A DNA stretch of 64,000 nucleotides from a virus. Lineage: Duplodnaviria; Caudoviricetes. Shown one piece after another: positions 1-64,000 of this stretch; positions within the stretch are counted from its first letter, which is position 1; the number at the start of each line of letters is the position of its first letter. The notes beneath the pieces are model-generated. The model searched no databases, was not told where the DNA came from, and was given only the letters and a program-made list of their open reading frames with translations. The DNA lies in the IMG/VR virus record IMGVR_UViG_3300033121_000264, positions 1 through 64,000 of that record. One strand, given 5' to 3'. A program made the translations under genes and the position numbers.

Positions 1-1734
1 GATGCCGCTTGGGATAATGCTGAACCAGGTGTTCTATTTTGGGATAATATTCTAAGAGAAAGCCCTGCTGATTGTTACGCCGCGTTTGGATTCCGTACCG
101 TATCTACAAATCCGTGTGGCGAATTACCATTATGTATACTAGATTCCTGTCGGCTTTTGGTTCTAAGTTTAATTAAGTTCGTAAAGAATCCATTTACTCG
201 TAAGGCATATTTTGATTATAAGTCATTTTATCGTTTTGCTCAAATTGCCCAAAGACTTATGGACGATATTATTGACCTTGAATTAGAATGTATTGAACGC
301 ATCATCAAGAAGATTAAAGAAGACCCAGAATCAAATGAAGTTAAAGCTAGAGAACTTAACATGTGGCGAGAAGTACATGGTAAGTGCGTAAATGGTAGAC
401 GTACAGGAACAGGTATTACTGCATTAGGTGATACACTTGCTGCTCTTAATGTAGCATATGGTTCAGAAGAAAGTATTAAAATCACAGATAAGATTTATCA
501 AGTCTTAAAGTTTGGGGCTTATCGTTCAAGCGTAGATATGGCTATAGAACTTGGCCCATTCCCAATTTGGGATGACAAGTTAGAAGAAGAAAATCCATTC
601 CTTAATAGAATTGCTGATGAATCTATTGAATTAAATACATCTCCTGATTCGTGGTTTGATACGGTTGAAGGAGAAGAAATCATAGCAGATATGCGTCGTC
701 ATGGTCGCCGTAATATTGCTCTATTAACTACAGCCCCGGTAGGAACTGTATCTAATCTAATTCATCTATATGAAGATATTTTTGGTAGCACATCAGGTAT
801 TGAACCGGCCTATCTATTAGAATATGACCGCTTTAAGAAGATTAATCCAAGTGACACTGGTTCTAGAGTTGACCGTGTTGACGATATGGGAGATAAGTGG
901 CAAAAATTCACAGTCTATCATCCTGGTATTAGAATGTGGCAACGTATTACCGGAAAGACTGATGTAAAAGAAAGTCCTTATTGGGGTTGTTGTGCCCAAG
1001 ACCTTGATTGGCAGCAAAGAGTTAAATTACAAGCCGCTGCCCAACGTCACGTTGACCATTCTATTAGTTCTACGGTTAATCTTCCAAGAGACGTTTCTAA
1101 GGAACAGGTTGATAAGATTTTCAGAACGGCGTGGAAATCAGGTTTGAAAGGAATAACGATTTATAGAGATGGTTGTAGGGACGGAGTTCTAGTAGATAAT
1201 AAAGCTATTGACAAAGCTAGAATTATTCATAATGATGCTCCAAAACGCCCAAAACAATTAAAGTGTGATATATATCATGTAAAATCATTGGGAGTAGAAT
1301 ATTTTGTAATTGTTGGTTTAATTGGTGAACAACCATATGAAATTTTTGCTGGGAAAAATGGACACATTTCAAAAAAGGCTAAAACTGGGACATTGGATAA
1401 ATGTAATAATGGGGAATATACATTAAAATGTAATGAAACAGATGAAATGATTAATTCTGTATCTAAATATATTACTGATGACCAAGAAGCTATTTGTAGA
1501 TTAATCTCTACAGCGTTACGTCATGGAACAGAAGTTAAATTTTTAATATCACAATTAGACAAAACTCATGGTAATTTAACAGGTTTTGCTAAATCTATTG
1601 GTCGAACATTGAAAAAATATGTTAAAAATGGCACCGAGATTAAGGGTAAATGCGAACACTGTGAGAGCAAAGATATGATTTTCCAAGAAGGTTGTCAAAC
1701 TTGTAAAAATTGCGGATTTTCAAAATGTGGTTAG
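1..1734 (+). CDS. nrdJ: Class II (B12-dependent) ribonucleotide reductase, 5'-truncated by the window; C-terminal TSCPD-like domain and Zn ribbon
   Basis: Frame 1 is open from base 1 (DAAWDNAEPG...STNPCGELPL), in frame with the 157 ORF; RRTGTG, TTAPVGTVS, SISSTVNLP, KGITIYRDG motifs; ends EGCQTCKNCGFSKCG. Confidence 0.95.
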   Translation, partial: DAAWDNAEPGVLFWDNILRESPADCYAAFGFRTVSTNPCGELPLCILDSCRLLVLSLIKFVKNPFTRKAYFDYKSFYRFAQIAQRLMDDIIDLELECIERIIKKIKEDPESNEVKARELNMWREVHGKCVNGRRTGTGITALGDTLAALNVAYGSEESIKITDKIYQVLKFGAYRSSVDMAIELGPFPIWDDKLEEENPFLNRIADESIELNTSPDSWFDTVEGEEIIADMRRHGRRNIALLTTAPVGTVSNLIHLYEDIFGSTSGIEPAYLLEYDRFKKINPSDTGSRVDRVDDMGDKWQKFTVYHPGIRMWQRITGKTDVKESPYWGCCAQDLDWQQRVKLQAAAQRHVDHSISSTVNLPRDVSKEQVDKIFRTAWKSGLKGITIYRDGCRDGVLVDNKAIDKARIIHNDAPKRPKQLKCDIYHVKSLGVEYFVIVGLIGEQPYEIFAGKNGHISKKAKTGTLDKCNNGEYTLKCNETDEMINSVSKYITDDQEAICRLISTALRHGTEVKFLISQLDKTHGNLTGFAKSIGRTLKKYVKNGTEIKGKCEHCESKDMIFQEGCQTCKNCGFSKCG

Positions 1735-1746
1735 TGTTTTGTAAAC

Positions 1747-1756
1747 GGTGTATAAT
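1747..1756 (+). promoter_or_regulatory. GGTGTATAAT motif (putative phage promoter), copy 1
   Basis: Identical 10-mer recurs upstream of other endonuclease genes. Confidence 0.75.
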
Positions 1757-1800
1757 ATAATGTGAAGAGATTTTATCACTGTTACATGACGAGGGTTACA

Positions 1801-2526
1801 ATGGGTGGGTTCTGCAACAAGAATGATATTATTGGCAAAAAACTATTTAAATTAACAGTATTATCTATTTCAAAAACAACAGACAAAGATAAACATACGT
1901 TTTATGAATGCCAATGTGAGTGTGGAAAAATAAGAACTATTAGACGTAGTTCTTTGATAGCAGGTACAACAAAAACGTGTGGTAAATGCTTTATTAGTAA
2001 AGACTTATCCGGTCAAAAATTTGGACAATTACAGGTGATTAAATTTTTAAAAAAAGAAAAAGAAAAAGTTTATTGGGAATGTTTATGTGAATGTGGAAAG
2101 ATTAAAGACACATATACTAGTTTATTAATGACTGGTAGAATGACTCACTGTGGATGTAATAAAAAAGAAATGCCTTATGGTTATAGGCATGGCAATTGGC
2201 ATGGTTTTGCAGAAATAAGTCAAAGATATTGGAAAACACTAGAAAAGGGAGCAATTACAAGAAAGTTAGAGTTTAGTATTAATAAAAAAGATACTTGGAA
2301 TCTATTTCTAAAACAGAATAGAAAATGCGCATTAAGCGGAGTTGAATTAATATTTGCAACAAATAAGTTATCTGACCAAACCGCGTCACTTGACCGAATT
2401 GACTCATCTAAAGGTTATACTGAAGATAATGTTCAATGGATTCATAAAGATTTGCAAAGTATGAAAATGAATCAATCTGAAAAAGATTTTATTAAATGGT
2501 GTAAGTTAATTGCTAATCATCGCTAA
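1801..2526 (+). mobile_element. Free-standing HNH homing endonuclease (CxCxCG repeats plus SLDRID...NVQW); start likely ATG 1801 rather than 1762
   Basis: ECQCECG, ECLCECG, SLDRIDSSKGYTEDNVQWIH; GAGG RBS at 1791; paralogs at 19473, 23873, 33198. Confidence 0.85.
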
Positions 2527-2579
2527 AATATAGTGAAGGATGTGCAAGTTGTGCGTGCGGTTACTCTAAGTGTTCATAA
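2523..2579 (+). pseudogene. Orphan duplicate of the NrdJ C-terminus
   Basis: Translates LKYSEGCASCACGYSKCS*, versus MIFQEGCQTCKNCGFSKCG* at the end of nrdJ. Confidence 0.8.
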
Positions 2580-2591
2580 TGAAAGTCAGCA

Positions 2592-3296
2592 ATGAAACAT
2601 CAACCAAAGAAACCTAGAAAATTAAAAACCAATAAACCAATTAACAAACCAGCCCCTGAATTTGTCGCAGAGAAGGGGGCTCCAGGAACAGAAGGTCAAA
2701 AACAATATTTAAGAACAATATGTGAAAACCAAATAACAATATGTATTGGACCAGCAGGAACCGGTAAGGGTTTTATAGCTATGCACTATGCTATTCAACA
2801 TTTATTAGGAGGGCAATGTAATAAAATTATATTAACTAGACCCGTAGTAAGTGGAGGTATGGAAGAACTTGGTGCTCTTCCCGGAGATACAGACAGTAAG
2901 CTAAGCCCATATATTCAAAGTTTATTAGACTCTCTTAAGAAGTTTATTAGCTATACTCAAATTTCAGAAATAAGAAATAGTAAAGCTTTAGAGTTTATAG
3001 CTCTTAGTCATACTAGGGGAAGAACATACGATAATTGTGTAGTTATATTTGATGAAATGCAAAATGCAAACATAGAACAATTAAAAATGGCTTTGACTAG
3101 AATTGGAAAAAACTGTAAATTGATTATTTTAGGAGATATTAAGCAAAGCGACTTAAAACAAAAGGAAAGAGGAGCTTTAGACTTAGTAATTGGAAAATTA
3201 GATGGAGTTGAAGGTATAGGTATAGTAAAATTAACTAATAAGGATATTATGCGTAATGAAATTATAGGGCGTATTTTAGATAGATTGGAAGAGTAA
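2592..3296 (+). CDS. phoH: PhoH-like ATPase
   Basis: GPAGTGK, LTRP, LGALPG, RGRT, DEMQN, LTRIG, GDIKQSDL, DIMRN. Confidence 0.93.
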   Translation: MKHQPKKPRKLKTNKPINKPAPEFVAEKGAPGTEGQKQYLRTICENQITICIGPAGTGKGFIAMHYAIQHLLGGQCNKIILTRPVVSGGMEELGALPGDTDSKLSPYIQSLLDSLKKFISYTQISEIRNSKALEFIALSHTRGRTYDNCVVIFDEMQNANIEQLKMALTRIGKNCKLIILGDIKQSDLKQKERGALDLVIGKLDGVEGIGIVKLTNKDIMRNEIIGRILDRLEE

Positions 3297-3305
3297 ATTT
3301 TTAAT

Positions 3306-3315
3306 GGTGTATAAT
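3306..3315 (+). promoter_or_regulatory. GGTGTATAAT motif, copy 2
   Basis: 31 nt upstream of ATG 3347; AGGAG RBS in between. Confidence 0.8.
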
Positions 3316-3346
3316 CTATGTGGAGACTACCATAAGGAGATAAAAA

Positions 3347-4396
3347 ATGCACAAAATTATACTACCAAACGAAAACCTATTATGTTGCAAAACCGGTTTT
3401 ATCAATACTAGAGATATTAAAATAGGAGACGGTGTTTTAAATCATGATGGTTTAGCTGATACTGTCATCAATTGTAATAGTTATGAATCAGACATATATA
3501 AAATCAGTTTTACAGACGATACAAAAATTTTAATCAGTCAAGATTCTAAAATTGGATTAATGTCAATGTATGAAAAAAAATACAAAAAAAACTTTAAAAA
3601 CAGAGATATCAGAACAATAAAAGAAAAATACAAAACCGGGGAAGAGAAGTGTATCTTTAGAATTAAGATGTGCAATCCAATAAATTTTGATAATGTTTCT
3701 CAAAAAATTAGTACATATATTACGGGATGTTTAATAGGAGATGGTAATATTTCTTCTCAAACATGTATTGATATATCTAATAAAGACGATGATGTTTTAG
3801 CTAAAATTAAAAAACACTTACCAGATGATTTAATATTAATATACGCAAATCAATACAATTATCGCTTTAGAGGTAAAATAAAATGTAAAAATATAATGTA
3901 TGATATTTATCGAGAATACGATTTATTAGACAAAAAATCATATAATAAATTTATACCAAAAATACTACAAAAGGCGACACTAGAAGAAAGAATTGAATTG
4001 TTATATGGTCTGATAGATACAGATGGATGTATAGCTAAAAGACAAAATGGCGATGGAAGAGTCATTTATTCGACAATTTCTCAAAATTTAGCAGAAGACG
4101 TAGTATTGTTAGTGCAATCATTAGGTGGAACAGCAACTATAAGTAAAAGAACTTTTACAGAAAAAGATAATCATTATTATAAGGGGCATCTCATTAAACA
4201 TAATTATCCGCTATATACAATAAATATTTCTATTAATATAAACCCCGCATCATGCCAAAGAAAAAAAAACAATTATACAACACAAAACCCAAAAAGACTA
4301 ATCAAAAATATTGAATACGTAAAACGCTCACAATGTACGGAGATAACTTTAATGAATAAACAAGAATGTATTACTAATAATTACGTGTGTATATAA
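3347..4396 (+). mobile_element. Free-standing LAGLIDADG endonuclease with degenerate intein (Hint) flanks
   Basis: YITGCLIGDG and LLYGLIDTDG motifs; DIKIGD block near the N-terminus; C-terminus IKNIEYV...ITNNYVCI lacks terminal HN. Confidence 0.85.
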
Positions 4397-4809
4397 TGCC
4401 AACATATCATTATAAATGCGATAATTGTGCTGATGAGTTTGAAATAATTCAATCTTTTCAGGATAAGTCACTAAAAAAATGTAAAAAATGTAAAAAACAT
4501 AAACTAAATAAGGTATTATATGTTCCTTATGTGTCTATTACATTAGGAATACATGAAATTAAAAGTTTAGACCATTTAGGCCGTAATAATTTTGACAGGG
4601 ACGAAAAAGCTGGTATTATAAAGGAAAGTGAGCAGAAAAAAGCCGAAAGGGAAGCTGAATTAGATAAGAAAAACCCATTACCAAATGGTATGAAACGGGT
4701 TAAGACGAAGAAAGTGTCTCCTTGGTGGCGTGATGGTAAAGTCGACCAATCGTTGGGCGATATGAGTGATAAAAAACGAGAAGAATACATTATGACGGGG
4801 AACAAATGA
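4396..4809 (+). CDS. FmdB-family Zn-ribbon protein
   Basis: MPTYHYKCDNC...FEIIQSF...CKKCKK. Confidence 0.75.
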   Translation: MPTYHYKCDNCADEFEIIQSFQDKSLKKCKKCKKHKLNKVLYVPYVSITLGIHEIKSLDHLGRNNFDRDEKAGIIKESEQKKAEREAELDKKNPLPNGMKRVKTKKVSPWWRDGKVDQSLGDMSDKKREEYIMTGNK

Positions 4810-5141
4810 ACGAATTAGAAAAAGCACGTTATGATGAAGCTATGTCAGAAATACCAACTTTTGATGAATCTTTAATAAAACCTATTAATTGTTCTAACTG
4901 TAATAGGCGTTTACTGGATATAATAAGAAATGAGCAGATTGTATCTGCCAAAAGGACACTAATGACAGTGAAGTGTCCATTCTGTAATGATTCAAGTTTC
5001 AAGCATACCATAGATGGTGAATTCTGGATTGGGGACTTAGATAATGTTGCCCACACAGATATTGACTTTGAAGACACTGAATTAGACTCAGCAGGAAAGA
5101 TTAAAAATTGCACGGTCACAGTTCAAACGAGAAAGGTTTAG
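4806..5141 (+). CDS. Hypothetical Zn-finger protein
   Basis: CSNC...CPFC; ATGA overlap with the previous gene. Confidence 0.6.
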   Translation: MNELEKARYDEAMSEIPTFDESLIKPINCSNCNRRLLDIIRNEQIVSAKRTLMTVKCPFCNDSSFKHTIDGEFWIGDLDNVAHTDIDFEDTELDSAGKIKNCTVTVQTRKV

Positions 5142-5471
5142 ATGGTACATATTCATAGACCGAAACAGAACGTTAGAGAAGCCCTACCTGAACCAGTTAA
5201 GACTCAAAGTAAGTTTTATGGCATTCGAGGATTAGAGGCAGATACAGTAGGACCAGATGTATATGCTCATTCAGAAGATATTGGAAATGCATATATTTAT
5301 AGAGCTTTAGCATATCGTAATAGATTATACAATCCATACAATGATTTAAAAGTTCGTGATTTTGAATGGAAGCCAATTGCTAAGCATGTATTTGATAACT
5401 ATTTACAATTCTTAAAAACTCAAAGAGAAGCATATCTAAACGAAGCAGAAAGAGAGTACGCTAATGGCTAA
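5142..5471 (+). CDS. Hypothetical protein
   Basis: ORF in operon packing. Confidence 0.6.
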   Translation: MVHIHRPKQNVREALPEPVKTQSKFYGIRGLEADTVGPDVYAHSEDIGNAYIYRALAYRNRLYNPYNDLKVRDFEWKPIAKHVFDNYLQFLKTQREAYLNEAEREYANG

Positions 5472-5823
5472 GAGAAAATTAACAGAAGTACAAACGGTTT
5501 ATATTGATACTAAACGTGGACAATTAAACGCATCAGAACTATCTAAGATTCTCGGCTTTACTGAAAAAGCCATTCAAGAATATATGGATGCTAATCCTGT
5601 AGTTGTAGAAAATAAACCAGCTCAACCAGCAACGGCTGAAATTAAACAGGAAGAAGACCCTAATGTAATTAAACCGAACTTTATCAATACTACTGGTAAT
5701 GGTAAGTCTGGTGTTGCAATTTGTACTCCACAAGCATCAGAAGTTGGAGATTTTGTTCGTCAGAATCGTAAGAAGGCACCAAATACGAAATTTAACGGTT
5801 GTACTACTAAAATTAAAAAATAA
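5464..5823 (+). CDS. Hypothetical protein, N-terminal HTH-like
   Basis: NASELSKILGFTEKAIQEY. Confidence 0.55.
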   Translation: MAKRKLTEVQTVYIDTKRGQLNASELSKILGFTEKAIQEYMDANPVVVENKPAQPATAEIKQEEDPNVIKPNFINTTGNGKSGVAICTPQASEVGDFVRQNRKKAPNTKFNGCTTKIKK

Positions 5824-5832
5824 AGGGCTTTT

Positions 5833-6273
5833 GTGTTAATATCTAAACTTAGCGGTCACGAAGTTAAACCCGCTCAGTATTTGACTGAATTGATGTGTGA
5901 GCGGAAAGCAAATAAGGAAAGACGTAAGATTGAAGCCGGATTTTGGCACGATGATTATTGGAAACAATTTTACGTTCAGCAAATACAGGCAGCAAATAGT
6001 CTACTAAAACTTTACCCGGTTGAAATTATAGTAGAAGCTGTCAAGGACAAAAGGGCATCTTGGATGTACAGTCTAAGGTCGCCCCAATTAAAACCAATTC
6101 TTGCCGATTATCAGAAGCGTTCTGAAAACAAGGCTAAAATAGAAAAAGAGAAGAAGCTACAATCTCAAACGGCCAAACCTGTCGAATCTCTAGAAGTTCA
6201 AAAAACTCAAGAACTTCGGCCATCAGTAGCTCCAAAGAAAAATAATGTCATATCTAAATTGAAAGGGTTGTAA
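5833..6273 (+). CDS. Hypothetical protein
   Basis: ORF coupled to recA by TAATG. Confidence 0.6.
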   Translation: MLISKLSGHEVKPAQYLTELMCERKANKERRKIEAGFWHDDYWKQFYVQQIQAANSLLKLYPVEIIVEAVKDKRASWMYSLRSPQLKPILADYQKRSENKAKIEKEKKLQSQTAKPVESLEVQKTQELRPSVAPKKNNVISKLKGL

Positions 6274-7283
6274 TGAGCGATATTTTGAAAGAGTTAGAAA
6301 AAGCTTATGGTAAGGGTATTTTTAAAAGTGCTAGCACAATTTTAGACAGAAAAAGAAACATTATACCACTTACTCCTAGATTAAATTTGGCTACAGGTGG
6401 AGGATTACCAGAAGGTTCATTAGCTATTTTTTCAGGTCCGGAAAAGTTTGGTAAAACAACACTAGCATTACATGCTATTAAAAAGTCTCAGCAGTTATTT
6501 AAGAAAAAGGCTTTCTATATTGACGTTGAAAGACGTATTAAGCCAATGAATCTAAATGGTATTGAAGGACTAGATACAGACCCGGAAAATCTAACTATTA
6601 TTAGTTCAGAAAAGGGAAAACTATTAACAGCAGAAGAAACGCTTACTATTGCAGAAAAACTTATTAAGAGTGAGCCTGGTTCTATTATTGTACTAGACTC
6701 CTCATCGGCTTTATGCTCTGAATCAGAAATGGTAAATGACCTTACTGGTCAAACTCGTAGCTTAGGCCCAAAACTATTCGCGGCATTTTGTCGTCGTTGT
6801 GGAAATGCTATTGCTGTTAATGATACTGTATTTATTGTTATTCAACACTTGATTAATGATACTTCTGGTCGTGGCGGTGGTAAGATGGAAGATGGTGGAG
6901 TTAAAGTACAATATCAACAAGATGTTAAATTACGTGGAGCATGGAAAGAAGCATGGAAAGTTGGAACAGGAGAAAATGAAAAAGTTATCGGCCAATTATT
7001 ACATTGGAAGATGTTAACTGGTGCTTTAGAAGGGAATACTCCTGGGGCACAAGTAGACACATATCTTCGTTATGGATATGGTATGGATGAATTGATGGAA
7101 TATGTAGAATTAGCATCAGAACTTAATATTGTTGAGAAAAAGGGTTCTTGGTTTACAATTAATAAAGGTCAAACTGACGAAGCTAAATTTCAAGGTGAAG
7201 AAAAACTTTATCAAGCAATTAAGTCTGATAAAGTATTACAAGATAAGATGATTGGTCAAATTAAAGAAATGACTGGGATGTAA
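6273..7283 (+). CDS. recA: RecA/UvsX recombinase
   Basis: GGGLPEG, GPEKFGKTT, YIDVE, IVLDS, IVEKKGSWF. Confidence 0.92.
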   Translation: MSDILKELEKAYGKGIFKSASTILDRKRNIIPLTPRLNLATGGGLPEGSLAIFSGPEKFGKTTLALHAIKKSQQLFKKKAFYIDVERRIKPMNLNGIEGLDTDPENLTIISSEKGKLLTAEETLTIAEKLIKSEPGSIIVLDSSSALCSESEMVNDLTGQTRSLGPKLFAAFCRRCGNAIAVNDTVFIVIQHLINDTSGRGGGKMEDGGVKVQYQQDVKLRGAWKEAWKVGTGENEKVIGQLLHWKMLTGALEGNTPGAQVDTYLRYGYGMDELMEYVELASELNIVEKKGSWFTINKGQTDEAKFQGEEKLYQAIKSDKVLQDKMIGQIKEMTGM

Positions 7284-7284
7284 T

Positions 7285-7560
7285 ATGAGCCACATTCAAG
7301 AAGATACAAAATATAATATGAAAAAATATCATATTAATCATTGGGGTATAACAGGTAATTTTGAACAAGTTGTACAAAAAGGTCATGTATTTATTGGCGG
7401 CGATAATTTTAGAGATTATGGCCTAATATATTTAAATATAAATGAAGATTCAAATCATAAAAATATAGAGGATGCGCAAACATTGCTATGTCATTCTACT
7501 CATCATAGATATTCAGATTCACAATTTGATTATATTAATAATCCAGTACATATACAATGA
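7285..7560 (+). CDS. Small His-rich hypothetical protein
   Basis: ORF only. Confidence 0.5.
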   Translation: MSHIQEDTKYNMKKYHINHWGITGNFEQVVQKGHVFIGGDNFRDYGLIYLNINEDSNHKNIEDAQTLLCHSTHHRYSDSQFDYINNPVHIQ

Positions 7561-7787
7561 ATGCATATACAATTCATCTACAAGGATTTCAGATATCATA
7601 TGATGGTCATGAAATGACTTGTGAAGAACATATTTATGGTAGTGTTGATATTTTAGATAGAAAAAACAATTATCATATCTCAAGAGATAGAATGTTATTA
7701 CCAGGAAATATTATTGGTGACCATTATAGTCATATAGATAGATTAACAAGATGGGAGCATATGAACTTTGAAAGTGAAAGACACTAA
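7557..7787 (+). CDS. Small His-rich hypothetical protein
   Basis: ORF only; ATGA overlap. Confidence 0.5.
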   Translation: MNAYTIHLQGFQISYDGHEMTCEEHIYGSVDILDRKNNYHISRDRMLLPGNIIGDHYSHIDRLTRWEHMNFESERH

Positions 7788-8181
7788 AGGTAAAACTCAT
7801 CCTTGGAATTTAGCTGGTACTATTCCAGATGTAAATTCATCTAGGCCGCGTTCTGACCTACATTTAAAAGCTAGACAACTACTAAGAGAGTTGTATCCTA
7901 CAGACCAAATCTGTGAAGAAGTTCCTCTGCCTGGGGAAAAACTTTTTGGAGATTTCTACTTGCCTTTGCGAAAATTTATGGTAGAAGTACATGGTCAGCA
8001 ACATTTCAAGTTTGTATCTCATTTTCACGGTTCAATTCAAGAAGGAGGAATGAAAGAATTTCTTGCCTCTAAAGAAAGAGATAGACGTAAAGCTGATTGG
8101 TGTGAGATAAATAATATTAAATTGGTAATACTCCCATACGATAAGGAAACAGAATGGAAAACACTAATAGTCAATCGTTAG
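7768..8181 (+). CDS. DUF559/Vsr-like endonuclease
   Basis: GDFYLP...VEVHGQQH...RDRRKADWCEINNIKLV. Confidence 0.75.
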   Translation: MKVKDTKGKTHPWNLAGTIPDVNSSRPRSDLHLKARQLLRELYPTDQICEEVPLPGEKLFGDFYLPLRKFMVEVHGQQHFKFVSHFHGSIQEGGMKEFLASKERDRRKADWCEINNIKLVILPYDKETEWKTLIVNR

Positions 8182-8654
8182 AAGATAAGATTAAGAAGGT
8201 TGAAGGATTTCTTCAAAAGTATGCAGAAGAACGTTGTATCTTTGAGAATAAAAAACTTAACGTTGAAGAAATTCATGGTTATATGCAAATGGATAGACAA
8301 GAATTAAGAGCCTTGTCTGCTGATGATTGTGGAGAGATTGCATATTTATTAGGTCAATTAGCATTAGAGATTCAAAGAGAAGTTAATAAACAGACAGCTA
8401 TTGAACAATGGTTAGAAGCTCAAATAAATAAGACTGTTGCAGATTTAGTAACTAATTATAAAATTTTTAGTTATGAAGGACAGAAACACGCAGCTATTAA
8501 AGATAATGAATATGCTCGTAAATGTCAAGATACTAAAATGAATGCTATAGTGAGGATTAAACAATTAAATTATATGTCTCAAGAAATTAAGAATCTAAGT
8601 GGAATCTTAATGGATATTCGACAAACAAAGATGAGGTATAAAGATAATGCCTAA
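8154..8654 (+). CDS. Helical hypothetical protein, possibly a UvsY-like mediator
   Basis: Coiled-coil character; lies between recA and dnaB; function is a guess. Confidence 0.4.
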   Translation: MENTNSQSLEDKIKKVEGFLQKYAEERCIFENKKLNVEEIHGYMQMDRQELRALSADDCGEIAYLLGQLALEIQREVNKQTAIEQWLEAQINKTVADLVTNYKIFSYEGQKHAAIKDNEYARKCQDTKMNAIVRIKQLNYMSQEIKNLSGILMDIRQTKMRYKDNA

Positions 8655-9282
8655 AGAGATAAAAAGTTTTCAACAACAATTACAAGATGCTTTGGATGCT
8701 GGTAATCTAGAAGCTGCTAAATTAGTAGTAGAAGCTATGAAAATAGCTAATAAACCAGTTAAAAAACCCCGAAAGAAAAAAGCGGTTGCAAAAAAACCAA
8801 AAACTGCTAAAAAGGAAGTCCAACCTAAACAAGTCGAATCAGAACCAAAAAAGGAATTAATTATTCCAACTCAAGAAGAAATTGTAGACCTTACATCTTA
8901 TGATGACGAGGACGACGATGATGTTGAGGATATGACTGGTGAAGATAGACCAAAACAAAGACGTAAGGGAACTAAGCCTGGTGAAAACTTGTGTAGAATT
9001 GAACCAATGAATCTTCGTGGTAGGAAGATGGAGTTCTTTAATGGTAATAAAAGAGATGGGGATGCACTAGAAGATAGCACTAAAGCTAATCCAACACTAG
9101 CTAAGATGTATGCTAGAGCAGACGCCATTAGACCAGAAAAAGAAAAACGAAAGGCTGTAAAAGCTAGAGTTAAATGTTATGCTTGTGGTAAAATTGAAGT
9201 TATTCCTATAGATTTAGCTCCAAACGTTGCCAAGGGTGAAGGTTATAAATGTAATGATTGTGTCACAGGTCAGGGGGAATAA
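8647..9282 (+). CDS. Hypothetical protein with basic and acidic tracts and a C-terminal Zn ribbon
   Basis: CYAC...CNDC. Confidence 0.55.
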   Translation: MPKEIKSFQQQLQDALDAGNLEAAKLVVEAMKIANKPVKKPRKKKAVAKKPKTAKKEVQPKQVESEPKKELIIPTQEEIVDLTSYDDEDDDDVEDMTGEDRPKQRRKGTKPGENLCRIEPMNLRGRKMEFFNGNKRDGDALEDSTKANPTLAKMYARADAIRPEKEKRKAVKARVKCYACGKIEVIPIDLAPNVAKGEGYKCNDCVTGQGE

Positions 9283-11796
9283 ATGGACTTTAAAAATCCA
9301 CAACCAAGCGAAATTGCAGAACGTTCAGTTTTAGGGGGAATTTTACATCATGGACAAGAAGCTTATTTAGATGTAGCAGATATTATTACTCCAGATTCAT
9401 TTACAAATGATATGAATAAGGTAATATATAACTGTATTAGACAGATTTGTGAGAAAAAAGCCGAAGGTGTTGTGTTAGACCCTGGACTTGTATTATCAGC
9501 TTCACAGGAATGTGGATATGGTCAATTCTTTACAGAAAAGAAACATGCTGAGTATTTAAGGGGTTTGTTTAATTTTGGTGGTACGGTAGATATTAATAAC
9601 ATTCGTACACATGGAGCAAAGATTAGAAAGCTCCAAATTGCTAGAGATTTACAAAAGGCGGCTCTACAATCTGTGGTGGACCTTGGTAATATTAATGGAA
9701 CAGAAGAAATAGAGAAGATTTGTTTCCTAGCCGAAGAACACATTATTCAAGAAATGGATAAGTTATTTGGGCAGGGCCACAATGATATTAAGGATATGGG
9801 TGAGGGACTTTCTGATTTCGTTCAGAATCTTATTGAAAATCCACAAGATAGTTTTGGGATTCCTAATCAGTATGTCGAATATTGTAGGGCTATTGGTGGC
9901 GGACATATTCGTAAAGAATTGGACATTATTGCAGCAAGAGCTAAGCAGGGAAAAGCGGAAACATTAGATAGTATTTTATATACTGTTGACGGTCCTAAAT
10001 TGATGAAAGATATAAAAATAGGAGACTTACTATGTCATCCAAGCGGGAAAACTACAAAAGTTATCCAATTGCATCCTCAGGGTAAATCTCAAGTATACAA
10101 AATTTATTTTAATGATGGAACATTTGTAAAATGTAATAAAGAACATTTATTTACAGTATCACACAGAAGAAATAGATTAGAACAAAATTGTACAATTTCT
10201 ATACAAAATTTACTTAATAAAAATTTAAATTACAAAACTCTTGATGGTAAAAGGCGTAATAATTATTATATAAAATTAACTAAGCCAGTTAAAATGAATA
10301 AAAAACCATTACCTATCCATCCATATGTTATGGGGGTTATTTTAGGAGATGCTCATATTGGTAAAATGGTAATGCTTACATGTTTTGATAACCAAATCAT
10401 TGAAAATTGTAATAAACTACTTAAACCGGGTTATAAGTTTAAAAAATCTAAAAAACGAGAAGGATTATATCTATTGGTTGGTAAAACTAATGGTCTAAAT
10501 TACTATAATCGGATTTTAAAAGAAATTGGATTATATGGAACAAAAGCCAAAAATAAGTTTATACCATCAATCTATAAATACAATAGCAAAAAAAATAGGT
10601 CTTTCTTATTGCAAGGTTTAATGGATACTGATGGTTATGCTGGTAGCAAAAATATAATTCCAGAATATGCTACTAAATCTAAAAAATTAGCACTAGACGT
10701 AACTGAAGTTGTTGAATCGCTAGGAGGAATTTGTAAACTAAAAAGAAGAATCACATATTGTAACAATATAGGTTTTTATTCTTATAGATTACACATTAGC
10801 ACAAATAATAATAAACAATTATTTAAATTAGATAGAAAAATTAATGCAGCATCTATTAGAACTAAAACAGAATTAAAAAGATGGATTACTAAAATAGTAA
10901 AAACAAAAAAACAAGAAGAAATGCAATGTATTACTGTAGATGCTAAAGATGGTCTTTATCTTACAAATAATTTTATTGTTACTCATAACAGTTTTTTCGC
11001 AGATAATATCGGATTTTACATTGCTGAGAAGTTTAACATTCCTGTCATTAATATTGACACGGAACTTTCTCAAGAACAACACTGGATTAGACTATTAGGT
11101 ATTATTTCCGGCGTTGATATGAATGAAATTAAGACTGGTCAATTTGCCAAAGACCCAGAAAAATTAGCAAAGGTACGTGACGCAGAAGAACGTATTAAGA
11201 AGGTGCCTTATAAATATGAATGTATTGGGCATCGTTCGTTTGAAGACGCCTTAGCTATTCTACGTAGATGGGTTAATAAACACGTAGGAATAGATGAAAA
11301 TGGCCGAAGAAATGATTGTTTAATTATATATGACTACATTAAGTTATTGAGTGAAGATGGATTAGAAAAGAATATGGCTGAGTATCAGAAACTAGGTTTT
11401 TTGGTAACGGCCCTAAAGAACTTTCTAATTCGTTATGATGTTCCATGTTTAGCATTTGCTCAATTGAATCGTGATGGTATTGATGGTGATTCAACTGCTG
11501 CTATGGCCGGGTCAGACCGTATTCTTATGTACTGTTCATCTCTGGCTTTTTTCAAACCTAAAACACTAGAAGAAATGGCGATTGGAACTAAGTATGGTAA
11601 TCGTAAGATGCATGTTGTTGCTGCTCGTAATGGACCAGGAACAGATGAAGAAACTTATTTACATATGCAGTTCGATAAAAATATAGGAAGAATAACAGAA
11701 GTTTGTACTCAAGCTAAGGTAAAAGAAGAAGAAAACTATAAAAAGGCATTTGGATACGAAGGTGATGATGACGAAGACATCGAATTACCTAACTAA
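9283..11796 (+). CDS. dnaB: Replicative DNA helicase DnaB with intein
   Basis: AERSVLGGIL, AARAKQGK|S (Walker A after splicing), IDTE, IYDYI, AQLNR, ARNGP. Confidence 0.95.
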   Translation: MDFKNPQPSEIAERSVLGGILHHGQEAYLDVADIITPDSFTNDMNKVIYNCIRQICEKKAEGVVLDPGLVLSASQECGYGQFFTEKKHAEYLRGLFNFGGTVDINNIRTHGAKIRKLQIARDLQKAALQSVVDLGNINGTEEIEKICFLAEEHIIQEMDKLFGQGHNDIKDMGEGLSDFVQNLIENPQDSFGIPNQYVEYCRAIGGGHIRKELDIIAARAKQGKAETLDSILYTVDGPKLMKDIKIGDLLCHPSGKTTKVIQLHPQGKSQVYKIYFNDGTFVKCNKEHLFTVSHRRNRLEQNCTISIQNLLNKNLNYKTLDGKRRNNYYIKLTKPVKMNKKPLPIHPYVMGVILGDAHIGKMVMLTCFDNQIIENCNKLLKPGYKFKKSKKREGLYLLVGKTNGLNYYNRILKEIGLYGTKAKNKFIPSIYKYNSKKNRSFLLQGLMDTDGYAGSKNIIPEYATKSKKLALDVTEVVESLGGICKLKRRITYCNNIGFYSYRLHISTNNNKQLFKLDRKINAASIRTKTELKRWITKIVKTKKQEEMQCITVDAKDGLYLTNNFIVTHNSFFADNIGFYIAEKFNIPVINIDTELSQEQHWIRLLGIISGVDMNEIKTGQFAKDPEKLAKVRDAEERIKKVPYKYECIGHRSFEDALAILRRWVNKHVGIDENGRRNDCLIIYDYIKLLSEDGLEKNMAEYQKLGFLVTALKNFLIRYDVPCLAFAQLNRDGIDGDSTAAMAGSDRILMYCSSLAFFKPKTLEEMAIGTKYGNRKMHVVAARNGPGTDEETYLHMQFDKNIGRITEVCTQAKVKEEENYKKAFGYEGDDDEDIELPN
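9955..10989 (+). mobile_element. 345-aa LAGLIDADG intein in the DnaB Walker A; Ala1, class-3-like
   Basis: Begins AETLDS, ends MQCITV...IVTHN followed by Ser; GVILGDA and LQGLMDTDG. Confidence 0.93.
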
Positions 11797-12907
11797 AGAA
11801 GAAATTGTATTTATTAATCAAGAAGCCGGAGAATGCGTTCAAGAGATTTTAGACGAATTAGAAGTAGAATACTTCAAAAATGGTAAAAAACTCTGTGGGC
11901 CATGTCCTGTTCATGAAGGTGATAATCCTAGTGGATGGTCTGTCTTTATAGATGGACATTCTGCTAAAGGTAATTGGATGTGTCATACTCATGGGTGTCA
12001 TCAGTATAGAAATGTTAATCAGAATGGTTTTGGTAATACAATGCTTGGACTTGTCCACGGAATCCTTTCAGTCAAGAATCCCAAAACTACTTTGACCGAC
12101 GCAGGTAATTGGCTCAAGACCTTTTTAAAAATAGACCAGACGTTTAAAATAAATCCGGCCGACGTTGAACGCAGAGAATGGCTCAGACAAGCCGCGACGT
12201 TTTTTAAATCAACAACCGTACATAAAAATATTGCGACGTTGGCTCAGGCTAGAAAGAACTTGATAATTCCATCTCCCTATTTTGTTAAAAGAGGTTATTC
12301 TCCAGAAATACTTGACCTTTATAGTGTTGGAGATTGTATGACTAAAGGTAAGGAGATGTATTACAGAGCAGTTGCACCAATTCTTAGTAATGATTGTAAT
12401 CATATAATTGGAGCTACAGCACGAAGTTTATGGAATGAATGCCCAAACTGCAACCTCTGGCACGACCCAAAAGAAACGTGTTTTGTCTCAGCTAAACATA
12501 TCAAAAAAAAATCTAAGTGGCTTAACTCAGAAGGACTTACGGCTTCCAGTGTGTTGTATAACCTGTGGTACGCGACTAACATTATCTCTTTAAAAAGACA
12601 AACCATTCTCGTGGAGGGTGCTGGAGATGTATGGAAGCTCGAACAAGCAGGTATCCATAATTCGCTGGCTATACTAGGTAAAAACTTCTCTGATGAGCAA
12701 CAGTTACTATTAGAAAAAGCCGGAGTGATAGATATAATAGTTTTACTAGACCAAGACGACGCTGGTAGACAGGGTTGTGAAGCTATTAAAAACAAGCTAG
12801 GTAACTTCTTCCGGCTTTCCTTTCCTACAATATCCAAGAAGGACGTTGGTGAACTATCAATATCAGAAATCGAAACAGAAATTAAACCTTTAATCGTATC
12901 GGAGTAA
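11750..12907 (+). CDS. dnaG: DNA primase (CHC2 Zn finger plus TOPRIM)
   Basis: CPVH...WMCHTHGC; LVEGAGDV; LDQDDAG. Confidence 0.88.
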   Translation: MDTKVMMTKTSNYLTKEEIVFINQEAGECVQEILDELEVEYFKNGKKLCGPCPVHEGDNPSGWSVFIDGHSAKGNWMCHTHGCHQYRNVNQNGFGNTMLGLVHGILSVKNPKTTLTDAGNWLKTFLKIDQTFKINPADVERREWLRQAATFFKSTTVHKNIATLAQARKNLIIPSPYFVKRGYSPEILDLYSVGDCMTKGKEMYYRAVAPILSNDCNHIIGATARSLWNECPNCNLWHDPKETCFVSAKHIKKKSKWLNSEGLTASSVLYNLWYATNIISLKRQTILVEGAGDVWKLEQAGIHNSLAILGKNFSDEQQLLLEKAGVIDIIVLLDQDDAGRQGCEAIKNKLGNFFRLSFPTISKKDVGELSISEIETEIKPLIVSE

Positions 12908-12908
12908 C

Positions 12909-12937
12909 TTAAAGAATTATTTAAAAAGATATATAAT
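12909..12937 (+). promoter_or_regulatory. Possible sigma70-type promoter
   Basis: TTAAAG-N17-TATAAT in one of the few intergenic gaps; AT-rich context weakens it. Confidence 0.35.
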
Positions 12938-12990
12938 GGAAATTTCTGTCTCACTAGAAAATTTAACAAGGTAAAAAAGGTAGGATATGT

Positions 12991-13800
12991 ATGACTAAAT
13001 TAGTTGCATTCACAGGTCGCCTCCAGAGCGGTAAATCATCTTCTGCAAATTTCATGTTTGGACTAGAACTTATGTCACTAGAACTCATTGACCGTTTTGC
13101 TATGAGCAAGGATGGTAAGTTGGTTGTTCCGACAGCAGGACCGGATGGTAAAGTTGTAGATTCAGAAATTGATATGTCTTTATCAGTACCAAAGATTGAG
13201 AACTATGAAATGTATGAATTTATGAGTACAAAGATTTGGCCTTATATTAAGGTTTATAATTTTGCTGACCCATTAAAGAAGTTCTTAATGGATGTGTTTG
13301 ACCTAACTTGGGAACAATGTTATGGTTCAAATGAAGATAAGAATACTCCAACAAAGGTACTTTGGGAAAATATGCCTAATAGACCTAATAATCGTAAAAA
13401 ACCTATGACAGCACGCGAATTAATGGAATATTTTGGAACTGATGTATGTCGTAAGATGTACGATAATGTATGGGTGGAAGCCACACTCAAACAAATTAAT
13501 CAAGAGCAACCAGAAATCGCTATAATTGGAGACTGTCGCTTTCCTAACGAAGTTGACGCAATTAAGAATGCTGGCGGCAAAGTAATTCGTTTAACGTTGG
13601 ATGGTGCACCAGGAAATACCCATTTAAGTAATACAGTATTAGATGCTGATAAGTATGATTGGAAAAACTTTGATGCAGTTATTGATAATGCTAATATGGA
13701 TTTAGATACTAAGAATGATAAGATTTTAGCTTTAATGCAAGGTTGGGACATTCTTTCATATAAGGTTAAAGTAGAAGAAGGAGTTTATCAAAATGTCTAA
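12991..13800 (+). CDS. Deoxynucleoside monophosphate kinase (T4 gp1-like)
   Basis: GRLQSGKS, FADPLK, TARELMEYFGT, DCRFPNE. Confidence 0.88.
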   Translation: MTKLVAFTGRLQSGKSSSANFMFGLELMSLELIDRFAMSKDGKLVVPTAGPDGKVVDSEIDMSLSVPKIENYEMYEFMSTKIWPYIKVYNFADPLKKFLMDVFDLTWEQCYGSNEDKNTPTKVLWENMPNRPNNRKKPMTARELMEYFGTDVCRKMYDNVWVEATLKQINQEQPEIAIIGDCRFPNEVDAIKNAGGKVIRLTLDGAPGNTHLSNTVLDADKYDWKNFDAVIDNANMDLDTKNDKILALMQGWDILSYKVKVEEGVYQNV

Positions 13801-14197
13801 GCCATTCGGTTATTCGTATTTAGTGGATTTATATTATTGTAAAGAAGGGGCTGCTGATGACCTAGAATTACATTACCGTTTTCTAGAGAAATTAGTAGCA
13901 AAACTTGGAATGACTGCAATGGCACCGCCAGTTGTAATTCATGCTAATTCTAAATTTGATAAAGATTTAAATAGAACTGAGGTATTCCCAGAAAAGGCAG
14001 GAGTGAGCGGTTGGCAACCACTTATAGAGTCTGGAATACAAATCCATAGTTTAGAACCAAAACGATTTATTACAATTGATTGTTATTCATGTAATGAATT
14101 TGATTACAATATGGTGCGTAAATTTGCTGTAGAAACATTTGGAGCGCAACACTGGGAAGACCATTATATAGTACGCGGAATTAACTACGGAGAATAA
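13793..14197 (+). CDS. speD: S-adenosylmethionine decarboxylase proenzyme
   Basis: GVSG...LIESGIQIH (ES autocleavage site), IDCYSC. Confidence 0.8.
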   Translation: MSKPFGYSYLVDLYYCKEGAADDLELHYRFLEKLVAKLGMTAMAPPVVIHANSKFDKDLNRTEVFPEKAGVSGWQPLIESGIQIHSLEPKRFITIDCYSCNEFDYNMVRKFAVETFGAQHWEDHYIVRGINYGE

Positions 14198-14198
14198 T

Positions 14199-15209
14199 TT
14201 GTTAACAACATACTTTAGAAGTAGTAGTTTAAATAGATATGAAGGTTGTCAAAATGCTTATTTTATGGAATATGTACTAGGACTTGAAACAAAAGCAAAT
14301 AAAGCCGCAGACAAGGGTAATGTCGTCCATAAGGTTCTGGAATGCTTAGCTCATAAAGAGTTATGTATCAAGGAAGGCAAATCCGAATTTGAGGATGAAG
14401 GTCTTGGTACAATGTTAGTAGGAGCTATGGTCCCTCGGCTTTTATTAGATAAGAGCTATGACTACTACAAATCTTTGTCACCACAACATGATTGGTGCGA
14501 AAAGGATAGAGAAGAATGTTGGGGTTGGGTTCAAAAGGCTTTAAGCGATGGTAATGGAGAATTTGACCCAAAGAATCTAGATATTGTTTCTCCGGAAATT
14601 CACTTCGATTTAGAAATTCCTTATAATTGGGCGGAATACTCATTCATTCTGAACAATGAAGAAATTAAGGGTCGTTTACATATCAAGGGCACAATTGACC
14701 TAGTTCGTCGCGTAGATGAGAATACGTATGAAATTGTAGACTATAAGACTGGTCAACGTAAAGACTGGAATAAAGGAACTATTAAAGACTTTAATGCATT
14801 ACTTCACGACCGCCAGTTACAATTGTATTACTATGCGGCGCGTAGACTATTTCCTGAGATTAAAGACTTATTAGTTAATATCTACTTCATTAGAAGCGGT
14901 GGTTCATACCAACTTCCATTTGATGATGATACATTAGTAGAATTTGAAGCTTATATGAAAGAAACTTTCACTAAGATGAAAGGAACTTTAATTCCACAGA
15001 AGAATGTAAGTTTTAAATGTAAGTGGTGCCCCTTCTATAAGGATTATGTAAACAAGGCTGGTCAGACCACAGGTAAAAATATTTGTGACCATCTTCATCA
15101 AGAAGTTCTGAAGAAGGGTATTCGTAAGGTTACTGAGGAATATACAAGAGATGGATATAACGCCTCAAAATATATGGATGGTGGTGGAGCTAAGGCGAGA
15201 GGAACATAA
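14199..15209 (+). CDS. PD-(D/E)xK (RecB/Cas4-like) nuclease
   Basis: GNVVHKVLE, GTIDLV, IVDYKTG, QLQLY, CKWCPF. Confidence 0.85.
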   Translation: MLTTYFRSSSLNRYEGCQNAYFMEYVLGLETKANKAADKGNVVHKVLECLAHKELCIKEGKSEFEDEGLGTMLVGAMVPRLLLDKSYDYYKSLSPQHDWCEKDREECWGWVQKALSDGNGEFDPKNLDIVSPEIHFDLEIPYNWAEYSFILNNEEIKGRLHIKGTIDLVRRVDENTYEIVDYKTGQRKDWNKGTIKDFNALLHDRQLQLYYYAARRLFPEIKDLLVNIYFIRSGGSYQLPFDDDTLVEFEAYMKETFTKMKGTLIPQKNVSFKCKWCPFYKDYVNKAGQTTGKNICDHLHQEVLKKGIRKVTEEYTRDGYNASKYMDGGGAKARGT

Positions 15210-15559
15210 TGGGATTATTCAACTGGTTTAAAAAAGACGATAAAGACGACAAAGAGTTTGGAGCTGCACGGTCGTCCAAGTGGCCGACAGTAAGAAAGCA
15301 CTTTTTAGAAAAACATCCATATTGCGAAGTTTGTGGGTCAAAAAATAATTTGAATGTCCACCATATGAAACCTTTTCATCTTGAGCCGGAGCTAGAATTA
15401 GATGAGTCAAATCTAATTACTTTATGTGAAGGTAAAAGTGTTAATTGTCATTTTCTATTTGGTCATTTTTGTAATTGGAAGAATTTTAATCCAGATGTAG
15501 TAAAAGACTCAGCAGAGTGGAGTTTAAAGTTAAATAGAAGTGGAGTAAATAATGAATAA
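15209..15559 (+). CDS. Small HNH endonuclease
   Basis: CEVCG...VHHMKP...NLITLC...CH. Confidence 0.8.
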   Translation: MGLFNWFKKDDKDDKEFGAARSSKWPTVRKHFLEKHPYCEVCGSKNNLNVHHMKPFHLEPELELDESNLITLCEGKSVNCHFLFGHFCNWKNFNPDVVKDSAEWSLKLNRSGVNNE

Positions 15560-16052
15560 GATTGAACTTGAATTTGCAAAATTAGACCAAGACGCAGTTA
15601 TTCCAGTTAAGAATAAAGGTAATATTGGTTTGGATTTAGTTTGTATTGAGGATGTAACCTTAAGACCAGGTGAGCGTAAGACTATAAGAACTGGATTAGC
15701 TGTTGACATTCCAGAAGGTTATGCTATAATTTTCAAAGACAGGTCAGGAAATGCTGCAAAGCGCGGCCTACATATTTTGGCTGGAGTAATTGATTCATCA
15801 TATATTGGCGAGTTGTTAGTTTGTGTATGTAGACTTGACTTGTATCAAGGTCAGATGTTACTATTTGATTATGATTTAAATCATTGTATTAAAAATAATC
15901 AATATGATGCTAATTATGTTACAATAAAAAAAGGCGAACGTATCTGTCAAATGATACTAGTGCCTGACTATGATATTACAATTATAGAAACGTCCGAAAT
16001 TAACAAACAAACAGAACGTGCGGATAAAGGTTTTGGGAGTAGTGGACTATGA
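15552..16052 (+). CDS. dut: Trimeric dUTPase
   Basis: GLDL, DRSG, GVIDSSYIGE, ERICQ, RADKGFGSSG. Confidence 0.93.
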   Translation: MNKIELEFAKLDQDAVIPVKNKGNIGLDLVCIEDVTLRPGERKTIRTGLAVDIPEGYAIIFKDRSGNAAKRGLHILAGVIDSSYIGELLVCVCRLDLYQGQMLLFDYDLNHCIKNNQYDANYVTIKKGERICQMILVPDYDITIIETSEINKQTERADKGFGSSGL

Positions 16053-16576
16053 AGTATGATACTAAAATTATTCAACTTATAGCTGCTCCTGGTGTTGGTA
16101 AATCAACAACCGCTGCTGGAGTTTTCTACCACCTTAAACTAGCAGGATTTGATGTTGAAATAGCATCAGAATACGCAAAAGAATTAACATGGCACGACCG
16201 ACAATTATGTATGGAATGTCAGCCCTACTTATTTGGTAAACAATTATATAGAGTTGAGAAGCTATTAGGAAAGGTAGAATTTATAATTACCGATTCACCA
16301 CTTATTCTCTCGGCTTTTTATGCTGCTGACAAGTATCCGCCTAGTTTTAAACAATTCATAGTAGATACTTATAAATCACTTCCTAATATGAACTTTCTAT
16401 TAGAAAGAACTAAACCTTATAATCCAAATGGGCGTAACCAAACTTTGGAAGAATCAAAAGAAATTCAAAGAAAAATTATTGACATTTTGGACACAAATGG
16501 TATAGTCTATGAAAGAGTAAAAGCAAATAAGGATGGCGTTAAATATATTGTAAATAAAGTTGAATCAAAAATTTAA
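16049..16576 (+). CDS. P-loop NTPase/kinase (NadR-like AAA)
   Basis: APGVGKST, EYAKEL, ITDSP, GRNQ. Confidence 0.75.
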   Translation: MKYDTKIIQLIAAPGVGKSTTAAGVFYHLKLAGFDVEIASEYAKELTWHDRQLCMECQPYLFGKQLYRVEKLLGKVEFIITDSPLILSAFYAADKYPPSFKQFIVDTYKSLPNMNFLLERTKPYNPNGRNQTLEESKEIQRKIIDILDTNGIVYERVKANKDGVKYIVNKVESKI

Positions 16577-16578
16577 AT

Positions 16579-17073
16579 ATGGGATTAAGAAAATACTACA
16601 AATATTACAAAGAAAACGGATTATGTGTTGATTGTATTCAACCTAAAGAAGAAAATAGACTTAAATTTATTCATTGTCAAAAATGTTCTAACAGGATTAA
16701 AGAGCAAAGTAAAAAAAGAAAATTAAAAGGTTTATGCGTAAAATGTAATAATAAAGTAGTAGAAAACAAAAGTTTATGTCAAGAGTGTAGTAAATTATCT
16801 AATGATAGAACTACTAAAAAAAGAAAAAACGATAAAGAAATAGTATTTAAATACTATGGAAATAAATGTGTTTGTTGTCAAGAAAGTAGAATAGAATTTT
16901 TGACTATAGACCATGTAAATAATGATGGAGCAGAAGATAGAAGAAAAAACAAACATAAAGCTATCTGTCATCATATCATTAAACAAAATTTTCCTGATAA
17001 ATATCAAATATTATGTTGGAATTGTAATGCAGCTAAACAATATTATGGAGTTTGTCCTCATAAGGAAACGTAA
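16579..17073 (+). mobile_element. Cys-rich HNH endonuclease (second family)
   Basis: Repeated GLCVxC; LTIDHVNNDG...ILCWNCN. Confidence 0.75.
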
Positions 17074-17075
17074 AA

Positions 17076-17474
17076 ATGAATTTGGTTTATGAAACATCTT
17101 TTGTTATAATGCCAATCGACACTAATTATATGACGCCAATGGTTTTTGGCGGAGCATTCTTTAGTAAGTTAGACCTTGCTGCTGCTTGCTGTGTAAGTGA
17201 GTTATTAGCAGATTCTCCAACTGGTTGTGACTCAGCAGTTACATATAAATATAATGGAGAATTTCTTGATGCTGCTCAAATGGGCGACATTATCTATATA
17301 AAAGTTGAAGTAGTAGAACTACGTCATAAATCTGTTAGAATGAAAGTGATTGCTCATAGAGCTAAAAGAGCGAAAAAGGGACGAGACTTAGTGGCTACTG
17401 CTGAATTCGTATTTGTTACTAAGAAAGATGGAAAATTTTGTAATCATGGATTGTCATTAATCAAGGAGTCCTAG
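17076..17474 (+). CDS. Hotdog-fold acyl-CoA thioesterase
   Basis: VMPIDTN...VFGG...LDLAA...FVFV. Confidence 0.75.
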   Translation: MNLVYETSFVIMPIDTNYMTPMVFGGAFFSKLDLAAACCVSELLADSPTGCDSAVTYKYNGEFLDAAQMGDIIYIKVEVVELRHKSVRMKVIAHRAKRAKKGRDLVATAEFVFVTKKDGKFCNHGLSLIKES

Positions 17475-19420
17475 TGTTTAATTCCCTAAAAAATCACACA
17501 CACTATTCTTTACAGCTTTCTCCAATGAGGCCACATCAGCTAGTACATAGAGCATGGCAAATTGGGTCTGATGCTGTAGCTATTACTGATACTGGTAGTA
17601 TCTCATGTGCGTTAGACTTTCATAAAGCATGTAAGGAAACGTGTGAATGTGGTCGTCCTAAGAAAGCCCATCCTAATAGAGAATGCGAAACTTTCAAAGC
17701 TATTAAAATGAAGCCTATTCTTGGGTGCGAATTTAATGTATGCAAACAGCCCGCAACTGAGAAAGACGATAGTAATATTGCTAAGGATAAACTCTATATT
17801 CTAGCAAAAAACTATAATGGGTGGAAAACTCTAATCAAATTAGTATCTCTAAGCCATAAAAACTTCTATAAAAAGCCGAGAGTGTCTATCCATGACCTTA
17901 AAGGAATGGTTGACGGTAATCTTATATGTTATAGTGGGTCAGTAGGTACTGAATTAGGTAATTTACTATGGGAAGGTGATGAATCTTATGGGCTTGATGA
18001 AGCATCGTTAGAAATGCGTCGTAAGCCAAATCAGAAAGAGTTAGCTCTCAATTGGTTAAATGAATATATTGGAGTCTTTGGTAAAGATAATGTCTTTGTT
18101 GAAATTCAAGATAATCAATTGGTCCAAAACAAATTGTCTGCTCCACTTTTAAGAGAAGTAGCAGAAGAAGTTGGTGTTAAATGTATTGCTACAAATAATG
18201 TCTATTATCCACATAAAGAAGATAAATTAGACCAACAAGTATTAATGGCTAGTTTATTAAAATGTAAAATTAAATCACTATTTGAAACAATCATTAAGAA
18301 AGCCCCAGAATTAAACTTTGTCACATACTCTAGTAATCATATGCCTAATGTGGATGAATTAGAAAATCCACAGCATGAGATTGACAATACCAAATTCTTG
18401 TCTGACCTTTGCGAAGAATATAAGATTACGAGCAATCCTATTTTTCCAAATTTCGAGTGTCCAGACTCAAAGAATCCAACAGTATATTTGAGAGAATTAT
18501 GTCGTGAGGGCTGGAAAAGAAAAATTCAAGGTAAAATCACCAAAGAAGATGAGGCCAAATATGTTACCCAAATCAAAGAAGAATTAGATGTATTTGAAGA
18601 ATACAAACTAGATACATACTTTTTAGTCGTTCAAGACTATATTAGATGGGCCAAGAAACAAATGTTGGTTGGGCCGGGTCGTGGTAGCGTTGGTGGTTCA
18701 TTAGCAGCATATTTATTGGATATAACCGAAGTAGACCCAATCCCTTTCGGCCTTTATTTCTCACGATTTATTAATAAGGGTCGTTTAAGCAAAGACCACA
18801 TCTCATTACCTGATATTGATACAGACTTTCCTAAATCTCGTAGAGGAGATGTTATTCGTTATCTTCAAGAAAAATATGGATACGCTAGAGTTGCACAAAT
18901 TTGTAATTTTGGTACAATGAAAGGGCGTTCAGCTATTACTGATGTTTTTAGTACCCACGACGCATGTTCATTCCAAGAAATTAAGAATATTACAGAATGT
19001 ATTCCAGAAGAATCTAAAATTAGTGATGACCTTCAAGAAATGATTGAAGAAGAAGGTGAAGCAAGTATCATTAAATGGACATTGGAAAACAATCCAGAAT
19101 CATTGTCTAAATGGTGCGAAATTGATAGTTCAGGTAATCTAACAGGTGATTATGCTGAATATTTTAAACAAGCAATTCGCTTAGAAGGATGTAAACGTAG
19201 TATTGGTCGTCACGCATCTGGAATTATTATTTCTGGCCAAGATATTTCAGAATTAGCTCCTATAATTCAAATTTCAGAGGAAACCGAAGACCTAGCATTA
19301 ATCGGATATGACATGCACGGCTGCGAAATGGTAGGTCTTATAAAAATGGACATTTTGGGCCTAACCACACTAGATAGACTAATGAAATGGCAAGAAATAA
19401 TGGCTACTCAAGAAAGTTGA
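17474..19420 (+). CDS. dnaE: DNA polymerase III alpha, piece 1 (PHP domain and palm, up to KMDILGL)
   Basis: NHTHYS, AITD, GPGRGSVGGSL, PDIDTDF, GRHASG, LIKMDILGL; then stop. Confidence 0.92.
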   Translation: MFNSLKNHTHYSLQLSPMRPHQLVHRAWQIGSDAVAITDTGSISCALDFHKACKETCECGRPKKAHPNRECETFKAIKMKPILGCEFNVCKQPATEKDDSNIAKDKLYILAKNYNGWKTLIKLVSLSHKNFYKKPRVSIHDLKGMVDGNLICYSGSVGTELGNLLWEGDESYGLDEASLEMRRKPNQKELALNWLNEYIGVFGKDNVFVEIQDNQLVQNKLSAPLLREVAEEVGVKCIATNNVYYPHKEDKLDQQVLMASLLKCKIKSLFETIIKKAPELNFVTYSSNHMPNVDELENPQHEIDNTKFLSDLCEEYKITSNPIFPNFECPDSKNPTVYLRELCREGWKRKIQGKITKEDEAKYVTQIKEELDVFEEYKLDTYFLVVQDYIRWAKKQMLVGPGRGSVGGSLAAYLLDITEVDPIPFGLYFSRFINKGRLSKDHISLPDIDTDFPKSRRGDVIRYLQEKYGYARVAQICNFGTMKGRSAITDVFSTHDACSFQEIKNITECIPEESKISDDLQEMIEEEGEASIIKWTLENNPESLSKWCEIDSSGNLTGDYAEYFKQAIRLEGCKRSIGRHASGIIISGQDISELAPIIQISEETEDLALIGYDMHGCEMVGLIKMDILGLTTLDRLMKWQEIMATQES

Positions 19421-19429
19421 TATCTACGT

Positions 19430-19439
19430 GGTGTATTAT
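19430..19439 (+). promoter_or_regulatory. GGTGTATTAT motif variant (copy 3) within an RBS-sequestering hairpin (19432-19472)
   Basis: TGTATTATCTTGTA pairs with TACAGGAGAATACA (13 of 14, including one G-U). Confidence 0.75.
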
Positions 19440-19472
19440 CTTGTAGATACATATCATTTACAGGAGAATACA

Positions 19473-20093
19473 ATGCGAGACACTCATACAAAATTTATAA
19501 ATCAACGTTTTGGTAAACTATTATGTCTAGAAATTGACAAAAAGGATAAATTTGGTCATACATTTTACAAATGTTTATGTGATTGTGGAAAAGAAAAACT
19601 AGTAGTTGGATACGCGTTATTATCTAGTAATACTACAAGTTGTGGTTGTAGTTCTAGAAAAATTGGAGAAAAAAACAAACAATACAAGGGGTATAAAGAG
19701 GTTCCTTATTGGTTTTGGAGACAAATTCAAAGAGGGGCTAAAATAAGAAATATTAAATTTGATATTAAGATTGAAGATATTTGGAATTTATATTTAAAAC
19801 AAGATAGAAAGTGTTCAATTTCTGGGGTTCCAATTCAATTTTGTAAATCTACTAAAAAAAGACAAACAATGAATTTATCAGTAGATAGAATTGATTCTCT
19901 AAAATCTTATAATATTAATAATATTCAATTAGTACACAAAACTATTAATAGAATCAAACAAAATTTATCTCAAGAAGACTTTTTTATTATATGTAATTTA
20001 ATTGCTAATAAACACCCAAAATTTATTAAAAATATAGAGGAGATTTTGAATTCATATGGATGGGCAAGAAAAAACGTTAAGTCAAAAAATTAA
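19473..20093 (+). mobile_element. Free-standing HNH homing endonuclease; start likely ATG 19473
   Basis: KCLCDCG, SVDRIDS...NIQLVH; AGGAG RBS. Confidence 0.85.
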
Positions 20094-20616
20094 ACAGTGT
20101 CAGATGTGTACTCTTTGTCGTGAATTACCTATGGGCTTAGAACCATTACCAGGAATTGGTAGTGGAGATATTATGATAGTATTAGAATCTCCAAATATTG
20201 ATAATATGATACTTGAAGATTATGATACTTCTCTTGCTCAAAAAACACTATTTAAGGTTCTTAAAGATAGTGGTATTAATTCATACTATATAACACATAT
20301 AATGAAATGTCACTCCGAAAATAAATATAAGAAACACGAAATAAAAGCGTGTTATAGATGGTTTACAGAAGAAGTAAAAGAAAAAAAGCCGAAGGCTATA
20401 ATAACGAGTGGGTTGCTTCCGCTTAAGACTATTCTGAATCAGTCTAAGGTGGACAAATTAAAGGAATGGGTTTATCAGCCTATTTTAGCTGAACCAGTTC
20501 CTGGAACCAAAGTTAAGTTATTACCTATCTATGCGGGTAATTATTACTATCAGAATGGGGCAAAAGTTTATAATACAGCCGTCAAAAAACTAAAGGAGTT
20601 TATTAGTGGCATCTAA
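20056..20616 (+). CDS. Uracil-DNA glycosylase family 4-like protein
   Basis: CQMCTLC, PGIG, IMIVLESP, ITHIMKC, AC. Confidence 0.7.
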   Translation: MDGQEKTLSQKIKQCQMCTLCRELPMGLEPLPGIGSGDIMIVLESPNIDNMILEDYDTSLAQKTLFKVLKDSGINSYYITHIMKCHSENKYKKHEIKACYRWFTEEVKEKKPKAIITSGLLPLKTILNQSKVDKLKEWVYQPILAEPVPGTKVKLLPIYAGNYYYQNGAKVYNTAVKKLKEFISGI

Positions 20617-21457
20617 AGGTTTATTTTATGATGATATTTGGTTAATCCCTAGACACCAATCAGAACTTGAGAGTCGTGGTCAAGCAAATACTTCTGTTGA
20701 TTTTTGTGGATTCAATTTAAAGTTTCCTGTTATTGCGGCCCCAATGCCTGACGTTTGTGATAGTAATATGGCAAATCAACTATCAGCTTTAGGCGGATTA
20801 GGTATTATACATAGATTTCAGACGATTGAAGAACAGTGTGTGATTTTAGGATATTCATATACATACGGAGCGGCTATTGGAGTCACTGGCGATTATTTAG
20901 AAAGATTTGAAGCTTTATATGAAAGTGGGTGTAGGGTTTTTTGTATTGATGTTGCTAATGGTCATTCTACTATTGTTCGTAAGACTCTAGAAGAGATTAA
21001 AAAACGACACTACGATATAGAGACTATCGTTGGAAATGTTGCATCAGCAGAAGGTTACGAATATCTAGCACAAATGAATGTAACTGCTGTTAGGGTAGGA
21101 ATTGCGGGAGGTTGTTTTACTGCCGAAACAAAAGTAACGACCAAAAATGGTCCTAAAAATATTAATAAAATAGAACTTGGAGACGAGGTTTTAACTCATA
21201 CTGGAAATTATAAAAAAGTAACAGCTAAACTAGAAAGGTTAGAAGATGAAAATTTAATAGATATAAACGGTATTCATTGTACTAAAAATCACGAATTTTA
21301 TGTAATACATAAGTCATTGAAAGATATTGTGAACGAAGATAATATTCAAATGTACGCAAAATGGGTATCAGCCGAGGAGCTATCTGATGATTATTTATTG
21401 ATAAAAATTACAGAAAATACCTCTACCAATACCGCCAATGATTCTAATGGTGTATAA
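20606..21457 (+). CDS. guaB: IMPDH/GMP reductase N-half fused to split intein N-part
   Basis: YDDIWLIP, AAPM, GGLGIIHRF, IDVANGH, GNVAS, VRVGIAGG|CFTAET; lacks CBS domains; guaB versus guaC not resolved. Confidence 0.88.
   Translation: MASKGLFYDDIWLIPRHQSELESRGQANTSVDFCGFNLKFPVIAAPMPDVCDSNMANQLSALGGLGIIHRFQTIEEQCVILGYSYTYGAAIGVTGDYLERFEALYESGCRVFCIDVANGHSTIVRKTLEEIKKRHYDIETIVGNVASAEGYEYLAQMNVTAVRVGIAGGCFTAETKVTTKNGPKNINKIELGDEVLTHTGNYKKVTAKLERLEDENLIDINGIHCTKNHEFYVIHKSLKDIVNEDNIQMYAKWVSAEELSDDYLLIKITENTSTNTANDSNGV
21113..21454 (+). mobile_element. Split intein N-fragment (IMPDH-1-like)
   Basis: CFTAETKV...INGIHCTKNHEFYVI...WVSAEEL. Confidence 0.92.
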
Positions 21458-21458
21458 T
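21449..21458 (+). promoter_or_regulatory. GGTGTATAAT motif, copy 4; contains the stop codon of the IMPDH N-half
   Basis: ORF ends NGV* = AATGGTGTATAA. Confidence 0.8.
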
Positions 21459-21486
21459 ACTATGTCAACACACCAAAGGAGAAGAA

Positions 21487-22440
21487 ATGATAAACTTAAT
21501 AAAGGTTAATGGGTTAGAGATAATAGATGATAATAGAATTGGTCAAGTTCGTATTTTTACACTAAAAGATAAAACAACATTACTTAGAAAAGAAATTCAA
21601 GAAGTTGAGATATGGTGTCAGTCCTGTCAAAAATTTTATCATAGAAAGTTATCATATTATCATCTAACTAAAAAATATCAATGTAATTCTTGTCATAGTA
21701 GATTAAATAATTCATTTCAAGGGAAAAAACATTCAGAAGAATTTAAGAAAAAAATGTCTGAATCTAGGAAAGGTAAACGTCTAAATCCACATTCTAAAAG
21801 TAATTATCAATGGTGGTTAGAAAAATACGGAGAAGAAGAAGCTAATAAACGACATAAAATATATTTAGATAAACAAAAATTAGCTAATGGAGGTAGTAAT
21901 AATGCATTTTATGGTAAAAAACACACAGAAGAAACAATACAAAGAATAATATCTAAAAGTAAAATTACAAATTCTTTAAAAACAAAAGAAGAAAAAAAAA
22001 TCATTTCAGATAAGTTAAAATTAGCTCAACAAAAAATTAAAAATAAGAATCCTCAAAAATATATTGAAAATAAGAAAAAGGCTGGAAAAGCTTCTCATAA
22101 TGCTCAAGGTAAATATAAAATTAATAAAATAGAAAAATTAATACAAGATTATTTATTAAAATTTAAGATTGATTTTAAATATGCTATAATTTTAGATAAA
22201 TATCAATTTGATTTTGGTAATTTACCACACAAAATTTTAATTGAAGTTCAAGGTGATTATTGGCACGGTAATCCTAACATTTATAAAACATTCAATCATA
22301 TACAACAAAAAAATATATTACGAGATATAGAAAAAGAAAAATGGGTAACTTCAAACGGTTATAAATTAGTTACAATTTGGGAAACAGACATTTTAAATAA
22401 TAATTTTCAAACATTAGATATTATCGAGGATTTAATATGA
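21487..22440 (+). mobile_element. Vsr-like (EDxHD/DUF559) homing endonuclease with NUMOD3 repeats
   Basis: GKKHSEEFKKKMSE, GKKHTEET; FDF...IEVQGDYWHG...RD...IWETD. Confidence 0.85.
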
Positions 22441-23033
22441 AATTTGAATTAGTGGAAATTAAAAAAATAGACAGTTTTAAAGTTAATAACCAAAAGGTAT
22501 ATGATATTACAGTAGAAGATGACCATTCGTATTGTGTAGATGGAAATATAGTAGTGCATAATTCTGTATGTTCAACCAAAACTGAAACTGGCGTACTTAC
22601 TCCAATGTGGTCTACATTACAAGAAGTGAGAGATTGTAAAAATAAGAATCCAACATACAAATCATTAATAATCGCTGATGGTTCAATTAAACAACCAAAT
22701 CATCTATGTAAGGCTCTGTGCCTAGCAGATATTGCTATGGCTGGCGGTATTTTTGCGGGAACAGAAGAAGCCCCTGGAAATGTAATTAAAACACCAGATA
22801 ATCAAATGGTTAAACTATATCGTGGTGCGGCTAGTTTTTCAACTCAAAAATACGAAGCTAAGAAACATCCAAAATACGTAGAAGGTATTGAAACATTCAT
22901 TCCGTATACCGGAGCTTTAAGAAAAGTCGTAGATAGATATACTGGAGGTTTACAATCTAGTATGAGTTATATGAATGCAAAAACTTTAAGTGAATATAGA
23001 CAAAATTTTGATTATACAATCGTGAAAGGATAG
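22437..23033 (+). CDS. guaB: Split intein C-part (22437-22562, 42 aa) fused to the IMPDH/GMPR C-half
   Basis: MKFELVEI...VYDITVEDDHSY...VVHN|SVCSTK; IADG, EAPG, YRGAAS, VEG, SSMSY. Confidence 0.9.
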   Translation: MKFELVEIKKIDSFKVNNQKVYDITVEDDHSYCVDGNIVVHNSVCSTKTETGVLTPMWSTLQEVRDCKNKNPTYKSLIIADGSIKQPNHLCKALCLADIAMAGGIFAGTEEAPGNVIKTPDNQMVKLYRGAASFSTQKYEAKKHPKYVEGIETFIPYTGALRKVVDRYTGGLQSSMSYMNAKTLSEYRQNFDYTIVKG

Positions 23034-23034
23034 A

Positions 23035-23394
23035 ATGAAAAAACCTACAATTTTTATTGATATAGATGGAACTATTTTAGAACATAGAAATAATGAAGAT
23101 GAGATTAAAAATTTACCAGAACAAAATCCAACTCCAGATGCTGTTGCTAAATTTAATGAGTGGTATAATAATGGATACTATATTGTAGTAATTAGTGCTA
23201 GACCTGATACCGCAGGTATGTGGTTAATAACAAAAAATCAATTAGAAAAATGGGGTTTTAAACATCATCGTATTATGTTAGGCATTACTAGTGGTGTTCG
23301 TTATATGATTAATGACGAAAAACCAACTGTTGAATCTACAGCTATTGGAATTACAGTGCAGCGAAATAAAGGACTTGGAGATTTAGATATATGA
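23035..23394 (+). CDS. HAD-family phosphatase
   Basis: FIDIDGT, ISAR, IND. Confidence 0.75.
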   Translation: MKKPTIFIDIDGTILEHRNNEDEIKNLPEQNPTPDAVAKFNEWYNNGYYIVVISARPDTAGMWLITKNQLEKWGFKHHRIMLGITSGVRYMINDEKPTVESTAIGITVQRNKGLGDLDI

Positions 23395-23816
23395 GTAAAT
23401 CTAAAAATGGAATTAAACTGATTATCGCCGGTAGTCGTACAATTACGAACTACGAAAAAGTTAAACCCATCATTGACAAAATCGTAAAAGAGAATAAAAT
23501 CAAGGTGGCCGAGGTTTTCAGCGGAAAAGCGGCAGGCATGGACAAGTTAGGCGAACAATGGGCAGACGAACTTAAAATTCCAATTAAGTCATTTCCTGCT
23601 GATTGGAAAAACATTTCTATTAAAGGGGCATTGATTAAAGAAGGCCAATATGGTAAATATAATGCCCTTGCAGGAATTTGGCGTAATCACAAAATGGGGG
23701 ACGAAGCAGATGCGGCTATCGTAATCTGGACGGGTGGTTCATGTGGTTCTGCTGATATGATTGATTATATGAACAAAATTAACAAACCAGTTTACACAAT
23801 TATGGTGAATGTATGA
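23391..23816 (+). CDS. SLOG/YspA-like (DUF2493) protein
   Basis: IIAGSR, SGKAAGMD, ADW, RNHKM, GSADMI. Confidence 0.75.
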   Translation: MSKSKNGIKLIIAGSRTITNYEKVKPIIDKIVKENKIKVAEVFSGKAAGMDKLGEQWADELKIPIKSFPADWKNISIKGALIKEGQYGKYNALAGIWRNHKMGDEADAAIVIWTGGSCGSADMIDYMNKINKPVYTIMVNV

Positions 23817-23830
23817 TGTTTGACTTAAAT

Positions 23831-23840
23831 GGTGTATAAT
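23831..23840 (+). promoter_or_regulatory. GGTGTATAAT motif, copy 5
   Basis: Within inverted repeat TTGACTTA (23820)/TAAGTCAA (23855) abutting the RBS. Confidence 0.8.
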
Positions 23841-23872
23841 CTATTATCACAGTATAAGTCAAGGAGCACAAT

Positions 23873-24586
23873 ATGAAAAAAGTAGAAATTCATCAAGAAT
23901 ATTTAGAAGATATGATATTAAATAAAAATCATACAGTACAACAAATTAGTCAACTGCTCAATATAGATGTTAGAACAGTAATTAAATATTGTAAAAAATA
24001 TAATGTTGATTTTAATAAAAGAAAATGCGTTAAACCTGGAGATAAAAGTGGATTATTAACAGTAATTTCTTCATATGGAAAAGATAAACATGGTCATACT
24101 AAATGGAAATGTAAATGTGAATGTGGAAATATTAAAATTATAGTTGGACATGGTATTTCTAGTAATAATACAAAAAGCTGTGGATGTTTAAGATATAATC
24201 CAAATAAAAGGAAATGTAAATACCAAGTTCCTGGTACTGCAATGAAAAATGAAATCATTGTTTCTTATAAAAATGGGGCCAAAAATAGAAATTTAGATTT
24301 CAAACTAACAGATAAAGAATTAGAACTTTTATTTAGTGGAGATTGTTATTATTGCGGTGCCAAACCATCTAGAATTAGAAATAGAAAAAATACTAATGGG
24401 GCATTTATTTATAATGGAATTGATAGAAAAAATCCAGAAATAGGTTATTTAAGTAATAATTGTGTGTCATGTTGCACTCAATGTAATATCAGCAAACATT
24501 GTATGAATTTAAATGAATTTTTGAGCTGGATATCTAAAGTTCATAAACATATAACAAATTTTAAAGGAATCCAAGATGATAAATGA
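23873..24586 (+). mobile_element. Free-standing HNH homing endonuclease with N-terminal HTH
   Basis: KCKCECG, CYYCG, NGIDRKN...NCVSCCTQCN. Confidence 0.85.
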
Positions 24587-25217
24587 TAGACCATTTTTAG
24601 TATTTGATTTTGAGACAACTGGGATTAATCCAGCAAAATGCGGTATCACTCAAATTGCAGCATGTGCAATACATCCTCGTCGATTAGAAATACTTGGTAC
24701 ATTTAATAGAGACAACATAAAATGGCACGATGATGATGAGATTAATGATGAAGCATTTAAAATTACACGAAAAGATAAAGACTTCATTCTTAAAAATGGA
24801 GTTAATCCAAAACAAGCATGGGAAGAATTTACTAATTTTGTGTATGAATACAACCCAAAACGTTCATCTTGGAGTGCCCCAATCCCAGCTGGTTATAACA
24901 TTATTGGATACGACTTAAAAATATTAGATAGATATTGTGATAAATATGGTCCATCCGATGTAAAAAATGGACGACAATCCTTAGTAAGTACATTTATGAG
25001 ATATGATTTAATGGACCAGATTTTTTGGTGGACTGAAAGTAACGCTTCTCTACCAAATATTAAACTAGATACTATTCGTGATTGGATGGGGCTAAGTAAA
25101 GAAGGTGCCCACGATGCTTTAGTAGACGTTGAACAAACAGCCCAAATTGTAATTAAGATGATTCGTTTATATAGAGAGTTGAGTACCAGAGTAAAATTTG
25201 CAGGAGCATTTATCTAA
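24576..25217 (+). CDS. dnaQ: DEDDh 3'-5' exonuclease (DnaQ-like)
   Basis: FDFETTG, GYNIIGYD, HDALVDV. Confidence 0.85.
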   Translation: MINDRPFLVFDFETTGINPAKCGITQIAACAIHPRRLEILGTFNRDNIKWHDDDEINDEAFKITRKDKDFILKNGVNPKQAWEEFTNFVYEYNPKRSSWSAPIPAGYNIIGYDLKILDRYCDKYGPSDVKNGRQSLVSTFMRYDLMDQIFWWTESNASLPNIKLDTIRDWMGLSKEGAHDALVDVEQTAQIVIKMIRLYRELSTRVKFAGAFI

Positions 25218-25411
25218 TGGAAAACTTACCAGATATCTCACAAAGATTTGATGTAAAGTATATTAAGCAAAAAAGACATGATATTCTACAATATTGTGCT
25301 GAAAGATTATTAAGTGAAAGTGAATTAGCTGGATTAGATTTAAAAACCCCAGACTTAAAATTAGAAATGAGATTGGTAGTAAGAAAAACAGAATTTGGAG
25401 ATGGGTATTAA
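25217..25411 (+). CDS. Hypothetical protein
   Basis: TAATG-coupled ORF. Confidence 0.5.
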   Translation: MENLPDISQRFDVKYIKQKRHDILQYCAERLLSESELAGLDLKTPDLKLEMRLVVRKTEFGDGY

Positions 25412-25773
25412 TGGACGATAAAATTAGAGAAGAAATTGGTAAATGTGAAATGCATCAATTTACCGGTCCATATCCAAGTCAGGAAGAAATTAAAAAAGCA
25501 TGGGATAAATATGTAGAAGAATGTGATATTGAATTTAATAAATGGATGAATGGTACTGAACTTTGTGCTAGTCATGGAAGAACAATTTTGAAAACTTTAG
25601 ATGGTAAAGTTATAGTTACTCCAGAAGCTCCAGAATCTATTAAATCTGGTAATTCATACTGGATATTAAATAAAATTGGTAAAGAACGATGGAATAAAGG
25701 ATTAGATATTTTAGATTATCGTTGTTTTGATATTGGAATACATGCTAACATTGTTGAGAAAGGTTTATTATGA
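25411..25773 (+). CDS. Hypothetical protein
   Basis: TAATG-coupled ORF. Confidence 0.5.
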   Translation: MDDKIREEIGKCEMHQFTGPYPSQEEIKKAWDKYVEECDIEFNKWMNGTELCASHGRTILKTLDGKVIVTPEAPESIKSGNSYWILNKIGKERWNKGLDILDYRCFDIGIHANIVEKGLL

Positions 25774-25973
25774 AACAATCAGGCTGGTATTGTAATAATT
25801 GCGAACAAGAACTCTTGTACTATAATATAGGATTTGATGATGGATATCAATGTCCAAAATGTAAAAGAATACTAGAATCTTATCAATTAAAAAAAGAAGC
25901 TATTAAAGCAACTGATATTTATAAACGTGGTGTTTTTGCTTATATTACACAACATTGGAATAAAACGATATGA
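25770..25973 (+). CDS. Small Zn-ribbon protein
   Basis: CNNC...CPKC. Confidence 0.5.
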   Translation: MKQSGWYCNNCEQELLYYNIGFDDGYQCPKCKRILESYQLKKEAIKATDIYKRGVFAYITQHWNKTI

Positions 25974-26854
25974 ATGAATTTAAATTTGATTGCGGTTGCT
26001 CATTTCCTATTCTTGGTCCAGCTACACAAAAATTTGATATTCCACGCCTAAAAATTGACTTCTATAATATTAAGTATACTTGTGAAGCCACATGGGATAT
26101 TATTCGTACTGGTAACACAGTTGGAGTGTTCCAATTAGAAACTAAACTAGGACAAGATTGGTCTAAGCGTGTATCTCCAGATAATCTAGAGCATCTTGGT
26201 GCTATCGGTGCTATTCTTCGTCCGGGTTGTTTAAAAGCTATTACAGATGGTAAGAGTATGACGGCACATTATGCCGACTGTAAAAACCATAGAGAAGAAG
26301 TTAAATTATATCACCCAATTGTTGATGAATGTTTAAAAGAAACATATAATCTATTGGTCTATCAAGAACAAGCTATGGCTCTAGCTAAAGAAGTTGCGGC
26401 GTTTAGTTTAGAAGAAGCTGACAATCTAAGAAAAGCAATGGGTAAAAAACTTGCCTCTGAAATGGCTAAAGTTAAGACAATGTTTAAGGAAAAGGGCTTA
26501 CAAGCCGCAATTTTGACAGAAGCCCAATTAGATGAAGTTTTTGGTTGGATTCAAGAGTCACAAAGGTACAGTTTTAATAAGAGTATATTAGCTGATACAA
26601 TAGTTGAAACTAAAAACTGTCTAAAAACTATTGAAAATTTAAAAATAGGAGAATATATAAATAGTCCAGATGGATTTATTGAAGTATTAGATAAATATGA
26701 CCACGGCGAACAAGAAGTATATGAAATTACTATGGAATCAGGCAAATCTATCACTTGTACTATGCAACATAAATTTTTATGTGAAGATTCAATAATAAGA
26801 CCTTTATTTGAAATTATTGAAAATAATCATAAAATAATATGTGATGATGATTAA
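25970..26854 (+). CDS. dnaE: DnaE piece 2 (fingers) fused to split intein N-part (26582-26851, Ser1)
   Basis: TVGVFQLE, LRPG, ETYNLLVYQEQ, ADNLRKAMGKK, YSFNK|SILADT...TCTMQHKF. Confidence 0.9.
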   Translation: MNEFKFDCGCSFPILGPATQKFDIPRLKIDFYNIKYTCEATWDIIRTGNTVGVFQLETKLGQDWSKRVSPDNLEHLGAIGAILRPGCLKAITDGKSMTAHYADCKNHREEVKLYHPIVDECLKETYNLLVYQEQAMALAKEVAAFSLEEADNLRKAMGKKLASEMAKVKTMFKEKGLQAAILTEAQLDEVFGWIQESQRYSFNKSILADTIVETKNCLKTIENLKIGEYINSPDGFIEVLDKYDHGEQEVYEITMESGKSITCTMQHKFLCEDSIIRPLFEIIENNHKIICDDD

Positions 26855-26855
26855 T

Positions 26856-26865
26856 GGTGTATAAT
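26856..26865 (+). promoter_or_regulatory. GGTGTATAAT motif, copy 6, abutting the stop of DnaE piece 2
   Basis: TAA-T-GGTGTATAAT; 31 nt before ATG 26897. Confidence 0.8.
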
Positions 26866-26896
26866 CCTATGACCAAACTTAATAAGGAGCATAGTA

Positions 26897-27799
26897 ATGA
26901 TTATAGACCAATCTATATGGGCTAAATGTTTAATTTGTCAAAAAACCAAAAAAGATATATGTAAATTATATGGTGGTGGTGGAATTTATTATTCACAAGC
27001 ATTTAATAATCATATTAATAAAGACCACAATTTAACTTTAGAAGAATATTTTGTTCAATATTGTAATTTAGAACAACCAATATGTGCTTGTAATATATGT
27101 AATCAAAAATGTAAATTATCAAATCATGTTGGTAAAATCAAATGGAAAGAATATGTTTGTGGTAGATATCCTGGGTTATTAAAATGGTCAGAAGATGCTA
27201 AAATAAATAGAAAAGGTTCAAAAAATCCCATGTTTGGTAAAACAGCATGGAACAAAAATAAAACCAAAAATGATTGTGAACAGTTAAAAAATATATCAGA
27301 AAAACGAAAAGGAATAAAAGTATCTGAAGCTTCCAAATTTAAAATGTCTGAATCTGCTAAAAAAAGAAAAATTCATGGACATACTGGCTTTAAACATTCT
27401 GAAGAATCTAAACAAAAAAATAGAGAAGCTACATTACAAAGAATTAAAAACGGTGATTTTAAACAAACAAAAACAAAACCACATATAGAATTAGAAAAAA
27501 TTTTAACAGAATTAAGATTTAAATTTGAATCAGAAAAAACTATACATTATTGGTCTTTTGATATCTATTTAATAGATTTTGATATTTATATTGAAGTTGA
27601 TGGCGATTATTTTCATTCTAATCCAAAACTATATCCAAATGGACCTAAAACTAAAACTCAAAAAATTAATTATATTAGAGATATTAGTAAAAACAAATAT
27701 TGTAAAACCAATAATATTAAATTAATCAGATTTTGGGAATGTGACATATTAAATGATATTGAAAGGGTAAAAATAGAATTATGCAAGCTGAAAAAATAA
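26897..27799 (+). mobile_element. Vsr-like (EDxHD/DUF559) homing endonuclease with NUMOD3 repeats
   Basis: NPMFGKTAWNK, GFKHSEESKQK, FDIY...IEVDGDYFH...RD...FWECD. Confidence 0.85.
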
Positions 27800-28932
27800 T
27801 TGGTATTAAAAAAATTGGAACTTTACCAACAGTTGATATTGAAGTAAAAAGTGATAGACATATTTTTTATGGAAATGGAATAGCTACATCAAATTCACAC
27901 AGTATTGAATATGGTCTAGTAAGCTATTGGACGGCTTTTGCTAAGGCTCATGGTTCACATGCATTTTATACAGCTTGGCTCAAGGAAAGCATTGGACAAC
28001 AAGATGGTGAGAAGGATGTTATCAAACTTACCGCCAATGCAATGACTCAAAAGGTCAAAATTAATACACCAACAATTCTAACCAATAAAGACAATTTCTA
28101 CACAGATGGTAAAGAGATTTGGTTTGGCCTAATCAATATTAAGGGGGTTGGAGCATCTGTTGTTAGAAAACTTCATGAGGCTAGTAAAAAAGCCGAGGAA
28201 GAAATAGGTGTCTCGTTAAAAGATATGTCTTGGATTCAGTTCCTAGTATATGTATCAGGTTCAATAAATAGTAAGGCTATGTTGGCTATGATAATGGCTG
28301 GGGCTTTAGACCATTTAAAAATGAGCCGCACCCAAATGAAATATGAGTATGAAAAATTCCTAGTTATTAATGACAACGAATTGGGCCTAATTAAATCAAA
28401 GGCTACTAATTACAATATGGCACTAGTAGAGTTCCTTCGGCCTTTTTGTAAGACTCGTAAGAATGGGGGCGTCGTAGCTAATGAACGCCGATTAGGTACA
28501 TTTGAAGATATTATCAAAACCCTAGATAAACCTCCATTTGATTTAGCGGATTCTCCTAATAAAATTTTGGAAAATGAACGTAGATTGCTTGGTGTTGCTT
28601 TAACTTATAACGTTGGCGATAGTATTGCTAATGATGCTGTAAACTGTTCATGTTATGAATTTGCCGAAGGTAAACCCTTGGATAGCTTCGTGTTAGGTGT
28701 AGAAATATTGGACGTTCGACCCTATAATATAAAGCGGGGAAAACAGACTGGCAAACAAATGTATTATTTGGACGTTTCTGATGGTACGACAAATATGCCT
28801 AATTGCACTGTATTTCCAGATACTTTTGATGAATATGGAAGTCTGATTACAAAGGGTAATAGAGTTCTTTTATTTGGAAAACGTGATTCAAAGTTCAACA
28901 GTTTCAACGTACAAAAGGTAATTCAAGCGTGA
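27781..28932 (+). CDS. dnaE: Split intein C-part (27781-27894, 38 aa) fused to DnaE piece 3 (HhH and OB fold)
   Basis: TVDIEV...HIFYGNGIATSN|SHSIEY; IWFGLINIKGVG; MAGALD; ERRLLG; VFPDTF. Confidence 0.9.
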   Translation: MQAEKIIGIKKIGTLPTVDIEVKSDRHIFYGNGIATSNSHSIEYGLVSYWTAFAKAHGSHAFYTAWLKESIGQQDGEKDVIKLTANAMTQKVKINTPTILTNKDNFYTDGKEIWFGLINIKGVGASVVRKLHEASKKAEEEIGVSLKDMSWIQFLVYVSGSINSKAMLAMIMAGALDHLKMSRTQMKYEYEKFLVINDNELGLIKSKATNYNMALVEFLRPFCKTRKNGGVVANERRLGTFEDIIKTLDKPPFDLADSPNKILENERRLLGVALTYNVGDSIANDAVNCSCYEFAEGKPLDSFVLGVEILDVRPYNIKRGKQTGKQMYYLDVSDGTTNMPNCTVFPDTFDEYGSLITKGNRVLLFGKRDSKFNSFNVQKVIQA

Positions 28933-29462
28933 GCAAACTACATAAGATTCTTAAGAAATATAATTACTTATTTGAAGTTCATGAATTAGATATGGGATGC
29001 GCTTTAATATGTCCGGAAAGATGTTTAGATTTTTATTTAGAACCCGAAATCCGAGCCTATAATATATCCAAGGACGAGCAGAAGCCTGGTGTACTTATAA
29101 GTTCGACACTATTAGATGATACATGGGTTGATATCCCACGATACGCTATATCTTCTGTAATATCTTTAGATATTGCTAAAACTTGTCAAGAATATGAGTA
29201 CGATTTATCTTTAATACGTTATATTAATTTGGGAGGGCATTATTGTAAGACGATTGATTTAAGTGGAAAATTAGAGTTGTCGGATAAAGAGAAAGAACTA
29301 AAGGTGGTACTTGATACAAAGTTTGTTGAACAGGCTAAAAAACAGTTTAAAGACGATGTATCAGAAGAAGTAAAACTTTTAGGGATTGATGTAGGTTATG
29401 AGATTTTAGTTAATTTATTTAGGAGTGATGAAGATGAATCAGTTAGTTCTATTGGAAGGTAA
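28929..29462 (+). CDS. Hypothetical protein
   Basis: Overlapping ORF. Confidence 0.55.
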   Translation: MSKLHKILKKYNYLFEVHELDMGCALICPERCLDFYLEPEIRAYNISKDEQKPGVLISSTLLDDTWVDIPRYAISSVISLDIAKTCQEYEYDLSLIRYINLGGHYCKTIDLSGKLELSDKEKELKVVLDTKFVEQAKKQFKDDVSEEVKLLGIDVGYEILVNLFRSDEDESVSSIGR

Positions 29463-29769
29463 TTTAACACGTGACCCAGAAGTAAAGCAAACCACTGGTG
29501 GTACATCAGTTGCTAACTTCACATTAGCTGTGAATGGTCGTGAATACGAACGTAATGGCGAAAAGGTACGCGATGTTACATTCGTGGATTGTGAAGCATG
29601 GGATTCCGGAGCGGAATTACTAGGAGATTACAAGAAGGGTGAAAAGCTCTTTATTAAGGGTGAATTGAAGCAAAACAGTTGGGAAGACAATGATGGCAAC
29701 AAACGTTCTAAGTTAGTTGTGCGTTGTAATCACTTCTCAAAAATTGTATTTGCTAAGAAAAAGTCGTAA
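29434..29769 (+). CDS. ssb: Single-stranded DNA-binding protein (OB fold), acidic tail detached
   Basis: NQLVLLEGNLTRDPE, VANFTLAVN, SWEDNDGNKRSK; AGGAG RBS at 29421. Confidence 0.92.
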   Translation: MNQLVLLEGNLTRDPEVKQTTGGTSVANFTLAVNGREYERNGEKVRDVTFVDCEAWDSGAELLGDYKKGEKLFIKGELKQNSWEDNDGNKRSKLVVRCNHFSKIVFAKKKS

Positions 29770-29835
29770 ATGACCACAGCACCTCGGGCGAATCCGCAGG
29801 TACAAAATGAGGAAACGGCCGACATTCCGTTTTAA
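29770..29835 (+). CDS. In-frame SSB C-terminal tail / 21-aa mini-ORF ending DIPF
   Basis: MTTAPRANPQVQNEETADIPF* immediately after the ssb TAA. Confidence 0.7.
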   Translation: MTTAPRANPQVQNEETADIPF

Positions 29836-29840
29836 AGAAA

Positions 29841-30302
29841 ATGGATAACAAAGATAAAGAGATAGAACTGATTCTAAAAAACATGGGATTGGTTCTATCT
29901 CAATCTTTTTCTTTTAAGAGTTCGCCTTATATAGGACAAGATGATTATAAACAAGCAGGAATTGTTGGGCTTTTAAAAGCAATTCGTAAGTTAGACCCAA
30001 CTAAAGCAAAACTAGTTACATTCTCATATCGAACAATTAAGAATGAACTATTGCTAGAACATCGTAAAAATAAAAGAAATTTACAACTTTTGGGCGAAGA
30101 AGATGTTAGGGTTCAATATAATAAGGGTTCTGATTTTAAAGAGTTTTTGCCGGAATTAAGTAAAACTGATTCTGAAATCATTCAATATAAATTAGAAGGT
30201 TATACTCTTTCTGAAATAGCAGACAAGATGTATATGACTCAAAATGAACTAAAAAATAATATCAAACGCATTTATAAGAAAATTAAGGAAGCAAATGACT
30301 AG
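29841..30302 (+). CDS. Sigma70-family RNA polymerase sigma factor
   Basis: DDYKQAGIVGLLKAIRKLDP...TFSYRTIKN; GYTLSEIADKM. Confidence 0.82.
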   Translation: MDNKDKEIELILKNMGLVLSQSFSFKSSPYIGQDDYKQAGIVGLLKAIRKLDPTKAKLVTFSYRTIKNELLLEHRKNKRNLQLLGEEDVRVQYNKGSDFKEFLPELSKTDSEIIQYKLEGYTLSEIADKMYMTQNELKNNIKRIYKKIKEAND

Positions 30303-32028
30303 AAAAATACGTCTTTTAATGAATACAGAAGCTTCATTCTTAGCTACTGGATATGGTGTTTATAGTAAAGAATTATTGACGAAGTTATATGAAACTGGTA
30401 AATATGAAATTGCTGAATTAGCTTCTTACTGTGAAACTAAAGATTCTAGAATTACTGCTCCTTGGATTACTTACGGTAATGTTCCACCCGGTAAATTTGA
30501 ACAAGAACAAAACGAATATCACAGCAGACCATTTAATCAATTTAATGAATGGCGTTTTAATCAAGCTGTATTAGACTTTAAGCCAGACCATGTATTTAAT
30601 ATTCGTGACCCTTGGATGTGTGAATTTGAATTTCAATCACCACTAAGAAAACATTACTATTGGTCTTGGATGCCAACAGTAGATTCTGCACCACAAGATG
30701 AAGCGTGGTTTGAAGCATTTCTTAATGCTGATGGTCTATTTGCTTATACTGATTGGGGCTTAGAAGTTTTACGTAAACAAGGTGGTAAAAACTTAAAGCT
30801 AATTGCTTCTGCTCCACCAGCAGCAGAATATGACATTTTTAAGCCTGTCAAAGATAAAGAAAAACACCGTGAAAAATATGGTTTCGACAAGAATTTGTTT
30901 ATTGTTGGAACTATTATGAGAAATCAAAAGCGTAAGTTATATCCTGACCTTATGCGTGGTTTCAAATTATTCTTAGATAAATGTAAAGAAAAGGGTAATA
31001 CTGATTTATATAATCGTTCATTCTTATATTTGCACACAAGCTATCCTGATGTTGGATGGGATATTCCTGGCCTAATTAATGAATTTGGTTTGGCCCATAA
31101 AACATTGGTTACTTATCGTTGTGCTAATCCAAATTGTAGACACGCATTCCCATCATTCTTCCAAGATGGTAGAGCAGGATGTCCAAAATGTGGAGCATTC
31201 TCCTGCGGCTTTCCAACTACTCAAATTGGCGTATCACGCGAATACTTAGCGGAAGTAATTAACTTTTTCGATGTTGGTGTTCAATATGCGGTATGTGAAG
31301 GTTTCGGAATGCCACAAACAGAAATTGCTGCTTGTGCTGTTCCATTAATGTCTGTAGACTATTCTGCTATGTCAGACGTTGTACGTAAATGTAATGGTAT
31401 TCCAATTAAAGTAGAAAGATTTTTCAGAGAATCAGAAACTAATGCCGATAGAGCATTACCTGATAATAAACATCTAGCAGATGAACTATATAGATTTGCT
31501 AATCAACCTTTTGCAATGAGACAGAAAAAGGGTCATGAGGCTTTTAAGGGTGTACAAAAACATTATCAATGGAAACAAACTGCTGAAAAATGGGAAAAGT
31601 TTTTTAATTCATTACCATTAAAAGATATTAATCGTTATCAAACTAATCCACAAATCTTTCATCCACAAACGCAAATTCCAGAAGGAATGCAAAATGATGA
31701 TTTTTTGAAGTGGGCTTTTAATAACATATTAGGACAATCTGATAAGATTAATTCATATCTATTTCTTAAAATGAATAAGTGGTTGACTTATGGTGCTAGA
31801 ATAGAAGGTCGTGGTGGATTGGTATCTAATGACCTATCATTACTTGGAGTTCAAGGAAAATGGGCAGAATATACTCAAGAAAGATGCGCTCAAGAACTTT
31901 TAAACATGAGAGCAGAAATCAATGATTGGGAAAAAATTCGTTGTCAAGAACCAACAGAATTACCATATTGGATAGAAATGGCAACTAATAGAAAAGTTGG
32001 AAAGGATGGTATTGTTTATCATGACTAA
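30295..32028 (+). CDS. GT-B (GT4-like) glycosyltransferase with Zn-ribbon insert
   Basis: TGYG, RNQKRK, EGFGMPQTE; CANPNC...CPKC. Confidence 0.85.
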   Translation: MTRKIRLLMNTEASFLATGYGVYSKELLTKLYETGKYEIAELASYCETKDSRITAPWITYGNVPPGKFEQEQNEYHSRPFNQFNEWRFNQAVLDFKPDHVFNIRDPWMCEFEFQSPLRKHYYWSWMPTVDSAPQDEAWFEAFLNADGLFAYTDWGLEVLRKQGGKNLKLIASAPPAAEYDIFKPVKDKEKHREKYGFDKNLFIVGTIMRNQKRKLYPDLMRGFKLFLDKCKEKGNTDLYNRSFLYLHTSYPDVGWDIPGLINEFGLAHKTLVTYRCANPNCRHAFPSFFQDGRAGCPKCGAFSCGFPTTQIGVSREYLAEVINFFDVGVQYAVCEGFGMPQTEIAACAVPLMSVDYSAMSDVVRKCNGIPIKVERFFRESETNADRALPDNKHLADELYRFANQPFAMRQKKGHEAFKGVQKHYQWKQTAEKWEKFFNSLPLKDINRYQTNPQIFHPQTQIPEGMQNDDFLKWAFNNILGQSDKINSYLFLKMNKWLTYGARIEGRGGLVSNDLSLLGVQGKWAEYTQERCAQELLNMRAEINDWEKIRCQEPTELPYWIEMATNRKVGKDGIVYHD

Positions 32029-33139
32029 AGTATTATATATTGGAAATTGTACAGAAAATACTGGTTATGGAGAAGCTGTCCGACAAATGATTGCGGCTAT
32101 GGATAGCGTTGGTATAGACGTTGTAGTTAGACCGTTATTTCTTGGTGGACAAAATATTCCTGTATCTCAAAGACTTGGAGAGTTAATTAATAAAGATGAC
32201 AGAAATCCAGACGTTGTTATTCAACATACCCTTCCACACTTTATGGAATATAATGGTAAATGCGGAAAGAATATTGGATTATTTGCATCTGAAACTAATA
32301 GATTTGACAATGGAATTTGGCCTGAAAAACTTAATTTAATGGATGAAGTTTGGGTTATCTCTCAACAACAAATAGAAGCATGTAAAACAAGCGGTGTTCA
32401 AGTCCCAGTGAATTTGGTTCAGCACCCATGTAATGTAGCTAAATATCAACAAAAATATGAACCATTAAAGTATAAACAATTAGAAAATAAATTTGTCTTT
32501 TACTGGTTAGGTGAATTTAATCAACGTAAGAATTTAGCAGCAGCAGTTAAGGCATTTCATATTGAATTTGACCCCGATGAACCTGTAGAGTTAATTATCA
32601 AAACATCTATTCCAGGTAAGAATCCTGTTGAAACTGCTAGTATTATTAATGAGTATTTGAAAGAGATTAAAGAAAATCTTAAACTATATAAGAATATTGG
32701 AGTATATAAAAAGGAAACTCTAATTACAGCATATATGAAAGAGTCTGATTTAATGAGACTACATAAATCTGGACATTGTTTTATATGTACTTCTCATGGT
32801 GAAGCTTTCTGTTTGCCTGCTGCTGATGCTTTAGGCGTTGGAAATCCTGTTATTGCTCATAATCTAGATTATGTCAAGCATGAATATAATGGACTTATTC
32901 CATACTCAGATAAAGCCGAAGTGTATGGGGCGGTAGATACTTTTCCTGACCTATTAGTTGGTAATGAACTATGGGATACTGTAAGGGTTCCAAGTCTACA
33001 AAAACAAATGAGAAGAATGTTTGAGGCAAAAACTAACGGAGAATATAATAAGTTCTCTGATAATGCTATGGATTCGGTATATGAGATGTCATATGAAAAA
33101 ATTGGTAATCAAATCAAGGGGCTTTTACATATTGACTAG
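32021..33139 (+). CDS. GT4-like glycosyltransferase
   Basis: TGYG, RKNL, SHGEAFCLP. Confidence 0.85.
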   Translation: MTKVLYIGNCTENTGYGEAVRQMIAAMDSVGIDVVVRPLFLGGQNIPVSQRLGELINKDDRNPDVVIQHTLPHFMEYNGKCGKNIGLFASETNRFDNGIWPEKLNLMDEVWVISQQQIEACKTSGVQVPVNLVQHPCNVAKYQQKYEPLKYKQLENKFVFYWLGEFNQRKNLAAAVKAFHIEFDPDEPVELIIKTSIPGKNPVETASIINEYLKEIKENLKLYKNIGVYKKETLITAYMKESDLMRLHKSGHCFICTSHGEAFCLPAADALGVGNPVIAHNLDYVKHEYNGLIPYSDKAEVYGAVDTFPDLLVGNELWDTVRVPSLQKQMRRMFEAKTNGEYNKFSDNAMDSVYEMSYEKIGNQIKGLLHID

Positions 33140-33153
33140 ACCAACTTTTGTAT

Positions 33154-33163
33154 GGTGTATAAT
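33154..33163 (+). promoter_or_regulatory. GGTGTATAAT motif, copy 7, within a hairpin covering RBS and ATG
   Basis: TGTATAATCTC (33156-33166) pairs with GAGATTATATG (33190-33200). Confidence 0.8.
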
Positions 33164-33197
33164 CTCATAGGTCGAAACTACCAATAAAGGAGATTAT

Positions 33198-33869
33198 ATG
33201 AGAAAACCATTCACAAAAGAAGAAAAAGATGAAATTATACGACTTTATCCTATAATGGATACAAAGGAACTTGCAAAAAAATTAAATAGAAACTGGAAAG
33301 TAATAAAACATTTTGCTTATTCTCAAGGTGTTAAAAAACCAGTAATTGATTTAACAAATCAAAAAATTGGTAAATTACAAATTATTGGATTATCTAATAA
33401 AAAAGCCGGGAGAGAAAGATTATGGAAATGTCAATGTGAGTGTGGTAAAAATATTTTAATGAGAACATATGCATTAAACAAAAGAGGGACGCTATCTTGT
33501 GGTTGTTACAGGATTGAAAAAATATCAAATTCTTATGGTAAAATCAGTGGAGTGTGGTATGGTAAAATCAAAGGAAATGCACAAAAAAGAAAATTAGAAT
33601 TTAATGTATCTATCGAATTTTTAAATGATTTATTAGAAAAACAGAATTTTAAATGTGCAATTAGTGGACTACCAATTAAAATAGAAATGGGTAGAACAAA
33701 TAAAATAACAACAGCATCCTTAGATAGAGTTGATAATACTAAACCATATACTGAAGATAATGTTCAATTTTTACATAAACATGTAAATTATATGAAGTGG
33801 ACCCATAAACAAGATTATTTTATTAAACTTTGTCATAAAATCTCAAAATATAATAGAAAGAAAAATTAA
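33198..33869 (+). mobile_element. Free-standing HNH homing endonuclease
   Basis: KCQCECG, CAISG, ASLDRVDN...DNVQFLH. Confidence 0.85.
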
Positions 33870-34882
33870 TGTATTCAGCTATTGCAACTATATTACATAG
33901 AACTTCTAGACAAAATAGGCCATACAACATATTATGTGCTCCGACGCACGAAGCTTATGAATCTAATTTAGCTAAGACAGGCCATAACTTCTATGCTTGG
34001 CGTCAAAAGGGAATCAAAGATTGGAGAACTGATTATCGTCAACTTCCTGATAATTACGTATTATTAGATGGAACAAGAGGAATCAGACAAATTCCATTAG
34101 ACATTAAGTTTGATTTTGTATTAAGCCAAAACAAATTTGGACAATTCCAAATTTTATCAAAATTGGCTGAACAACTACATTTGCCTATTATTTGTATTGA
34201 ACATACATTGCCAGAACCAAGTTGGTCAAATGATATGTTATTAGGTACTAAAAAATTACAGGGCAATATCAATTTATTTATCTCTGAATACTCAAGAAAA
34301 GCTTGGGGATACGAACCAACGGAAGCTGACGTAATTCATCATGGAATAGATACTGAAAAATTTAAACCATCGAATGAAGAAAGACAAAATCATGTACTTA
34401 GTGTTGTTAATGATTGGATTAATAGGGATGGACCTTGTAACTTCCAAACATGGAAAAGAGTAGTATTTGATGGCAAGATTCCATATTTAGTATTGGGTGA
34501 TACGCCAGGATTATCTAAACCAGCCGCATCTAGCGACGAATTAGTTAAAGCCTATCAAACATCTAGAATCTTCCTAAATACGTCTAGAGTATCACCAATC
34601 CCAACAGCTCTTTTAGAAGCTATGGCTTGTGGGTGCGCTGTAGTAACAACGGCAACCTGTATGATTCCTGAGATTGTTAAGGATGGTCAAAATGGTTTTA
34701 TTACCAATAATGAAGTTGAAATCTATAATAGAATACAAGAGCTAAGACAAAACCCTGAGCTAGCAGCAAAACTAGGAGAAAAAGCCATGGAAACTGTGGT
34801 GGATATGTTTAGTTTGGATAAGTTCGTTAATAATTGGAATGGGTTCTTTGATAAAGCAGCCAATTTGGTATACGGGGTATAA
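33869..34882 (+). CDS. GT4 glycosyltransferase
   Basis: IHHGID, ALLEAMACG, EIVKDGQNG. Confidence 0.88.
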   Translation: MYSAIATILHRTSRQNRPYNILCAPTHEAYESNLAKTGHNFYAWRQKGIKDWRTDYRQLPDNYVLLDGTRGIRQIPLDIKFDFVLSQNKFGQFQILSKLAEQLHLPIICIEHTLPEPSWSNDMLLGTKKLQGNINLFISEYSRKAWGYEPTEADVIHHGIDTEKFKPSNEERQNHVLSVVNDWINRDGPCNFQTWKRVVFDGKIPYLVLGDTPGLSKPAASSDELVKAYQTSRIFLNTSRVSPIPTALLEAMACGCAVVTTATCMIPEIVKDGQNGFITNNEVEIYNRIQELRQNPELAAKLGEKAMETVVDMFSLDKFVNNWNGFFDKAANLVYGV

Positions 34883-35090
34883 AATGATATTTGATAGTAT
34901 TTATGATGATATTGATTTTTGGGTTAAGCAAAAATTATCTAAAGAAGACAAAATAGAATTACTAATATTAAATAGATTAATGTTGGAATTTTCAATGGAT
35001 AATAAAACAACACTATCAATTATTACTAACATAACCAAAGAATTAAGAAAAAAATTAGGAGCTACACATGAAAATAAATCTTCTACGTAA
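34864..35090 (+). CDS. Hypothetical protein (start uncertain)
   Basis: Short ORF. Confidence 0.4.
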
Positions 35091-35532
35091 TTCAAATCAA
35101 ACGATGTCGGGCTATTTGAATATTGATATTCTACCTGGAGAAAATAAAGTTCAGGGCGATATTGCTAATCTAGATAATCTAGTAGATGATGCTAGTTGTT
35201 ATGAGATTGTAGCTAGAAATATACTTGAATATGTACCACATACAGAAATTCCACAAGTGGTCGGTCATTGGGTTAAGAAACTAAGTCATGGCGGCAAAAT
35301 TACAATTAATACTACTGACCTACGTAGTATCGTAAAAAGTGTAGCTAGAGAAGCCCTAACAATTCAAGAAACGCTAGAACTACTTTTTGGTAAAAACTCA
35401 ACTGTATTCGATGGTAAAAAGAGCGCAATGACAGCTCATACACTCTCGGCTTTATTAGAAGCTAATGGATTAAAAGTCACCAATAAAGCAATTGATTCTT
35501 ATGAAATCTCTATTACTGCGGAGCGTCAATAA
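35068..35532 (+). CDS. SAM-dependent methyltransferase-like protein
   Basis: GYLNID, ILEYVP, KLSHGG. Confidence 0.6.
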   Translation: MKINLLRNSNQTMSGYLNIDILPGENKVQGDIANLDNLVDDASCYEIVARNILEYVPHTEIPQVVGHWVKKLSHGGKITINTTDLRSIVKSVAREALTIQETLELLFGKNSTVFDGKKSAMTAHTLSALLEANGLKVTNKAIDSYEISITAERQ

Positions 35533-36293
35533 TGACAGAAGAAGTTAAGGCTATTCCAGTTACAAAAACAATCTGTCGTGATTGTGTATTCAATACATTT
35601 TTTGCTGTTGCTCATGATGAATATGGGGATAAACATTGGTGTTCGGTTGGTAAACTAGATAATAATAAAGCTGAATGGAACGAGAAAGACCAATATTGGT
35701 CATTAGACTATTTCTGTAATCATTGTCGTAATTCTGATTGGGTGAAAAAAAACAAATTAGAATATGCTCCAGACTCAGCCCTATTAGAAAAAATTCGTGA
35801 AGAAAATACTGTATTCACAGATATTATTATCTTAGTACATCAACATCATTTATTAGAAGATGTAAAACGAGTTTTAGATAAAATTCAATCTAAATATATT
35901 GGTAAAGTAATTGTGTCAGTTAATAATCAAAAGATTAAACCAAGCGCTATTAATAGACTATTATCTGAATATAAATTTGATTGGCAAATCTTAATGCATC
36001 TTGAAGATACTTCTGTAGATGACCAAGTTCATAAAGTTCATAAATTTACCAAAGGTATGTTCTTTATGTTAGTAGATATGCTTGGTCAATATAATGATGA
36101 TTTACCAAAACAAATAGATATTATGATAAACGATAATAATAATAAATTTGTCTATTACGAACCAGACGAAAATATGGTTAATATAGTAATGCACAATATA
36201 TTATATCAAATGCTTAGAACTGTTAAACGTGATGTAATTATTAAATACGCAGAGGACCAACAATGTCTACACATGCTGAAACTGAAAAACTAG
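35532..36293 (+). CDS. Hypothetical protein (Cys-rich N-terminus, possible degenerate GT-A fold)
   Basis: CRDC...C...CNHC; cluster context. Confidence 0.45.
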   Translation: MTEEVKAIPVTKTICRDCVFNTFFAVAHDEYGDKHWCSVGKLDNNKAEWNEKDQYWSLDYFCNHCRNSDWVKKNKLEYAPDSALLEKIREENTVFTDIIILVHQHHLLEDVKRVLDKIQSKYIGKVIVSVNNQKIKPSAINRLLSEYKFDWQILMHLEDTSVDDQVHKVHKFTKGMFFMLVDMLGQYNDDLPKQIDIMINDNNNKFVYYEPDENMVNIVMHNILYQMLRTVKRDVIIKYAEDQQCLHMLKLKN

Positions 36294-37066
36294 AATTACC
36301 TCACGTAGCAGTTATAATTGCCACTCATAATTATGGAAAATGGTTATTAGAAGCTATTACAAGTGTAATATTACAAAACTATCCTAATAAATCTATTTGG
36401 ATTTACGATGATGGTTCTACTGATAACACGTGGGAAATTTTAGAAGAATTACTTGATGGTGAACGCCATGAAACCATGTTAAGTGGAACAATACAAAATA
36501 CTAAAATATACGCACATACTAGTGCTATTGGTGGAAATAAACTTCCAGCTCAAGGACCATCAAAATCTAGAAATGAATTAATTAAAAAGGCGTGGGATTC
36601 TAGTCAACTATTTGCAATTTTAGACGCTGATGATTATTGGCAACCTGAAAAACTAAGTAAGTCTGTTGCAAAGATATTAGAAGTGCCAGATGTTATTGGG
36701 GCAGTATATACGGATAATTATACTATTAATGAACAAACTGGTATTACTAGTAGAGAATTTAGAGAAAGTTTTGATTATCAAAGATTAGTTCAACATAATA
36801 TGGTACATTCTGGTTGTGTCATTTCTAAGTTGGCCCTGGCAAAAGCAGGACTATACGATGAAGAAATGCGTGTAGCAGAAGATTATGACTTATGGTTTCG
36901 TATATCAGAACGTTTTATGATTTATCATATTCCAGAACCTTTAGTAACGATTAGGGCTGGAAATCACAACACATCTAATTCTGTAGCTCCAGAAGTATGG
37001 CAAAAAAATTGGCAACGTGTCTATCAAAAGGTACAACAAAGAAATGCGCAACGTAACGCCAATTAA
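36263..37066 (+). CDS. GT2 glycosyltransferase
   Basis: IIATHN, DDGSTD, LDADD, EDYDLW. Confidence 0.9.
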   Translation: MSTHAETEKLELPHVAVIIATHNYGKWLLEAITSVILQNYPNKSIWIYDDGSTDNTWEILEELLDGERHETMLSGTIQNTKIYAHTSAIGGNKLPAQGPSKSRNELIKKAWDSSQLFAILDADDYWQPEKLSKSVAKILEVPDVIGAVYTDNYTINEQTGITSREFRESFDYQRLVQHNMVHSGCVISKLALAKAGLYDEEMRVAEDYDLWFRISERFMIYHIPEPLVTIRAGNHNTSNSVAPEVWQKNWQRVYQKVQQRNAQRNAN

Positions 37067-37733
37067 AAAATTCGGTGCTCAAAAGCAACCAAATGATTTA
37101 GCAATAATTTTATTGTCAGCCTCTCCACATAAACAAAGCGGGGTTTATCGTCCAACTATTGAGTTTAATGATGGACAAACTCTTTTATACAAACAATTAC
37201 ATACAATCGAACAAGTATTTCCTAATGCTGAAACTGTGGTAGTTCTAGGGCATGAACCAGAAGAAATATACAAAAATCCATATTTTCAGAATATTAGATT
37301 TATAGAAAATCAAAATTACCTTAGCACAAACACAATAAAAAGTTCTGCACTTGCATTAAGAGCAACGCATTCGGAGTCTTATATTTTTATTCATGGAGAC
37401 ATTTTATTCAACGAACAAGCACTTAATATTGCTGGTAATGAGTCTCAATTAGTAATAGGTAATAATGAAGTAATTAATGATAAGATTGGTTTGATATTAG
37501 ACAAAAACAAAATTGTGAATATAGGATATGGACTAGAGAAACCTTGGGGTCAAATAGCTTACATGAGAGGAAAAGAACTTGACTTGTTCAAAGATTTCTG
37601 CTATAATAAGACCAAGGCAAAATGTCTGCTTTTTGAGGGAATAAACTATATTATTGATAATGGTGGAATCTTTCATCAACACTCAAATAAAAATATTGTA
37701 ACGAAAGAAATCTTATCTAAAAAGGATATTTAA
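37017..37733 (+). CDS. Nucleotidyltransferase-like protein (LicC/GlmU-like, degenerate signature)
   Basis: VVVLGH, IENQNY..TNTIKS, IHGDILF; lacks GxGxR. Confidence 0.65.
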   Translation: MSIKRYNKEMRNVTPIKKFGAQKQPNDLAIILLSASPHKQSGVYRPTIEFNDGQTLLYKQLHTIEQVFPNAETVVVLGHEPEEIYKNPYFQNIRFIENQNYLSTNTIKSSALALRATHSESYIFIHGDILFNEQALNIAGNESQLVIGNNEVINDKIGLILDKNKIVNIGYGLEKPWGQIAYMRGKELDLFKDFCYNKTKAKCLLFEGINYIIDNGGIFHQHSNKNIVTKEILSKKDI

Positions 37734-38758
37734 TGAAGGTTCTATGTCAGTATAAATCAGGCGGTGAATATTATCGCCATCTTGGATTTGCTAATGCAAT
37801 CCGTTCAGCTGGATATGAATTTCTATTCTGGAACTCAGACCAGAAGCCGGCCTATGATGTGTTTGATGAATATAAACCAGACTTATTCATTGGAACGACT
37901 TTTGACCTTACGAGAGCTATTATCGGAGCGATTAAACGTCATCCAGAAGTAAAAGTAGTTCTCAAAGGTGGGAACTGGGGACCATCTGACAAAGATATTG
38001 ATAGAGAGAAATTTCCTATCGTTTTTGTATCTGAAAAAGAAAAGAAGATATTGGGTCAATTAAAAGCCGAGGTGGGTAAGCCTGACCTAGTAATTTGCCA
38101 TTATCATCCACGTAGTTTAGAAGAAACAATGTCAGGATGGAATGAGATTGGTATTGAGCCATTTGCTGTTATGAATGCTGCTGACGTATGTGTATTCTAT
38201 AAGGGCATAAAAGACCTACAATTAACATGTGATGTCTCTTTTGTTGGCGGGTATTGGAAATACAAATCTGAAAATCTAGATAAGTATATTCTTCCACTCT
38301 CATCCCCGGTGGGCAAATATAACCTAAAAGTATTTGGTAATCAACGGTGGACAATTCCACAATTCTTGGGCGGTATTCCAGATAATCGAATTAAAGACCT
38401 TTATGTTTCATCTTTAGTCTGTCCTAATGTAAGCGAACCACATTCCAATGAATTTGGATGGGATGTAGTAGAACGTCCATTTAAGATTCTATCTAGCGGT
38501 GGATTCTTAGTTATGGATGACGTTCGTGATTTTAAAGCTATTTTTAGTGATACGGTTAGATACTACAATAGTTACACTGAACTAGTAGAAATTATTGAGT
38601 ATTACAAAGCTAATCCAGATAGACGTAATTTTGAAGAAGCTCAAAAAATAGTATTACATAATCATACATATCACCATAGAATGGCTGATTTGTTTATGAA
38701 GTTAGGATTTACTAGAGAAGCAACTCAAGTATTAGGGGCTTTAGCTAATGTCCTCTAA
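37733..38758 (+). CDS. GT-B glycosyltransferase (CgeB-like)
   Basis: DVSFVGG, ERPFKILSSGGF, HTYHHR. Confidence 0.75.
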   Translation: MKVLCQYKSGGEYYRHLGFANAIRSAGYEFLFWNSDQKPAYDVFDEYKPDLFIGTTFDLTRAIIGAIKRHPEVKVVLKGGNWGPSDKDIDREKFPIVFVSEKEKKILGQLKAEVGKPDLVICHYHPRSLEETMSGWNEIGIEPFAVMNAADVCVFYKGIKDLQLTCDVSFVGGYWKYKSENLDKYILPLSSPVGKYNLKVFGNQRWTIPQFLGGIPDNRIKDLYVSSLVCPNVSEPHSNEFGWDVVERPFKILSSGGFLVMDDVRDFKAIFSDTVRYYNSYTELVEIIEYYKANPDRRNFEEAQKIVLHNHTYHHRMADLFMKLGFTREATQVLGALANVL

Positions 38759-39587
38759 AATGCTAACAATAGTTTTTTCAAAAGATAGAGCAGCTCAATT
38801 AGATTTATTTCTATGGTCTTTTTTACAAAATTTTCATGTTGGCGGATTATGTATAATATATACTTATTCAAATGAAGAATTTAAAAAGGGATACGAATTA
38901 TTATATCATAAATATATAGCTTTTAGCACAATAAGTTGGCAATTACAAAAATATTCAGTAAAAGAAGAATTGTATACGGCCCTATTACGTAATAATGATA
39001 TTATTAATTTATGTACGGATGATTGTGTATATTTTAGAAAACCATTTTTAAAAATAGAAGATATTGACAAAATTTTAGATGAACGAACATTATGTTTTTC
39101 TCCACGTTTAGGTCTTAATACTATAGTGCAAGACTATAAAACTGGACAATTACAAAAACCTTTGATACAAGACGATTTAACAAGTTATGAACCAAATGAT
39201 ATTCTACATTAGAATTGGAAAATAAAACCACCATTAGAAAATTATGGATTTGCTTGTCATCAAGACTCTTATATATGTCGTAAAGAAGACTTTTTAAAAA
39301 TAGCTAATTTTAATTGGCAAAACATGAGAGAATTAGAAGGAACTTTAGCTTTAGAACGTAGACATACAATGTACTATAAACCAATGATGTCATCACTACA
39401 GAAAAGTTTTTGTGTTAATATTCCAGCTAATAATGTTCTTCCAGGTCTATATGCTGGCGATAAATGTTATGAATCATTAGAAGATATGAATGATAAATTT
39501 TTAAGTGGTAAAAGACTTTCATTGGAAAAGTCAGATTTTAGCAATATTATTGGTTCACATCAGGAGGTACGATTGGTATGGGATTAA
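38748..39587 (+). pseudogene. Glycosyltransferase-like gene interrupted by an in-frame TAG (39210-39212)
   Basis: FSKDRAAQL, TDD, SPRLG; frame continues H*NWK...ENYG into the 39324 ORF. Confidence 0.7.
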
Positions 39588-40273
39588 ATGAATTGTTTCA
39601 AGAAGTAGTTGTTCTTAATTTAGATAAACGCTACAAAGAATTTGAACGAATTGAAAGTATGCTACAAAATGTTGGTTATACTCGTAATATTCGTAGAGTT
39701 GTAGTTGGTAAGGGCGATATACTTCCAGAAGATGAATATACATTAATTGATGAACCAAGATGCTCAGATGTTTGGAGTCGTGGAGCATTTTCACACCTAC
39801 CAAATTCATACCACGCATTTATGGCATTTCGTCGTATTATTGGAGAAATGTATAATACTGGAATTAAGACAGTTCTTATTCTAGAAGATGATGCAATATT
39901 TACTGATGATTTTAATGAGACATTAGAAAAGGCCGAGAAAGACATCAAGAACCAAAACCTTCATTGGGACATGCTCTATTTAGGTGCTAATCATACTTGG
40001 TCGCAAACGAAAGAACAATCACCCAACCTTCTACGGCTTTTTGGTAGTTTATGTTGGCACGCTGTTGGTCTACATCATAGTGTATATTTGCCAATTTTAC
40101 AATGTGCGGTAGACAAGCCAATAGATTTAAAGGCAGCAGAAGTATTACATCCAATCTATAATTGTTATGCTGTTTGGCCTTCAATTGCTTTGCAAAAACC
40201 TGGAATGAGTTTTGTCGAGGGTCGTGAAAGAAACTATAATGAGTTTTTCGTAAGTAAGGGGGCTAATTGGTAA
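39578..40273 (+). CDS. GT25-like glycosyltransferase
   Basis: VLNLDKR, ILEDD, WDMLYLG, PID. Confidence 0.8.
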   Translation: MGLNELFQEVVVLNLDKRYKEFERIESMLQNVGYTRNIRRVVVGKGDILPEDEYTLIDEPRCSDVWSRGAFSHLPNSYHAFMAFRRIIGEMYNTGIKTVLILEDDAIFTDDFNETLEKAEKDIKNQNLHWDMLYLGANHTWSQTKEQSPNLLRLFGSLCWHAVGLHHSVYLPILQCAVDKPIDLKAAEVLHPIYNCYAVWPSIALQKPGMSFVEGRERNYNEFFVSKGANW

Positions 40274-41145
40274 TGCGTATTTTAATTACAGGTGCAACAT
40301 CATTTATTGGCAAACATCTTACAAAACAACTAATTAGTAGATTTCCACAAAATCAGTATATTGGAATATGTAATCACTCACCAAATGATAATAAATTTCC
40401 AGAACTAGATTTATATTATACAGATTTGGCTAATCCAGAAACAGCAAATATAGTACGAAATTATTTTAAACCAGATTTAGTATATCATCTTGCAGCCATC
40501 TCAAATCCAAGTTTTAATACTATTAAGAAGATTTGGGACATTAATGTAAATGGTACATTATACTTACTGAATGGAATTAATTGTCCAATTATTTTTGCTT
40601 CAACGGCTAATATTCTTGGTGGTTTTCCACATTATCGAGAAGAACTGACAACTATGTATACTGCAACCAAAAGAGCGGCAGAATGCTTAATTGAGGGTTT
40701 TGCAAGACAAGACTTATGTAAAGGTGTTTCTTTAAGACTAACTGGAGTTGTTGGTCCAGATATGACTCATGGATTACTTCCAGTATTGGTTAAGAAAGCA
40801 AAGGAAAAAGAAAATCCAATGCAATTGTTAAAAAATACTCGCAAAACATACATTCATATAGATGATGTTGTTAATAATCTAATTAGATATATTGATGGAT
40901 ATAATTGGCAAAATCATCCTAAATATGAAAAATTTACTATGTCGAATAAAGATAGTTTAAGTACAACAGAGTTTGCAAATTTGGTTTACGGTTTTTTCAA
41001 TCATGGACAAATTCCTGAGCTAAAATATAGTGATGTCAGTTACAATGGGGATATTGATTATAGTAATCCCAAAAACACTATTAAAACTGATTTAGTTTAT
41101 TCATCTTCTACGCAAGCAATTTATAAAGCATTGGAGTCTTATTAA
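40273..41145 (+). CDS. NAD-dependent epimerase/dehydratase
   Basis: ITGATSFIG, HLAA, YTATK, YIHIDD. Confidence 0.85.
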   Translation: MRILITGATSFIGKHLTKQLISRFPQNQYIGICNHSPNDNKFPELDLYYTDLANPETANIVRNYFKPDLVYHLAAISNPSFNTIKKIWDINVNGTLYLLNGINCPIIFASTANILGGFPHYREELTTMYTATKRAAECLIEGFARQDLCKGVSLRLTGVVGPDMTHGLLPVLVKKAKEKENPMQLLKNTRKTYIHIDDVVNNLIRYIDGYNWQNHPKYEKFTMSNKDSLSTTEFANLVYGFFNHGQIPELKYSDVSYNGDIDYSNPKNTIKTDLVYSSSTQAIYKALESY

Positions 41146-42116
41146 TGAAAATATGTGTTTTAGGTGGACTAGGATATATTGGTAGTGGATTTGGTTCATG
41201 GCTACATTTAAAGGGTTATGACGATATTACGATTGTAGATAATCTTTATTTTAAACAAGCCGAAATTATAGAACCAATTTTAAAGGCTACTAAAACTAGA
41301 TTAGACTACATGCCGGATTTGAAAGAACAAAAAATTACCATCTATAAAGAAGATGTCAGAGAACACCGTAGATGGAATGATTATGACGTTATTATTAATT
41401 TAGCAGCATATGTAGGTGCTCCATTATGCAATAAACTTCCAAAAGAAGAAGTTATCTCGCTAAATCAGACATTTGTTGAAAATCTTACAAAACACTTGTC
41501 AAGAGAGCAATTATTAATTTATCCCAACACAAATTCATCATATGGATATTCAACAGAAGATATATGCACAGAAGATAGCCCAAGACAACCTTTATCGTTA
41601 TATGCAGAAACTAAAGACAATGCTGAAAAAGCTGTGTTGGATTTTGGGGGCATAGCTTATAGATTAGCAACAGTATGCGGTCCTGCTCCAAGAATGAGAT
41701 GGGATTTAATGGTAAATGATTTTTGTCTCAAGGCTTATCGTAATCATCAATTAGATATTTTTGAACCACATTATAAACGCAATTTCATCAATGTAATGGA
41801 TATCCATACAGCTTTAGAATTTGCTATTGCGAATCGTGAAGAAATGCAAGGTCAAGTCTATAATCTAGGATTAGATAGTGGTAATACAACCAAAGGCGAA
41901 TTAGCACAACAAATTTGCAAACATTTTGGAGCAGAATATATAGTATCAGAAGGTAATGACCCAGATAAGAGAAATTATAACGTATCAAGTCAAAAACTAT
42001 ATAATTTAGGATATCAACCTATTCATACTCTAGCAGCTACTATTACGATGTTAGATATTATGTTTATTATTATGAAGGGTAAAGAAATTGATGGTCCTAC
42101 CACAAGGAATGTTTAA
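41145..42116 (+). CDS. NAD-dependent epimerase/dehydratase
   Basis: GGLGYIGS, LAAYVG, YAETK, RLATV, RMRWDLMVN. Confidence 0.88.
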   Translation: MKICVLGGLGYIGSGFGSWLHLKGYDDITIVDNLYFKQAEIIEPILKATKTRLDYMPDLKEQKITIYKEDVREHRRWNDYDVIINLAAYVGAPLCNKLPKEEVISLNQTFVENLTKHLSREQLLIYPNTNSSYGYSTEDICTEDSPRQPLSLYAETKDNAEKAVLDFGGIAYRLATVCGPAPRMRWDLMVNDFCLKAYRNHQLDIFEPHYKRNFINVMDIHTALEFAIANREEMQGQVYNLGLDSGNTTKGELAQQICKHFGAEYIVSEGNDPDKRNYNVSSQKLYNLGYQPIHTLAATITMLDIMFIIMKGKEIDGPTTRNV

Positions 42117-43096
42117 TGGATAAATGGCTAATTACAAAAACCCCAAATAGAATTAGTTTTTTTGGTGGTGGAACAGATTATCCAGAATTTTATAATGATA
42201 ATCCATCATTTGTAGTTAGTTCTGCAATTGACAAGTTTTCATATTTAATGATACGTAAATTACCAAAATTTTTTGACTATAAAAGCCGTTTTGTTTATTC
42301 AGAGACAGAAGAAGTAAAATCACACGAAGAAATTAAGCATCGAATTATTAACAAGGTATTAGAGGTTTTAAAGATTAATCATGGACTTGAAATCATTCAC
42401 ACATCGACTTTACCGGGAAACAGTGGTGTTGGTAGCAGCAGTAGCTTTACCGTTGGGCTTTTTAATGCAATTTCTAGCATTGAAGGTGTCCAAACTACTT
42501 CAAAAGGTTTGGCCGAAGCAGCAATCCTTTTAGAAAGAGATGTCCTTAAAGATGTTATTGGAATACAAGATGCGTATGCGGCAGCATATGGTGGTTTCAA
42601 TAAAATCTCATTTAGCCGACATGGAATACATGTAAATCCAATTATATGTAGTAATTCATTTATTACAGAACTTGAGGAATCATGTATATTATTGTACACT
42701 GGAATGAAGCGTGTCTCATCTAATGTAGCCACAGATTGCTTCGTTTTAAGAAATCCAGTAGAAGAACGATTAGCAACTAGACAAATAGCAGAAGAAGGAT
42801 TACAAGCTATTCGTAATGAGAGTATTAGTCAGATAGGAAAACTAATAGATAAGTCTTGGGAAGTAAAAAGAAGTCTATCCAAAACAGTATCAAACCCTTT
42901 AATAGATGATATTTATAAAAGGGCTAAATATATTGGATGCCACGGAAAGGTGATTGGAGCAGGGGGCGGCGGGTGTATGCTTTTAATATTTGATAGGACG
43001 TTAAAAAATAAAGTCAAAAACGAGTTTAAAGAGTTCGTAACGATTGATTTCAAACTGCAATTTGAAGGAAGTAAGGTGATGTATGTTGAAAGGTAA
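42116..43096 (+). CDS. hddA: GHMP sugar kinase, heptose-7-phosphate kinase-like
   Basis: PNRISFFGGGTD, SGVGSSSS, GIQD, GAGGGG. Confidence 0.85.
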   Translation: MDKWLITKTPNRISFFGGGTDYPEFYNDNPSFVVSSAIDKFSYLMIRKLPKFFDYKSRFVYSETEEVKSHEEIKHRIINKVLEVLKINHGLEIIHTSTLPGNSGVGSSSSFTVGLFNAISSIEGVQTTSKGLAEAAILLERDVLKDVIGIQDAYAAAYGGFNKISFSRHGIHVNPIICSNSFITELEESCILLYTGMKRVSSNVATDCFVLRNPVEERLATRQIAEEGLQAIRNESISQIGKLIDKSWEVKRSLSKTVSNPLIDDIYKRAKYIGCHGKVIGAGGGGCMLLIFDRTLKNKVKNEFKEFVTIDFKLQFEGSKVMYVER

Positions 43097-44033
43097 GGTT
43101 TGGGTAACTGGTGGAAACGGATTCTTTGGGCGACACTTAACTAGAGAATTAGAAAATCAAGGGTATTTTGTTTTATCTGCCCATTCATCAAAATTGAATC
43201 TATTAAATTATGAAGATTGTATTCGTTTTGTATATGATTATAAACCAATTTATATCATTCATGCCGCTGGTTATAATGGTGGAATTAAATTTAATTTAGA
43301 AAATCCATTTGATATATATGACCAAAATGTAAGAATGGGTAATAACGTAATAAGAATAGCTAATGAATATAAAGTTAAAAAAGTAGTATCTATTGTAACT
43401 AGTTGCGCTTATGGAGAATATACTTATTCGGGCGATGAAATGAATCCGTTTCAACCAAATGACCTATTAAGACCAGAAGACTTTCTATCTGATAAACCAA
43501 ATCCAACGGTAGAATGTCATGGATATGCCAAACGTCACTTACAACTCCTAAGCAAGTACGCCCATCAGCAATATGGTTTAAACGCTGTCACAGCCTGTAT
43601 AACTACAATGTATGGTCCAGGTGACTCTACGGACCTAAATAGAACTAAAGTAATGATGGCCCTCATTAAACGCTTTGTAGACGCCAAAAAAGAAAAAGCC
43701 GAAAGGGTAACCTGTTGGGGAACTGGAAAGCCACGCCGCCAATTTATTTATGTAAAAGATGCTGCAAAATGCGTTATAAAAGCTTTGGAAGACTATAATA
43801 ATAGTAGTGTCCCAGTCAATATTAGCCCATTGGGAGACATAAGACTTTCACAGCTAGTAAGAGAAATTGCATGGGCTGTAGACTATAAAGGTGAGATAGC
43901 TTGGGACCACACAAAACCTGATGGGCAAATGAAGAAAGAATTGGTTCCACATGAGATGTTTAAAGATTTTGAGTTTACTGGACTTACCCAAGGTATTAAG
44001 GAAACGATAGAATGGTATCAAAGTTTGGGATAA
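43083..44033 (+). CDS. fcl: GDP-L-fucose synthase-like epimerase/reductase
   Basis: TGGNGFFG, HAAG..GGI, TSCAY, YAK, WGTGKPRRQF, KPDGQ. Confidence 0.88.
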   Translation: MLKGKVWVTGGNGFFGRHLTRELENQGYFVLSAHSSKLNLLNYEDCIRFVYDYKPIYIIHAAGYNGGIKFNLENPFDIYDQNVRMGNNVIRIANEYKVKKVVSIVTSCAYGEYTYSGDEMNPFQPNDLLRPEDFLSDKPNPTVECHGYAKRHLQLLSKYAHQQYGLNAVTACITTMYGPGDSTDLNRTKVMMALIKRFVDAKKEKAERVTCWGTGKPRRQFIYVKDAAKCVIKALEDYNNSSVPVNISPLGDIRLSQLVREIAWAVDYKGEIAWDHTKPDGQMKKELVPHEMFKDFEFTGLTQGIKETIEWYQSLG

Positions 44034-44488
44034 TTCTTAATAACTATGGACAAAACCAGTTAGCATTCGATACGCTACAAACCGCTAACGAATTCCTTAG
44101 AATGGGCAACAAAGTAGATTTGACCCTATTTTATGAAACCCCAGTACCTTTAAGACAATCTCCATTAACTGCCCTAATGAATCTATATGAAGCATGGAAT
44201 TATGATGGAACAGTTGTAGCTACATCAGTTTCCTCGGCTTTTAAGGTTTTAGGGATGCCAATTCCAAACCAAAGATATTTTTATGTCTATAATCCTGAAT
44301 GGATTCATAATCATACTATCTATGAAGCATACTATAAACTAGCAAAATCCGACATTGAATTTATTGCTAGAACAAAAGAACACGCAGATTTGATTATTAA
44401 CAATTTTAATAAAGTACCGAAATTTATACTAGAACAAATGAATGTGGAGGCATTATGGCAGGCGTTGAACTCCTTCCAACAATCGTAA
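44012..44488 (+). CDS. Hypothetical protein
   Basis: Overlapping ORF. Confidence 0.55.
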   Translation: MVSKFGIILNNYGQNQLAFDTLQTANEFLRMGNKVDLTLFYETPVPLRQSPLTALMNLYEAWNYDGTVVATSVSSAFKVLGMPIPNQRYFYVYNPEWIHNHTIYEAYYKLAKSDIEFIARTKEHADLIINNFNKVPKFILEQMNVEALWQALNSFQQS

Positions 44489-45240
44489 AAGGTTATTTTG
44501 AAGAATTTAAGTCTATTAGCACTATTGCAAAAGAATTAAATACTTATCCAAATGATGTGCGACGTATCCTATTAAAAAATGGATATACATTACGAGATAA
44601 AAGTGAAGCACAATCTATCTCATTAAAAACAGGAACTCATCCACATCCCACAAAAGGTAAGAAAAGAACAGATGAAACTAAGCTAAAAATTAGCGAAGGA
44701 CTATCAGCTAACTGGGAAGGTTTAAGTAAAGATAAGAAAGAGGCAAGAGCTAAGGTAAGTAGGGATAATTGGAATGCAATGAGCCAATCTGACAAAGAAA
44801 CATTTAGAAAATCAGCATCTAAAGCTATTCTGAAAGCCGCAAAAGAGGGTTCTAAAATTGAACATCTTATTATGGCAAATTTGGTCGAACGTGGTTATCG
44901 TCCGTTATTCCATCATGAAATGATGTTACCAAACGAAAGATTACAAATCGACCTGTTTATTCCTGAGCTAGCAACAGCTATTGAAATTGATGGGCCAACT
45001 CATTATAAGCCAATTTGGGGCGAAGAAAAACTTCAAAAACAAGTCGCCGCCGATAACGAAAAAAATGGATTACTTCTAAGTATGGGATTTAATATAATTA
45101 GAGTTAAATATACTGTGTCGAAAATTACATTGAAATATAAAAAAGAATTGGAGGAATCTCTTGCTAAAGTATTAAATACATTATCAGAACAACAGAAAAG
45201 CGGAAAAGTTACACCACAAATTGTTTTAATAGGAGCTTAA
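44455..45240 (+). CDS. DUF559/Vsr-like endonuclease with HTH and NUMOD3
   Basis: KGKKRTDETKLKISE; IDL...IEIDGPTH...DNEKN. Confidence 0.75.
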   Translation: MAGVELLPTIVKGYFEEFKSISTIAKELNTYPNDVRRILLKNGYTLRDKSEAQSISLKTGTHPHPTKGKKRTDETKLKISEGLSANWEGLSKDKKEARAKVSRDNWNAMSQSDKETFRKSASKAILKAAKEGSKIEHLIMANLVERGYRPLFHHEMMLPNERLQIDLFIPELATAIEIDGPTHYKPIWGEEKLQKQVAADNEKNGLLLSMGFNIIRVKYTVSKITLKYKKELEESLAKVLNTLSEQQKSGKVTPQIVLIGA

Positions 45241-45242
45241 TT

Positions 45243-46064
45243 ATGCCAAGAGGCAGACCAAGAAAAGTTGTATCAATTGTGACTCAAGGAGATAATGTGG
45301 AATTATCAGATAATGGACAAACAGATGCAGTTACAGCATTATTAGAAGTAGCAAATTTAGAAGTAAATGATGACCAAGAAAATGAAGAAGCACAAGAAGA
45401 AGCTGTTAAGGCTCCAAATATGTTCTCTCCAGAATGGTCTGATTATGTATTGGCTCAATTACAAGCAGATGAAAAATCTGATGACAAACCGACAGTAGAA
45501 GGTTTACGTAGAGTATCTCAAGTATTACTTGGGCCTATTGTTGATTCAAGACCAACCCACGTTGTAGGTAACGGCGGACAAACGATTGTTGGATATGCTG
45601 TTACTTTCTTATGGAATCGTCCAGAAGACCCACGTTTTGGTAGTGAGATTACATTTGGTAGTTGTGCAGATACTACAGAAGATAATGCTGGACATCCATT
45701 TAATAAATATGGAGCAGCCATGTCTGATACAAGAGCAGAGGGTAGAGCATTGAAAAAAGCATTAGGATTGCGTAGAGTTATGACGGCAGAAGAAGCTAAT
45801 CTTGATTTACAGGTTCCATCGAAAGATGCTGCAACATCAGGTCAATTAGCCGCTATTAAGAATTTATGCCGTAAACAAGACATTAACGTAAAGAAATTTA
45901 TTGAAATGTATTGTACCGAAAACGGATTAGATGTGCCGGTAGCAATTGAGCAATTAACAAAAGACGTTGCCGTTCAATTGTGTGCAGCTCTAAATAATTA
46001 TAATGTTGATGTTAAGAATAGTGAGTATAAAGTTGTTCCACAAGAAATTAAGGGGTTTGAATAA
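45243..46064 (+). CDS. Putative Rad52/Sak-like single-strand annealing protein
   Basis: AMSDTRAEGRALKKALG; C-terminal ATSGQLAAI motif. Confidence 0.45.
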   Translation: MPRGRPRKVVSIVTQGDNVELSDNGQTDAVTALLEVANLEVNDDQENEEAQEEAVKAPNMFSPEWSDYVLAQLQADEKSDDKPTVEGLRRVSQVLLGPIVDSRPTHVVGNGGQTIVGYAVTFLWNRPEDPRFGSEITFGSCADTTEDNAGHPFNKYGAAMSDTRAEGRALKKALGLRRVMTAEEANLDLQVPSKDAATSGQLAAIKNLCRKQDINVKKFIEMYCTENGLDVPVAIEQLTKDVAVQLCAALNNYNVDVKNSEYKVVPQEIKGFE

Positions 46065-46612
46065 TGTTGAAAGAATTTAGAATTTATAAGCCGTTTAAAG
46101 ACAAGACCACAGGCCAATTTAAAGGGGCCGCATCTAAAATTGAGCTTCGTCGTAAAGATGTTAAGAAAACAGACGCAGAAGGTAAAGAATATACCATTTA
46201 TGAATGGATGATGTTCTGGACTGGAACTGTACAAACAGGAGAAGACGCAAAAGGAAATGCTTCTTTCGCGTGGCAAACCAAGGAAAATCCAGGTAAGCAG
46301 GTGTGCCTAAAGTTAGGTGACCCTGATGTGGGCGACCTATTAGCTGTTCTTAATGGTCAAAAACCACAAGTTGGTGGTATGACTGGTAAGGGTATCTATC
46401 ACGAAAACGATAAGGGTAATAGCTCTTTAACGTTTAAGTATAGTGATGGTAAGGTTGATGGGGCACAAAAGTATGAACCATCATATCGAGTAAGAGTCTC
46501 AAGTAAGGTTGGTTCTACTCTAATTGCGGCAGAACATAGTATTACTCTTGGTGAAGCAGAAATTCTTAAAGAGATTCTACTTGGTTATGTAAGGAAGAAA
46601 TATCTACAATAG
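46064..46612 (+). CDS. Whirly/PC4-fold ssDNA-binding protein-like
   Basis: FRIYK..KGAA; W..KQVCLKL..DVGDLL; IYHE; SITLGEAEIL. Confidence 0.5.
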   Translation: MLKEFRIYKPFKDKTTGQFKGAASKIELRRKDVKKTDAEGKEYTIYEWMMFWTGTVQTGEDAKGNASFAWQTKENPGKQVCLKLGDPDVGDLLAVLNGQKPQVGGMTGKGIYHENDKGNSSLTFKYSDGKVDGAQKYEPSYRVRVSSKVGSTLIAAEHSITLGEAEILKEILLGYVRKKYLQ

Positions 46613-46616
46613 TAGA

Positions 46617-47060
46617 TTAAGTATCTCCAGGCCATTTCTTAAGGGGACAGTGAAAAGCTGCCCCTTTTGCTTTTAATGCTAGATAACAACCACAAAATGT
46701 ACACCTATTTCCAATGTCATCATACTTATCACAAGAAGAACACACTTCTAGTCTTTTAGCATATTCTTCTTTAGTAACAGTGGTTGGATTAGCTATGAAT
46801 GCTCCAAGCGCTTTTAGTGCATTTTTAGCCATAGTTCCATAAGATGGCATTTCTTGTAATTCGTTCTCAATTGGTGGTATGGTGCGTGGTTTATTTTTTA
46901 CTTCACGTAACTCTACATTTTGTGGTACATACCCTTCTTGATTATGACAAACTAATACTATTTTATTAGCTGGTGCCTTATGCATAAAAATACGTCCACA
47001 CAACGTACATATATTTTTCTCATCATTATTAACATCTTTAACTAAAGTACAAGCTCTCAT
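46617..47060 (-). CDS. Cys-rich small protein
   Basis: RLEVCSSC...CTFCGC...CPLKKW. Confidence 0.6.
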   Translation of the reverse strand: MRACTLVKDVNNDEKNICTLCGRIFMHKAPANKIVLVCHNQEGYVPQNVELREVKNKPRTIPPIENELQEMPSYGTMAKNALKALGAFIANPTTVTKEEYAKRLEVCSSCDKYDDIGNRCTFCGCYLALKAKGAAFHCPLKKWPGDT

Positions 47061-47072
47061 ATTGTTCCTTTA

Positions 47073-49406
47073 TTAATCTATTGTTATACTAACTTCAAAT
47101 TTTCCCAACCTTGGAGAACTTGGAGTATCAGCACATAAGGGGTGTGGAGTATTGGTATAAGGGGCACTATAACCAGTTGGGTATGAATAGCAAGATGGAC
47201 CACAACTAGATATATAGAATTGTGGGTCTATTTCACAACTAGCATTCATCCAACCGCCATAACCCCAATAATACAAATAACTTCCATTGCTACCACCAGG
47301 ATAATGATTATTGTACTCTCCCCAATTATCCTTGTATGGGATACCACTAACTTCACTTACAGAACATTTTGTGCCTGTGGCAGTTACACTACAGAAAGAT
47401 ACTCCAGGAGTGATATTAAAATTATAGTTATTTCCATACCAGCCATTGTAAATATTATTGGCCCAGTGGCAATTTGTAGACATAGCCACACCGGCCTTTA
47501 TCACAACTTTATGATTTGCTTCAGGGTCAACGCAAGATATTGCACTATTCCAACCGTAATATCCAGAATTTAGGTCGGATGGATTCATTTCATGATAACC
47601 TACTAATGTGGCCTCCATTTCCTGATTAGCATAATATTGAATTGCCGTCTTTGCACGATTAGGAAAAGTACCAGCGTGATGAGTTGAAGTTACAACGCAT
47701 GGTATAGTAGTTCCATATTCCTCATAACCTCCTTCTGTACCAATTTCATTACAAGCCCAAGGTACATCATTATTAACCTCAGTTTCTATTAATGCAGATA
47801 AATACCCACAATACCCGCCTACTGATTGGTAAGTAAGGTTACCGTTCATCCAATTATAATATGGCATAGTTTGGTTTTTCAAATTCACCAATTCAACAAC
47901 CTGTGGATGCGCAGAACATATGCCTGTATATTCATATTCTTTAGTTTCATGACAACACTTTTCTGACCAGTCTGGAGGTAATTGAAACTCGCCAACCGCG
48001 ACCCCGCTAGTAATTATATCTTGCCAACCAGCCATACCAGATTCTATTCTAGTATATGTATTATTAGATATGTCACAACACCACGGCGTACAATCTACTT
48101 CTGGGTTGTATAAGTCCTCCAAAGGAACATTAAGCAAATCAACTGTAGGCCAGCATCCCAATGAAACCCATCCCCACGCACACGGACTAGAGCAAAAACA
48201 CGTTCCATTGATTTCACCTACGAATGCTTGGTATTGTTCGTTAGTAATAAATGTACCGACTTTAGTGCCAATATAAGCTAATAATGCTTGACGAGTATTT
48301 TGATTGTATTGATTACATTGTGCTACTTCACTTGCAATATTCTTGGCAACAAAGTAAGAAGTTGTTTTGTCTTCAAGTTCTGGAAAGTGTAGATATACGC
48401 TCGGAGCAAATGTTCCGGCGTTTAAACTTAAACAATTACACTCAGCGCATGGACAATGATATTTAATCCCGCTCACTTGACCAGTAAGACCATTATAATC
48501 AAAACATTGACCTTTAGCGTCTTTTTGGGTTGAACGAAAACCAAAATATACATCTTTAATAAAAATATTATCTTCTCCTTGTAAAATTTGGAAAGAGAAG
48601 TCTTTTGTGGTAGACGGCATTTCCCACCCTAATAATTGAGCACCAAGATGCGTATACAGTTGTGAATTTGCTGTTAGACGATAAGTACCTCCTTGGATTA
48701 TAGATGGTTTATCTGCTTGTGTATGACATTGTTTGAATTTCCATTTTTCATCATTATCTTCGCCAGCGTATGCTTCTGGTGGAGTGTATGGCGGTGAATA
48801 TATGCCATTTTCATAAGACCAATATGGAGGAATATTTGAAATATCGTACAAAACACTATCACCCTGGGCCAAAAATAATTGACTAATACTTAAACCGCTA
48901 GCCTCTCTTACATCGTCGTTAGCAAAACCAAGTAAAAATTCTGCTGCCCAATTACCATCCTGGGGTACACCATATGAATGTGGCATTTCTATGATGGTTT
49001 CATATAGATTAATAGAGTTTGTAATCTGAATAGCTAGATAGTTATATGTACTAGGGTCTGGTGGTATTGCTCCTTCTATATATTCTGTATATTCAACAAC
49101 GGTAGCAGTAATATAATCATTATGAAAGTGTAATCTAATAGCGTCCCCTTCTTGAACGCCAGAAAACATCACGTTGGCATATAGTTCTAAAGAGCGCCCC
49201 TTGCTACTGAGTGTAATTTTCTCATTTGGCACATGACAAGCAAGTAATGCTGGGTCTTCATCATCTGTGCCCTCAACAGGTTTAAGATACCACGTATTAC
49301 TATTAAAATCATACGAGTCTAACGACGTATTCATTAAAAAGGATGTATTTTCGTGAATTTTGCAACCGCCGCAACAGCCGCAACCACCGCCAAATTTAAA
49401 AGCCAT
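47073..49406 (-). CDS. Cys/Tyr/Trp-rich putative virion (tail tip/fibre) protein
   Basis: Starts MAFKFGGGCGCCGGC; downstream of tail genes. Confidence 0.5.
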   Translation of the reverse strand: MAFKFGGGCGCCGGCKIHENTSFLMNTSLDSYDFNSNTWYLKPVEGTDDEDPALLACHVPNEKITLSSKGRSLELYANVMFSGVQEGDAIRLHFHNDYITATVVEYTEYIEGAIPPDPSTYNYLAIQITNSINLYETIIEMPHSYGVPQDGNWAAEFLLGFANDDVREASGLSISQLFLAQGDSVLYDISNIPPYWSYENGIYSPPYTPPEAYAGEDNDEKWKFKQCHTQADKPSIIQGGTYRLTANSQLYTHLGAQLLGWEMPSTTKDFSFQILQGEDNIFIKDVYFGFRSTQKDAKGQCFDYNGLTGQVSGIKYHCPCAECNCLSLNAGTFAPSVYLHFPELEDKTTSYFVAKNIASEVAQCNQYNQNTRQALLAYIGTKVGTFITNEQYQAFVGEINGTCFCSSPCAWGWVSLGCWPTVDLLNVPLEDLYNPEVDCTPWCCDISNNTYTRIESGMAGWQDIITSGVAVGEFQLPPDWSEKCCHETKEYEYTGICSAHPQVVELVNLKNQTMPYYNWMNGNLTYQSVGGYCGYLSALIETEVNNDVPWACNEIGTEGGYEEYGTTIPCVVTSTHHAGTFPNRAKTAIQYYANQEMEATLVGYHEMNPSDLNSGYYGWNSAISCVDPEANHKVVIKAGVAMSTNCHWANNIYNGWYGNNYNFNITPGVSFCSVTATGTKCSVSEVSGIPYKDNWGEYNNHYPGGSNGSYLYYWGYGGWMNASCEIDPQFYISSCGPSCYSYPTGYSAPYTNTPHPLCADTPSSPRLGKFEVSITID

Positions 49407-49407
49407 A

Positions 49408-52400
49408 TTAGCACTCCGCAGAAATTACAGTTAATTCATCATCCATAAATCCACAAACCATTTTAGTACCAACCGGTATATCATCTAAGTTATAAAAATC
49501 ATGAAGTGGAAATTTAATATCTTGGTATTTAAACATATGTTTACCACCTTCTACACCATCATATGTTCCTTTCATTAGTATATATGGGCTATCCCACATT
49601 TTTATTATAGGATTCCATCTTATATTTAATGGTCCAGTCTTCCATTTGTCTGGTTTTTGCAAAAAATCATCAGCAAAATCAGTACGATTTGGTAATGTTG
49701 GCAACGTTGGAATACTAGACTCAGCATTTGGTACTGGACATCCATAAAAATCATAACCCCACCCAGTAATAGTAATTGGCCCTTTCAAACCAATAGCGCG
49801 TATATCTTGACTTAATGATGAAATTTGATTTTTAATAGTTTGTAGACCATCACTTGGGATTGTTGTACCATAGGCGTATAATTGACCATCAGCATATGAT
49901 GATTGTGAACCGCCATGAAGACTGTGTGAAAACGGGTCAAAATATTTAGAACTTTTACATTTGTCCTCACCAATACCTCCTTGATAAAGCGGTGTTTCAT
50001 AATGTGGTAATTGTGCGCTAGTATAATACGAAAAAGGAGAGAATAAAGAATCTAAACCACAAATCGCTTGTTTAGTATAATTAGTGCTATTTAAACTTGC
50101 CATTCCTTCTTCCATAGTACCAAAAGATACAGTCACAGCATTATGAGAAGAACCCTCAAAAGATGGATGAGAATAATGAGCGCCATAAACAACTAAGTGT
50201 GGAGACTTTTGAACAGAGCCAGCCGTACCCTTTTTAGAAAATACATCTGCTCTAGCAGAGAAATATCCAGCAGGAACAGCATTAACAGAGCGAGCATTTT
50301 GTAAATTATTTCTATAGCTTTCTCTAGCTACTTTAGATAATCTTTGATAACGGTCTGCTCTAGCTTTAGCAAAACCAGCTATTGAAGCTGTGTATGTTCT
50401 TAGTGTATATGATGTGCTAACTCCATTTGGACCAATACTAACGTCTAAACTGGTCACATTAGGTCCACCAGCCACTAACTCATCCCCAAGGTTGACTATT
50501 GGGGCACCAACCAATTCAACTCGACCCATTTCTGCTTCTTGTTGATTGGCAGTAACTCCAGCCATTTGAGCTAAACCGGCATAATTCATCCAGGTGTACC
50601 CATTATAATTCCAAGGTACTAATTCTTGATTTTGTTCTACTCTAACCTTACCACCAGCGGCCGCTGCCGCCCCTGCTGTTCCATACCAAGGTCCATAAGT
50701 TCTATTATTGTCTCTTAAAGGCACACACGCTTCTGCTGGTAGTACGGCGGCTGGAGCATAATCAATAGAAAAATAAGCTGTAGCATTTGTACCGTTTTCA
50801 TTAGCAATAGCTTTTGCTTTAGTTTTTTGACCACCTGTACCATTGTCGATTTGAGGATTACCACCAGCCGCTTTTATAATGGCTTTTAAAATGATTTGTG
50901 ATGGTCCCCAAACTTCATTACTACCATCTACCCTCATATTAACAGATGATGGCAATGTTATTACAGCCCTAGGGTCATATTTATTCGAGGCTGTTACATA
51001 TACTAATTTTTGGTCAATCTGAGCTTTAACATATAGTTTTAAATTACCACTTTCATTATATACTAAAAAATCATCTGGAGACAAATTTTTACATTCTAAT
51101 TGATTAGCGCTATTAAATTTAACAAAGGTAATCCATTTACCATCATCTGTAGTCATAAAATCTTCAAATGCTTCTGGGAAATTCAGAGGTTTTTGTCCTC
51201 CAGCCCACGCTCCAACATCTAAATATCCAGCATCTATTGGTTCATAATTAATTAATTCTCTATTAGTGTCTGGTTCTATAGCTGTAGCAAACGGTTCTAA
51301 CAGCGGTAATAAATTTAATCTAACCATAAACTTACGACCATAATATTCTTTAGCTAGAATCTCTATAGCATTAAACAAATTAAATATTTGCTCTTGTTTG
51401 TCTGGGTCTTTTGCGAATTCACTAAGACCAACTTTAGTATTAGCTATTGTAGCCGCATTACCTTTACCACTGGTTAATGCTTCACTAGTGGCTGAATCTA
51501 AATTAATTCTACCCTCTATACCTAATGTTGAAGCTTTAGATGGAAATACAATACCAATATATGTCATCCATGAATCAATACCAGCGGCCGCTGCTCTTAG
51601 TTCTCCAACGCTACATTGATATGTGGCCCCAACACCAGGACAATTAATATGTCTAGAATCAATAGTAAATGAATGAGCATCATTTATACCGGTGCCAATA
51701 ATCGCATTACCATTGGCGTCTACTCCCCAATATGGCCAGATTGTAGCGCTAGCCCCAGTACCATCTAATGTTGTGGTATATATGCGTTCTTGCTGACCGC
51801 CAATTAAAAAGCCGAAGACTTCCTCATTACGTAGTTCTCTACCGTGATTTTTAGCAGATGCTTCTGTTTGACTTTCAATCCAGGCTGATAAAACTGTTAG
51901 GTCTGGAACTACTTTTCTAGACACGCACTTAAATTTAATTATAGGTAAATAACTACTACTACCGCTAGAATGACCAATAGATAGAGATAAATATGGATAA
52001 AAGTCATAACCGGCATCTTGACATAATTGACCAATGGCTTCGCCAAGATTAATAGTATTTCCGCCCATTCGATATGATGGGTCTGCAACTGGTAATTCAG
52101 ATACGTCAATTTGATAATATTGGTTTTTAAACTTCATTCTACAGCTAAAATTACCATCTCCACCAGCATTACATAATGTATTTATGCCGGTCTTTATTCC
52201 AAGGCCAGTGCTTCCATACCAGGGCATTCCTGCTTCATTTATTCTTGAACCACCAAAACCATAGATATATTCATAATATCCATAAATATTCATTAAATTA
52301 GGCGCACCATATACCCATCCACTATAACCCCCAATTATCAATTGAACATTATTTAATATTTCAGTTGGGCCTACAATATGGACTTCGTAGTATCTACCAT

Positions 52401-52701
52401 TAATTTCATTCTTTTTTTCCCAACTTTGTAGAATACCGCTAAATTCAAAGTCTCCAAATTTAAAATAAACTGGGGCACCAATTTCTGGTGGTGAAAAAGA
52501 GTCTGCTGTAGTAGTATCACTAGCCGTAGCTAATGGCGTAATATTATTACCACTGTAACTAGCCCAAACCTTTTTAGTTGTTTCTGTAGAAGTATCCTCT
52601 ACTAATGATACACTTAAAGATGTAGCATCACCATTCCAGCCTAACTGGGCACTAAAGTTAGCAATGCTTGCTCCTAGAAATCTTGTTTGTTCAAACGACA
52701 T
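49408..52701 (-). CDS. Putative tail hub/baseplate protein
   Basis: 1097 aa, two genes after the tape measure gene; beta-rich. Confidence 0.55.
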   Translation of the reverse strand: MSFEQTRFLGASIANFSAQLGWNGDATSLSVSLVEDTSTETTKKVWASYSGNNITPLATASDTTTADSFSPPEIGAPVYFKFGDFEFSGILQSWEKKNEINGRYYEVHIVGPTEILNNVQLIIGGYSGWVYGAPNLMNIYGYYEYIYGFGGSRINEAGMPWYGSTGLGIKTGINTLCNAGGDGNFSCRMKFKNQYYQIDVSELPVADPSYRMGGNTINLGEAIGQLCQDAGYDFYPYLSLSIGHSSGSSSYLPIIKFKCVSRKVVPDLTVLSAWIESQTEASAKNHGRELRNEEVFGFLIGGQQERIYTTTLDGTGASATIWPYWGVDANGNAIIGTGINDAHSFTIDSRHINCPGVGATYQCSVGELRAAAAGIDSWMTYIGIVFPSKASTLGIEGRINLDSATSEALTSGKGNAATIANTKVGLSEFAKDPDKQEQIFNLFNAIEILAKEYYGRKFMVRLNLLPLLEPFATAIEPDTNRELINYEPIDAGYLDVGAWAGGQKPLNFPEAFEDFMTTDDGKWITFVKFNSANQLECKNLSPDDFLVYNESGNLKLYVKAQIDQKLVYVTASNKYDPRAVITLPSSVNMRVDGSNEVWGPSQIILKAIIKAAGGNPQIDNGTGGQKTKAKAIANENGTNATAYFSIDYAPAAVLPAEACVPLRDNNRTYGPWYGTAGAAAAAGGKVRVEQNQELVPWNYNGYTWMNYAGLAQMAGVTANQQEAEMGRVELVGAPIVNLGDELVAGGPNVTSLDVSIGPNGVSTSYTLRTYTASIAGFAKARADRYQRLSKVARESYRNNLQNARSVNAVPAGYFSARADVFSKKGTAGSVQKSPHLVVYGAHYSHPSFEGSSHNAVTVSFGTMEEGMASLNSTNYTKQAICGLDSLFSPFSYYTSAQLPHYETPLYQGGIGEDKCKSSKYFDPFSHSLHGGSQSSYADGQLYAYGTTIPSDGLQTIKNQISSLSQDIRAIGLKGPITITGWGYDFYGCPVPNAESSIPTLPTLPNRTDFADDFLQKPDKWKTGPLNIRWNPIIKMWDSPYILMKGTYDGVEGGKHMFKYQDIKFPLHDFYNLDDIPVGTKMVCGFMDDELTVISAEC

Positions 52702-52739
52702 ATAACTTTCCTTTGGTTATGTTATTATTATATTATAGC

Positions 52740-54155
52740 CTATTGATACGTCCAAGTGAGATTTGCGCTAAATCTACCATTTGATGGACTCCAACTGTCA
52801 TTATGTTCTGTCAAAAATACCTGTGATGTACTTGGTTTTACAGCATTAACTATAGCGGTAATATCTGGTTTATTACTAATATAATTAGCATAAGAGCATC
52901 CAGTTGGTGGGGCGACAATTGCTTCAATAGATAAACTACGTGTGGTTTCTGAAACTGTACGAATATCCTGTAATACTGGTCCTGCCGTTCTACCTAATAC
53001 TGGCATAATAGCAATTACATCTTTAGCATATTGTTCACTAATTGTAATAACTTCACTTAAAGCATTAGCAATACATGTACTTGGTCTAGTATCATATTCA
53101 TAATTATAATTAATAGTTCCAATAACTGGATTACGAGTCACCGTTCTAATAGCTGGTATAATATTTAAAGAAGTATTACTATAATTTTGTGCTCTAGTTA
53201 ATAATTGATTTTGAATACTATTCCATGCTCCACTAGCCGCTTGCCACTTAGTTTGAGTTAAAAGAAAACCATTATCTCTAGTTGATAGACCTTGAATACT
53301 ACCATTAATACTAACGCGAGTAATACCATCATCTACACTAGTCTTTGTTTCAACACTAAAATCTTCTGTAGCCCCAGATGTAGCTAAAATCCAATTTTCA
53401 CTAACACTAAATGAACCGGCTAGTTCATCAATATTCTGACTACGAATATGGTCAAAAGCCGCAAAACCTCCTAGTCCCATTGGTAAGTTAGTACCTGATA
53501 CAGCTTGCCAATCTATTCCTAAACGCGTTAATACCCACCCAGATGCTTCTTGCCAGCCTTGTCTTAAAATTGTGCCACTACTAGTATAGTGTAAACGTCC
53601 TACTGCACTTACGTTATGCGTTACTCTATAAGTAGCAGGAACAAGTTCATTTTGAGGTTCGGCCATTTCTACGACCCAATCCTCTTTTGCATCATTTAAG
53701 TAATAATCAAAAATGGCTTCTCCTGTTGGAGTCACCGCACAACTAATCTTATCGGCTTCTAAATTAATAGTATAGTCGGCAGTATTAAACCATTGACCTT
53801 CTGGCACATCAATACTAACAACTCTAGGATTACAAGTCATTGGGGTTGAACCATCTAGAGGTTCAATTGATAATAGTTTACCTTGTTGACTAAATAATTG
53901 ACGCAATGCTTGTTGTTTACTAATAAGTGATGCTAGTCTACCATCATGACCTATAATTTCATCATCTGGATAACCAGAACTAGTATGCCATGTTCCATTA
54001 CTAGTTGGACTACCTTTGTCAGCTACGAATTTACCGGTAAGCACAACATTATACGTATTACCTATAATCACATCGCCATTCTTATAATATGACTGTGAAA
54101 TATTAACTAATGGTGCTGGAATTAGATATTTGTTATTATATTTTACTACTCCCAT
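52740..54155 (-). CDS. Putative distal tail protein
   Basis: Directly after the tape measure gene (TAATG coupling); beta-rich. Confidence 0.5.
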   Translation of the reverse strand: MGVVKYNNKYLIPAPLVNISQSYYKNGDVIIGNTYNVVLTGKFVADKGSPTSNGTWHTSSGYPDDEIIGHDGRLASLISKQQALRQLFSQQGKLLSIEPLDGSTPMTCNPRVVSIDVPEGQWFNTADYTINLEADKISCAVTPTGEAIFDYYLNDAKEDWVVEMAEPQNELVPATYRVTHNVSAVGRLHYTSSGTILRQGWQEASGWVLTRLGIDWQAVSGTNLPMGLGGFAAFDHIRSQNIDELAGSFSVSENWILATSGATEDFSVETKTSVDDGITRVSINGSIQGLSTRDNGFLLTQTKWQAASGAWNSIQNQLLTRAQNYSNTSLNIIPAIRTVTRNPVIGTINYNYEYDTRPSTCIANALSEVITISEQYAKDVIAIMPVLGRTAGPVLQDIRTVSETTRSLSIEAIVAPPTGCSYANYISNKPDITAIVNAVKPSTSQVFLTEHNDSWSPSNGRFSANLTWTYQ

Positions 54156-57100
54156 TATTTATCCTTTTTTTGACCTTTGGTTGTTGATGGTGTTTGTGGT
54201 CCTGGTCCCATTGCCGGTTTTAGTCCTGGAATCACTTTACTTAACTGGTCTGTAATTTGCGCCATAATAGCAGGAGCTAATATAGCTTCTAATCCTTTAA
54301 GAGCTTCTGCTCCTGTAATATTAACTTGAATTGGGTCAAATTTTCCAGCCAAATCAATAGATGATGGAATATATTTTAAAATTTCTGCTAGAGAAGTTGT
54401 ACTTTGTTGAAAATCTTTATTGAAAGTTAAGAAATTCTTATTTAATTCTTCTGGTAATTTATTTAATAATGGAGTCAAACCTTGTAAATAAGTATTATAA
54501 GCTGCTTTTCCTGCTCCAATAGATTTTGGCATTAATGAATTTATTGATACACCAGGACGTTCTGTATAATTAGGAGATTCTATATTTGGTTTAATTTCTC
54601 TTGGTAATTCTGGTCTTCCTATTGGAGACAGTGAATCAATAGGCACAGAATTATAAGGTCTAGTATTTCTATAGATATCAACAGTTTCTGGATTTGGAAT
54701 ATTTGGCACCACTCTTTGTGATGGTGGGATTACATATTTAGGTAAAGATGGTTTACCAATAGGAGTTAATGGATTTTTAACTTGGTCTGATAAATCAGCA
54801 TCTCTAGCAATTTTTTCTATTTCTTTTCTTTTTAAAATTTCTTGATAATTTTGTTCGGCAGCTTGTTGTTTAATCAATTCTGCGTTTCTATTAGCATTAG
54901 CTTCATCAATTTTAGCTTGTTGAGCGCGACTAATTGGTTTACCACTACGAGTAGTACCAACAATATCTGTTGATTTTTCTTCTGCCGGTAGTGTATTATC
55001 TGGCGTTTTTTCTTCTATTGCTTTTAATGGGTCTGTAAGTATTTTTTTCAATTCACCAATTATATCAGGAATTTGAAATTTTGGTAATGCAAATTTGAAT
55101 GCAGCAGCTTTACCAGCAGCAACATTAACAATTGGCGCTTTTTGTTTTACATCTCTTTGTGTATTATTAGGAGATTCTAAATTGATAACTGGTTCTTGAT
55201 TTTCTGAAACCAATTTTAACTCTTTAATAGCACCATAAATATCAGTTAGAATTTTATTTGCAATACCAGTGAAACCAGCAATTAGGTCTGTGCTTGCGCT
55301 TTGTTTTTGTTGTTCCCTTTGAGTCTTGTTGTCAAGAGCAGTTTGTTCTGCTGATTTTACAGAAATATCAGCAGCTTTCTTTGTTTGGTCTGCTTTTTGT
55401 CTATCAATATCAGATTGGGCACTAGATTTTGCTGCCGCGTCTTGCGCTTGAGTATTTGTTTTTCTAGCTTCTGCTAAATCAACATTTCCAACTTCTTTAC
55501 TTAATTTAAATAATATTGCTTTAGATTGTGGGTCTAATTCAAGAATTTGAGTAATTTGTGTATCTGTAAAACCTTGTGAACGTAAACCTTCTTTCAAAGT
55601 TTGTTCAGAAAATTTACTATTATTATCAATAGTGCGAGTAACAAGTTCTTGAACACGTTTATTAAAATACTCATTTCTATCTTGTGAGCCAATTTCAAAA
55701 GCTTTTGCGCTTACAGTATCACCAGTTTGTTTATGAACAAACTCTCCTCCTGGGCCACGTTGAAAATAATCTTCTTTATTGTAAAGACCTCTTTTTAATG
55801 TATCTTCTTTAATCTTATCAATTTCACCTTGTAGTGAAGTTTGGTCAATTAAACCACTAAACTTATTACTTAATGCTGATTGAATTTGAGAACCTTGGTC
55901 ACGTGTTGGGTCTAGCGTTACTCTTTCTTTTGTGGTTCTTAAATTGCGTAGTTTATCTCTAATTTCTTTTTGTTTATCTAATGTAGCAAATACATCAGCA
56001 TTTTGAGCTACACGTTCGGCATTAACACCAGTAACAGAAGCGGGGTCAACACCAACACCTTTTAATCTTCTATTAAGGTCTTCTTTCTTTTGTACAACGC
56101 TTAATGACTTATCAGCAATTTCTTGTCTGCTCTTAGTTTCACTTTCAGAACGTCTAGCCTGCGCTTCCGCCATACTTGCTTCAAAAGTATTACGTAATGA
56201 TTCAAAACCACCAGTCAAAGTAACATCAAGAGCATCTAATTTTTGAGCTTCTAAATTGGTTAATGCGTTTTGAGCCTTTACCATTTCTTTTTGTTGTTCA
56301 ACAATAGCTCTTTGAAGCGTAATTTCTTCTTTATTAGAATTGATTAAAAGTTTTGCATCTTCTTTACCAACAAGAGCGCCAAGTCTATTTTGTTTAACTT
56401 CATTAGCAGATTTTCCACCTAATGTCGCAAGTTTCTTGTCGCCTGCCCCCATTTCAATTACTTGGTCTAAGAATTGTAGAGCTGAACCTTCTTGTTCAGA
56501 TGAGCCAATAGCGTTAGGATTATTAGCAATAACTCTAGCATTTTGAGCACTCTTAGCAAATTCTTTTCTGCCTTCTCTACCACCGAAAGCTAGATTAGTA
56601 GCAGCAGATAGCTGTGTCTTACGTTTGTTTTCGGCAGTAGCTAATTCGGTTTGTAATGCAGTTAAAACTTCTGTGCTAGTAGCTTGGTCATTTAAAGCCG
56701 ATAGAAGGTGCTGTAACTCGTTTTCTGTGCCGGCAATACTTTTACTTAATGTTTCAAATTCTTTACTAGCCGGATTTGCTTTGTTTCTTTGATTTTGTAA
56801 ATCTAGTATTCTAGCTCTTTTTGAAGAAATAGCATCGGCAATTGCGTCGGAAGACTCTCCACCGTTTAGTCCACCTTTGCGTAATCTTCTATTTTGACTA
56901 ATACTTACAGAACTTCTAGCATCTTTAGAAGAAAGGTCACTATTGAATTTATTTGTTCCAATTAGTCCAGCTTGACGGTTTGCCTTAAATCTACTGGTAG
57001 CAGCACTTATACTAAGGTCTGTTACCTTTTGCTCAATAGTATTACGTTGTTGTAGCATAGCAATTAATGCATTTGCATTATTTTTAGCAATTTCCGCCGC

Positions 57101-60100
57101 ACCATTTAATGACTCAAGATATAGGGCAGTTCCTTCTGTTAGGTCTTTAGCAAATTTTTCAGTATTAGAACGAATTTCATCAATAAACTTGCTATCACCA
57201 CTATCGTCTGCTAAAAATTCATCTAGCTTTAATTGAATGCTTGATTTTAATTCTTTTGGGAAATCAGCAATACCATCTTCAACTGCGGCAGCAAAACCAG
57301 CTAAAGGAGTTTTATCACCACCAGTATCAGATAGTGGACCAGCTTCTAACGCTTTACGTAATACATCCGGTAATGATTGTGCTGCACCCGCTGACGCTCC
57401 TAGTCTTTCAGCTAAACCATTTCCACCACCACCAATTAGTTGTGTTAGAGCTTTAGTTAAATCGGCAGGATTAGCTTCTAAACCCTTACCAATAATTTCA
57501 CTCATATTAGAATCAAATTGTAGATTCTGAAAATCATTAGCTATAATATTAGCTTTATTTGTGAATTTTTGTAACGCATTAGTAGAATCATTAAATGCTT
57601 TTACTACATTATTTACATATTGAGCGTCTTGATATGTAGCAGCAAGAGAAGCATTAATTTGATTTTGCAAATTAGCGGCTTTGTTTTGAGATTCAATTGT
57701 TTTCTTAAATTGTTCTTCAACTTCTACAATTGGAACATTAGCCAATAAAGAAATAGTTTCAATTAAACTTTTACCAAGACCGTTGCTAGCAGATTTAAAC
57801 TCGCCAATACTCTTAACTGAGCTGGCAAGTTTATCAGCGAAGCCTTGAATTCCAGGTAGTTGTCCTTGGGCCTTCGTTAAAGTTTCTTGTTTTTGTTCTG
57901 GTGTTGCATTTAGTACATTACGTTGTAAAGTGTCTATTTGATTTCCGACTGTTACTTTATCAAAACCGCTAACAGTTGTACCTTTATTGATTCTTTCTAA
58001 AGTTTTATCTAATCTTTCAAATTGCTGACTAATAGCAATACTTTTCATTTGTTCAGTAGCTTCTTTTGTGGCATTAGTAAATCCTGTAATACCACCAATA
58101 GCTCCACCGATAACTGCTCCACCTAATGTTCCTAACGGACCTAAGAATGAACCAACAGCAGCACCCATAGCAGCGCCAGAACCAGCGCCGCCTAATAATC
58201 CACCATAACCGGCATTTGTTACATCTTTTTGTGTGCCTTTACCAGCTTGGATATTTGCAAACGCTGGTTTAGAAAATTTACTCTCTCCAACAACGGATGC
58301 TACGATACCTAGTCCAGCACCAATACCGCCAGCACCCTCTGCTACCCTACCTAATTTTGCTTGACGCAATTGAGCCTGTCTTAATGGGGCGCGTTTATTA
58401 GTATTTCGTTTTGTACGTTGTGCTTGACGGGTAAATGCACCCAAAGTATCTGGTGTTGGATTAGCCTTATAATCTTCATATCTGGTTTTTAATCTAGCAA
58501 AACTACGATTAGTCGAGCCAGATAATTTAGATTGAATTTTATTAACCTTTTCAGTGTTTTCTTTAAATCCACCTAGACTCTTACCTGCTGCACCAGCAAT
58601 TCCAGCCATTACTGTAAACTGAGTAATAGCTGTTGACATTTCTTCACTTAATCCACCGAACATAGATGTAATTTGAGGAAGAACAAATAATAATGGAGTT
58701 AATTTACTTAGGTCTGCTCCACCGCCACCAGTAGCAACCTTGCCACCACCAGCAAATTTACGTACTACGCCACCCTTAGCATATTTTTGTACACGCATAG
58801 CGTCTAGATTATTATAACCTACACGTTGTGCAGTACCTTTATCTAATACATATTCACCTGGGGTAAGTAGGGCTGGAACTGTGTCTGTGCCAACACCTGT
58901 AATATCACCACCTTCTGCCTTCTTTTGCGGTGGTTTATATTGTGTTCTATTACGAGTAGCATGAAATGCTTGCGCCGGAGTGAATTTTAGTTTAACTAAA
59001 TCTTTATTATGTTGGGCACTAGTTTTAGAATCATTATCTGGATTAGTAAGATAATCTCGTCGTATAGCTGTTAAAACTGTGTTTTTCACCTTTTTCGCAA
59101 CACTTTTTTCCTGACCAGTAACGGTGCGTTTAGCATCAGTTGGAACATTACCTAAGGATGCATCATCATAAACTTTTTCAGTAAAATTGGCTCCAAGTCC
59201 ACCAACAAAATCAAAAGCGTCCGTTGAAACATTTTTAGTGAATGGAGCGCCAGCAGTATTTAATGCCGCTTCAAACAAATTCCCACTCATTTGTTCAAAA
59301 TTAAATTTTCGTATATCTTTAGCTGACAATGGGTGTGATACTATACCCATAGTATCTAAAACGCGTTTACCTTCATTATTAGCAATATCTTTTAATCTAT
59401 GAGCTATATTATTCTCAAATCTTTTACCATGTGGAGCTTTAATTGTTCCAGTATATAAAGTATATTCTAATTGTCCTCTTGCATTTAGACCATAAGCATC
59501 TTTTTGTGCTTGACTTAAATTTGAAATTGGTAAAGATAGTTGTCCTTTTTTTGGTTTAACGTCCTTTTTATTTGGTAATAAACCAACAAGAGCAAAACGT
59601 CTATCTATAGACGCGGCTTTAATTGCAGAATGAGATAGCTCATCACCAATTTTTTTATTAATACCTTTATTTAATGCTCTTTCTTCTTTTTCTTTTGCTG
59701 ATAATTTACTAACACCTTTTTCGCTACCTTTACCATATTTACGTACAGTGCCACCTTTATGTAAAGCTGCAATATTTCCAGCCCCATAAGCCTGTACAGC
59801 GCTAGTAGGTAATACATATTCTCCAGGAGTTAAAAGAGCAGGAACAGTATCTCTGTTACCAAATCCTGGTACTAAACCTCCTCTAGCGAACTTGCGTGGA
59901 ACCTGTCTAGCAATACCACCAGGCCCAATTATAGTTTTAGTTGTTGCGGCTATACTAGCTTTTAATGCGCTAGATAAATTATTAATTTGTGTAGCTAAAT
60001 TATTAAGAGCTGTAGTATTAGCACTAATAGCCCCACTTTGATTAGCATTGGCCGTAGCAGCGCTAGCTTGTACAGTATTCAATTTATTATTAGTTGAACT

Positions 60101-61615
60101 AGCGCTTTGAGTACCGCTATTAGCCTTTCCTAAAAAGCCGGTAGAGAATTGTTTAAGTCCTGCCCCAAGTTTAATAGCTCCAATTGCAGTAAACATTGGG
60201 ATTAATGGAGTAAGTGATTGGCCTACTGTAATTAGGTTATCTGCAATTTTAAGAGTTAGACCTAAGAATCCTTGAATAGCAGTATTATCACCTATTGTAC
60301 GGAACAACTCAAAGAATCTTTCACGTAACTTAGTAAGTTGTACTAACAATGATTGTTGTGCAGTTACAGCGTCTCTTGTTAAGCTTCCACGACCACGTTG
60401 AGCAACAGCTAATGCCTTTTCAGCAGTAGCGAATTGTTGAATTAATGGAATAACTTTAGATACTTGACGGAAACCACCAAGTTCTTCAATAATCTGGGCG
60501 AATCTTGGGTCATTACCAGGAATTTCAGATAAAGCATCACTTAAACGTCTAACAGCTTCATATGGGCCTACGAATCTTCCTTGAAGGTCTAATAACTCAA
60601 CTCCAAGGTCACGTAAGAAATTAAGAGTTTTAGGACGTTGAATACGAGTAAAGATTGTACGGAAACCAGTAGCAATAGTTTCGGCAGATTCTCTAGTTGT
60701 TTGACGTACTGATGTGAACAATGCAATGAATTCTTCTAATGAGCCTCCGGCAGCTTGGAATGCGGCACCAGAACGACGTACAGCGGTTACGATGTCTTGT
60801 GATTCTACAGCGAATGCAGCGGCCACACTATTGAATGAGCCAAGCGTTGATTCTAAATCTTCTACGCCAATTTTGAATTGACGCATAGAAGCAATAACGC
60901 CTTCTACTGTGTCTTCAATTTTACCGAAAGTTGGAGCTAATTTAGTTTTAGCAAGAGCTTCTAATGCTACCTTAACTTCTCCGGCACTCAAACCGGCCTG
61001 AGCTAAAGTATCAGATACGGCCAATAATTCTTGAGAAGATACGCCAAGAGTTGTAGCAAGTCTTGTAATTTCAGCGGTTAAACCACCAAGATTTTTAACA
61101 GAAGTACCTGTAATTTGAGAAACTCTTACTAAACCATGTTGGAATAGAATAGCTTCTTGAATACCTGATTTCATAGCTGTAGTTAAAGCAATTACAGCAG
61201 AAGTAGCAACTGAGAATGCAGCAATACGTTTAATAGCAAAAGCAGATTGTTGACCAAGCCTTGTCATACCTGATGCAGTCTGATTAGCCGCCTTAGCTGT
61301 AGCAGCCATAGCTTTTTGATTAGCTTGAGCAGTTTTTGTAATTTGCCCAAGTTGCTTTAGATTGCCACCAAGAGTTTTATTTAATTGACTAATTTGTTGA
61401 TTTAAAACTACAGCGGCTCCAGCAGCACTCTTTAGACGTTGTTCAGTAATACCTAATGCTTTATTTATATTATCTAGTTTACCCTTGGTTGATGGGTCTA
61501 GTTTAAGTGTTACATTCGCCTTAACATTACTCAACTGTTTCTGTAGCTGACTAATGACTGGGCGAAGATTTTGATTCCGTACTGCTAATTCACAAGTTAA
61601 AACAAATTTAGCCAT
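54155..61615 (-). CDS. Tape measure protein
   Basis: 2486 aa, Ala/Gln-rich; TP901-like core (LAQAG, FAVES, ESAETIATGFRTIFTR); two DTVPALLTPGEYVL repeats. Confidence 0.88.
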   Translation of the reverse strand: MAKFVLTCELAVRNQNLRPVISQLQKQLSNVKANVTLKLDPSTKGKLDNINKALGITEQRLKSAAGAAVVLNQQISQLNKTLGGNLKQLGQITKTAQANQKAMAATAKAANQTASGMTRLGQQSAFAIKRIAAFSVATSAVIALTTAMKSGIQEAILFQHGLVRVSQITGTSVKNLGGLTAEITRLATTLGVSSQELLAVSDTLAQAGLSAGEVKVALEALAKTKLAPTFGKIEDTVEGVIASMRQFKIGVEDLESTLGSFNSVAAAFAVESQDIVTAVRRSGAAFQAAGGSLEEFIALFTSVRQTTRESAETIATGFRTIFTRIQRPKTLNFLRDLGVELLDLQGRFVGPYEAVRRLSDALSEIPGNDPRFAQIIEELGGFRQVSKVIPLIQQFATAEKALAVAQRGRGSLTRDAVTAQQSLLVQLTKLRERFFELFRTIGDNTAIQGFLGLTLKIADNLITVGQSLTPLIPMFTAIGAIKLGAGLKQFSTGFLGKANSGTQSASSTNNKLNTVQASAATANANQSGAISANTTALNNLATQINNLSSALKASIAATTKTIIGPGGIARQVPRKFARGGLVPGFGNRDTVPALLTPGEYVLPTSAVQAYGAGNIAALHKGGTVRKYGKGSEKGVSKLSAKEKEERALNKGINKKIGDELSHSAIKAASIDRRFALVGLLPNKKDVKPKKGQLSLPISNLSQAQKDAYGLNARGQLEYTLYTGTIKAPHGKRFENNIAHRLKDIANNEGKRVLDTMGIVSHPLSAKDIRKFNFEQMSGNLFEAALNTAGAPFTKNVSTDAFDFVGGLGANFTEKVYDDASLGNVPTDAKRTVTGQEKSVAKKVKNTVLTAIRRDYLTNPDNDSKTSAQHNKDLVKLKFTPAQAFHATRNRTQYKPPQKKAEGGDITGVGTDTVPALLTPGEYVLDKGTAQRVGYNNLDAMRVQKYAKGGVVRKFAGGGKVATGGGGADLSKLTPLLFVLPQITSMFGGLSEEMSTAITQFTVMAGIAGAAGKSLGGFKENTEKVNKIQSKLSGSTNRSFARLKTRYEDYKANPTPDTLGAFTRQAQRTKRNTNKRAPLRQAQLRQAKLGRVAEGAGGIGAGLGIVASVVGESKFSKPAFANIQAGKGTQKDVTNAGYGGLLGGAGSGAAMGAAVGSFLGPLGTLGGAVIGGAIGGITGFTNATKEATEQMKSIAISQQFERLDKTLERINKGTTVSGFDKVTVGNQIDTLQRNVLNATPEQKQETLTKAQGQLPGIQGFADKLASSVKSIGEFKSASNGLGKSLIETISLLANVPIVEVEEQFKKTIESQNKAANLQNQINASLAATYQDAQYVNNVVKAFNDSTNALQKFTNKANIIANDFQNLQFDSNMSEIIGKGLEANPADLTKALTQLIGGGGNGLAERLGASAGAAQSLPDVLRKALEAGPLSDTGGDKTPLAGFAAAVEDGIADFPKELKSSIQLKLDEFLADDSGDSKFIDEIRSNTEKFAKDLTEGTALYLESLNGAAEIAKNNANALIAMLQQRNTIEQKVTDLSISAATSRFKANRQAGLIGTNKFNSDLSSKDARSSVSISQNRRLRKGGLNGGESSDAIADAISSKRARILDLQNQRNKANPASKEFETLSKSIAGTENELQHLLSALNDQATSTEVLTALQTELATAENKRKTQLSAATNLAFGGREGRKEFAKSAQNARVIANNPNAIGSSEQEGSALQFLDQVIEMGAGDKKLATLGGKSANEVKQNRLGALVGKEDAKLLINSNKEEITLQRAIVEQQKEMVKAQNALTNLEAQKLDALDVTLTGGFESLRNTFEASMAEAQARRSESETKSRQEIADKSLSVVQKKEDLNRRLKGVGVDPASVTGVNAERVAQNADVFATLDKQKEIRDKLRNLRTTKERVTLDPTRDQGSQIQSALSNKFSGLIDQTSLQGEIDKIKEDTLKRGLYNKEDYFQRGPGGEFVHKQTGDTVSAKAFEIGSQDRNEYFNKRVQELVTRTIDNNSKFSEQTLKEGLRSQGFTDTQITQILELDPQSKAILFKLSKEVGNVDLAEARKTNTQAQDAAAKSSAQSDIDRQKADQTKKAADISVKSAEQTALDNKTQREQQKQSASTDLIAGFTGIANKILTDIYGAIKELKLVSENQEPVINLESPNNTQRDVKQKAPIVNVAAGKAAAFKFALPKFQIPDIIGELKKILTDPLKAIEEKTPDNTLPAEEKSTDIVGTTRSGKPISRAQQAKIDEANANRNAELIKQQAAEQNYQEILKRKEIEKIARDADLSDQVKNPLTPIGKPSLPKYVIPPSQRVVPNIPNPETVDIYRNTRPYNSVPIDSLSPIGRPELPREIKPNIESPNYTERPGVSINSLMPKSIGAGKAAYNTYLQGLTPLLNKLPEELNKNFLTFNKDFQQSTTSLAEILKYIPSSIDLAGKFDPIQVNITGAEALKGLEAILAPAIMAQITDQLSKVIPGLKPAMGPGPQTPSTTKGQKKDK
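58844..59896 (-). repeat. Two copies of a GG...DTVPALLTPGEYVL peptide repeat in the tape measure protein (about 59811-59896 and 58844-58920)
   Basis: DTVPALLTPGEYVL is identical at protein level in both copies. Confidence 0.85.
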
Positions 61616-61629
61616 GCTTATTAACCCTT

Positions 61630-61672
61630 AAAAAGAAAGAGGTTAGCCCACTTTTAACGATGAACTAACCTC
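61630..61672 (-). terminator. Intrinsic terminator-like hairpin upstream of the tape measure gene
   Basis: GAGGTTAGTTCAT-CGTTAAAA-GTGGGCTAACCTC followed by TTTCTTTTT. Confidence 0.7.
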
Positions 61673-61719
61673 GAAACATTCTATCCACGACTATCCATTT
61701 CTCGGCTTTTCCCTAATAG

Positions 61720-61729
61720 ATTATACACC
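61720..61729 (-). promoter_or_regulatory. GGTGTATAAT motif, copy 8; contains the stop of the 61721 ORF
   Basis: Minus strand GGTGTATAATCTATT matches 23831-23845. Confidence 0.6.
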
Positions 61730-62521
61730 TTGGGCCACAGGAGCAGGACTTTCAGCGACTTCTAAAGGATTACCATCATCATCAAGGAATGGTACTGTTT
61801 CTACCTTTTCAGGCATAATTCTCTTACCTTCTGAATCTAGGTAATAACCTTCGGAATCTACTCTTTTTCCAGACCTATCCGTAAAATTACCATCTTTATC
61901 AACAAAGCGTAACTTGTCATCTACGAATTTAAACTTCTTAAGGAATTGATTTTCTGGTAGACTTGATTCATAATCGGCATCTACACCATAAATAATTTGC
62001 ATTAGTTTACTTGCCGCTAGCGAAGTCGCAACTTCATTAGAACGTTCGTAATAATCATTTAAATCCTTAAAGTAACGTCTACCATCACTATATAGAGTGC
62101 AAGCACTAACCAAGTAATCAAACTTAGCATTTTCAGCAACTCCTTCTGCCGTATTAGAATCTAGTGCAGTACGAGCAGTATATAGTTCTCGTAGTTGAGA
62201 ACGAATATCATGTACTTCTAAAGCTAGTTGTTTAGCTAGACTTAGTTTAATTCCACCCTTTTCAATAGCGGCTAGTTTTTCATTACGTTGATTAATCAAG
62301 TCCACTTCTTTAGCAATCTGTTCTGGACCCCATAATCCTTGACGTTCAAGTTCTTCTTCTAACTTATCACGTAATAGAACTCCAGCCTTCACAGCTTTAG
62401 CAAAAGCAGTACGGTATTGTAAGTTAGCATCTTGAGACACTTGAGCATTTGGTGATACTACTACAAGTTCAACTTCCTTATCATCCACAGTCACCTTAAA
62501 CGTTTCTTTAGCCATTGTCAT
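61721..62521 (-). CDS. Hypothetical protein, possible tail assembly chaperone
   Basis: Position upstream of the tape measure gene; helical. Confidence 0.45.
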   Translation of the reverse strand: MTMAKETFKVTVDDKEVELVVVSPNAQVSQDANLQYRTAFAKAVKAGVLLRDKLEEELERQGLWGPEQIAKEVDLINQRNEKLAAIEKGGIKLSLAKQLALEVHDIRSQLRELYTARTALDSNTAEGVAENAKFDYLVSACTLYSDGRRYFKDLNDYYERSNEVATSLAASKLMQIIYGVDADYESSLPENQFLKKFKFVDDKLRFVDKDGNFTDRSGKRVDSEGYYLDSEGKRIMPEKVETVPFLDDDGNPLEVAESPAPVAQGV

Positions 62522-62969
62522 CCTCCCGTTTTCTATTAATATAGTCTTGTCTTGTCATTCCTTCTGGTAATACTTTTAAGTCCATACGATAACGATTCCA
62601 GTGTACGGTATACGTATCTAATTCATTTAATACAGCTTTAAGCTGATTATTTCCATTAGTTAAAATCCTATCTCTAGTTTCATTCCAGATTTCCCTAAAA
62701 ATTTCCTCACTAAAACCATTAGCTTCTAAACATTCCTTTAATTGTTTAACTAGCATATTATTACTATTATAGTTGCTATCACCCCATAAGAATCCAAATC
62801 TTCGTTCAAATTCGCTTAATGCTCCAACAAATGTGGTTTTTGACTTAGTTTCAATAGTTTTAGTTAAACGTTTCTTTGAATCTTCTAAATACTTTTTAGC
62901 TAATTCATCTTTGTTTGGTTTTTTATAACTATTACGAATTTCTTCTAAACTTCTATAATCTTTGTCCAT
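62508..62969 (-). CDS. Hypothetical protein
   Basis: ORF. Confidence 0.6.
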   Translation of the reverse strand: MDKDYRSLEEIRNSYKKPNKDELAKKYLEDSKKRLTKTIETKSKTTFVGALSEFERRFGFLWGDSNYNSNNMLVKQLKECLEANGFSEEIFREIWNETRDRILTNGNNQLKAVLNELDTYTVHWNRYRMDLKVLPEGMTRQDYINRKREDDNG

Positions 62970-62970
62970 A

Positions 62971-63999
62971 TTATCCTCTAACCCTTTCTGAAAACATCTT
63001 ATTCATTTCTGTCATTAATTCCATTCTTACGTCCGGCATATCAGTTTCTTTTACTTCACCCTTTTCCTTTAATGTATCTAATCTTAATTTCTTAGTCATT
63101 TGACCATATGCATCATTAAGAGAATCTACCCGTTTTGCCTTTTCTTCCGGCGCCCTAGTATCATTAGTTAGGTCATTTCCCCAAATATCCTTTTCATTAC
63201 GACAGAAGACATATACTTCCCTGGCATTTTGAATTTTGGAATTATTACCTACCAATTCATTACCTTCCTTTTGTATTTGGTCCTTTTCTCGTTTACGACG
63301 CTGACTTATCATCCAACCATCTAACATATCATCATCATCAATTATACTATCATGTGGACATTCTGATGATTCGTATATATTATCATACATTTTTGACCAA
63401 GAACATAAGTTGCGTTGTTCATCACTATATTCGGATACTGAAAAGCCGAAAAGGTTCTGTGTTTTCCCTAAATTCCAATATGTGCGCCAAGGGTCAGTTC
63501 TAGCTAGTTCCCTATATTGTGTTTCGGTAATACGTTCTTTACTTATCATTCCTAGTAAACTGTCAAACGTTCCATCAGATTCAAAATAAAATAATCCGCC
63601 ATTTTTATATACTGTGCTGGCCAAAATAAACTTACTTTTAACATATGCGGCAAATCCACTACAAGTTAAATAATCAAAGGAGTGCCGTTCTAAAAATAGT
63701 TCTTCTGCCGCTTGTTTCTTTGCTTCTAATTCCTGTCTACATTTAATTCTTTGTTGGGCATTATTGATTGCTGTAAATAAATTGACTTTAACATCTTCTA
63801 TTTCTTTAGGTAAAGCGTCTAATCTATTTTGTTTTTCTGGAGTCCATAATTTATTACGAAGTAAATAAGTTTCTAATTTATCATCATCCATTATCTCATA
63901 AAAAGATGCTCGATTTAATGATTCATTATAAATCTCTGATGCTTCATATTTAATTGCTGGATTAGGACTATTAATTATATATACATCTTTATTTGTAGA
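62971..63999 (-). CDS. Hypothetical protein, probably 5'-truncated by the window
   Basis: Frame stays open from 63891 to the window end. Confidence 0.6.
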   Translation of the reverse strand, partial: STNKDVYIINSPNPAIKYEASEIYNESLNRASFYEIMDDDKLETYLLRNKLWTPEKQNRLDALPKEIEDVKVNLFTAINNAQQRIKCRQELEAKKQAAEELFLERHSFDYLTCSGFAAYVKSKFILASTVYKNGGLFYFESDGTFDSLLGMISKERITETQYRELARTDPWRTYWNLGKTQNLFGFSVSEYSDEQRNLCSWSKMYDNIYESSECPHDSIIDDDDMLDGWMISQRRKREKDQIQKEGNELVGNNSKIQNAREVYVFCRNEKDIWGNDLTNDTRAPEEKAKRVDSLNDAYGQMTKKLRLDTLKEKGEVKETDMPDVRMELMTEMNKMFSERVRG

Positions 64000-64000
64000 T

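What the first reader, a model, noticed from the sequence alone, without database searches (positions are those of the whole stretch)
1747..33200. One shared expression cassette (GGTGTATAAT, ~30 nt, RBS) in front of seven homing endonucleases from three unrelated families
Seen: GGTGTAT(A/T)AT at 1747, 3306, 19430, 21449, 23831, 26856 and 33154. It lies 44, 31, 33, 28, 32, 31 and 34 nt before the ATG of four HNH, one LAGLIDADG and two Vsr-like endonuclease genes. It is absent in front of the core replication genes, and I see no consistent -35. An eighth copy lies on the - strand upstream of the tape measure gene (61720-61729). Inference: this is the phage late promoter, and unrelated selfish genes have convergently adopted it to time homing to the late, multi-genome phase. 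This parallels late-promoter control of T4 endonucleases such as I-TevI but uses a different motif.
Basis: partly seen in the sequence, partly recalled or inferred. Interest (0 to 1): 0.8.

Follow-up and report, generated by a model that had tools for sequence, protein, structure and literature searches.

The report
Late-type promoter carried by homing endonucleases
An uncultured 105-kb phage uses a short signal, GGTGTATAAT, as a promoter without a -35 box in front of its structural genes, and nearly every selfish DNA-cutting gene in its replication genes carries its own copy, which repeats a strategy known from phage T4 with a different promoter.

Summary
GGTGTATWAT occurs 8 times in the window (0.47 expected) and 15 times in the 104,685-bp phage. 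All copies point the way the local genes are transcribed, and none has a -35 box.

- **Structural module:** eight copies lie here, before the portal, tail-tube-like and tape-measure genes among others. They are kept at the same places in relatives that have no endonucleases there.
- **Replication module:** seven copies lie here, each 28-44 nt before a homing endonuclease gene (4 HNH, 1 LAGLIDADG, 2 NUMOD3/Vsr-like).
- **Early region:** it uses a different class, 26 near-consensus TTGACA-N16/17-TATAAT promoters.
- **Syntenic relatives:** the motif is present wherever an endonuclease is inserted (7 of 7 further cases) and absent from the empty sites.
- **Mobility:** one motif+HNH unit sits in a 1,220-nt tract that is 100% identical between two phages whose flanks are 63-88% identical.

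So the promoter is part of the mobile cassette. Late timing and the sigma factor that reads it remain inferred. T4-style hairpins that hide the ribosome binding site are supported at only 1 of 8 sites. One endonuclease-like gene (44455-45240) lacks the motif.

This is a new variant of a known strategy (T4 I-TevI, Aeh1 mobE, fractured genes). The scan has already noted endonuclease cassettes with their own promoters on other phage DNA.

The parts
1747..1756 (+). Promoter-like motif GGTGTATAAT, 12 nt after the stop of the ribonucleotide reductase gene
1801..2526 (+). HNH homing endonuclease gene (phrog_374/3322)
3306..3315 (+). Motif GGTGTATAAT, 9 nt after the PhoH stop
3347..4396 (+). Free-standing LAGLIDADG endonuclease gene, related to the DnaB intein at 9283-11796
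19430..19439 (+). Motif variant GGTGTATTAT. This is the only site where upstream sequence significantly hides the ribosome binding site in read-through RNA (z = -2.9)
19473..20093 (+). HNH endonuclease gene between DnaE-N and UDG. It is absent from relative L053, where the two genes abut
21449..21458 (+). Motif overlapping the stop codon of the N-terminal IMPDH/GMP-reductase + Hint fragment
20606..23033 (+). Fractured IMPDH/GMP-reductase gene: N half + Hint (20606-21457), NUMOD3/Vsr-like endonuclease (21487-22440), intein C + C half (22437-23033). The gene is intact in relatives L051 and L053
23831..23840 (+). Motif GGTGTATAAT before the HNH gene
23873..24586 (+). HNH endonuclease gene between the YAcAr and RNase_T genes. 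It is absent in L053 and L054
23814..25033 (+). 1,220-nt tract 100% identical to relative L051 (motif, leader, HNH gene and 447 nt of the RNase_T gene). The flanks are 63-88% identical, so this is a recent homing or co-conversion tract
26856..26865 (+). Motif, 1 nt after the stop of the DnaE finger + N-intein fragment
25970..28932 (+). Fractured DnaE gene: finger + intein N (25970-26854), NUMOD3/Vsr-like endonuclease (26897-27799), C part with HHH_6/OB (27781-28932). The gene is intact (548-549 aa) in L051 and L054
33154..33163 (+). Motif before the HNH gene. It is conserved 10/10 in the diverged orthologous cassette of L051
33198..33869 (+). HNH endonuclease gene between two glycosyltransferase genes
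61720..61729 (-). Motif 105 nt before the tape measure ATG. It is conserved in L056 and present as AGTGTATAAT in L057
54155..61615 (-). Tape measure gene (2486 aa), the first gene of the transcript predicted to start at 61729
29841..30302 (+). Sigma factor gene (regions 2 and 4, 153 aa), a candidate reader of the motif. It is conserved in L051, L053 and L054 and was not found in G003
44455..45240 (+). Exception: endonuclease-like gene (weak NUMOD3 + PD-(D/E)xK-like, phrog_559/9084/503) with no motif. It overlaps the upstream ORF

Best explanation
GGTGTATAAT (extended consensus aT-GGTGTATAAT-C..T) is a lineage-specific promoter with no -35 box. It turns on this phage's structural (late) genes. 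Each free-standing homing endonuclease inserted in the early/middle-transcribed replication module brings its own copy, as a compact cassette: motif, a leader of about 30 nt with a strong Shine-Dalgarno sequence, then the endonuclease ORF. The ORF often overlaps the start of the next gene.

Shown here:
- the motif's enrichment, orientation and position;
- its separation from the early TTGACA/TATAAT class;
- its conservation at late-gene sites in relatives that lack endonucleases;
- its strict presence or absence together with endonucleases at replication-module sites;
- its inclusion in a recently transferred tract.

Inferred:
- that it starts transcription about 6-8 nt after the TATAAT;
- that this happens late;
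- that it is read by a phage sigma-like protein. The candidates are the 220-aa region-2 protein at genome 80105-80767 (-) and the 153-aa sigma at 29841-30302;
- that the benefit is endonuclease expression when many genome copies are present.
For: - **Enrichment:** 8 copies against 0.47 expected in the window; 15 in the genome, and 12 exact copies against 0.25 expected. All 15 point with transcription, and 14 lie 28-110 nt before a start codon.
- **Two promoter classes:** 26 near-consensus TTGACA-N16/17-TATAAT promoters lie in 82.4-104.5 kb, and only 1 of the 26 has GGTG before its -10 (a 1-mismatch copy, GGTGTAAAAT). The motif sites have no -35.
- **Late genes behind the motif:** portal position, an in-frame start inside the protease/scaffold-like ORF, the tail-tube-like gene and the tape measure gene.
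- **Conservation without endonucleases:** these late sites are kept in relatives L046/L056 and L049/L057, which have no endonucleases there. The motif is identical at 90 of 90 positions in 9 orthologous comparisons, while the flanks run from 33 to 100%.
- **Replication module of relatives:** L051 has 2 endonucleases and 2 motifs, L053 has 1 and 1, and L054 has 4 and 4. Empty sites have none.
- **HNH at 81043-81633:** it and its motif form a roughly 670-nt insertion that is absent in L046.
- **Recent transfer:** the tract 23814-25033 is 100% identical to L051 and includes the motif.
- **Distant relative G003:** it has GGTGTATA before a tail-fibre-like gene and before all three of its full-length HNH genes. 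It shares the 220-aa sigma-like gene.
Against: - There are no transcription data. Timing and start sites are inferred from position alone.
- The motif contains a perfect host-type TATAAT, so host sigma could read it at any time.
- Nothing separates the upstream gene from the cassette (the motif starts at most 14 nt past the upstream stop codon, and at 21449 it overlaps that stop codon). Only 1 of 8 sites shows significant hiding of the ribosome binding site. Endonucleases may therefore also be made from read-through transcripts, which weakens 'late only'.
- One endonuclease-like gene (44455-45240) and two endonucleases in the late module lack the motif.
- The sigma assignment rests on co-occurrence in a few incomplete contigs.
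Confidence: 0.72

Rival explanations
1. The motif is a -35-independent promoter read by the host's primary sigma factor, either constitutively or after a phage protein disables -35 recognition (as in Thermus phage P23-45; from memory). No phage sigma would be involved.
For: - 12 of 15 sites have the perfect host-type TATAAT, the same hexamer as in the early promoters.
- In relatives, the site after the tail-tube-like gene also has a TTGACA 18 nt upstream.
Against: - The TG lies directly against the hexamer (GGTG-TATAAT), not in the TGnTATAAT register of extended -10 promoters (seen in the sequence; the register is from established knowledge).
- GGTG is invariant at the motif sites but occurs in only 1 of 26 early promoters.
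- The phage encodes two sigma-like proteins.
Confidence: 0.2
2. T4-style dual control: the promoter lies in the 5' arm of a hairpin that hides the ribosome binding site on read-through transcripts, so only promoter-initiated RNA is translated.
For: - At 19430 the upstream sequence lowers the accessibility of the Shine-Dalgarno/AUG region from 0.85 to 0.18 (z = -2.9 against shuffled upstream sequence).
- At 23831 an 8-bp stem (TTGACTTA/TAAGTCAA) brackets the motif and abuts the Shine-Dalgarno sequence.
- The mechanism is established for I-TevI and Aeh1 mobE (PMC2988022) and was seen in fractured genes (PMC2677866).
Against: - Seven of the 8 endonuclease sites do not differ from shuffled controls (z from -0.97 to +0.49).
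- The putative complementary bases are not conserved in the orthologous cassette of L051.
Confidence: 0.15
3. The 10-mer is not a promoter. It is instead a nuclease target, a recombination site or an RNA processing site shared by the cassettes.
For: - It sits at cassette boundaries.
- In L056 two copies flank the HNH gene after the tail-tube-like gene, where the empty allele L057 has a single variant copy (GGTGTATAAC). This could reflect insertion at or through the motif.
Against: - Three unrelated nuclease families would not share one target.
- The motif is conserved at late-gene sites that have no endonuclease.
- It has promoter geometry: a TATAAT 34-50 nt before the start codon at most sites, and always pointing with the genes.
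Confidence: 0.04

Closest known systems
Middle/late promoters of T-even homing endonuclease genes (I-TevI, I-TevII, I-TevIII, segB; Aeh1 mobE), reviewed in Edgell, Gibb and Belfort 2010 (PMC2988022)
   Same: - The endonuclease genes lie inside early/middle operons of nucleotide-metabolism and replication genes.
- They carry their own phage-specific promoter without a -35 box, just upstream of their ribosome binding site.
- The same promoter class drives the structural genes.
   Different: - The motif is GGTGTATAAT, not TATAAATA.
- No gp55/gp33 homologues were identified; the phage has other sigma-like genes.
- The hairpin that hides the ribosome binding site is supported at 1 of 8 sites only.
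- In T4, seven free-standing endonucleases are promoter-less. Here 7 of 8 in the replication module, and 7 of 7 in the relatives, carry the promoter.
Fractured genes: split intein halves with a free-standing endonuclease between them (Dassa et al. 2009, PMC2677866)
   Same: - IMPDH and DnaE are each broken by a split intein with a NUMOD3/Vsr-like endonuclease gene between the halves.
- The 3' end of the endonuclease ORF overlaps the downstream half.
- Control elements come in with the endonuclease.
   Different: - Their loci carried the T4-type TATAAATA within a hairpin; these carry GGTGTATAAT without a consistent hairpin.
- Here the intact alleles (no intein, no endonuclease, no motif) are seen in syntenic relatives.
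Extended -10 (TGnTATAAT) promoters without a -35 box, of bacteria and phages
   Same: A perfect -10 hexamer with a conserved upstream extension that contains TG, and no -35.
   Different: - The extension is GGTG placed directly against the hexamer, one base closer than TGn.
- It is invariant over four bases.
- It is confined to one temporal or functional gene class.

Membership tests
Sigma-70-type -35/-10 promoter | -10 hexamer close to TATAAT | tested here: met
   TATAAT at 12 and TATTAT at 3 of the 15 sites
Sigma-70-type -35/-10 promoter | -35 hexamer close to TTGACA, 16-18 nt upstream | tested here: not met
   The best match averages 2.33 of 6, against 2.63 at background TATWAT sites. The logo carries no information there
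Extended -10 promoter | TG at -15/-14, one base before the hexamer (TGnTATAAT) | tested here: not met
   All sites read GGTG-TATAAT, with the TG directly against the hexamer
T4-type late promoter (gp55/gp33/clamp-dependent) | TATAAATA element without a -35, before late genes | tested here: not met
   The sites have no -35 and lie before late genes, but the sequence is GGTGTATAAT
T4-type late promoter (gp55/gp33/clamp-dependent) | A gp55-like minimal sigma encoded by the phage | tested here: inconclusive
   - A 220-aa protein family matches Sigma70_r2 in 16 of 17 members.
- A profile of the family hits sigma factors in the PDB at E = 0.0017.
- The top Foldseek hits are sigma factors, but with E >= 0.087.
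- No direct link to gp55 was found
T-even style endonuclease regulation (I-TevI, mobE) | Own phage-specific promoter directly before an endonuclease gene embedded in an early/middle operon | tested here: met
   7 sites in the window and 7 in relatives
T-even style endonuclease regulation (I-TevI, mobE) | Hairpin that hides the ribosome binding site on read-through transcripts and is broken by the late transcript start | tested here: not met
   Only site 19430 is significant (z = -2.9); the other 7 do not differ from shuffled controls
T-even style endonuclease regulation (I-TevI, mobE) | Expression limited to late infection | not testable with these tools
   The phage is uncultured and no transcript data are available
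Fractured genes (Dassa 2009) | Host gene split at an intein, with the two intein halves on separate ORFs and a free-standing endonuclease gene between them | tested here: met
   - IMPDH: Hint_2 on the N half and Intein_splicing on the C half.
- DnaE: Intein_splicing on the finger fragment.
- An endonuclease lies between the halves in both
Fractured genes (Dassa 2009) | Endonuclease of the Vsr-like (I-Bth0305I) family | tested here: inconclusive
   - DUF559 scores 21.1 bits against a cut-off of 20.6 for 21487-22440.
- The second gene is linked by paralogy (E = 1e-13).
- No sequence hit to a solved I-Bth0305I structure was found.
- The N-terminal region matches the I-TevI DNA-binding domain

The most novel reading that the evidence does not exclude
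The phage lineage may run a sigma cascade in which a previously undescribed sigma-like protein of about 215 aa, with a region 2 and a conserved cysteine cluster, reads a GGTG-extended -10 without a -35. In this reading the shared promoter is more than a passenger: it acts as a portable landing pad or homology patch that lets endonuclease cassettes of any family insert at, and duplicate, resident late promoters. The HNH gene flanked by two motif copies in L056, where the empty allele L057 has a single variant copy (GGTGTATAAC), would be an example.
Probability: 0.2. Interest if true: 0.7.

Novelty: new variant of a known kind. Interest (0 to 1): 0.5.

Why it matters
- **A general rule:** the result shows, outside the T4 family and with a different promoter and probably a different sigma, that selfish nuclease genes succeed by plugging into the host phage's own late-type transcription signal. 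The signal travels inside the mobile unit.
- **A testable promoter class:** it defines a promoter class and two candidate sigma factors for a very large group of uncultured aquatic phages. The tail-tube-like protein alone has more than 4,000 homologues.
- **Natural comparison pairs:** it supplies matched filled and empty sites, including intact and fractured IMPDH and DnaE genes, for studying how gene-splitting insertions are tolerated.
- **An annotation aid:** the motif can mark late operons and endonuclease cassettes in these phages.

Tried and rejected
- **Ribosome-binding-site hiding:** folding long against short transcripts at 8 endonuclease and 6 structural sites, with shuffled upstream controls, gave one significant site (19430). 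General T4-style translational control is rejected.
- **Recent duplication as the cause of the shared motif:** rejected. The HNH paralogues are 23-39% identical, the Vsr-like pair is 35% identical over 89 aa, and the leaders differ.
- **Group I introns or other known RNAs near the endonucleases:** Rfam finds only three tRNA matches, outside the window.
- **Nucleotide search of cultured phages:** no match. The best TerL protein hit is 25% identical.
- **More distant IMG/VR relatives found through DnaE (L012-L028, G001, G002, G004, G005):** no exact motif and no enrichment. Only G003 shares the GGTGTATA core.
- **The literature:** no paper in the library uses GGTGTATAAT as a phage promoter.
- **Whole-record searches of the Logan and JGI relatives:** not possible, because the records are not held.
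- **A -35 or ECF-type upstream box:** none found.
- **A second conserved motif for the replication genes:** none found by k-mer enrichment.
Full report
**What the sequence is.** The window is the first 64 kb of a 104,685-bp IMG/VR phage record with 35% G+C, which CheckV rates 68% complete. The genome has three blocks.
- An early block at 82.4-104.7 kb on the + strand holds many small ORFs.
- A replication and nucleotide-metabolism block at 1-46.6 kb on the + strand holds ribonucleotide reductase, PhoH, a DnaB with an intein, a DnaE in pieces, UDG, IMPDH/GMP reductase, SSB, a sigma factor, glycosyltransferases and epimerases.
- A structural block at 46.6-82.4 kb on the - strand holds TerL, the portal position, the major head protein, a tail-tube-like protein and a 2486-aa tape measure protein.

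No cultured phage is close. There is no nucleotide match, and the best TerL hit is 25% identical.

**The observation.** GGTGTATWAT occurs 8 times in the window at exactly the stated places, against 0.47 expected; 0 of 100 shuffles reach 8. The stated spacings to the ATG (44, 31, 33, 28, 32, 31, 34 nt) are correct.

The seven + strand copies precede these genes:
- four HNH genes of one family;
- one LAGLIDADG gene;
- two NUMOD3 + Vsr-like genes. The DUF559 hit for the first is borderline, and the second is tied to it by paralogy.

The whole genome has 15 copies, 7 on + and 8 on -, with 12 exact GGTGTATAAT against 0.25 expected. One-mismatch variants are not enriched, apart from three well-placed TATTAT copies. 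All 15 copies point in the direction of local transcription.

The logo extends the motif to aT-GGTGTATAAT-C..T(R)(G). It shows no information between -45 and -8. The best TTGACA match at 16-18 nt averages 2.33 of 6, no better than the 2.63 found for other TATWAT sites.

**Two promoter classes.** The early block holds 26 promoters that match TTGACA-N16/17-TATAAT at 11-12 of 12 positions, all on the + strand. The replication block has five such sites on its coding (+) strand, and the structural block essentially none. Only 1 of the 26 early promoters has GGTG before its -10. Conversely, the exact GGTGTATWAT motif is absent from the early block; that one early promoter is a 1-mismatch copy, GGTGTAAAAT.

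In the structural block the motif lies at these places:
- before an HNH gene at the head of the block (81677);
- before the 715-aa gene that follows TerL, the portal position (75429);
- before a 106-aa gene (73372);
- inside the 429-aa protease/scaffold-like ORF, 48-60 nt before two in-frame ATGs (72172);
- before a 170-aa gene (68759);
- before the tail-tube-like gene (66079);
- before a 67-aa gene (64290);
- before the tape measure gene (61729).

This is the layout of a late promoter class.

**Conservation in relatives.** Homologues of a sigma-like gene, of UDG and of the tail-tube-like protein led to closer relatives: a 60-kb Logan contig (83-91% protein identity), a 168-kb JGI contig (63-83%) and a 36-kb Logan contig (63%).

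The late sites are kept at orthologous positions in both of the closer relatives, including where G000 has an endonuclease and they do not.
- After the major head gene, L056 reads terminator, then GGTGTATAAT, then the next gene. G000 has a LAGLIDADG gene inserted between that terminator and that promoter.
- In nine orthologous comparisons the ten motif positions are identical 90 of 90 times, while the 30-nt flanks range from 33 to 100%.
- Natural variants (AGTGTATAAT, AGTGTATTAT, GGTGTATAAC) show some tolerance at the ends of the motif.

**The motif travels with the endonucleases.** In the replication block the relatives differ in which endonucleases they carry, and the motif follows the endonuclease in every case.
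- L051 has two HNH genes and two motifs. Its IMPDH (322 aa) and its DnaE finger-HHH gene (549 aa) are intact and have no motif.
- L053 has one Vsr-like gene in DnaE and one motif. Its DnaE-N|UDG and YAcAr|RNase_T junctions are empty and have no motif.
- L054 has four endonucleases: two LAGLIDADG-type (one on the opposite strand), one HNH and one NUMOD3 type. It has four motifs, and the opposite-strand copy is the variant GGTGTATATC.

Three further lines agree.
- At the head of the late block, G000 81712 to about 81045 is an insertion relative to L046. It consists of 35 nt, the motif, a leader and the HNH ORF.
- G000 23814-25033 is 100% identical to L051 over 1,220 nt, covering the motif, the leader, the HNH gene and 447 nt of the downstream RNase_T gene. 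The sequence on either side is 63-88% identical, with dense mismatches starting 18 nt before the motif. This is the signature of recent homing with co-conversion, and the promoter lies inside the tract.
- A much more distant relative, G003 (122 kb), has GGTGTATA enriched before ORFs (7 of 9 copies). These include a tail-fibre-like gene and all three of its full-length HNH genes.

**Census and exceptions.** G000 has eleven endonuclease-like genes.
- Eight carry the motif.
- Two lie inside the late block. HNH 64282-64848 has a decayed copy (TATAATC without GGTG), while its L056 orthologue has an exact one. LAGLIDADG 68751-69878 sits behind the head-gene terminator.
- One in the + block (44455-45240; weak NUMOD3 plus a PD-(D/E)xK-like domain) has no motif and overlaps the upstream ORF.

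Two small HNH proteins that are conserved in synteny (15209-15559, and a 98-aa one next to TerL) also lack the motif. They look like core genes, not mobile ones.

**How it probably works.** The geometry fits a promoter. At most sites the TATAAT lies 34-50 nt before the start codon and a strong AGGAG-type Shine-Dalgarno sequence lies between them. In the tightly packed + block the motif starts at most 14 nt past the preceding stop codon, and at 21449 it overlaps that stop codon.

Because no -35 is present, a reader that needs only an extended -10 is expected. The phage has two sigma-like genes.
- The 153-aa protein at 29841-30302 has regions 2 and 4. It is conserved in the closer relatives but was not found in G003.
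- A 220-aa protein at genome 80105-80767 (-) belongs to a family in which 16 of 17 members match Sigma70_r2. The family has an invariant cysteine cluster, and its profile hits sigma factors in the PDB at E = 0.0017. The AlphaFold model (pLDDT 79) gives mostly sigma factors as top Foldseek hits, though weakly (E >= 0.087).

The 220-aa gene has an orthologue in G003, which has the motif. It has none in the sequenced parts of G001 and G002, which lack the motif. This rests on a few incomplete contigs. Host sigma reading the perfect TATAAT remains a live rival.

**What is not supported.** In T4, early read-through transcripts hide the endonuclease's ribosome binding site in a hairpin whose 5' arm is missing from the late transcript (PMC2988022). 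Dassa et al. saw the same in fractured genes (PMC2677866).

Here only site 19430 shows hiding beyond shuffled controls (z = -2.9). Site 23831 has a suggestive 8-bp stem, and the other sites do not differ from the controls or from structural-gene sites. With no terminator room before the cassettes, the endonucleases may also be translated from read-through RNA. 'Late only' is therefore not established.

**Comparison and novelty.** The logic matches that of the T-even intron endonucleases, of Aeh1 mobE and of the fractured genes of Dassa et al. It differs in four ways:
- a different promoter sequence;
- probably a different sigma;
- near-universal possession by free-standing endonucleases, where T4 has seven promoter-less ones;
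- no general hairpin.

Earlier notes of this scan describe endonuclease cassettes with their own promoters in other phages, so the theme is recurrent. I rate this a new variant of a known kind, of moderate interest. Its value lies in the clean filled-versus-empty comparisons and in defining a promoter class for a very large uncultured phage group (more than 4,000 homologues of the tail-tube-like protein).

Noticed in passing
window 20606-23033 and 25970-28932; L051:754-1722 and L051:4736-6385: Two fractured genes (IMPDH/GMP reductase and DnaE) are each split by a split intein with a NUMOD3/Vsr-like endonuclease between the halves. The closest relative carries both genes intact, with no intein at all.
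   Followed up: partly
window 3347-4396 and 9283-11796: The free-standing LAGLIDADG gene is related (phmmer E = 2e-18) to the LAGLIDADG part of the intein inside the DnaB helicase gene of the same phage. It also matches intein-bearing terminase and primase families in PHROGs.
   Followed up: partly
genome 80105-80767 (- strand; L010:105-767): A 220-aa sigma-region-2-like protein has an invariant cysteine cluster (PCxxCP...C...C). It heads the late strand and is conserved in relatives down to G003 (34% identity).
   Followed up: partly
genome 72163-72172 (- strand; L009:12163-12172): A motif copy lies inside the 429-aa ORF between the portal position and the head genes, 48-60 nt before two in-frame ATGs. 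It is conserved in L056 and L057. It looks like an internal promoter for a nested scaffold-type product.
   Followed up: partly
L056:11135-11770 versus L057:11105-11196 and genome 64243-64934: The HNH gene after the tail-tube-like gene is flanked by two motif copies in L056. The empty allele L057 has a single variant copy (GGTGTATAAC) lying in the loop of a terminator-like hairpin. In G000 the upstream copy has lost GGTG through a small deletion.
   Followed up: partly
window 44455-45240: An endonuclease-like gene (weak NUMOD3 plus a PD-(D/E)xK-like C-terminal domain) has no promoter motif and overlaps the upstream ORF by 34 nt. It may be a promoter-less or a domesticated endonuclease.
   Followed up: partly
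genome 82.4-104.5 kb (L010, L011): The early region holds 26 near-consensus TTGACA-N16/17-TATAAT promoters on one strand. It also holds about a dozen repeats containing TAAGTCCTT with G+C-rich cores, and 3-4 tRNA genes.
   Followed up: no
genome 69879-69961 (- strand) and L056:6583-6706: A strong terminator follows the major head gene. In G000 a LAGLIDADG endonuclease gene sits between that terminator and the next late promoter, and it is absent from both closer relatives.
   Followed up: partly
window 34800-46612: The end of the + strand block encodes several nucleotide-sugar epimerases and glycosyltransferases, which may modify DNA or the cell surface. None has the motif.
   Followed up: no

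Follow-up and report, generated by a model that had tools for sequence, protein, structure and literature searches.

A free-standing phage gene of intein descent beside phoH, probably acting as a homing element

Selfish elements are customarily sorted so that inteins form one kind and free-standing homing endonuclease genes another, and to our knowledge the sole documented passage from the first kind to the second is that of the yeast VMA1 intein to WHO and HO. A 349-codon phage gene, termed P0002, raises the question of whether the same passage has taken place in phages. P0002 occupies positions 3347-4396 (+ strand) of the window analysed here, a 64-kb stretch taken from the start of an IMG/VR virus record of 104.7 kb. 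The original prediction for this locus held that an intein had lost splicing and persists as a stand-alone homing gene, a phage analogue of yeast HO.

P0002 was delimited from the list of open reading frames and its translation. An in-frame TAA (3341-3343), two codons 5' of the ATG, excludes an N-extein, and the stop codon of P0002 sits at the position of the terminal His of inteins; the predicted lack of exteins was thus borne out. On the 5' side lies an intein-less phoH gene (2592-3296, + strand) that matches Pfam PhoH in a single piece (3.8e-64, profile positions 4-203 of 205) and ends 50 nt before P0002. On the 3' side, the TAA of P0002 overlaps, as TAATG, the ATG of an FmdB-like zinc-ribbon gene (4396-4809, + strand; Pfam Zn_ribbon_8, 2.1e-13). 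Given the upstream stop, the complete phoH on one side and the separate gene on the other, P0002 stands alone and is not part of a larger gene. The neighbouring phoH is presumed to be the ancestral host gene and is likely the target gene; alignment with spliced intein-bearing PhoH proteins placed its RGR/T intein site (the slash marks the insertion point) at 3015-3026 (+ strand).

P0002 had been credited with its own promoter motif and an AGGAG ribosome-binding site. The latter is real, in that a predicted Shine-Dalgarno-like AAGGAG (3334-3339, + strand) could be read from the sequence 7 nt 5' of the ATG, but the promoter came down to a lone TATAAT (3310-3315), and a sigma-70 two-hexamer scan of the 50-nt spacer (3297-3346) found no promoter-like site. 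When GC content was compared, P0002 (26.4%) fell well below the window (33.6%), in the same trough as the genuine DnaB intein of the window (25.8%, versus 36% in its exteins). The five other frames of the P0002 region contain 16-42 stops, and at the base composition of the region (26% GC) an open frame of 349 codons would be expected by chance with a probability of about 1e-15. In metagenomes of river and other aquatic origin, P0002 was present on contigs of four studies, identical save for one K209R change.

The DnaB intein just mentioned served as a comparator. It is a genuine class-3-type intein (9955-10989, + strand) inserted at the Walker A motif (GK/AETLD...VTHN/S) of an 837-aa DnaB protein (9283-11796). 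BLASTP aligned residues 22-347 of P0002 with DnaB residues 242-565 colinearly at 28% identity (E 5e-18), and the shared sequence blocks on which the proposed colinearity was based were present. As a separate observation, this intein has Phe (EHLF) at the usual block-B Trp position; moreover, the DnaB call of a related phage contig considered below (L012) is 505 aa long and runs off the locus end, and L012 may be without a DnaB intein.

When P0002 was aligned with PhoH inteins, an N-terminal Hint lobe with degenerate blocks A and B (aa 5-105; 3359-3661), a LAGLIDADG endonuclease domain (aa 106-300; 3662-4246, with motifs at 3716-3745 and 3998-4027) and a C-terminal Hint lobe (aa 301-349; 4247-4393) were delineated, all on the + strand. 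Pfam analyses supported the central domain (LAGLIDADG_3, 7.5e-12; Hom_end, 7.5e-6), and Hom_end_hint was found below threshold. The splicing positions were then read from a 31-sequence alignment with genuine inteins. The block-B His is Ser67, the block-F Cys (at least 90% conserved) is Glu332, and the terminal His-Asn is absent, which agrees with the claim that all splicing residues are gone. In addition, Ile69 takes the place of the block-B Trp and Ile349 that of the block-G Thr, and there is no +1 nucleophile. Cys330, the first Cys of the block-F C-x-C, is still present, and the stretch ahead of intein position 1 is just four residues long (MHKI). The nuclease set of Asp132 (LIGDG), Lys201 (KFIP) and Asp226 (DTDG), on the other hand, was invariant in every alignment made. 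P0002 therefore has the two motifs, each with its acidic residue, and the active-site Lys of a single-chain LAGLIDADG enzyme. It is also predicted to have the nested endonuclease splitting a Hint fold that is found in class-3-type inteins, but it has neither their in-frame insertion nor their splicing residues.

The full-length colinearity with inteins would also fit a working intein of phoH or of another gene, a partner in trans-splicing, or an assembly or frameshift artefact. However, phoH is complete in one piece, a stop precedes the ATG and another replaces the His-Asn, no splicing position holds a nucleophile, and independent assemblies from four studies agree on the sequence. We rejected this reading on the sequence itself and give it practically no credence.

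The original prediction implied a Hint plus LAGLIDADG fold, and this was supported by AlphaFold2 (mean pLDDT 92.5, pTM 0.91), with PI-SceI and VMA inteins as the best PDB matches of the model. The N-terminal Hint lobe was modelled as beta-rich, with pLDDT mostly above 85. In a Foldseek search against the PDB, PI-SceI (1ef0, 1lwt, 1vde) ranked on top over the whole chain (E about 1e-15, TM 0.70), followed by the TliVMA, PhoVMA and PI-PfuI inteins, and plain LAGLIDADG enzymes and mini-inteins gave partial matches only. Because the alignment used by AlphaFold2 consisted mostly of real inteins and would bias the model towards the intein fold, the modelled Hint lobes are only partly independent as evidence.

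From which intein, then, might P0002 descend? An exhaustive profile-free search with P0002 returned 9379 hits, nearly all embedded in longer proteins, and the best ten of these were all intein-carrying PhoH proteins, in which the best-matching stretch was the intein that follows YMRGR and precedes Thr/Ser-Phe. The closest homologues are thus inteins inside host proteins and not ordinary stand-alone LAGLIDADG proteins, an outcome on which the original prediction depended. These RGR-site PhoH inteins are of class-3 type (Ala1, HLW, C-x-C, VTHN). Those at RGR/T (for example P0018, P0020 and P0003) are 33-36% identical to P0002 over its full length and have the same domain order; they lie in frame within PhoH and keep Ala1/HLW/C-x-C/THN and the following Thr/Ser, whereas P0002 lies outside phoH and has lost the splicing set. 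P0002 scored 297 bits against a profile of 32 RGR-site PhoH inteins, compared with 214 bits against a profile of PhoH P-loop inteins and 257 bits against one of other P-loop inteins; the DnaB intein of the window showed the reverse preference on the same profiles. Moreover, P0002 and the RGR type have in common a 4-residue insert after the LAGLIDADG motif and the motif TEKDxHxY..G..I(K/R)H, and P-loop inteins have neither. Against PHROG, P0002 matched terminase and primase families only, because genuine inteins reside inside members of those families.

Of the two candidates put forward for the original extein, PhoH or a helicase, PhoH at RGR/T is thus favoured by the hits, the profiles and the shared indel, but maximum-likelihood trees do not fix the exact placement of P0002. 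In FastTree, P0002 and the other free-standing proteins, described below, were nested in the RGR clade (support 100) and were monophyletic (support 95), as they also were in a quick tree of full-length sequences. In a tree of the nuclease domain alone they stood apart from one another among RGR inteins, with moderate support; their monophyly may be long-branch attraction arising from parallel decay of the Hint lobes. An AU test did not reject a tree with P0002 forced to the P-loop side (p-AU 0.85); this constrained tree even lay 26 lnL above a short free search. The trees and the AU test thus fix neither the precise branching order nor how often escape took place. As judged from sequence, kinship of P0002 to the RGR-site PhoH inteins nevertheless appears well supported, on account of the profile scores and the shared indel.

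Six further free-standing proteins likewise lack the block-B His, the block-F Cys and the terminal His-Asn, and keep the nuclease triad. P0040, of the RGR type, lies 5 nt 3' of a 246-aa phoH with Asn at the +1 position; P0210 (L006:4001-5209), of the P-loop type, lies 1 nt 3' of a PIN-phoH gene and was found on 7 contigs; P0250 (L009:2369-3454; divergent) is beside a DEAD/SNF2 helicase gene; P0009, which its source labels "PhoH and related proteins", has no recognisable phoH neighbour; P0238 is carried on short contigs (L010, L011); and P0132 (L097:5001-6302) lies in an island of a Firmicutes chromosome, near an integrase gene and the spoIIIA operon. P0132 was judged by eye and stood outside the look-alike alignment. 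Asp/Lys/Asp was invariant in all six free-standing proteins aligned. The free-standing proteins differ in their start points and in the residues at the splicing positions (S/S/T and E/G/M). Such free-standing genes are rare: a search of the 80 best IMG/VR loci and of three GenBank phage hits turned up genuine in-frame inteins only. As a side observation, two in-frame inteins, P0195 and P0209, have VTAA and not VTHN at their end.

The trees also bear on the direction of descent. Since they are unrooted, and the free-standing proteins occupy long, poorly resolved branches, a free-standing Hint-LAGLIDADG lineage could in principle have given rise to the PhoH inteins. We consider this highly improbable, as the free-standing proteins fall among or beside the RGR-site inteins both in FastTree and in the nuclease-only tree, their differing splicing-position substitutions and start points are what repeated decay predicts, and the few free forms are outnumbered by relatives able to splice, of which there are thousands.

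Descent from an intein would in turn account for how divergence is distributed along P0002. When P0002 was compared with RGR-site PhoH inteins, identity was 0.23 in the N-terminal Hint lobe, 0.26 in the C-terminal Hint lobe and 0.35 in the nuclease domain; among the true inteins themselves, the corresponding values were 0.45 +/- 0.04, 0.45 +/- 0.04 and 0.42 +/- 0.02, respectively. Such uneven decay is the pattern expected if the constraint of splicing had been lost and that of the endonuclease kept. The strong divergence of both Hint lobes, the loss of every splicing residue and the rarity of the free-standing form could also be read as signs of an inert relic, that is, an intein remnant left after a rearrangement, inactive and open only by recency. 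This is very unlikely, given how improbable an open frame of this length is at such a base composition and how many stops the other frames contain. Identity to any intein is at most 36%, and with so long a divergence the frame must have been open for a long time; the triad is kept in the aligned free-standing proteins, and the nuclease identity is near the intein norm.

If P0002 is mobile, close relatives without it might be expected. IMG/VR peptide scans with P0002 and with the PhoH of the window found no close relatives, and when window positions 1-8000 were compared with GenBank phages by blastn, the sole matches were weak ones to RNR (crAss-like and other phages). The two closest PhoH homologues (53-54% identity), however, were encoded on syntenic phage contigs, L012 and L013, in both of which the gene order is RNR, phoH, zinc-ribbon ... 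RecA ... DnaB. Neither contig contains a P0002-like ORF or the HNH gene described below, and phoH is followed directly by the zinc-ribbon gene; the site is empty in both.

Comparison with L013 revealed, in addition, that the surroundings of P0002 are replaced. Nucleotide identity to L013 was 78% over window positions 1-1631, 88% over 2523-2640 and 80% over 4588-7280, but blastn found no nucleotide similarity over 2641-4587 (+ strand), a tract that begins at about codon 17 of phoH, takes in P0002 and extends through ~64 codons at the 5' end of the zinc-ribbon gene. At the amino acid level, RecA, g111 and the C-terminal part of the zinc-ribbon protein were 81%, 96% and 92% identical to L013, respectively, as compared with 53% for PhoH and 49% for the N-terminal part of the zinc-ribbon protein; the latter two were as low as against the more distant L012. 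The N-terminal part encoded by those first codons (4396-4587) is of one type in the window (MPTYHYKCDNC...) and of another (MNLYRC.DC...) in L012 and L013, which are 68% identical to each other there. With an N-terminal part of a different type and the rest 92% identical to L013, a recombination joint lies inside the zinc-ribbon gene. Because L012 and L013 have the N-terminal type in common, the window is the derived state, although the polarity of the phoH replacement between the window and L013 follows from this N-terminal part only. We interpret the tract 2641-4587 as a co-converted cassette. In sequencing run X19, moreover, a minor strain without P0002 (~7% of depth) matched the window only from 4588, with an L013-type border; relatives with and without P0002 thus co-occur in the same sample.

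Absence from the same site in close relatives and replaced flanks are what is seen with free-standing homing endonuclease genes, and they support the mobility implied by the name stand-alone homing gene, by which P0002 would also be a cleaving enzyme with a target of its own. P0002 may instead have been domesticated, for competitor exclusion, for cutting host DNA, or for DNA binding or regulation as in WhiA. The overlap of its stop with the next start would couple it translationally to the zinc-ribbon gene, it is nearly unchanged across four studies, and LAGLIDADG proteins have been domesticated before, in HO and WhiA (PMC7282813). We regard domestication as quite unlikely, since close relatives are without P0002, its low GC is that of a mobile element and the replaced flanks are typical of homing; a pure DNA binder would, in addition, hardly have kept the catalytic residues.

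Homing by P0002 is thus the preferred reading, and the question becomes where it would cut. Free-standing phage endonuclease genes often cut next to their own insertion point. An active enzyme might therefore be directed not at the old RGR/T site but at the phoH/zinc-ribbon junction or at the zinc-ribbon gene, into which the replaced tract reaches by ~190 nt; at 35% identity to inteins, its specificity may have drifted. Yet three independent copies lie directly 3' of differing phoH types, which points to phoH and not to the variable downstream genes, and the tract spans almost all of phoH, including nt 3015-3026. A target away from RGR/T is accordingly unlikely.

Some motifs of the phoH genes deserve mention in their own right. 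The Walker A motif of the window PhoH (2757-2771) reads GTGKG instead of GK(T/S), as it does in L012, and since L012 is without P0002, GTGKG is a trait of the lineage. GKG and SHTRGRT in the window phoH were considered as resistance changes, and this idea was dropped; L012 has the same motifs, so they say nothing on immunity. In L013 PhoH and in the phoH beside P0040, the intein +1 residue is Asn (RGR/N), which could not support splicing.

Between RNR and phoH, the window contains an HNH endonuclease gene (1762-2526; phrog_374, 3e-32) that is absent in L012 and L013. The 3' end of the RNR gene (1632-1734) is replaced, and the old 3' end survives as a 19-codon remnant (2523-2579), which reads LKYSEGCASCACGYSKCS followed by two stops and is an exact match to the C-terminus of L013 RNR. 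The layout of 1632-2579 thus resembles the rewritten 3' end plus leftover copy of WHO elements. The X19 minor strain skips the HNH gene at the L013 borders, joining 1633 to 2523. Further downstream, 7281-7768 has no similarity to L013, and a 137-aa gene (7768-8181) that matches homing/HNH endonuclease PHROGs (phrog_9084, 1e-12) may be another mobile nuclease gene. The DNA polymerase is apparently split into two genes (17474-19420 and 27781-28932) that lie ~8.4 kb apart and cover phrog_405 positions 43-612 and 793-1071.

We therefore propose the following course of events. P0002 would descend from a LAGLIDADG-bearing class-3-type intein at RGR/T of PhoH and would now be a separate gene 50 nt 3' of an intact phoH, its splicing residues decayed and its Hint fold and active centre retained. 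The Hint lobe is probably left with a DNA-binding role only, as the analogy with PI-SceI and HO suggests. In a mixed infection, P0002 would attack the phoH region of any related phage lacking it, with the cut probably falling in or close to the former intein site; the target is taken to be phoH from ancestry and position only. Repair of the break from the carrier genome would then copy P0002 along with its flanks, the 3' portion of phoH and the beginning of the gene that follows, and the phoH of the carrier would presumably be immune. The most likely mode would be intron-less homing like that of WHO. On balance, we think it probable that P0002 is an escaped PhoH intein acting as a WHO/HO-like homing element in a phage. 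Its intein descent, the loss of the splicing residues, the retention of the fold and of the catalytic residues, the presence or absence among relatives and the replaced tract are the observations on which this reading is built.

The look-alikes suggest that the same passage occurred in phages, probably more than once. A broader proposal has, in our estimate, about an even chance of being correct: escaped inteins would form a class of homing elements that is as yet undescribed and has arisen repeatedly in phages and some bacteria, in which class-3-type inteins of PhoH and other P-loop NTPases time and again lose splicing, leave the frame, settle next to the host gene and home by rewriting a neighbour gene, with the Hint lobe binding DNA. 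A full-text literature search yielded no description, for phages or bacteria, of an intein that is free-standing and splicing-dead, which is no proof of absence. If the proposal is true, there would be a prokaryotic counterpart of yeast WHO, and the route from intein to free-standing endonuclease would be general. Such genes would offer a system in which to test the reuse of the Hint domain for DNA recognition after the loss of splicing, allow the move of a homing enzyme from inside its target gene to beside it to be studied, and add to the available LAGLIDADG scaffolds new ones that are single-chain and naturally equipped with a further lobe for DNA binding. There is also a consequence for annotation, as illustrated by the PhoH label of P0009 and the terminase and primase matches of P0002.

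Among known systems, PI-SceI (VDE) and the archaeal VMA and PI-PfuI inteins resemble P0002 in combining Hint with a two-motif LAGLIDADG fold. The Asp/Lys/Asp active-site equivalents of PI-SceI align with those of P0002, in a sequence alignment that spans 175-269. These inteins splice, unlike P0002, and sequence identity to them is only 12-15%.

A second comparison is with phage endonuclease genes. Intron-less homing has been demonstrated for T4 Seg/Mob and for T5orf172 genes, and T5orf172 and HNH genes are found at exchange boundaries (PMC2988022, PMC2790892, PMC10448857). Like P0002, these genes are intergenic, lie beside a conserved gene of nucleotide metabolism, vary in presence or absence and show co-conversion of flanks. 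They are, however, of GIY-YIG, HNH or T5orf172 type, without Hint or intein ancestry.

The original prediction likened P0002 to yeast HO. The likeness in intein origin stands, but the WHO elements are a closer parallel than HO itself (comparison based on PMC7282813 and bioRxiv 10.64898/2026.08.13.744650). WHO elements are extein-less, intein-derived endonuclease genes; each lies 3' of its host gene, a portion of which it replaces as it spreads (Coughlan et al. 2020, PMC7282813). WHO and HO are nuclear genes of eukaryotes, originated from a class-1 VMA1 intein and have a fused C-terminal zinc finger, whereas P0002 is a phage gene, would originate from a class-3-type PhoH intein and ends at the intein C-terminus, the zinc ribbon being encoded by a separate downstream gene. 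Since it has no zinc finger fused to it and goes back to another intein, P0002 falls outside the WHO/HO family, with which it has no common origin beyond the intein superfamily. What P0002 and WHO/HO have in common is a Hint plus LAGLIDADG protein without exteins, encoded by a free-standing gene just 3' of its host or target gene. WHO homing replaces part of the neighbour gene without interrupting it, as we propose for P0002, and in both cases resistance would arise from differences between alleles.
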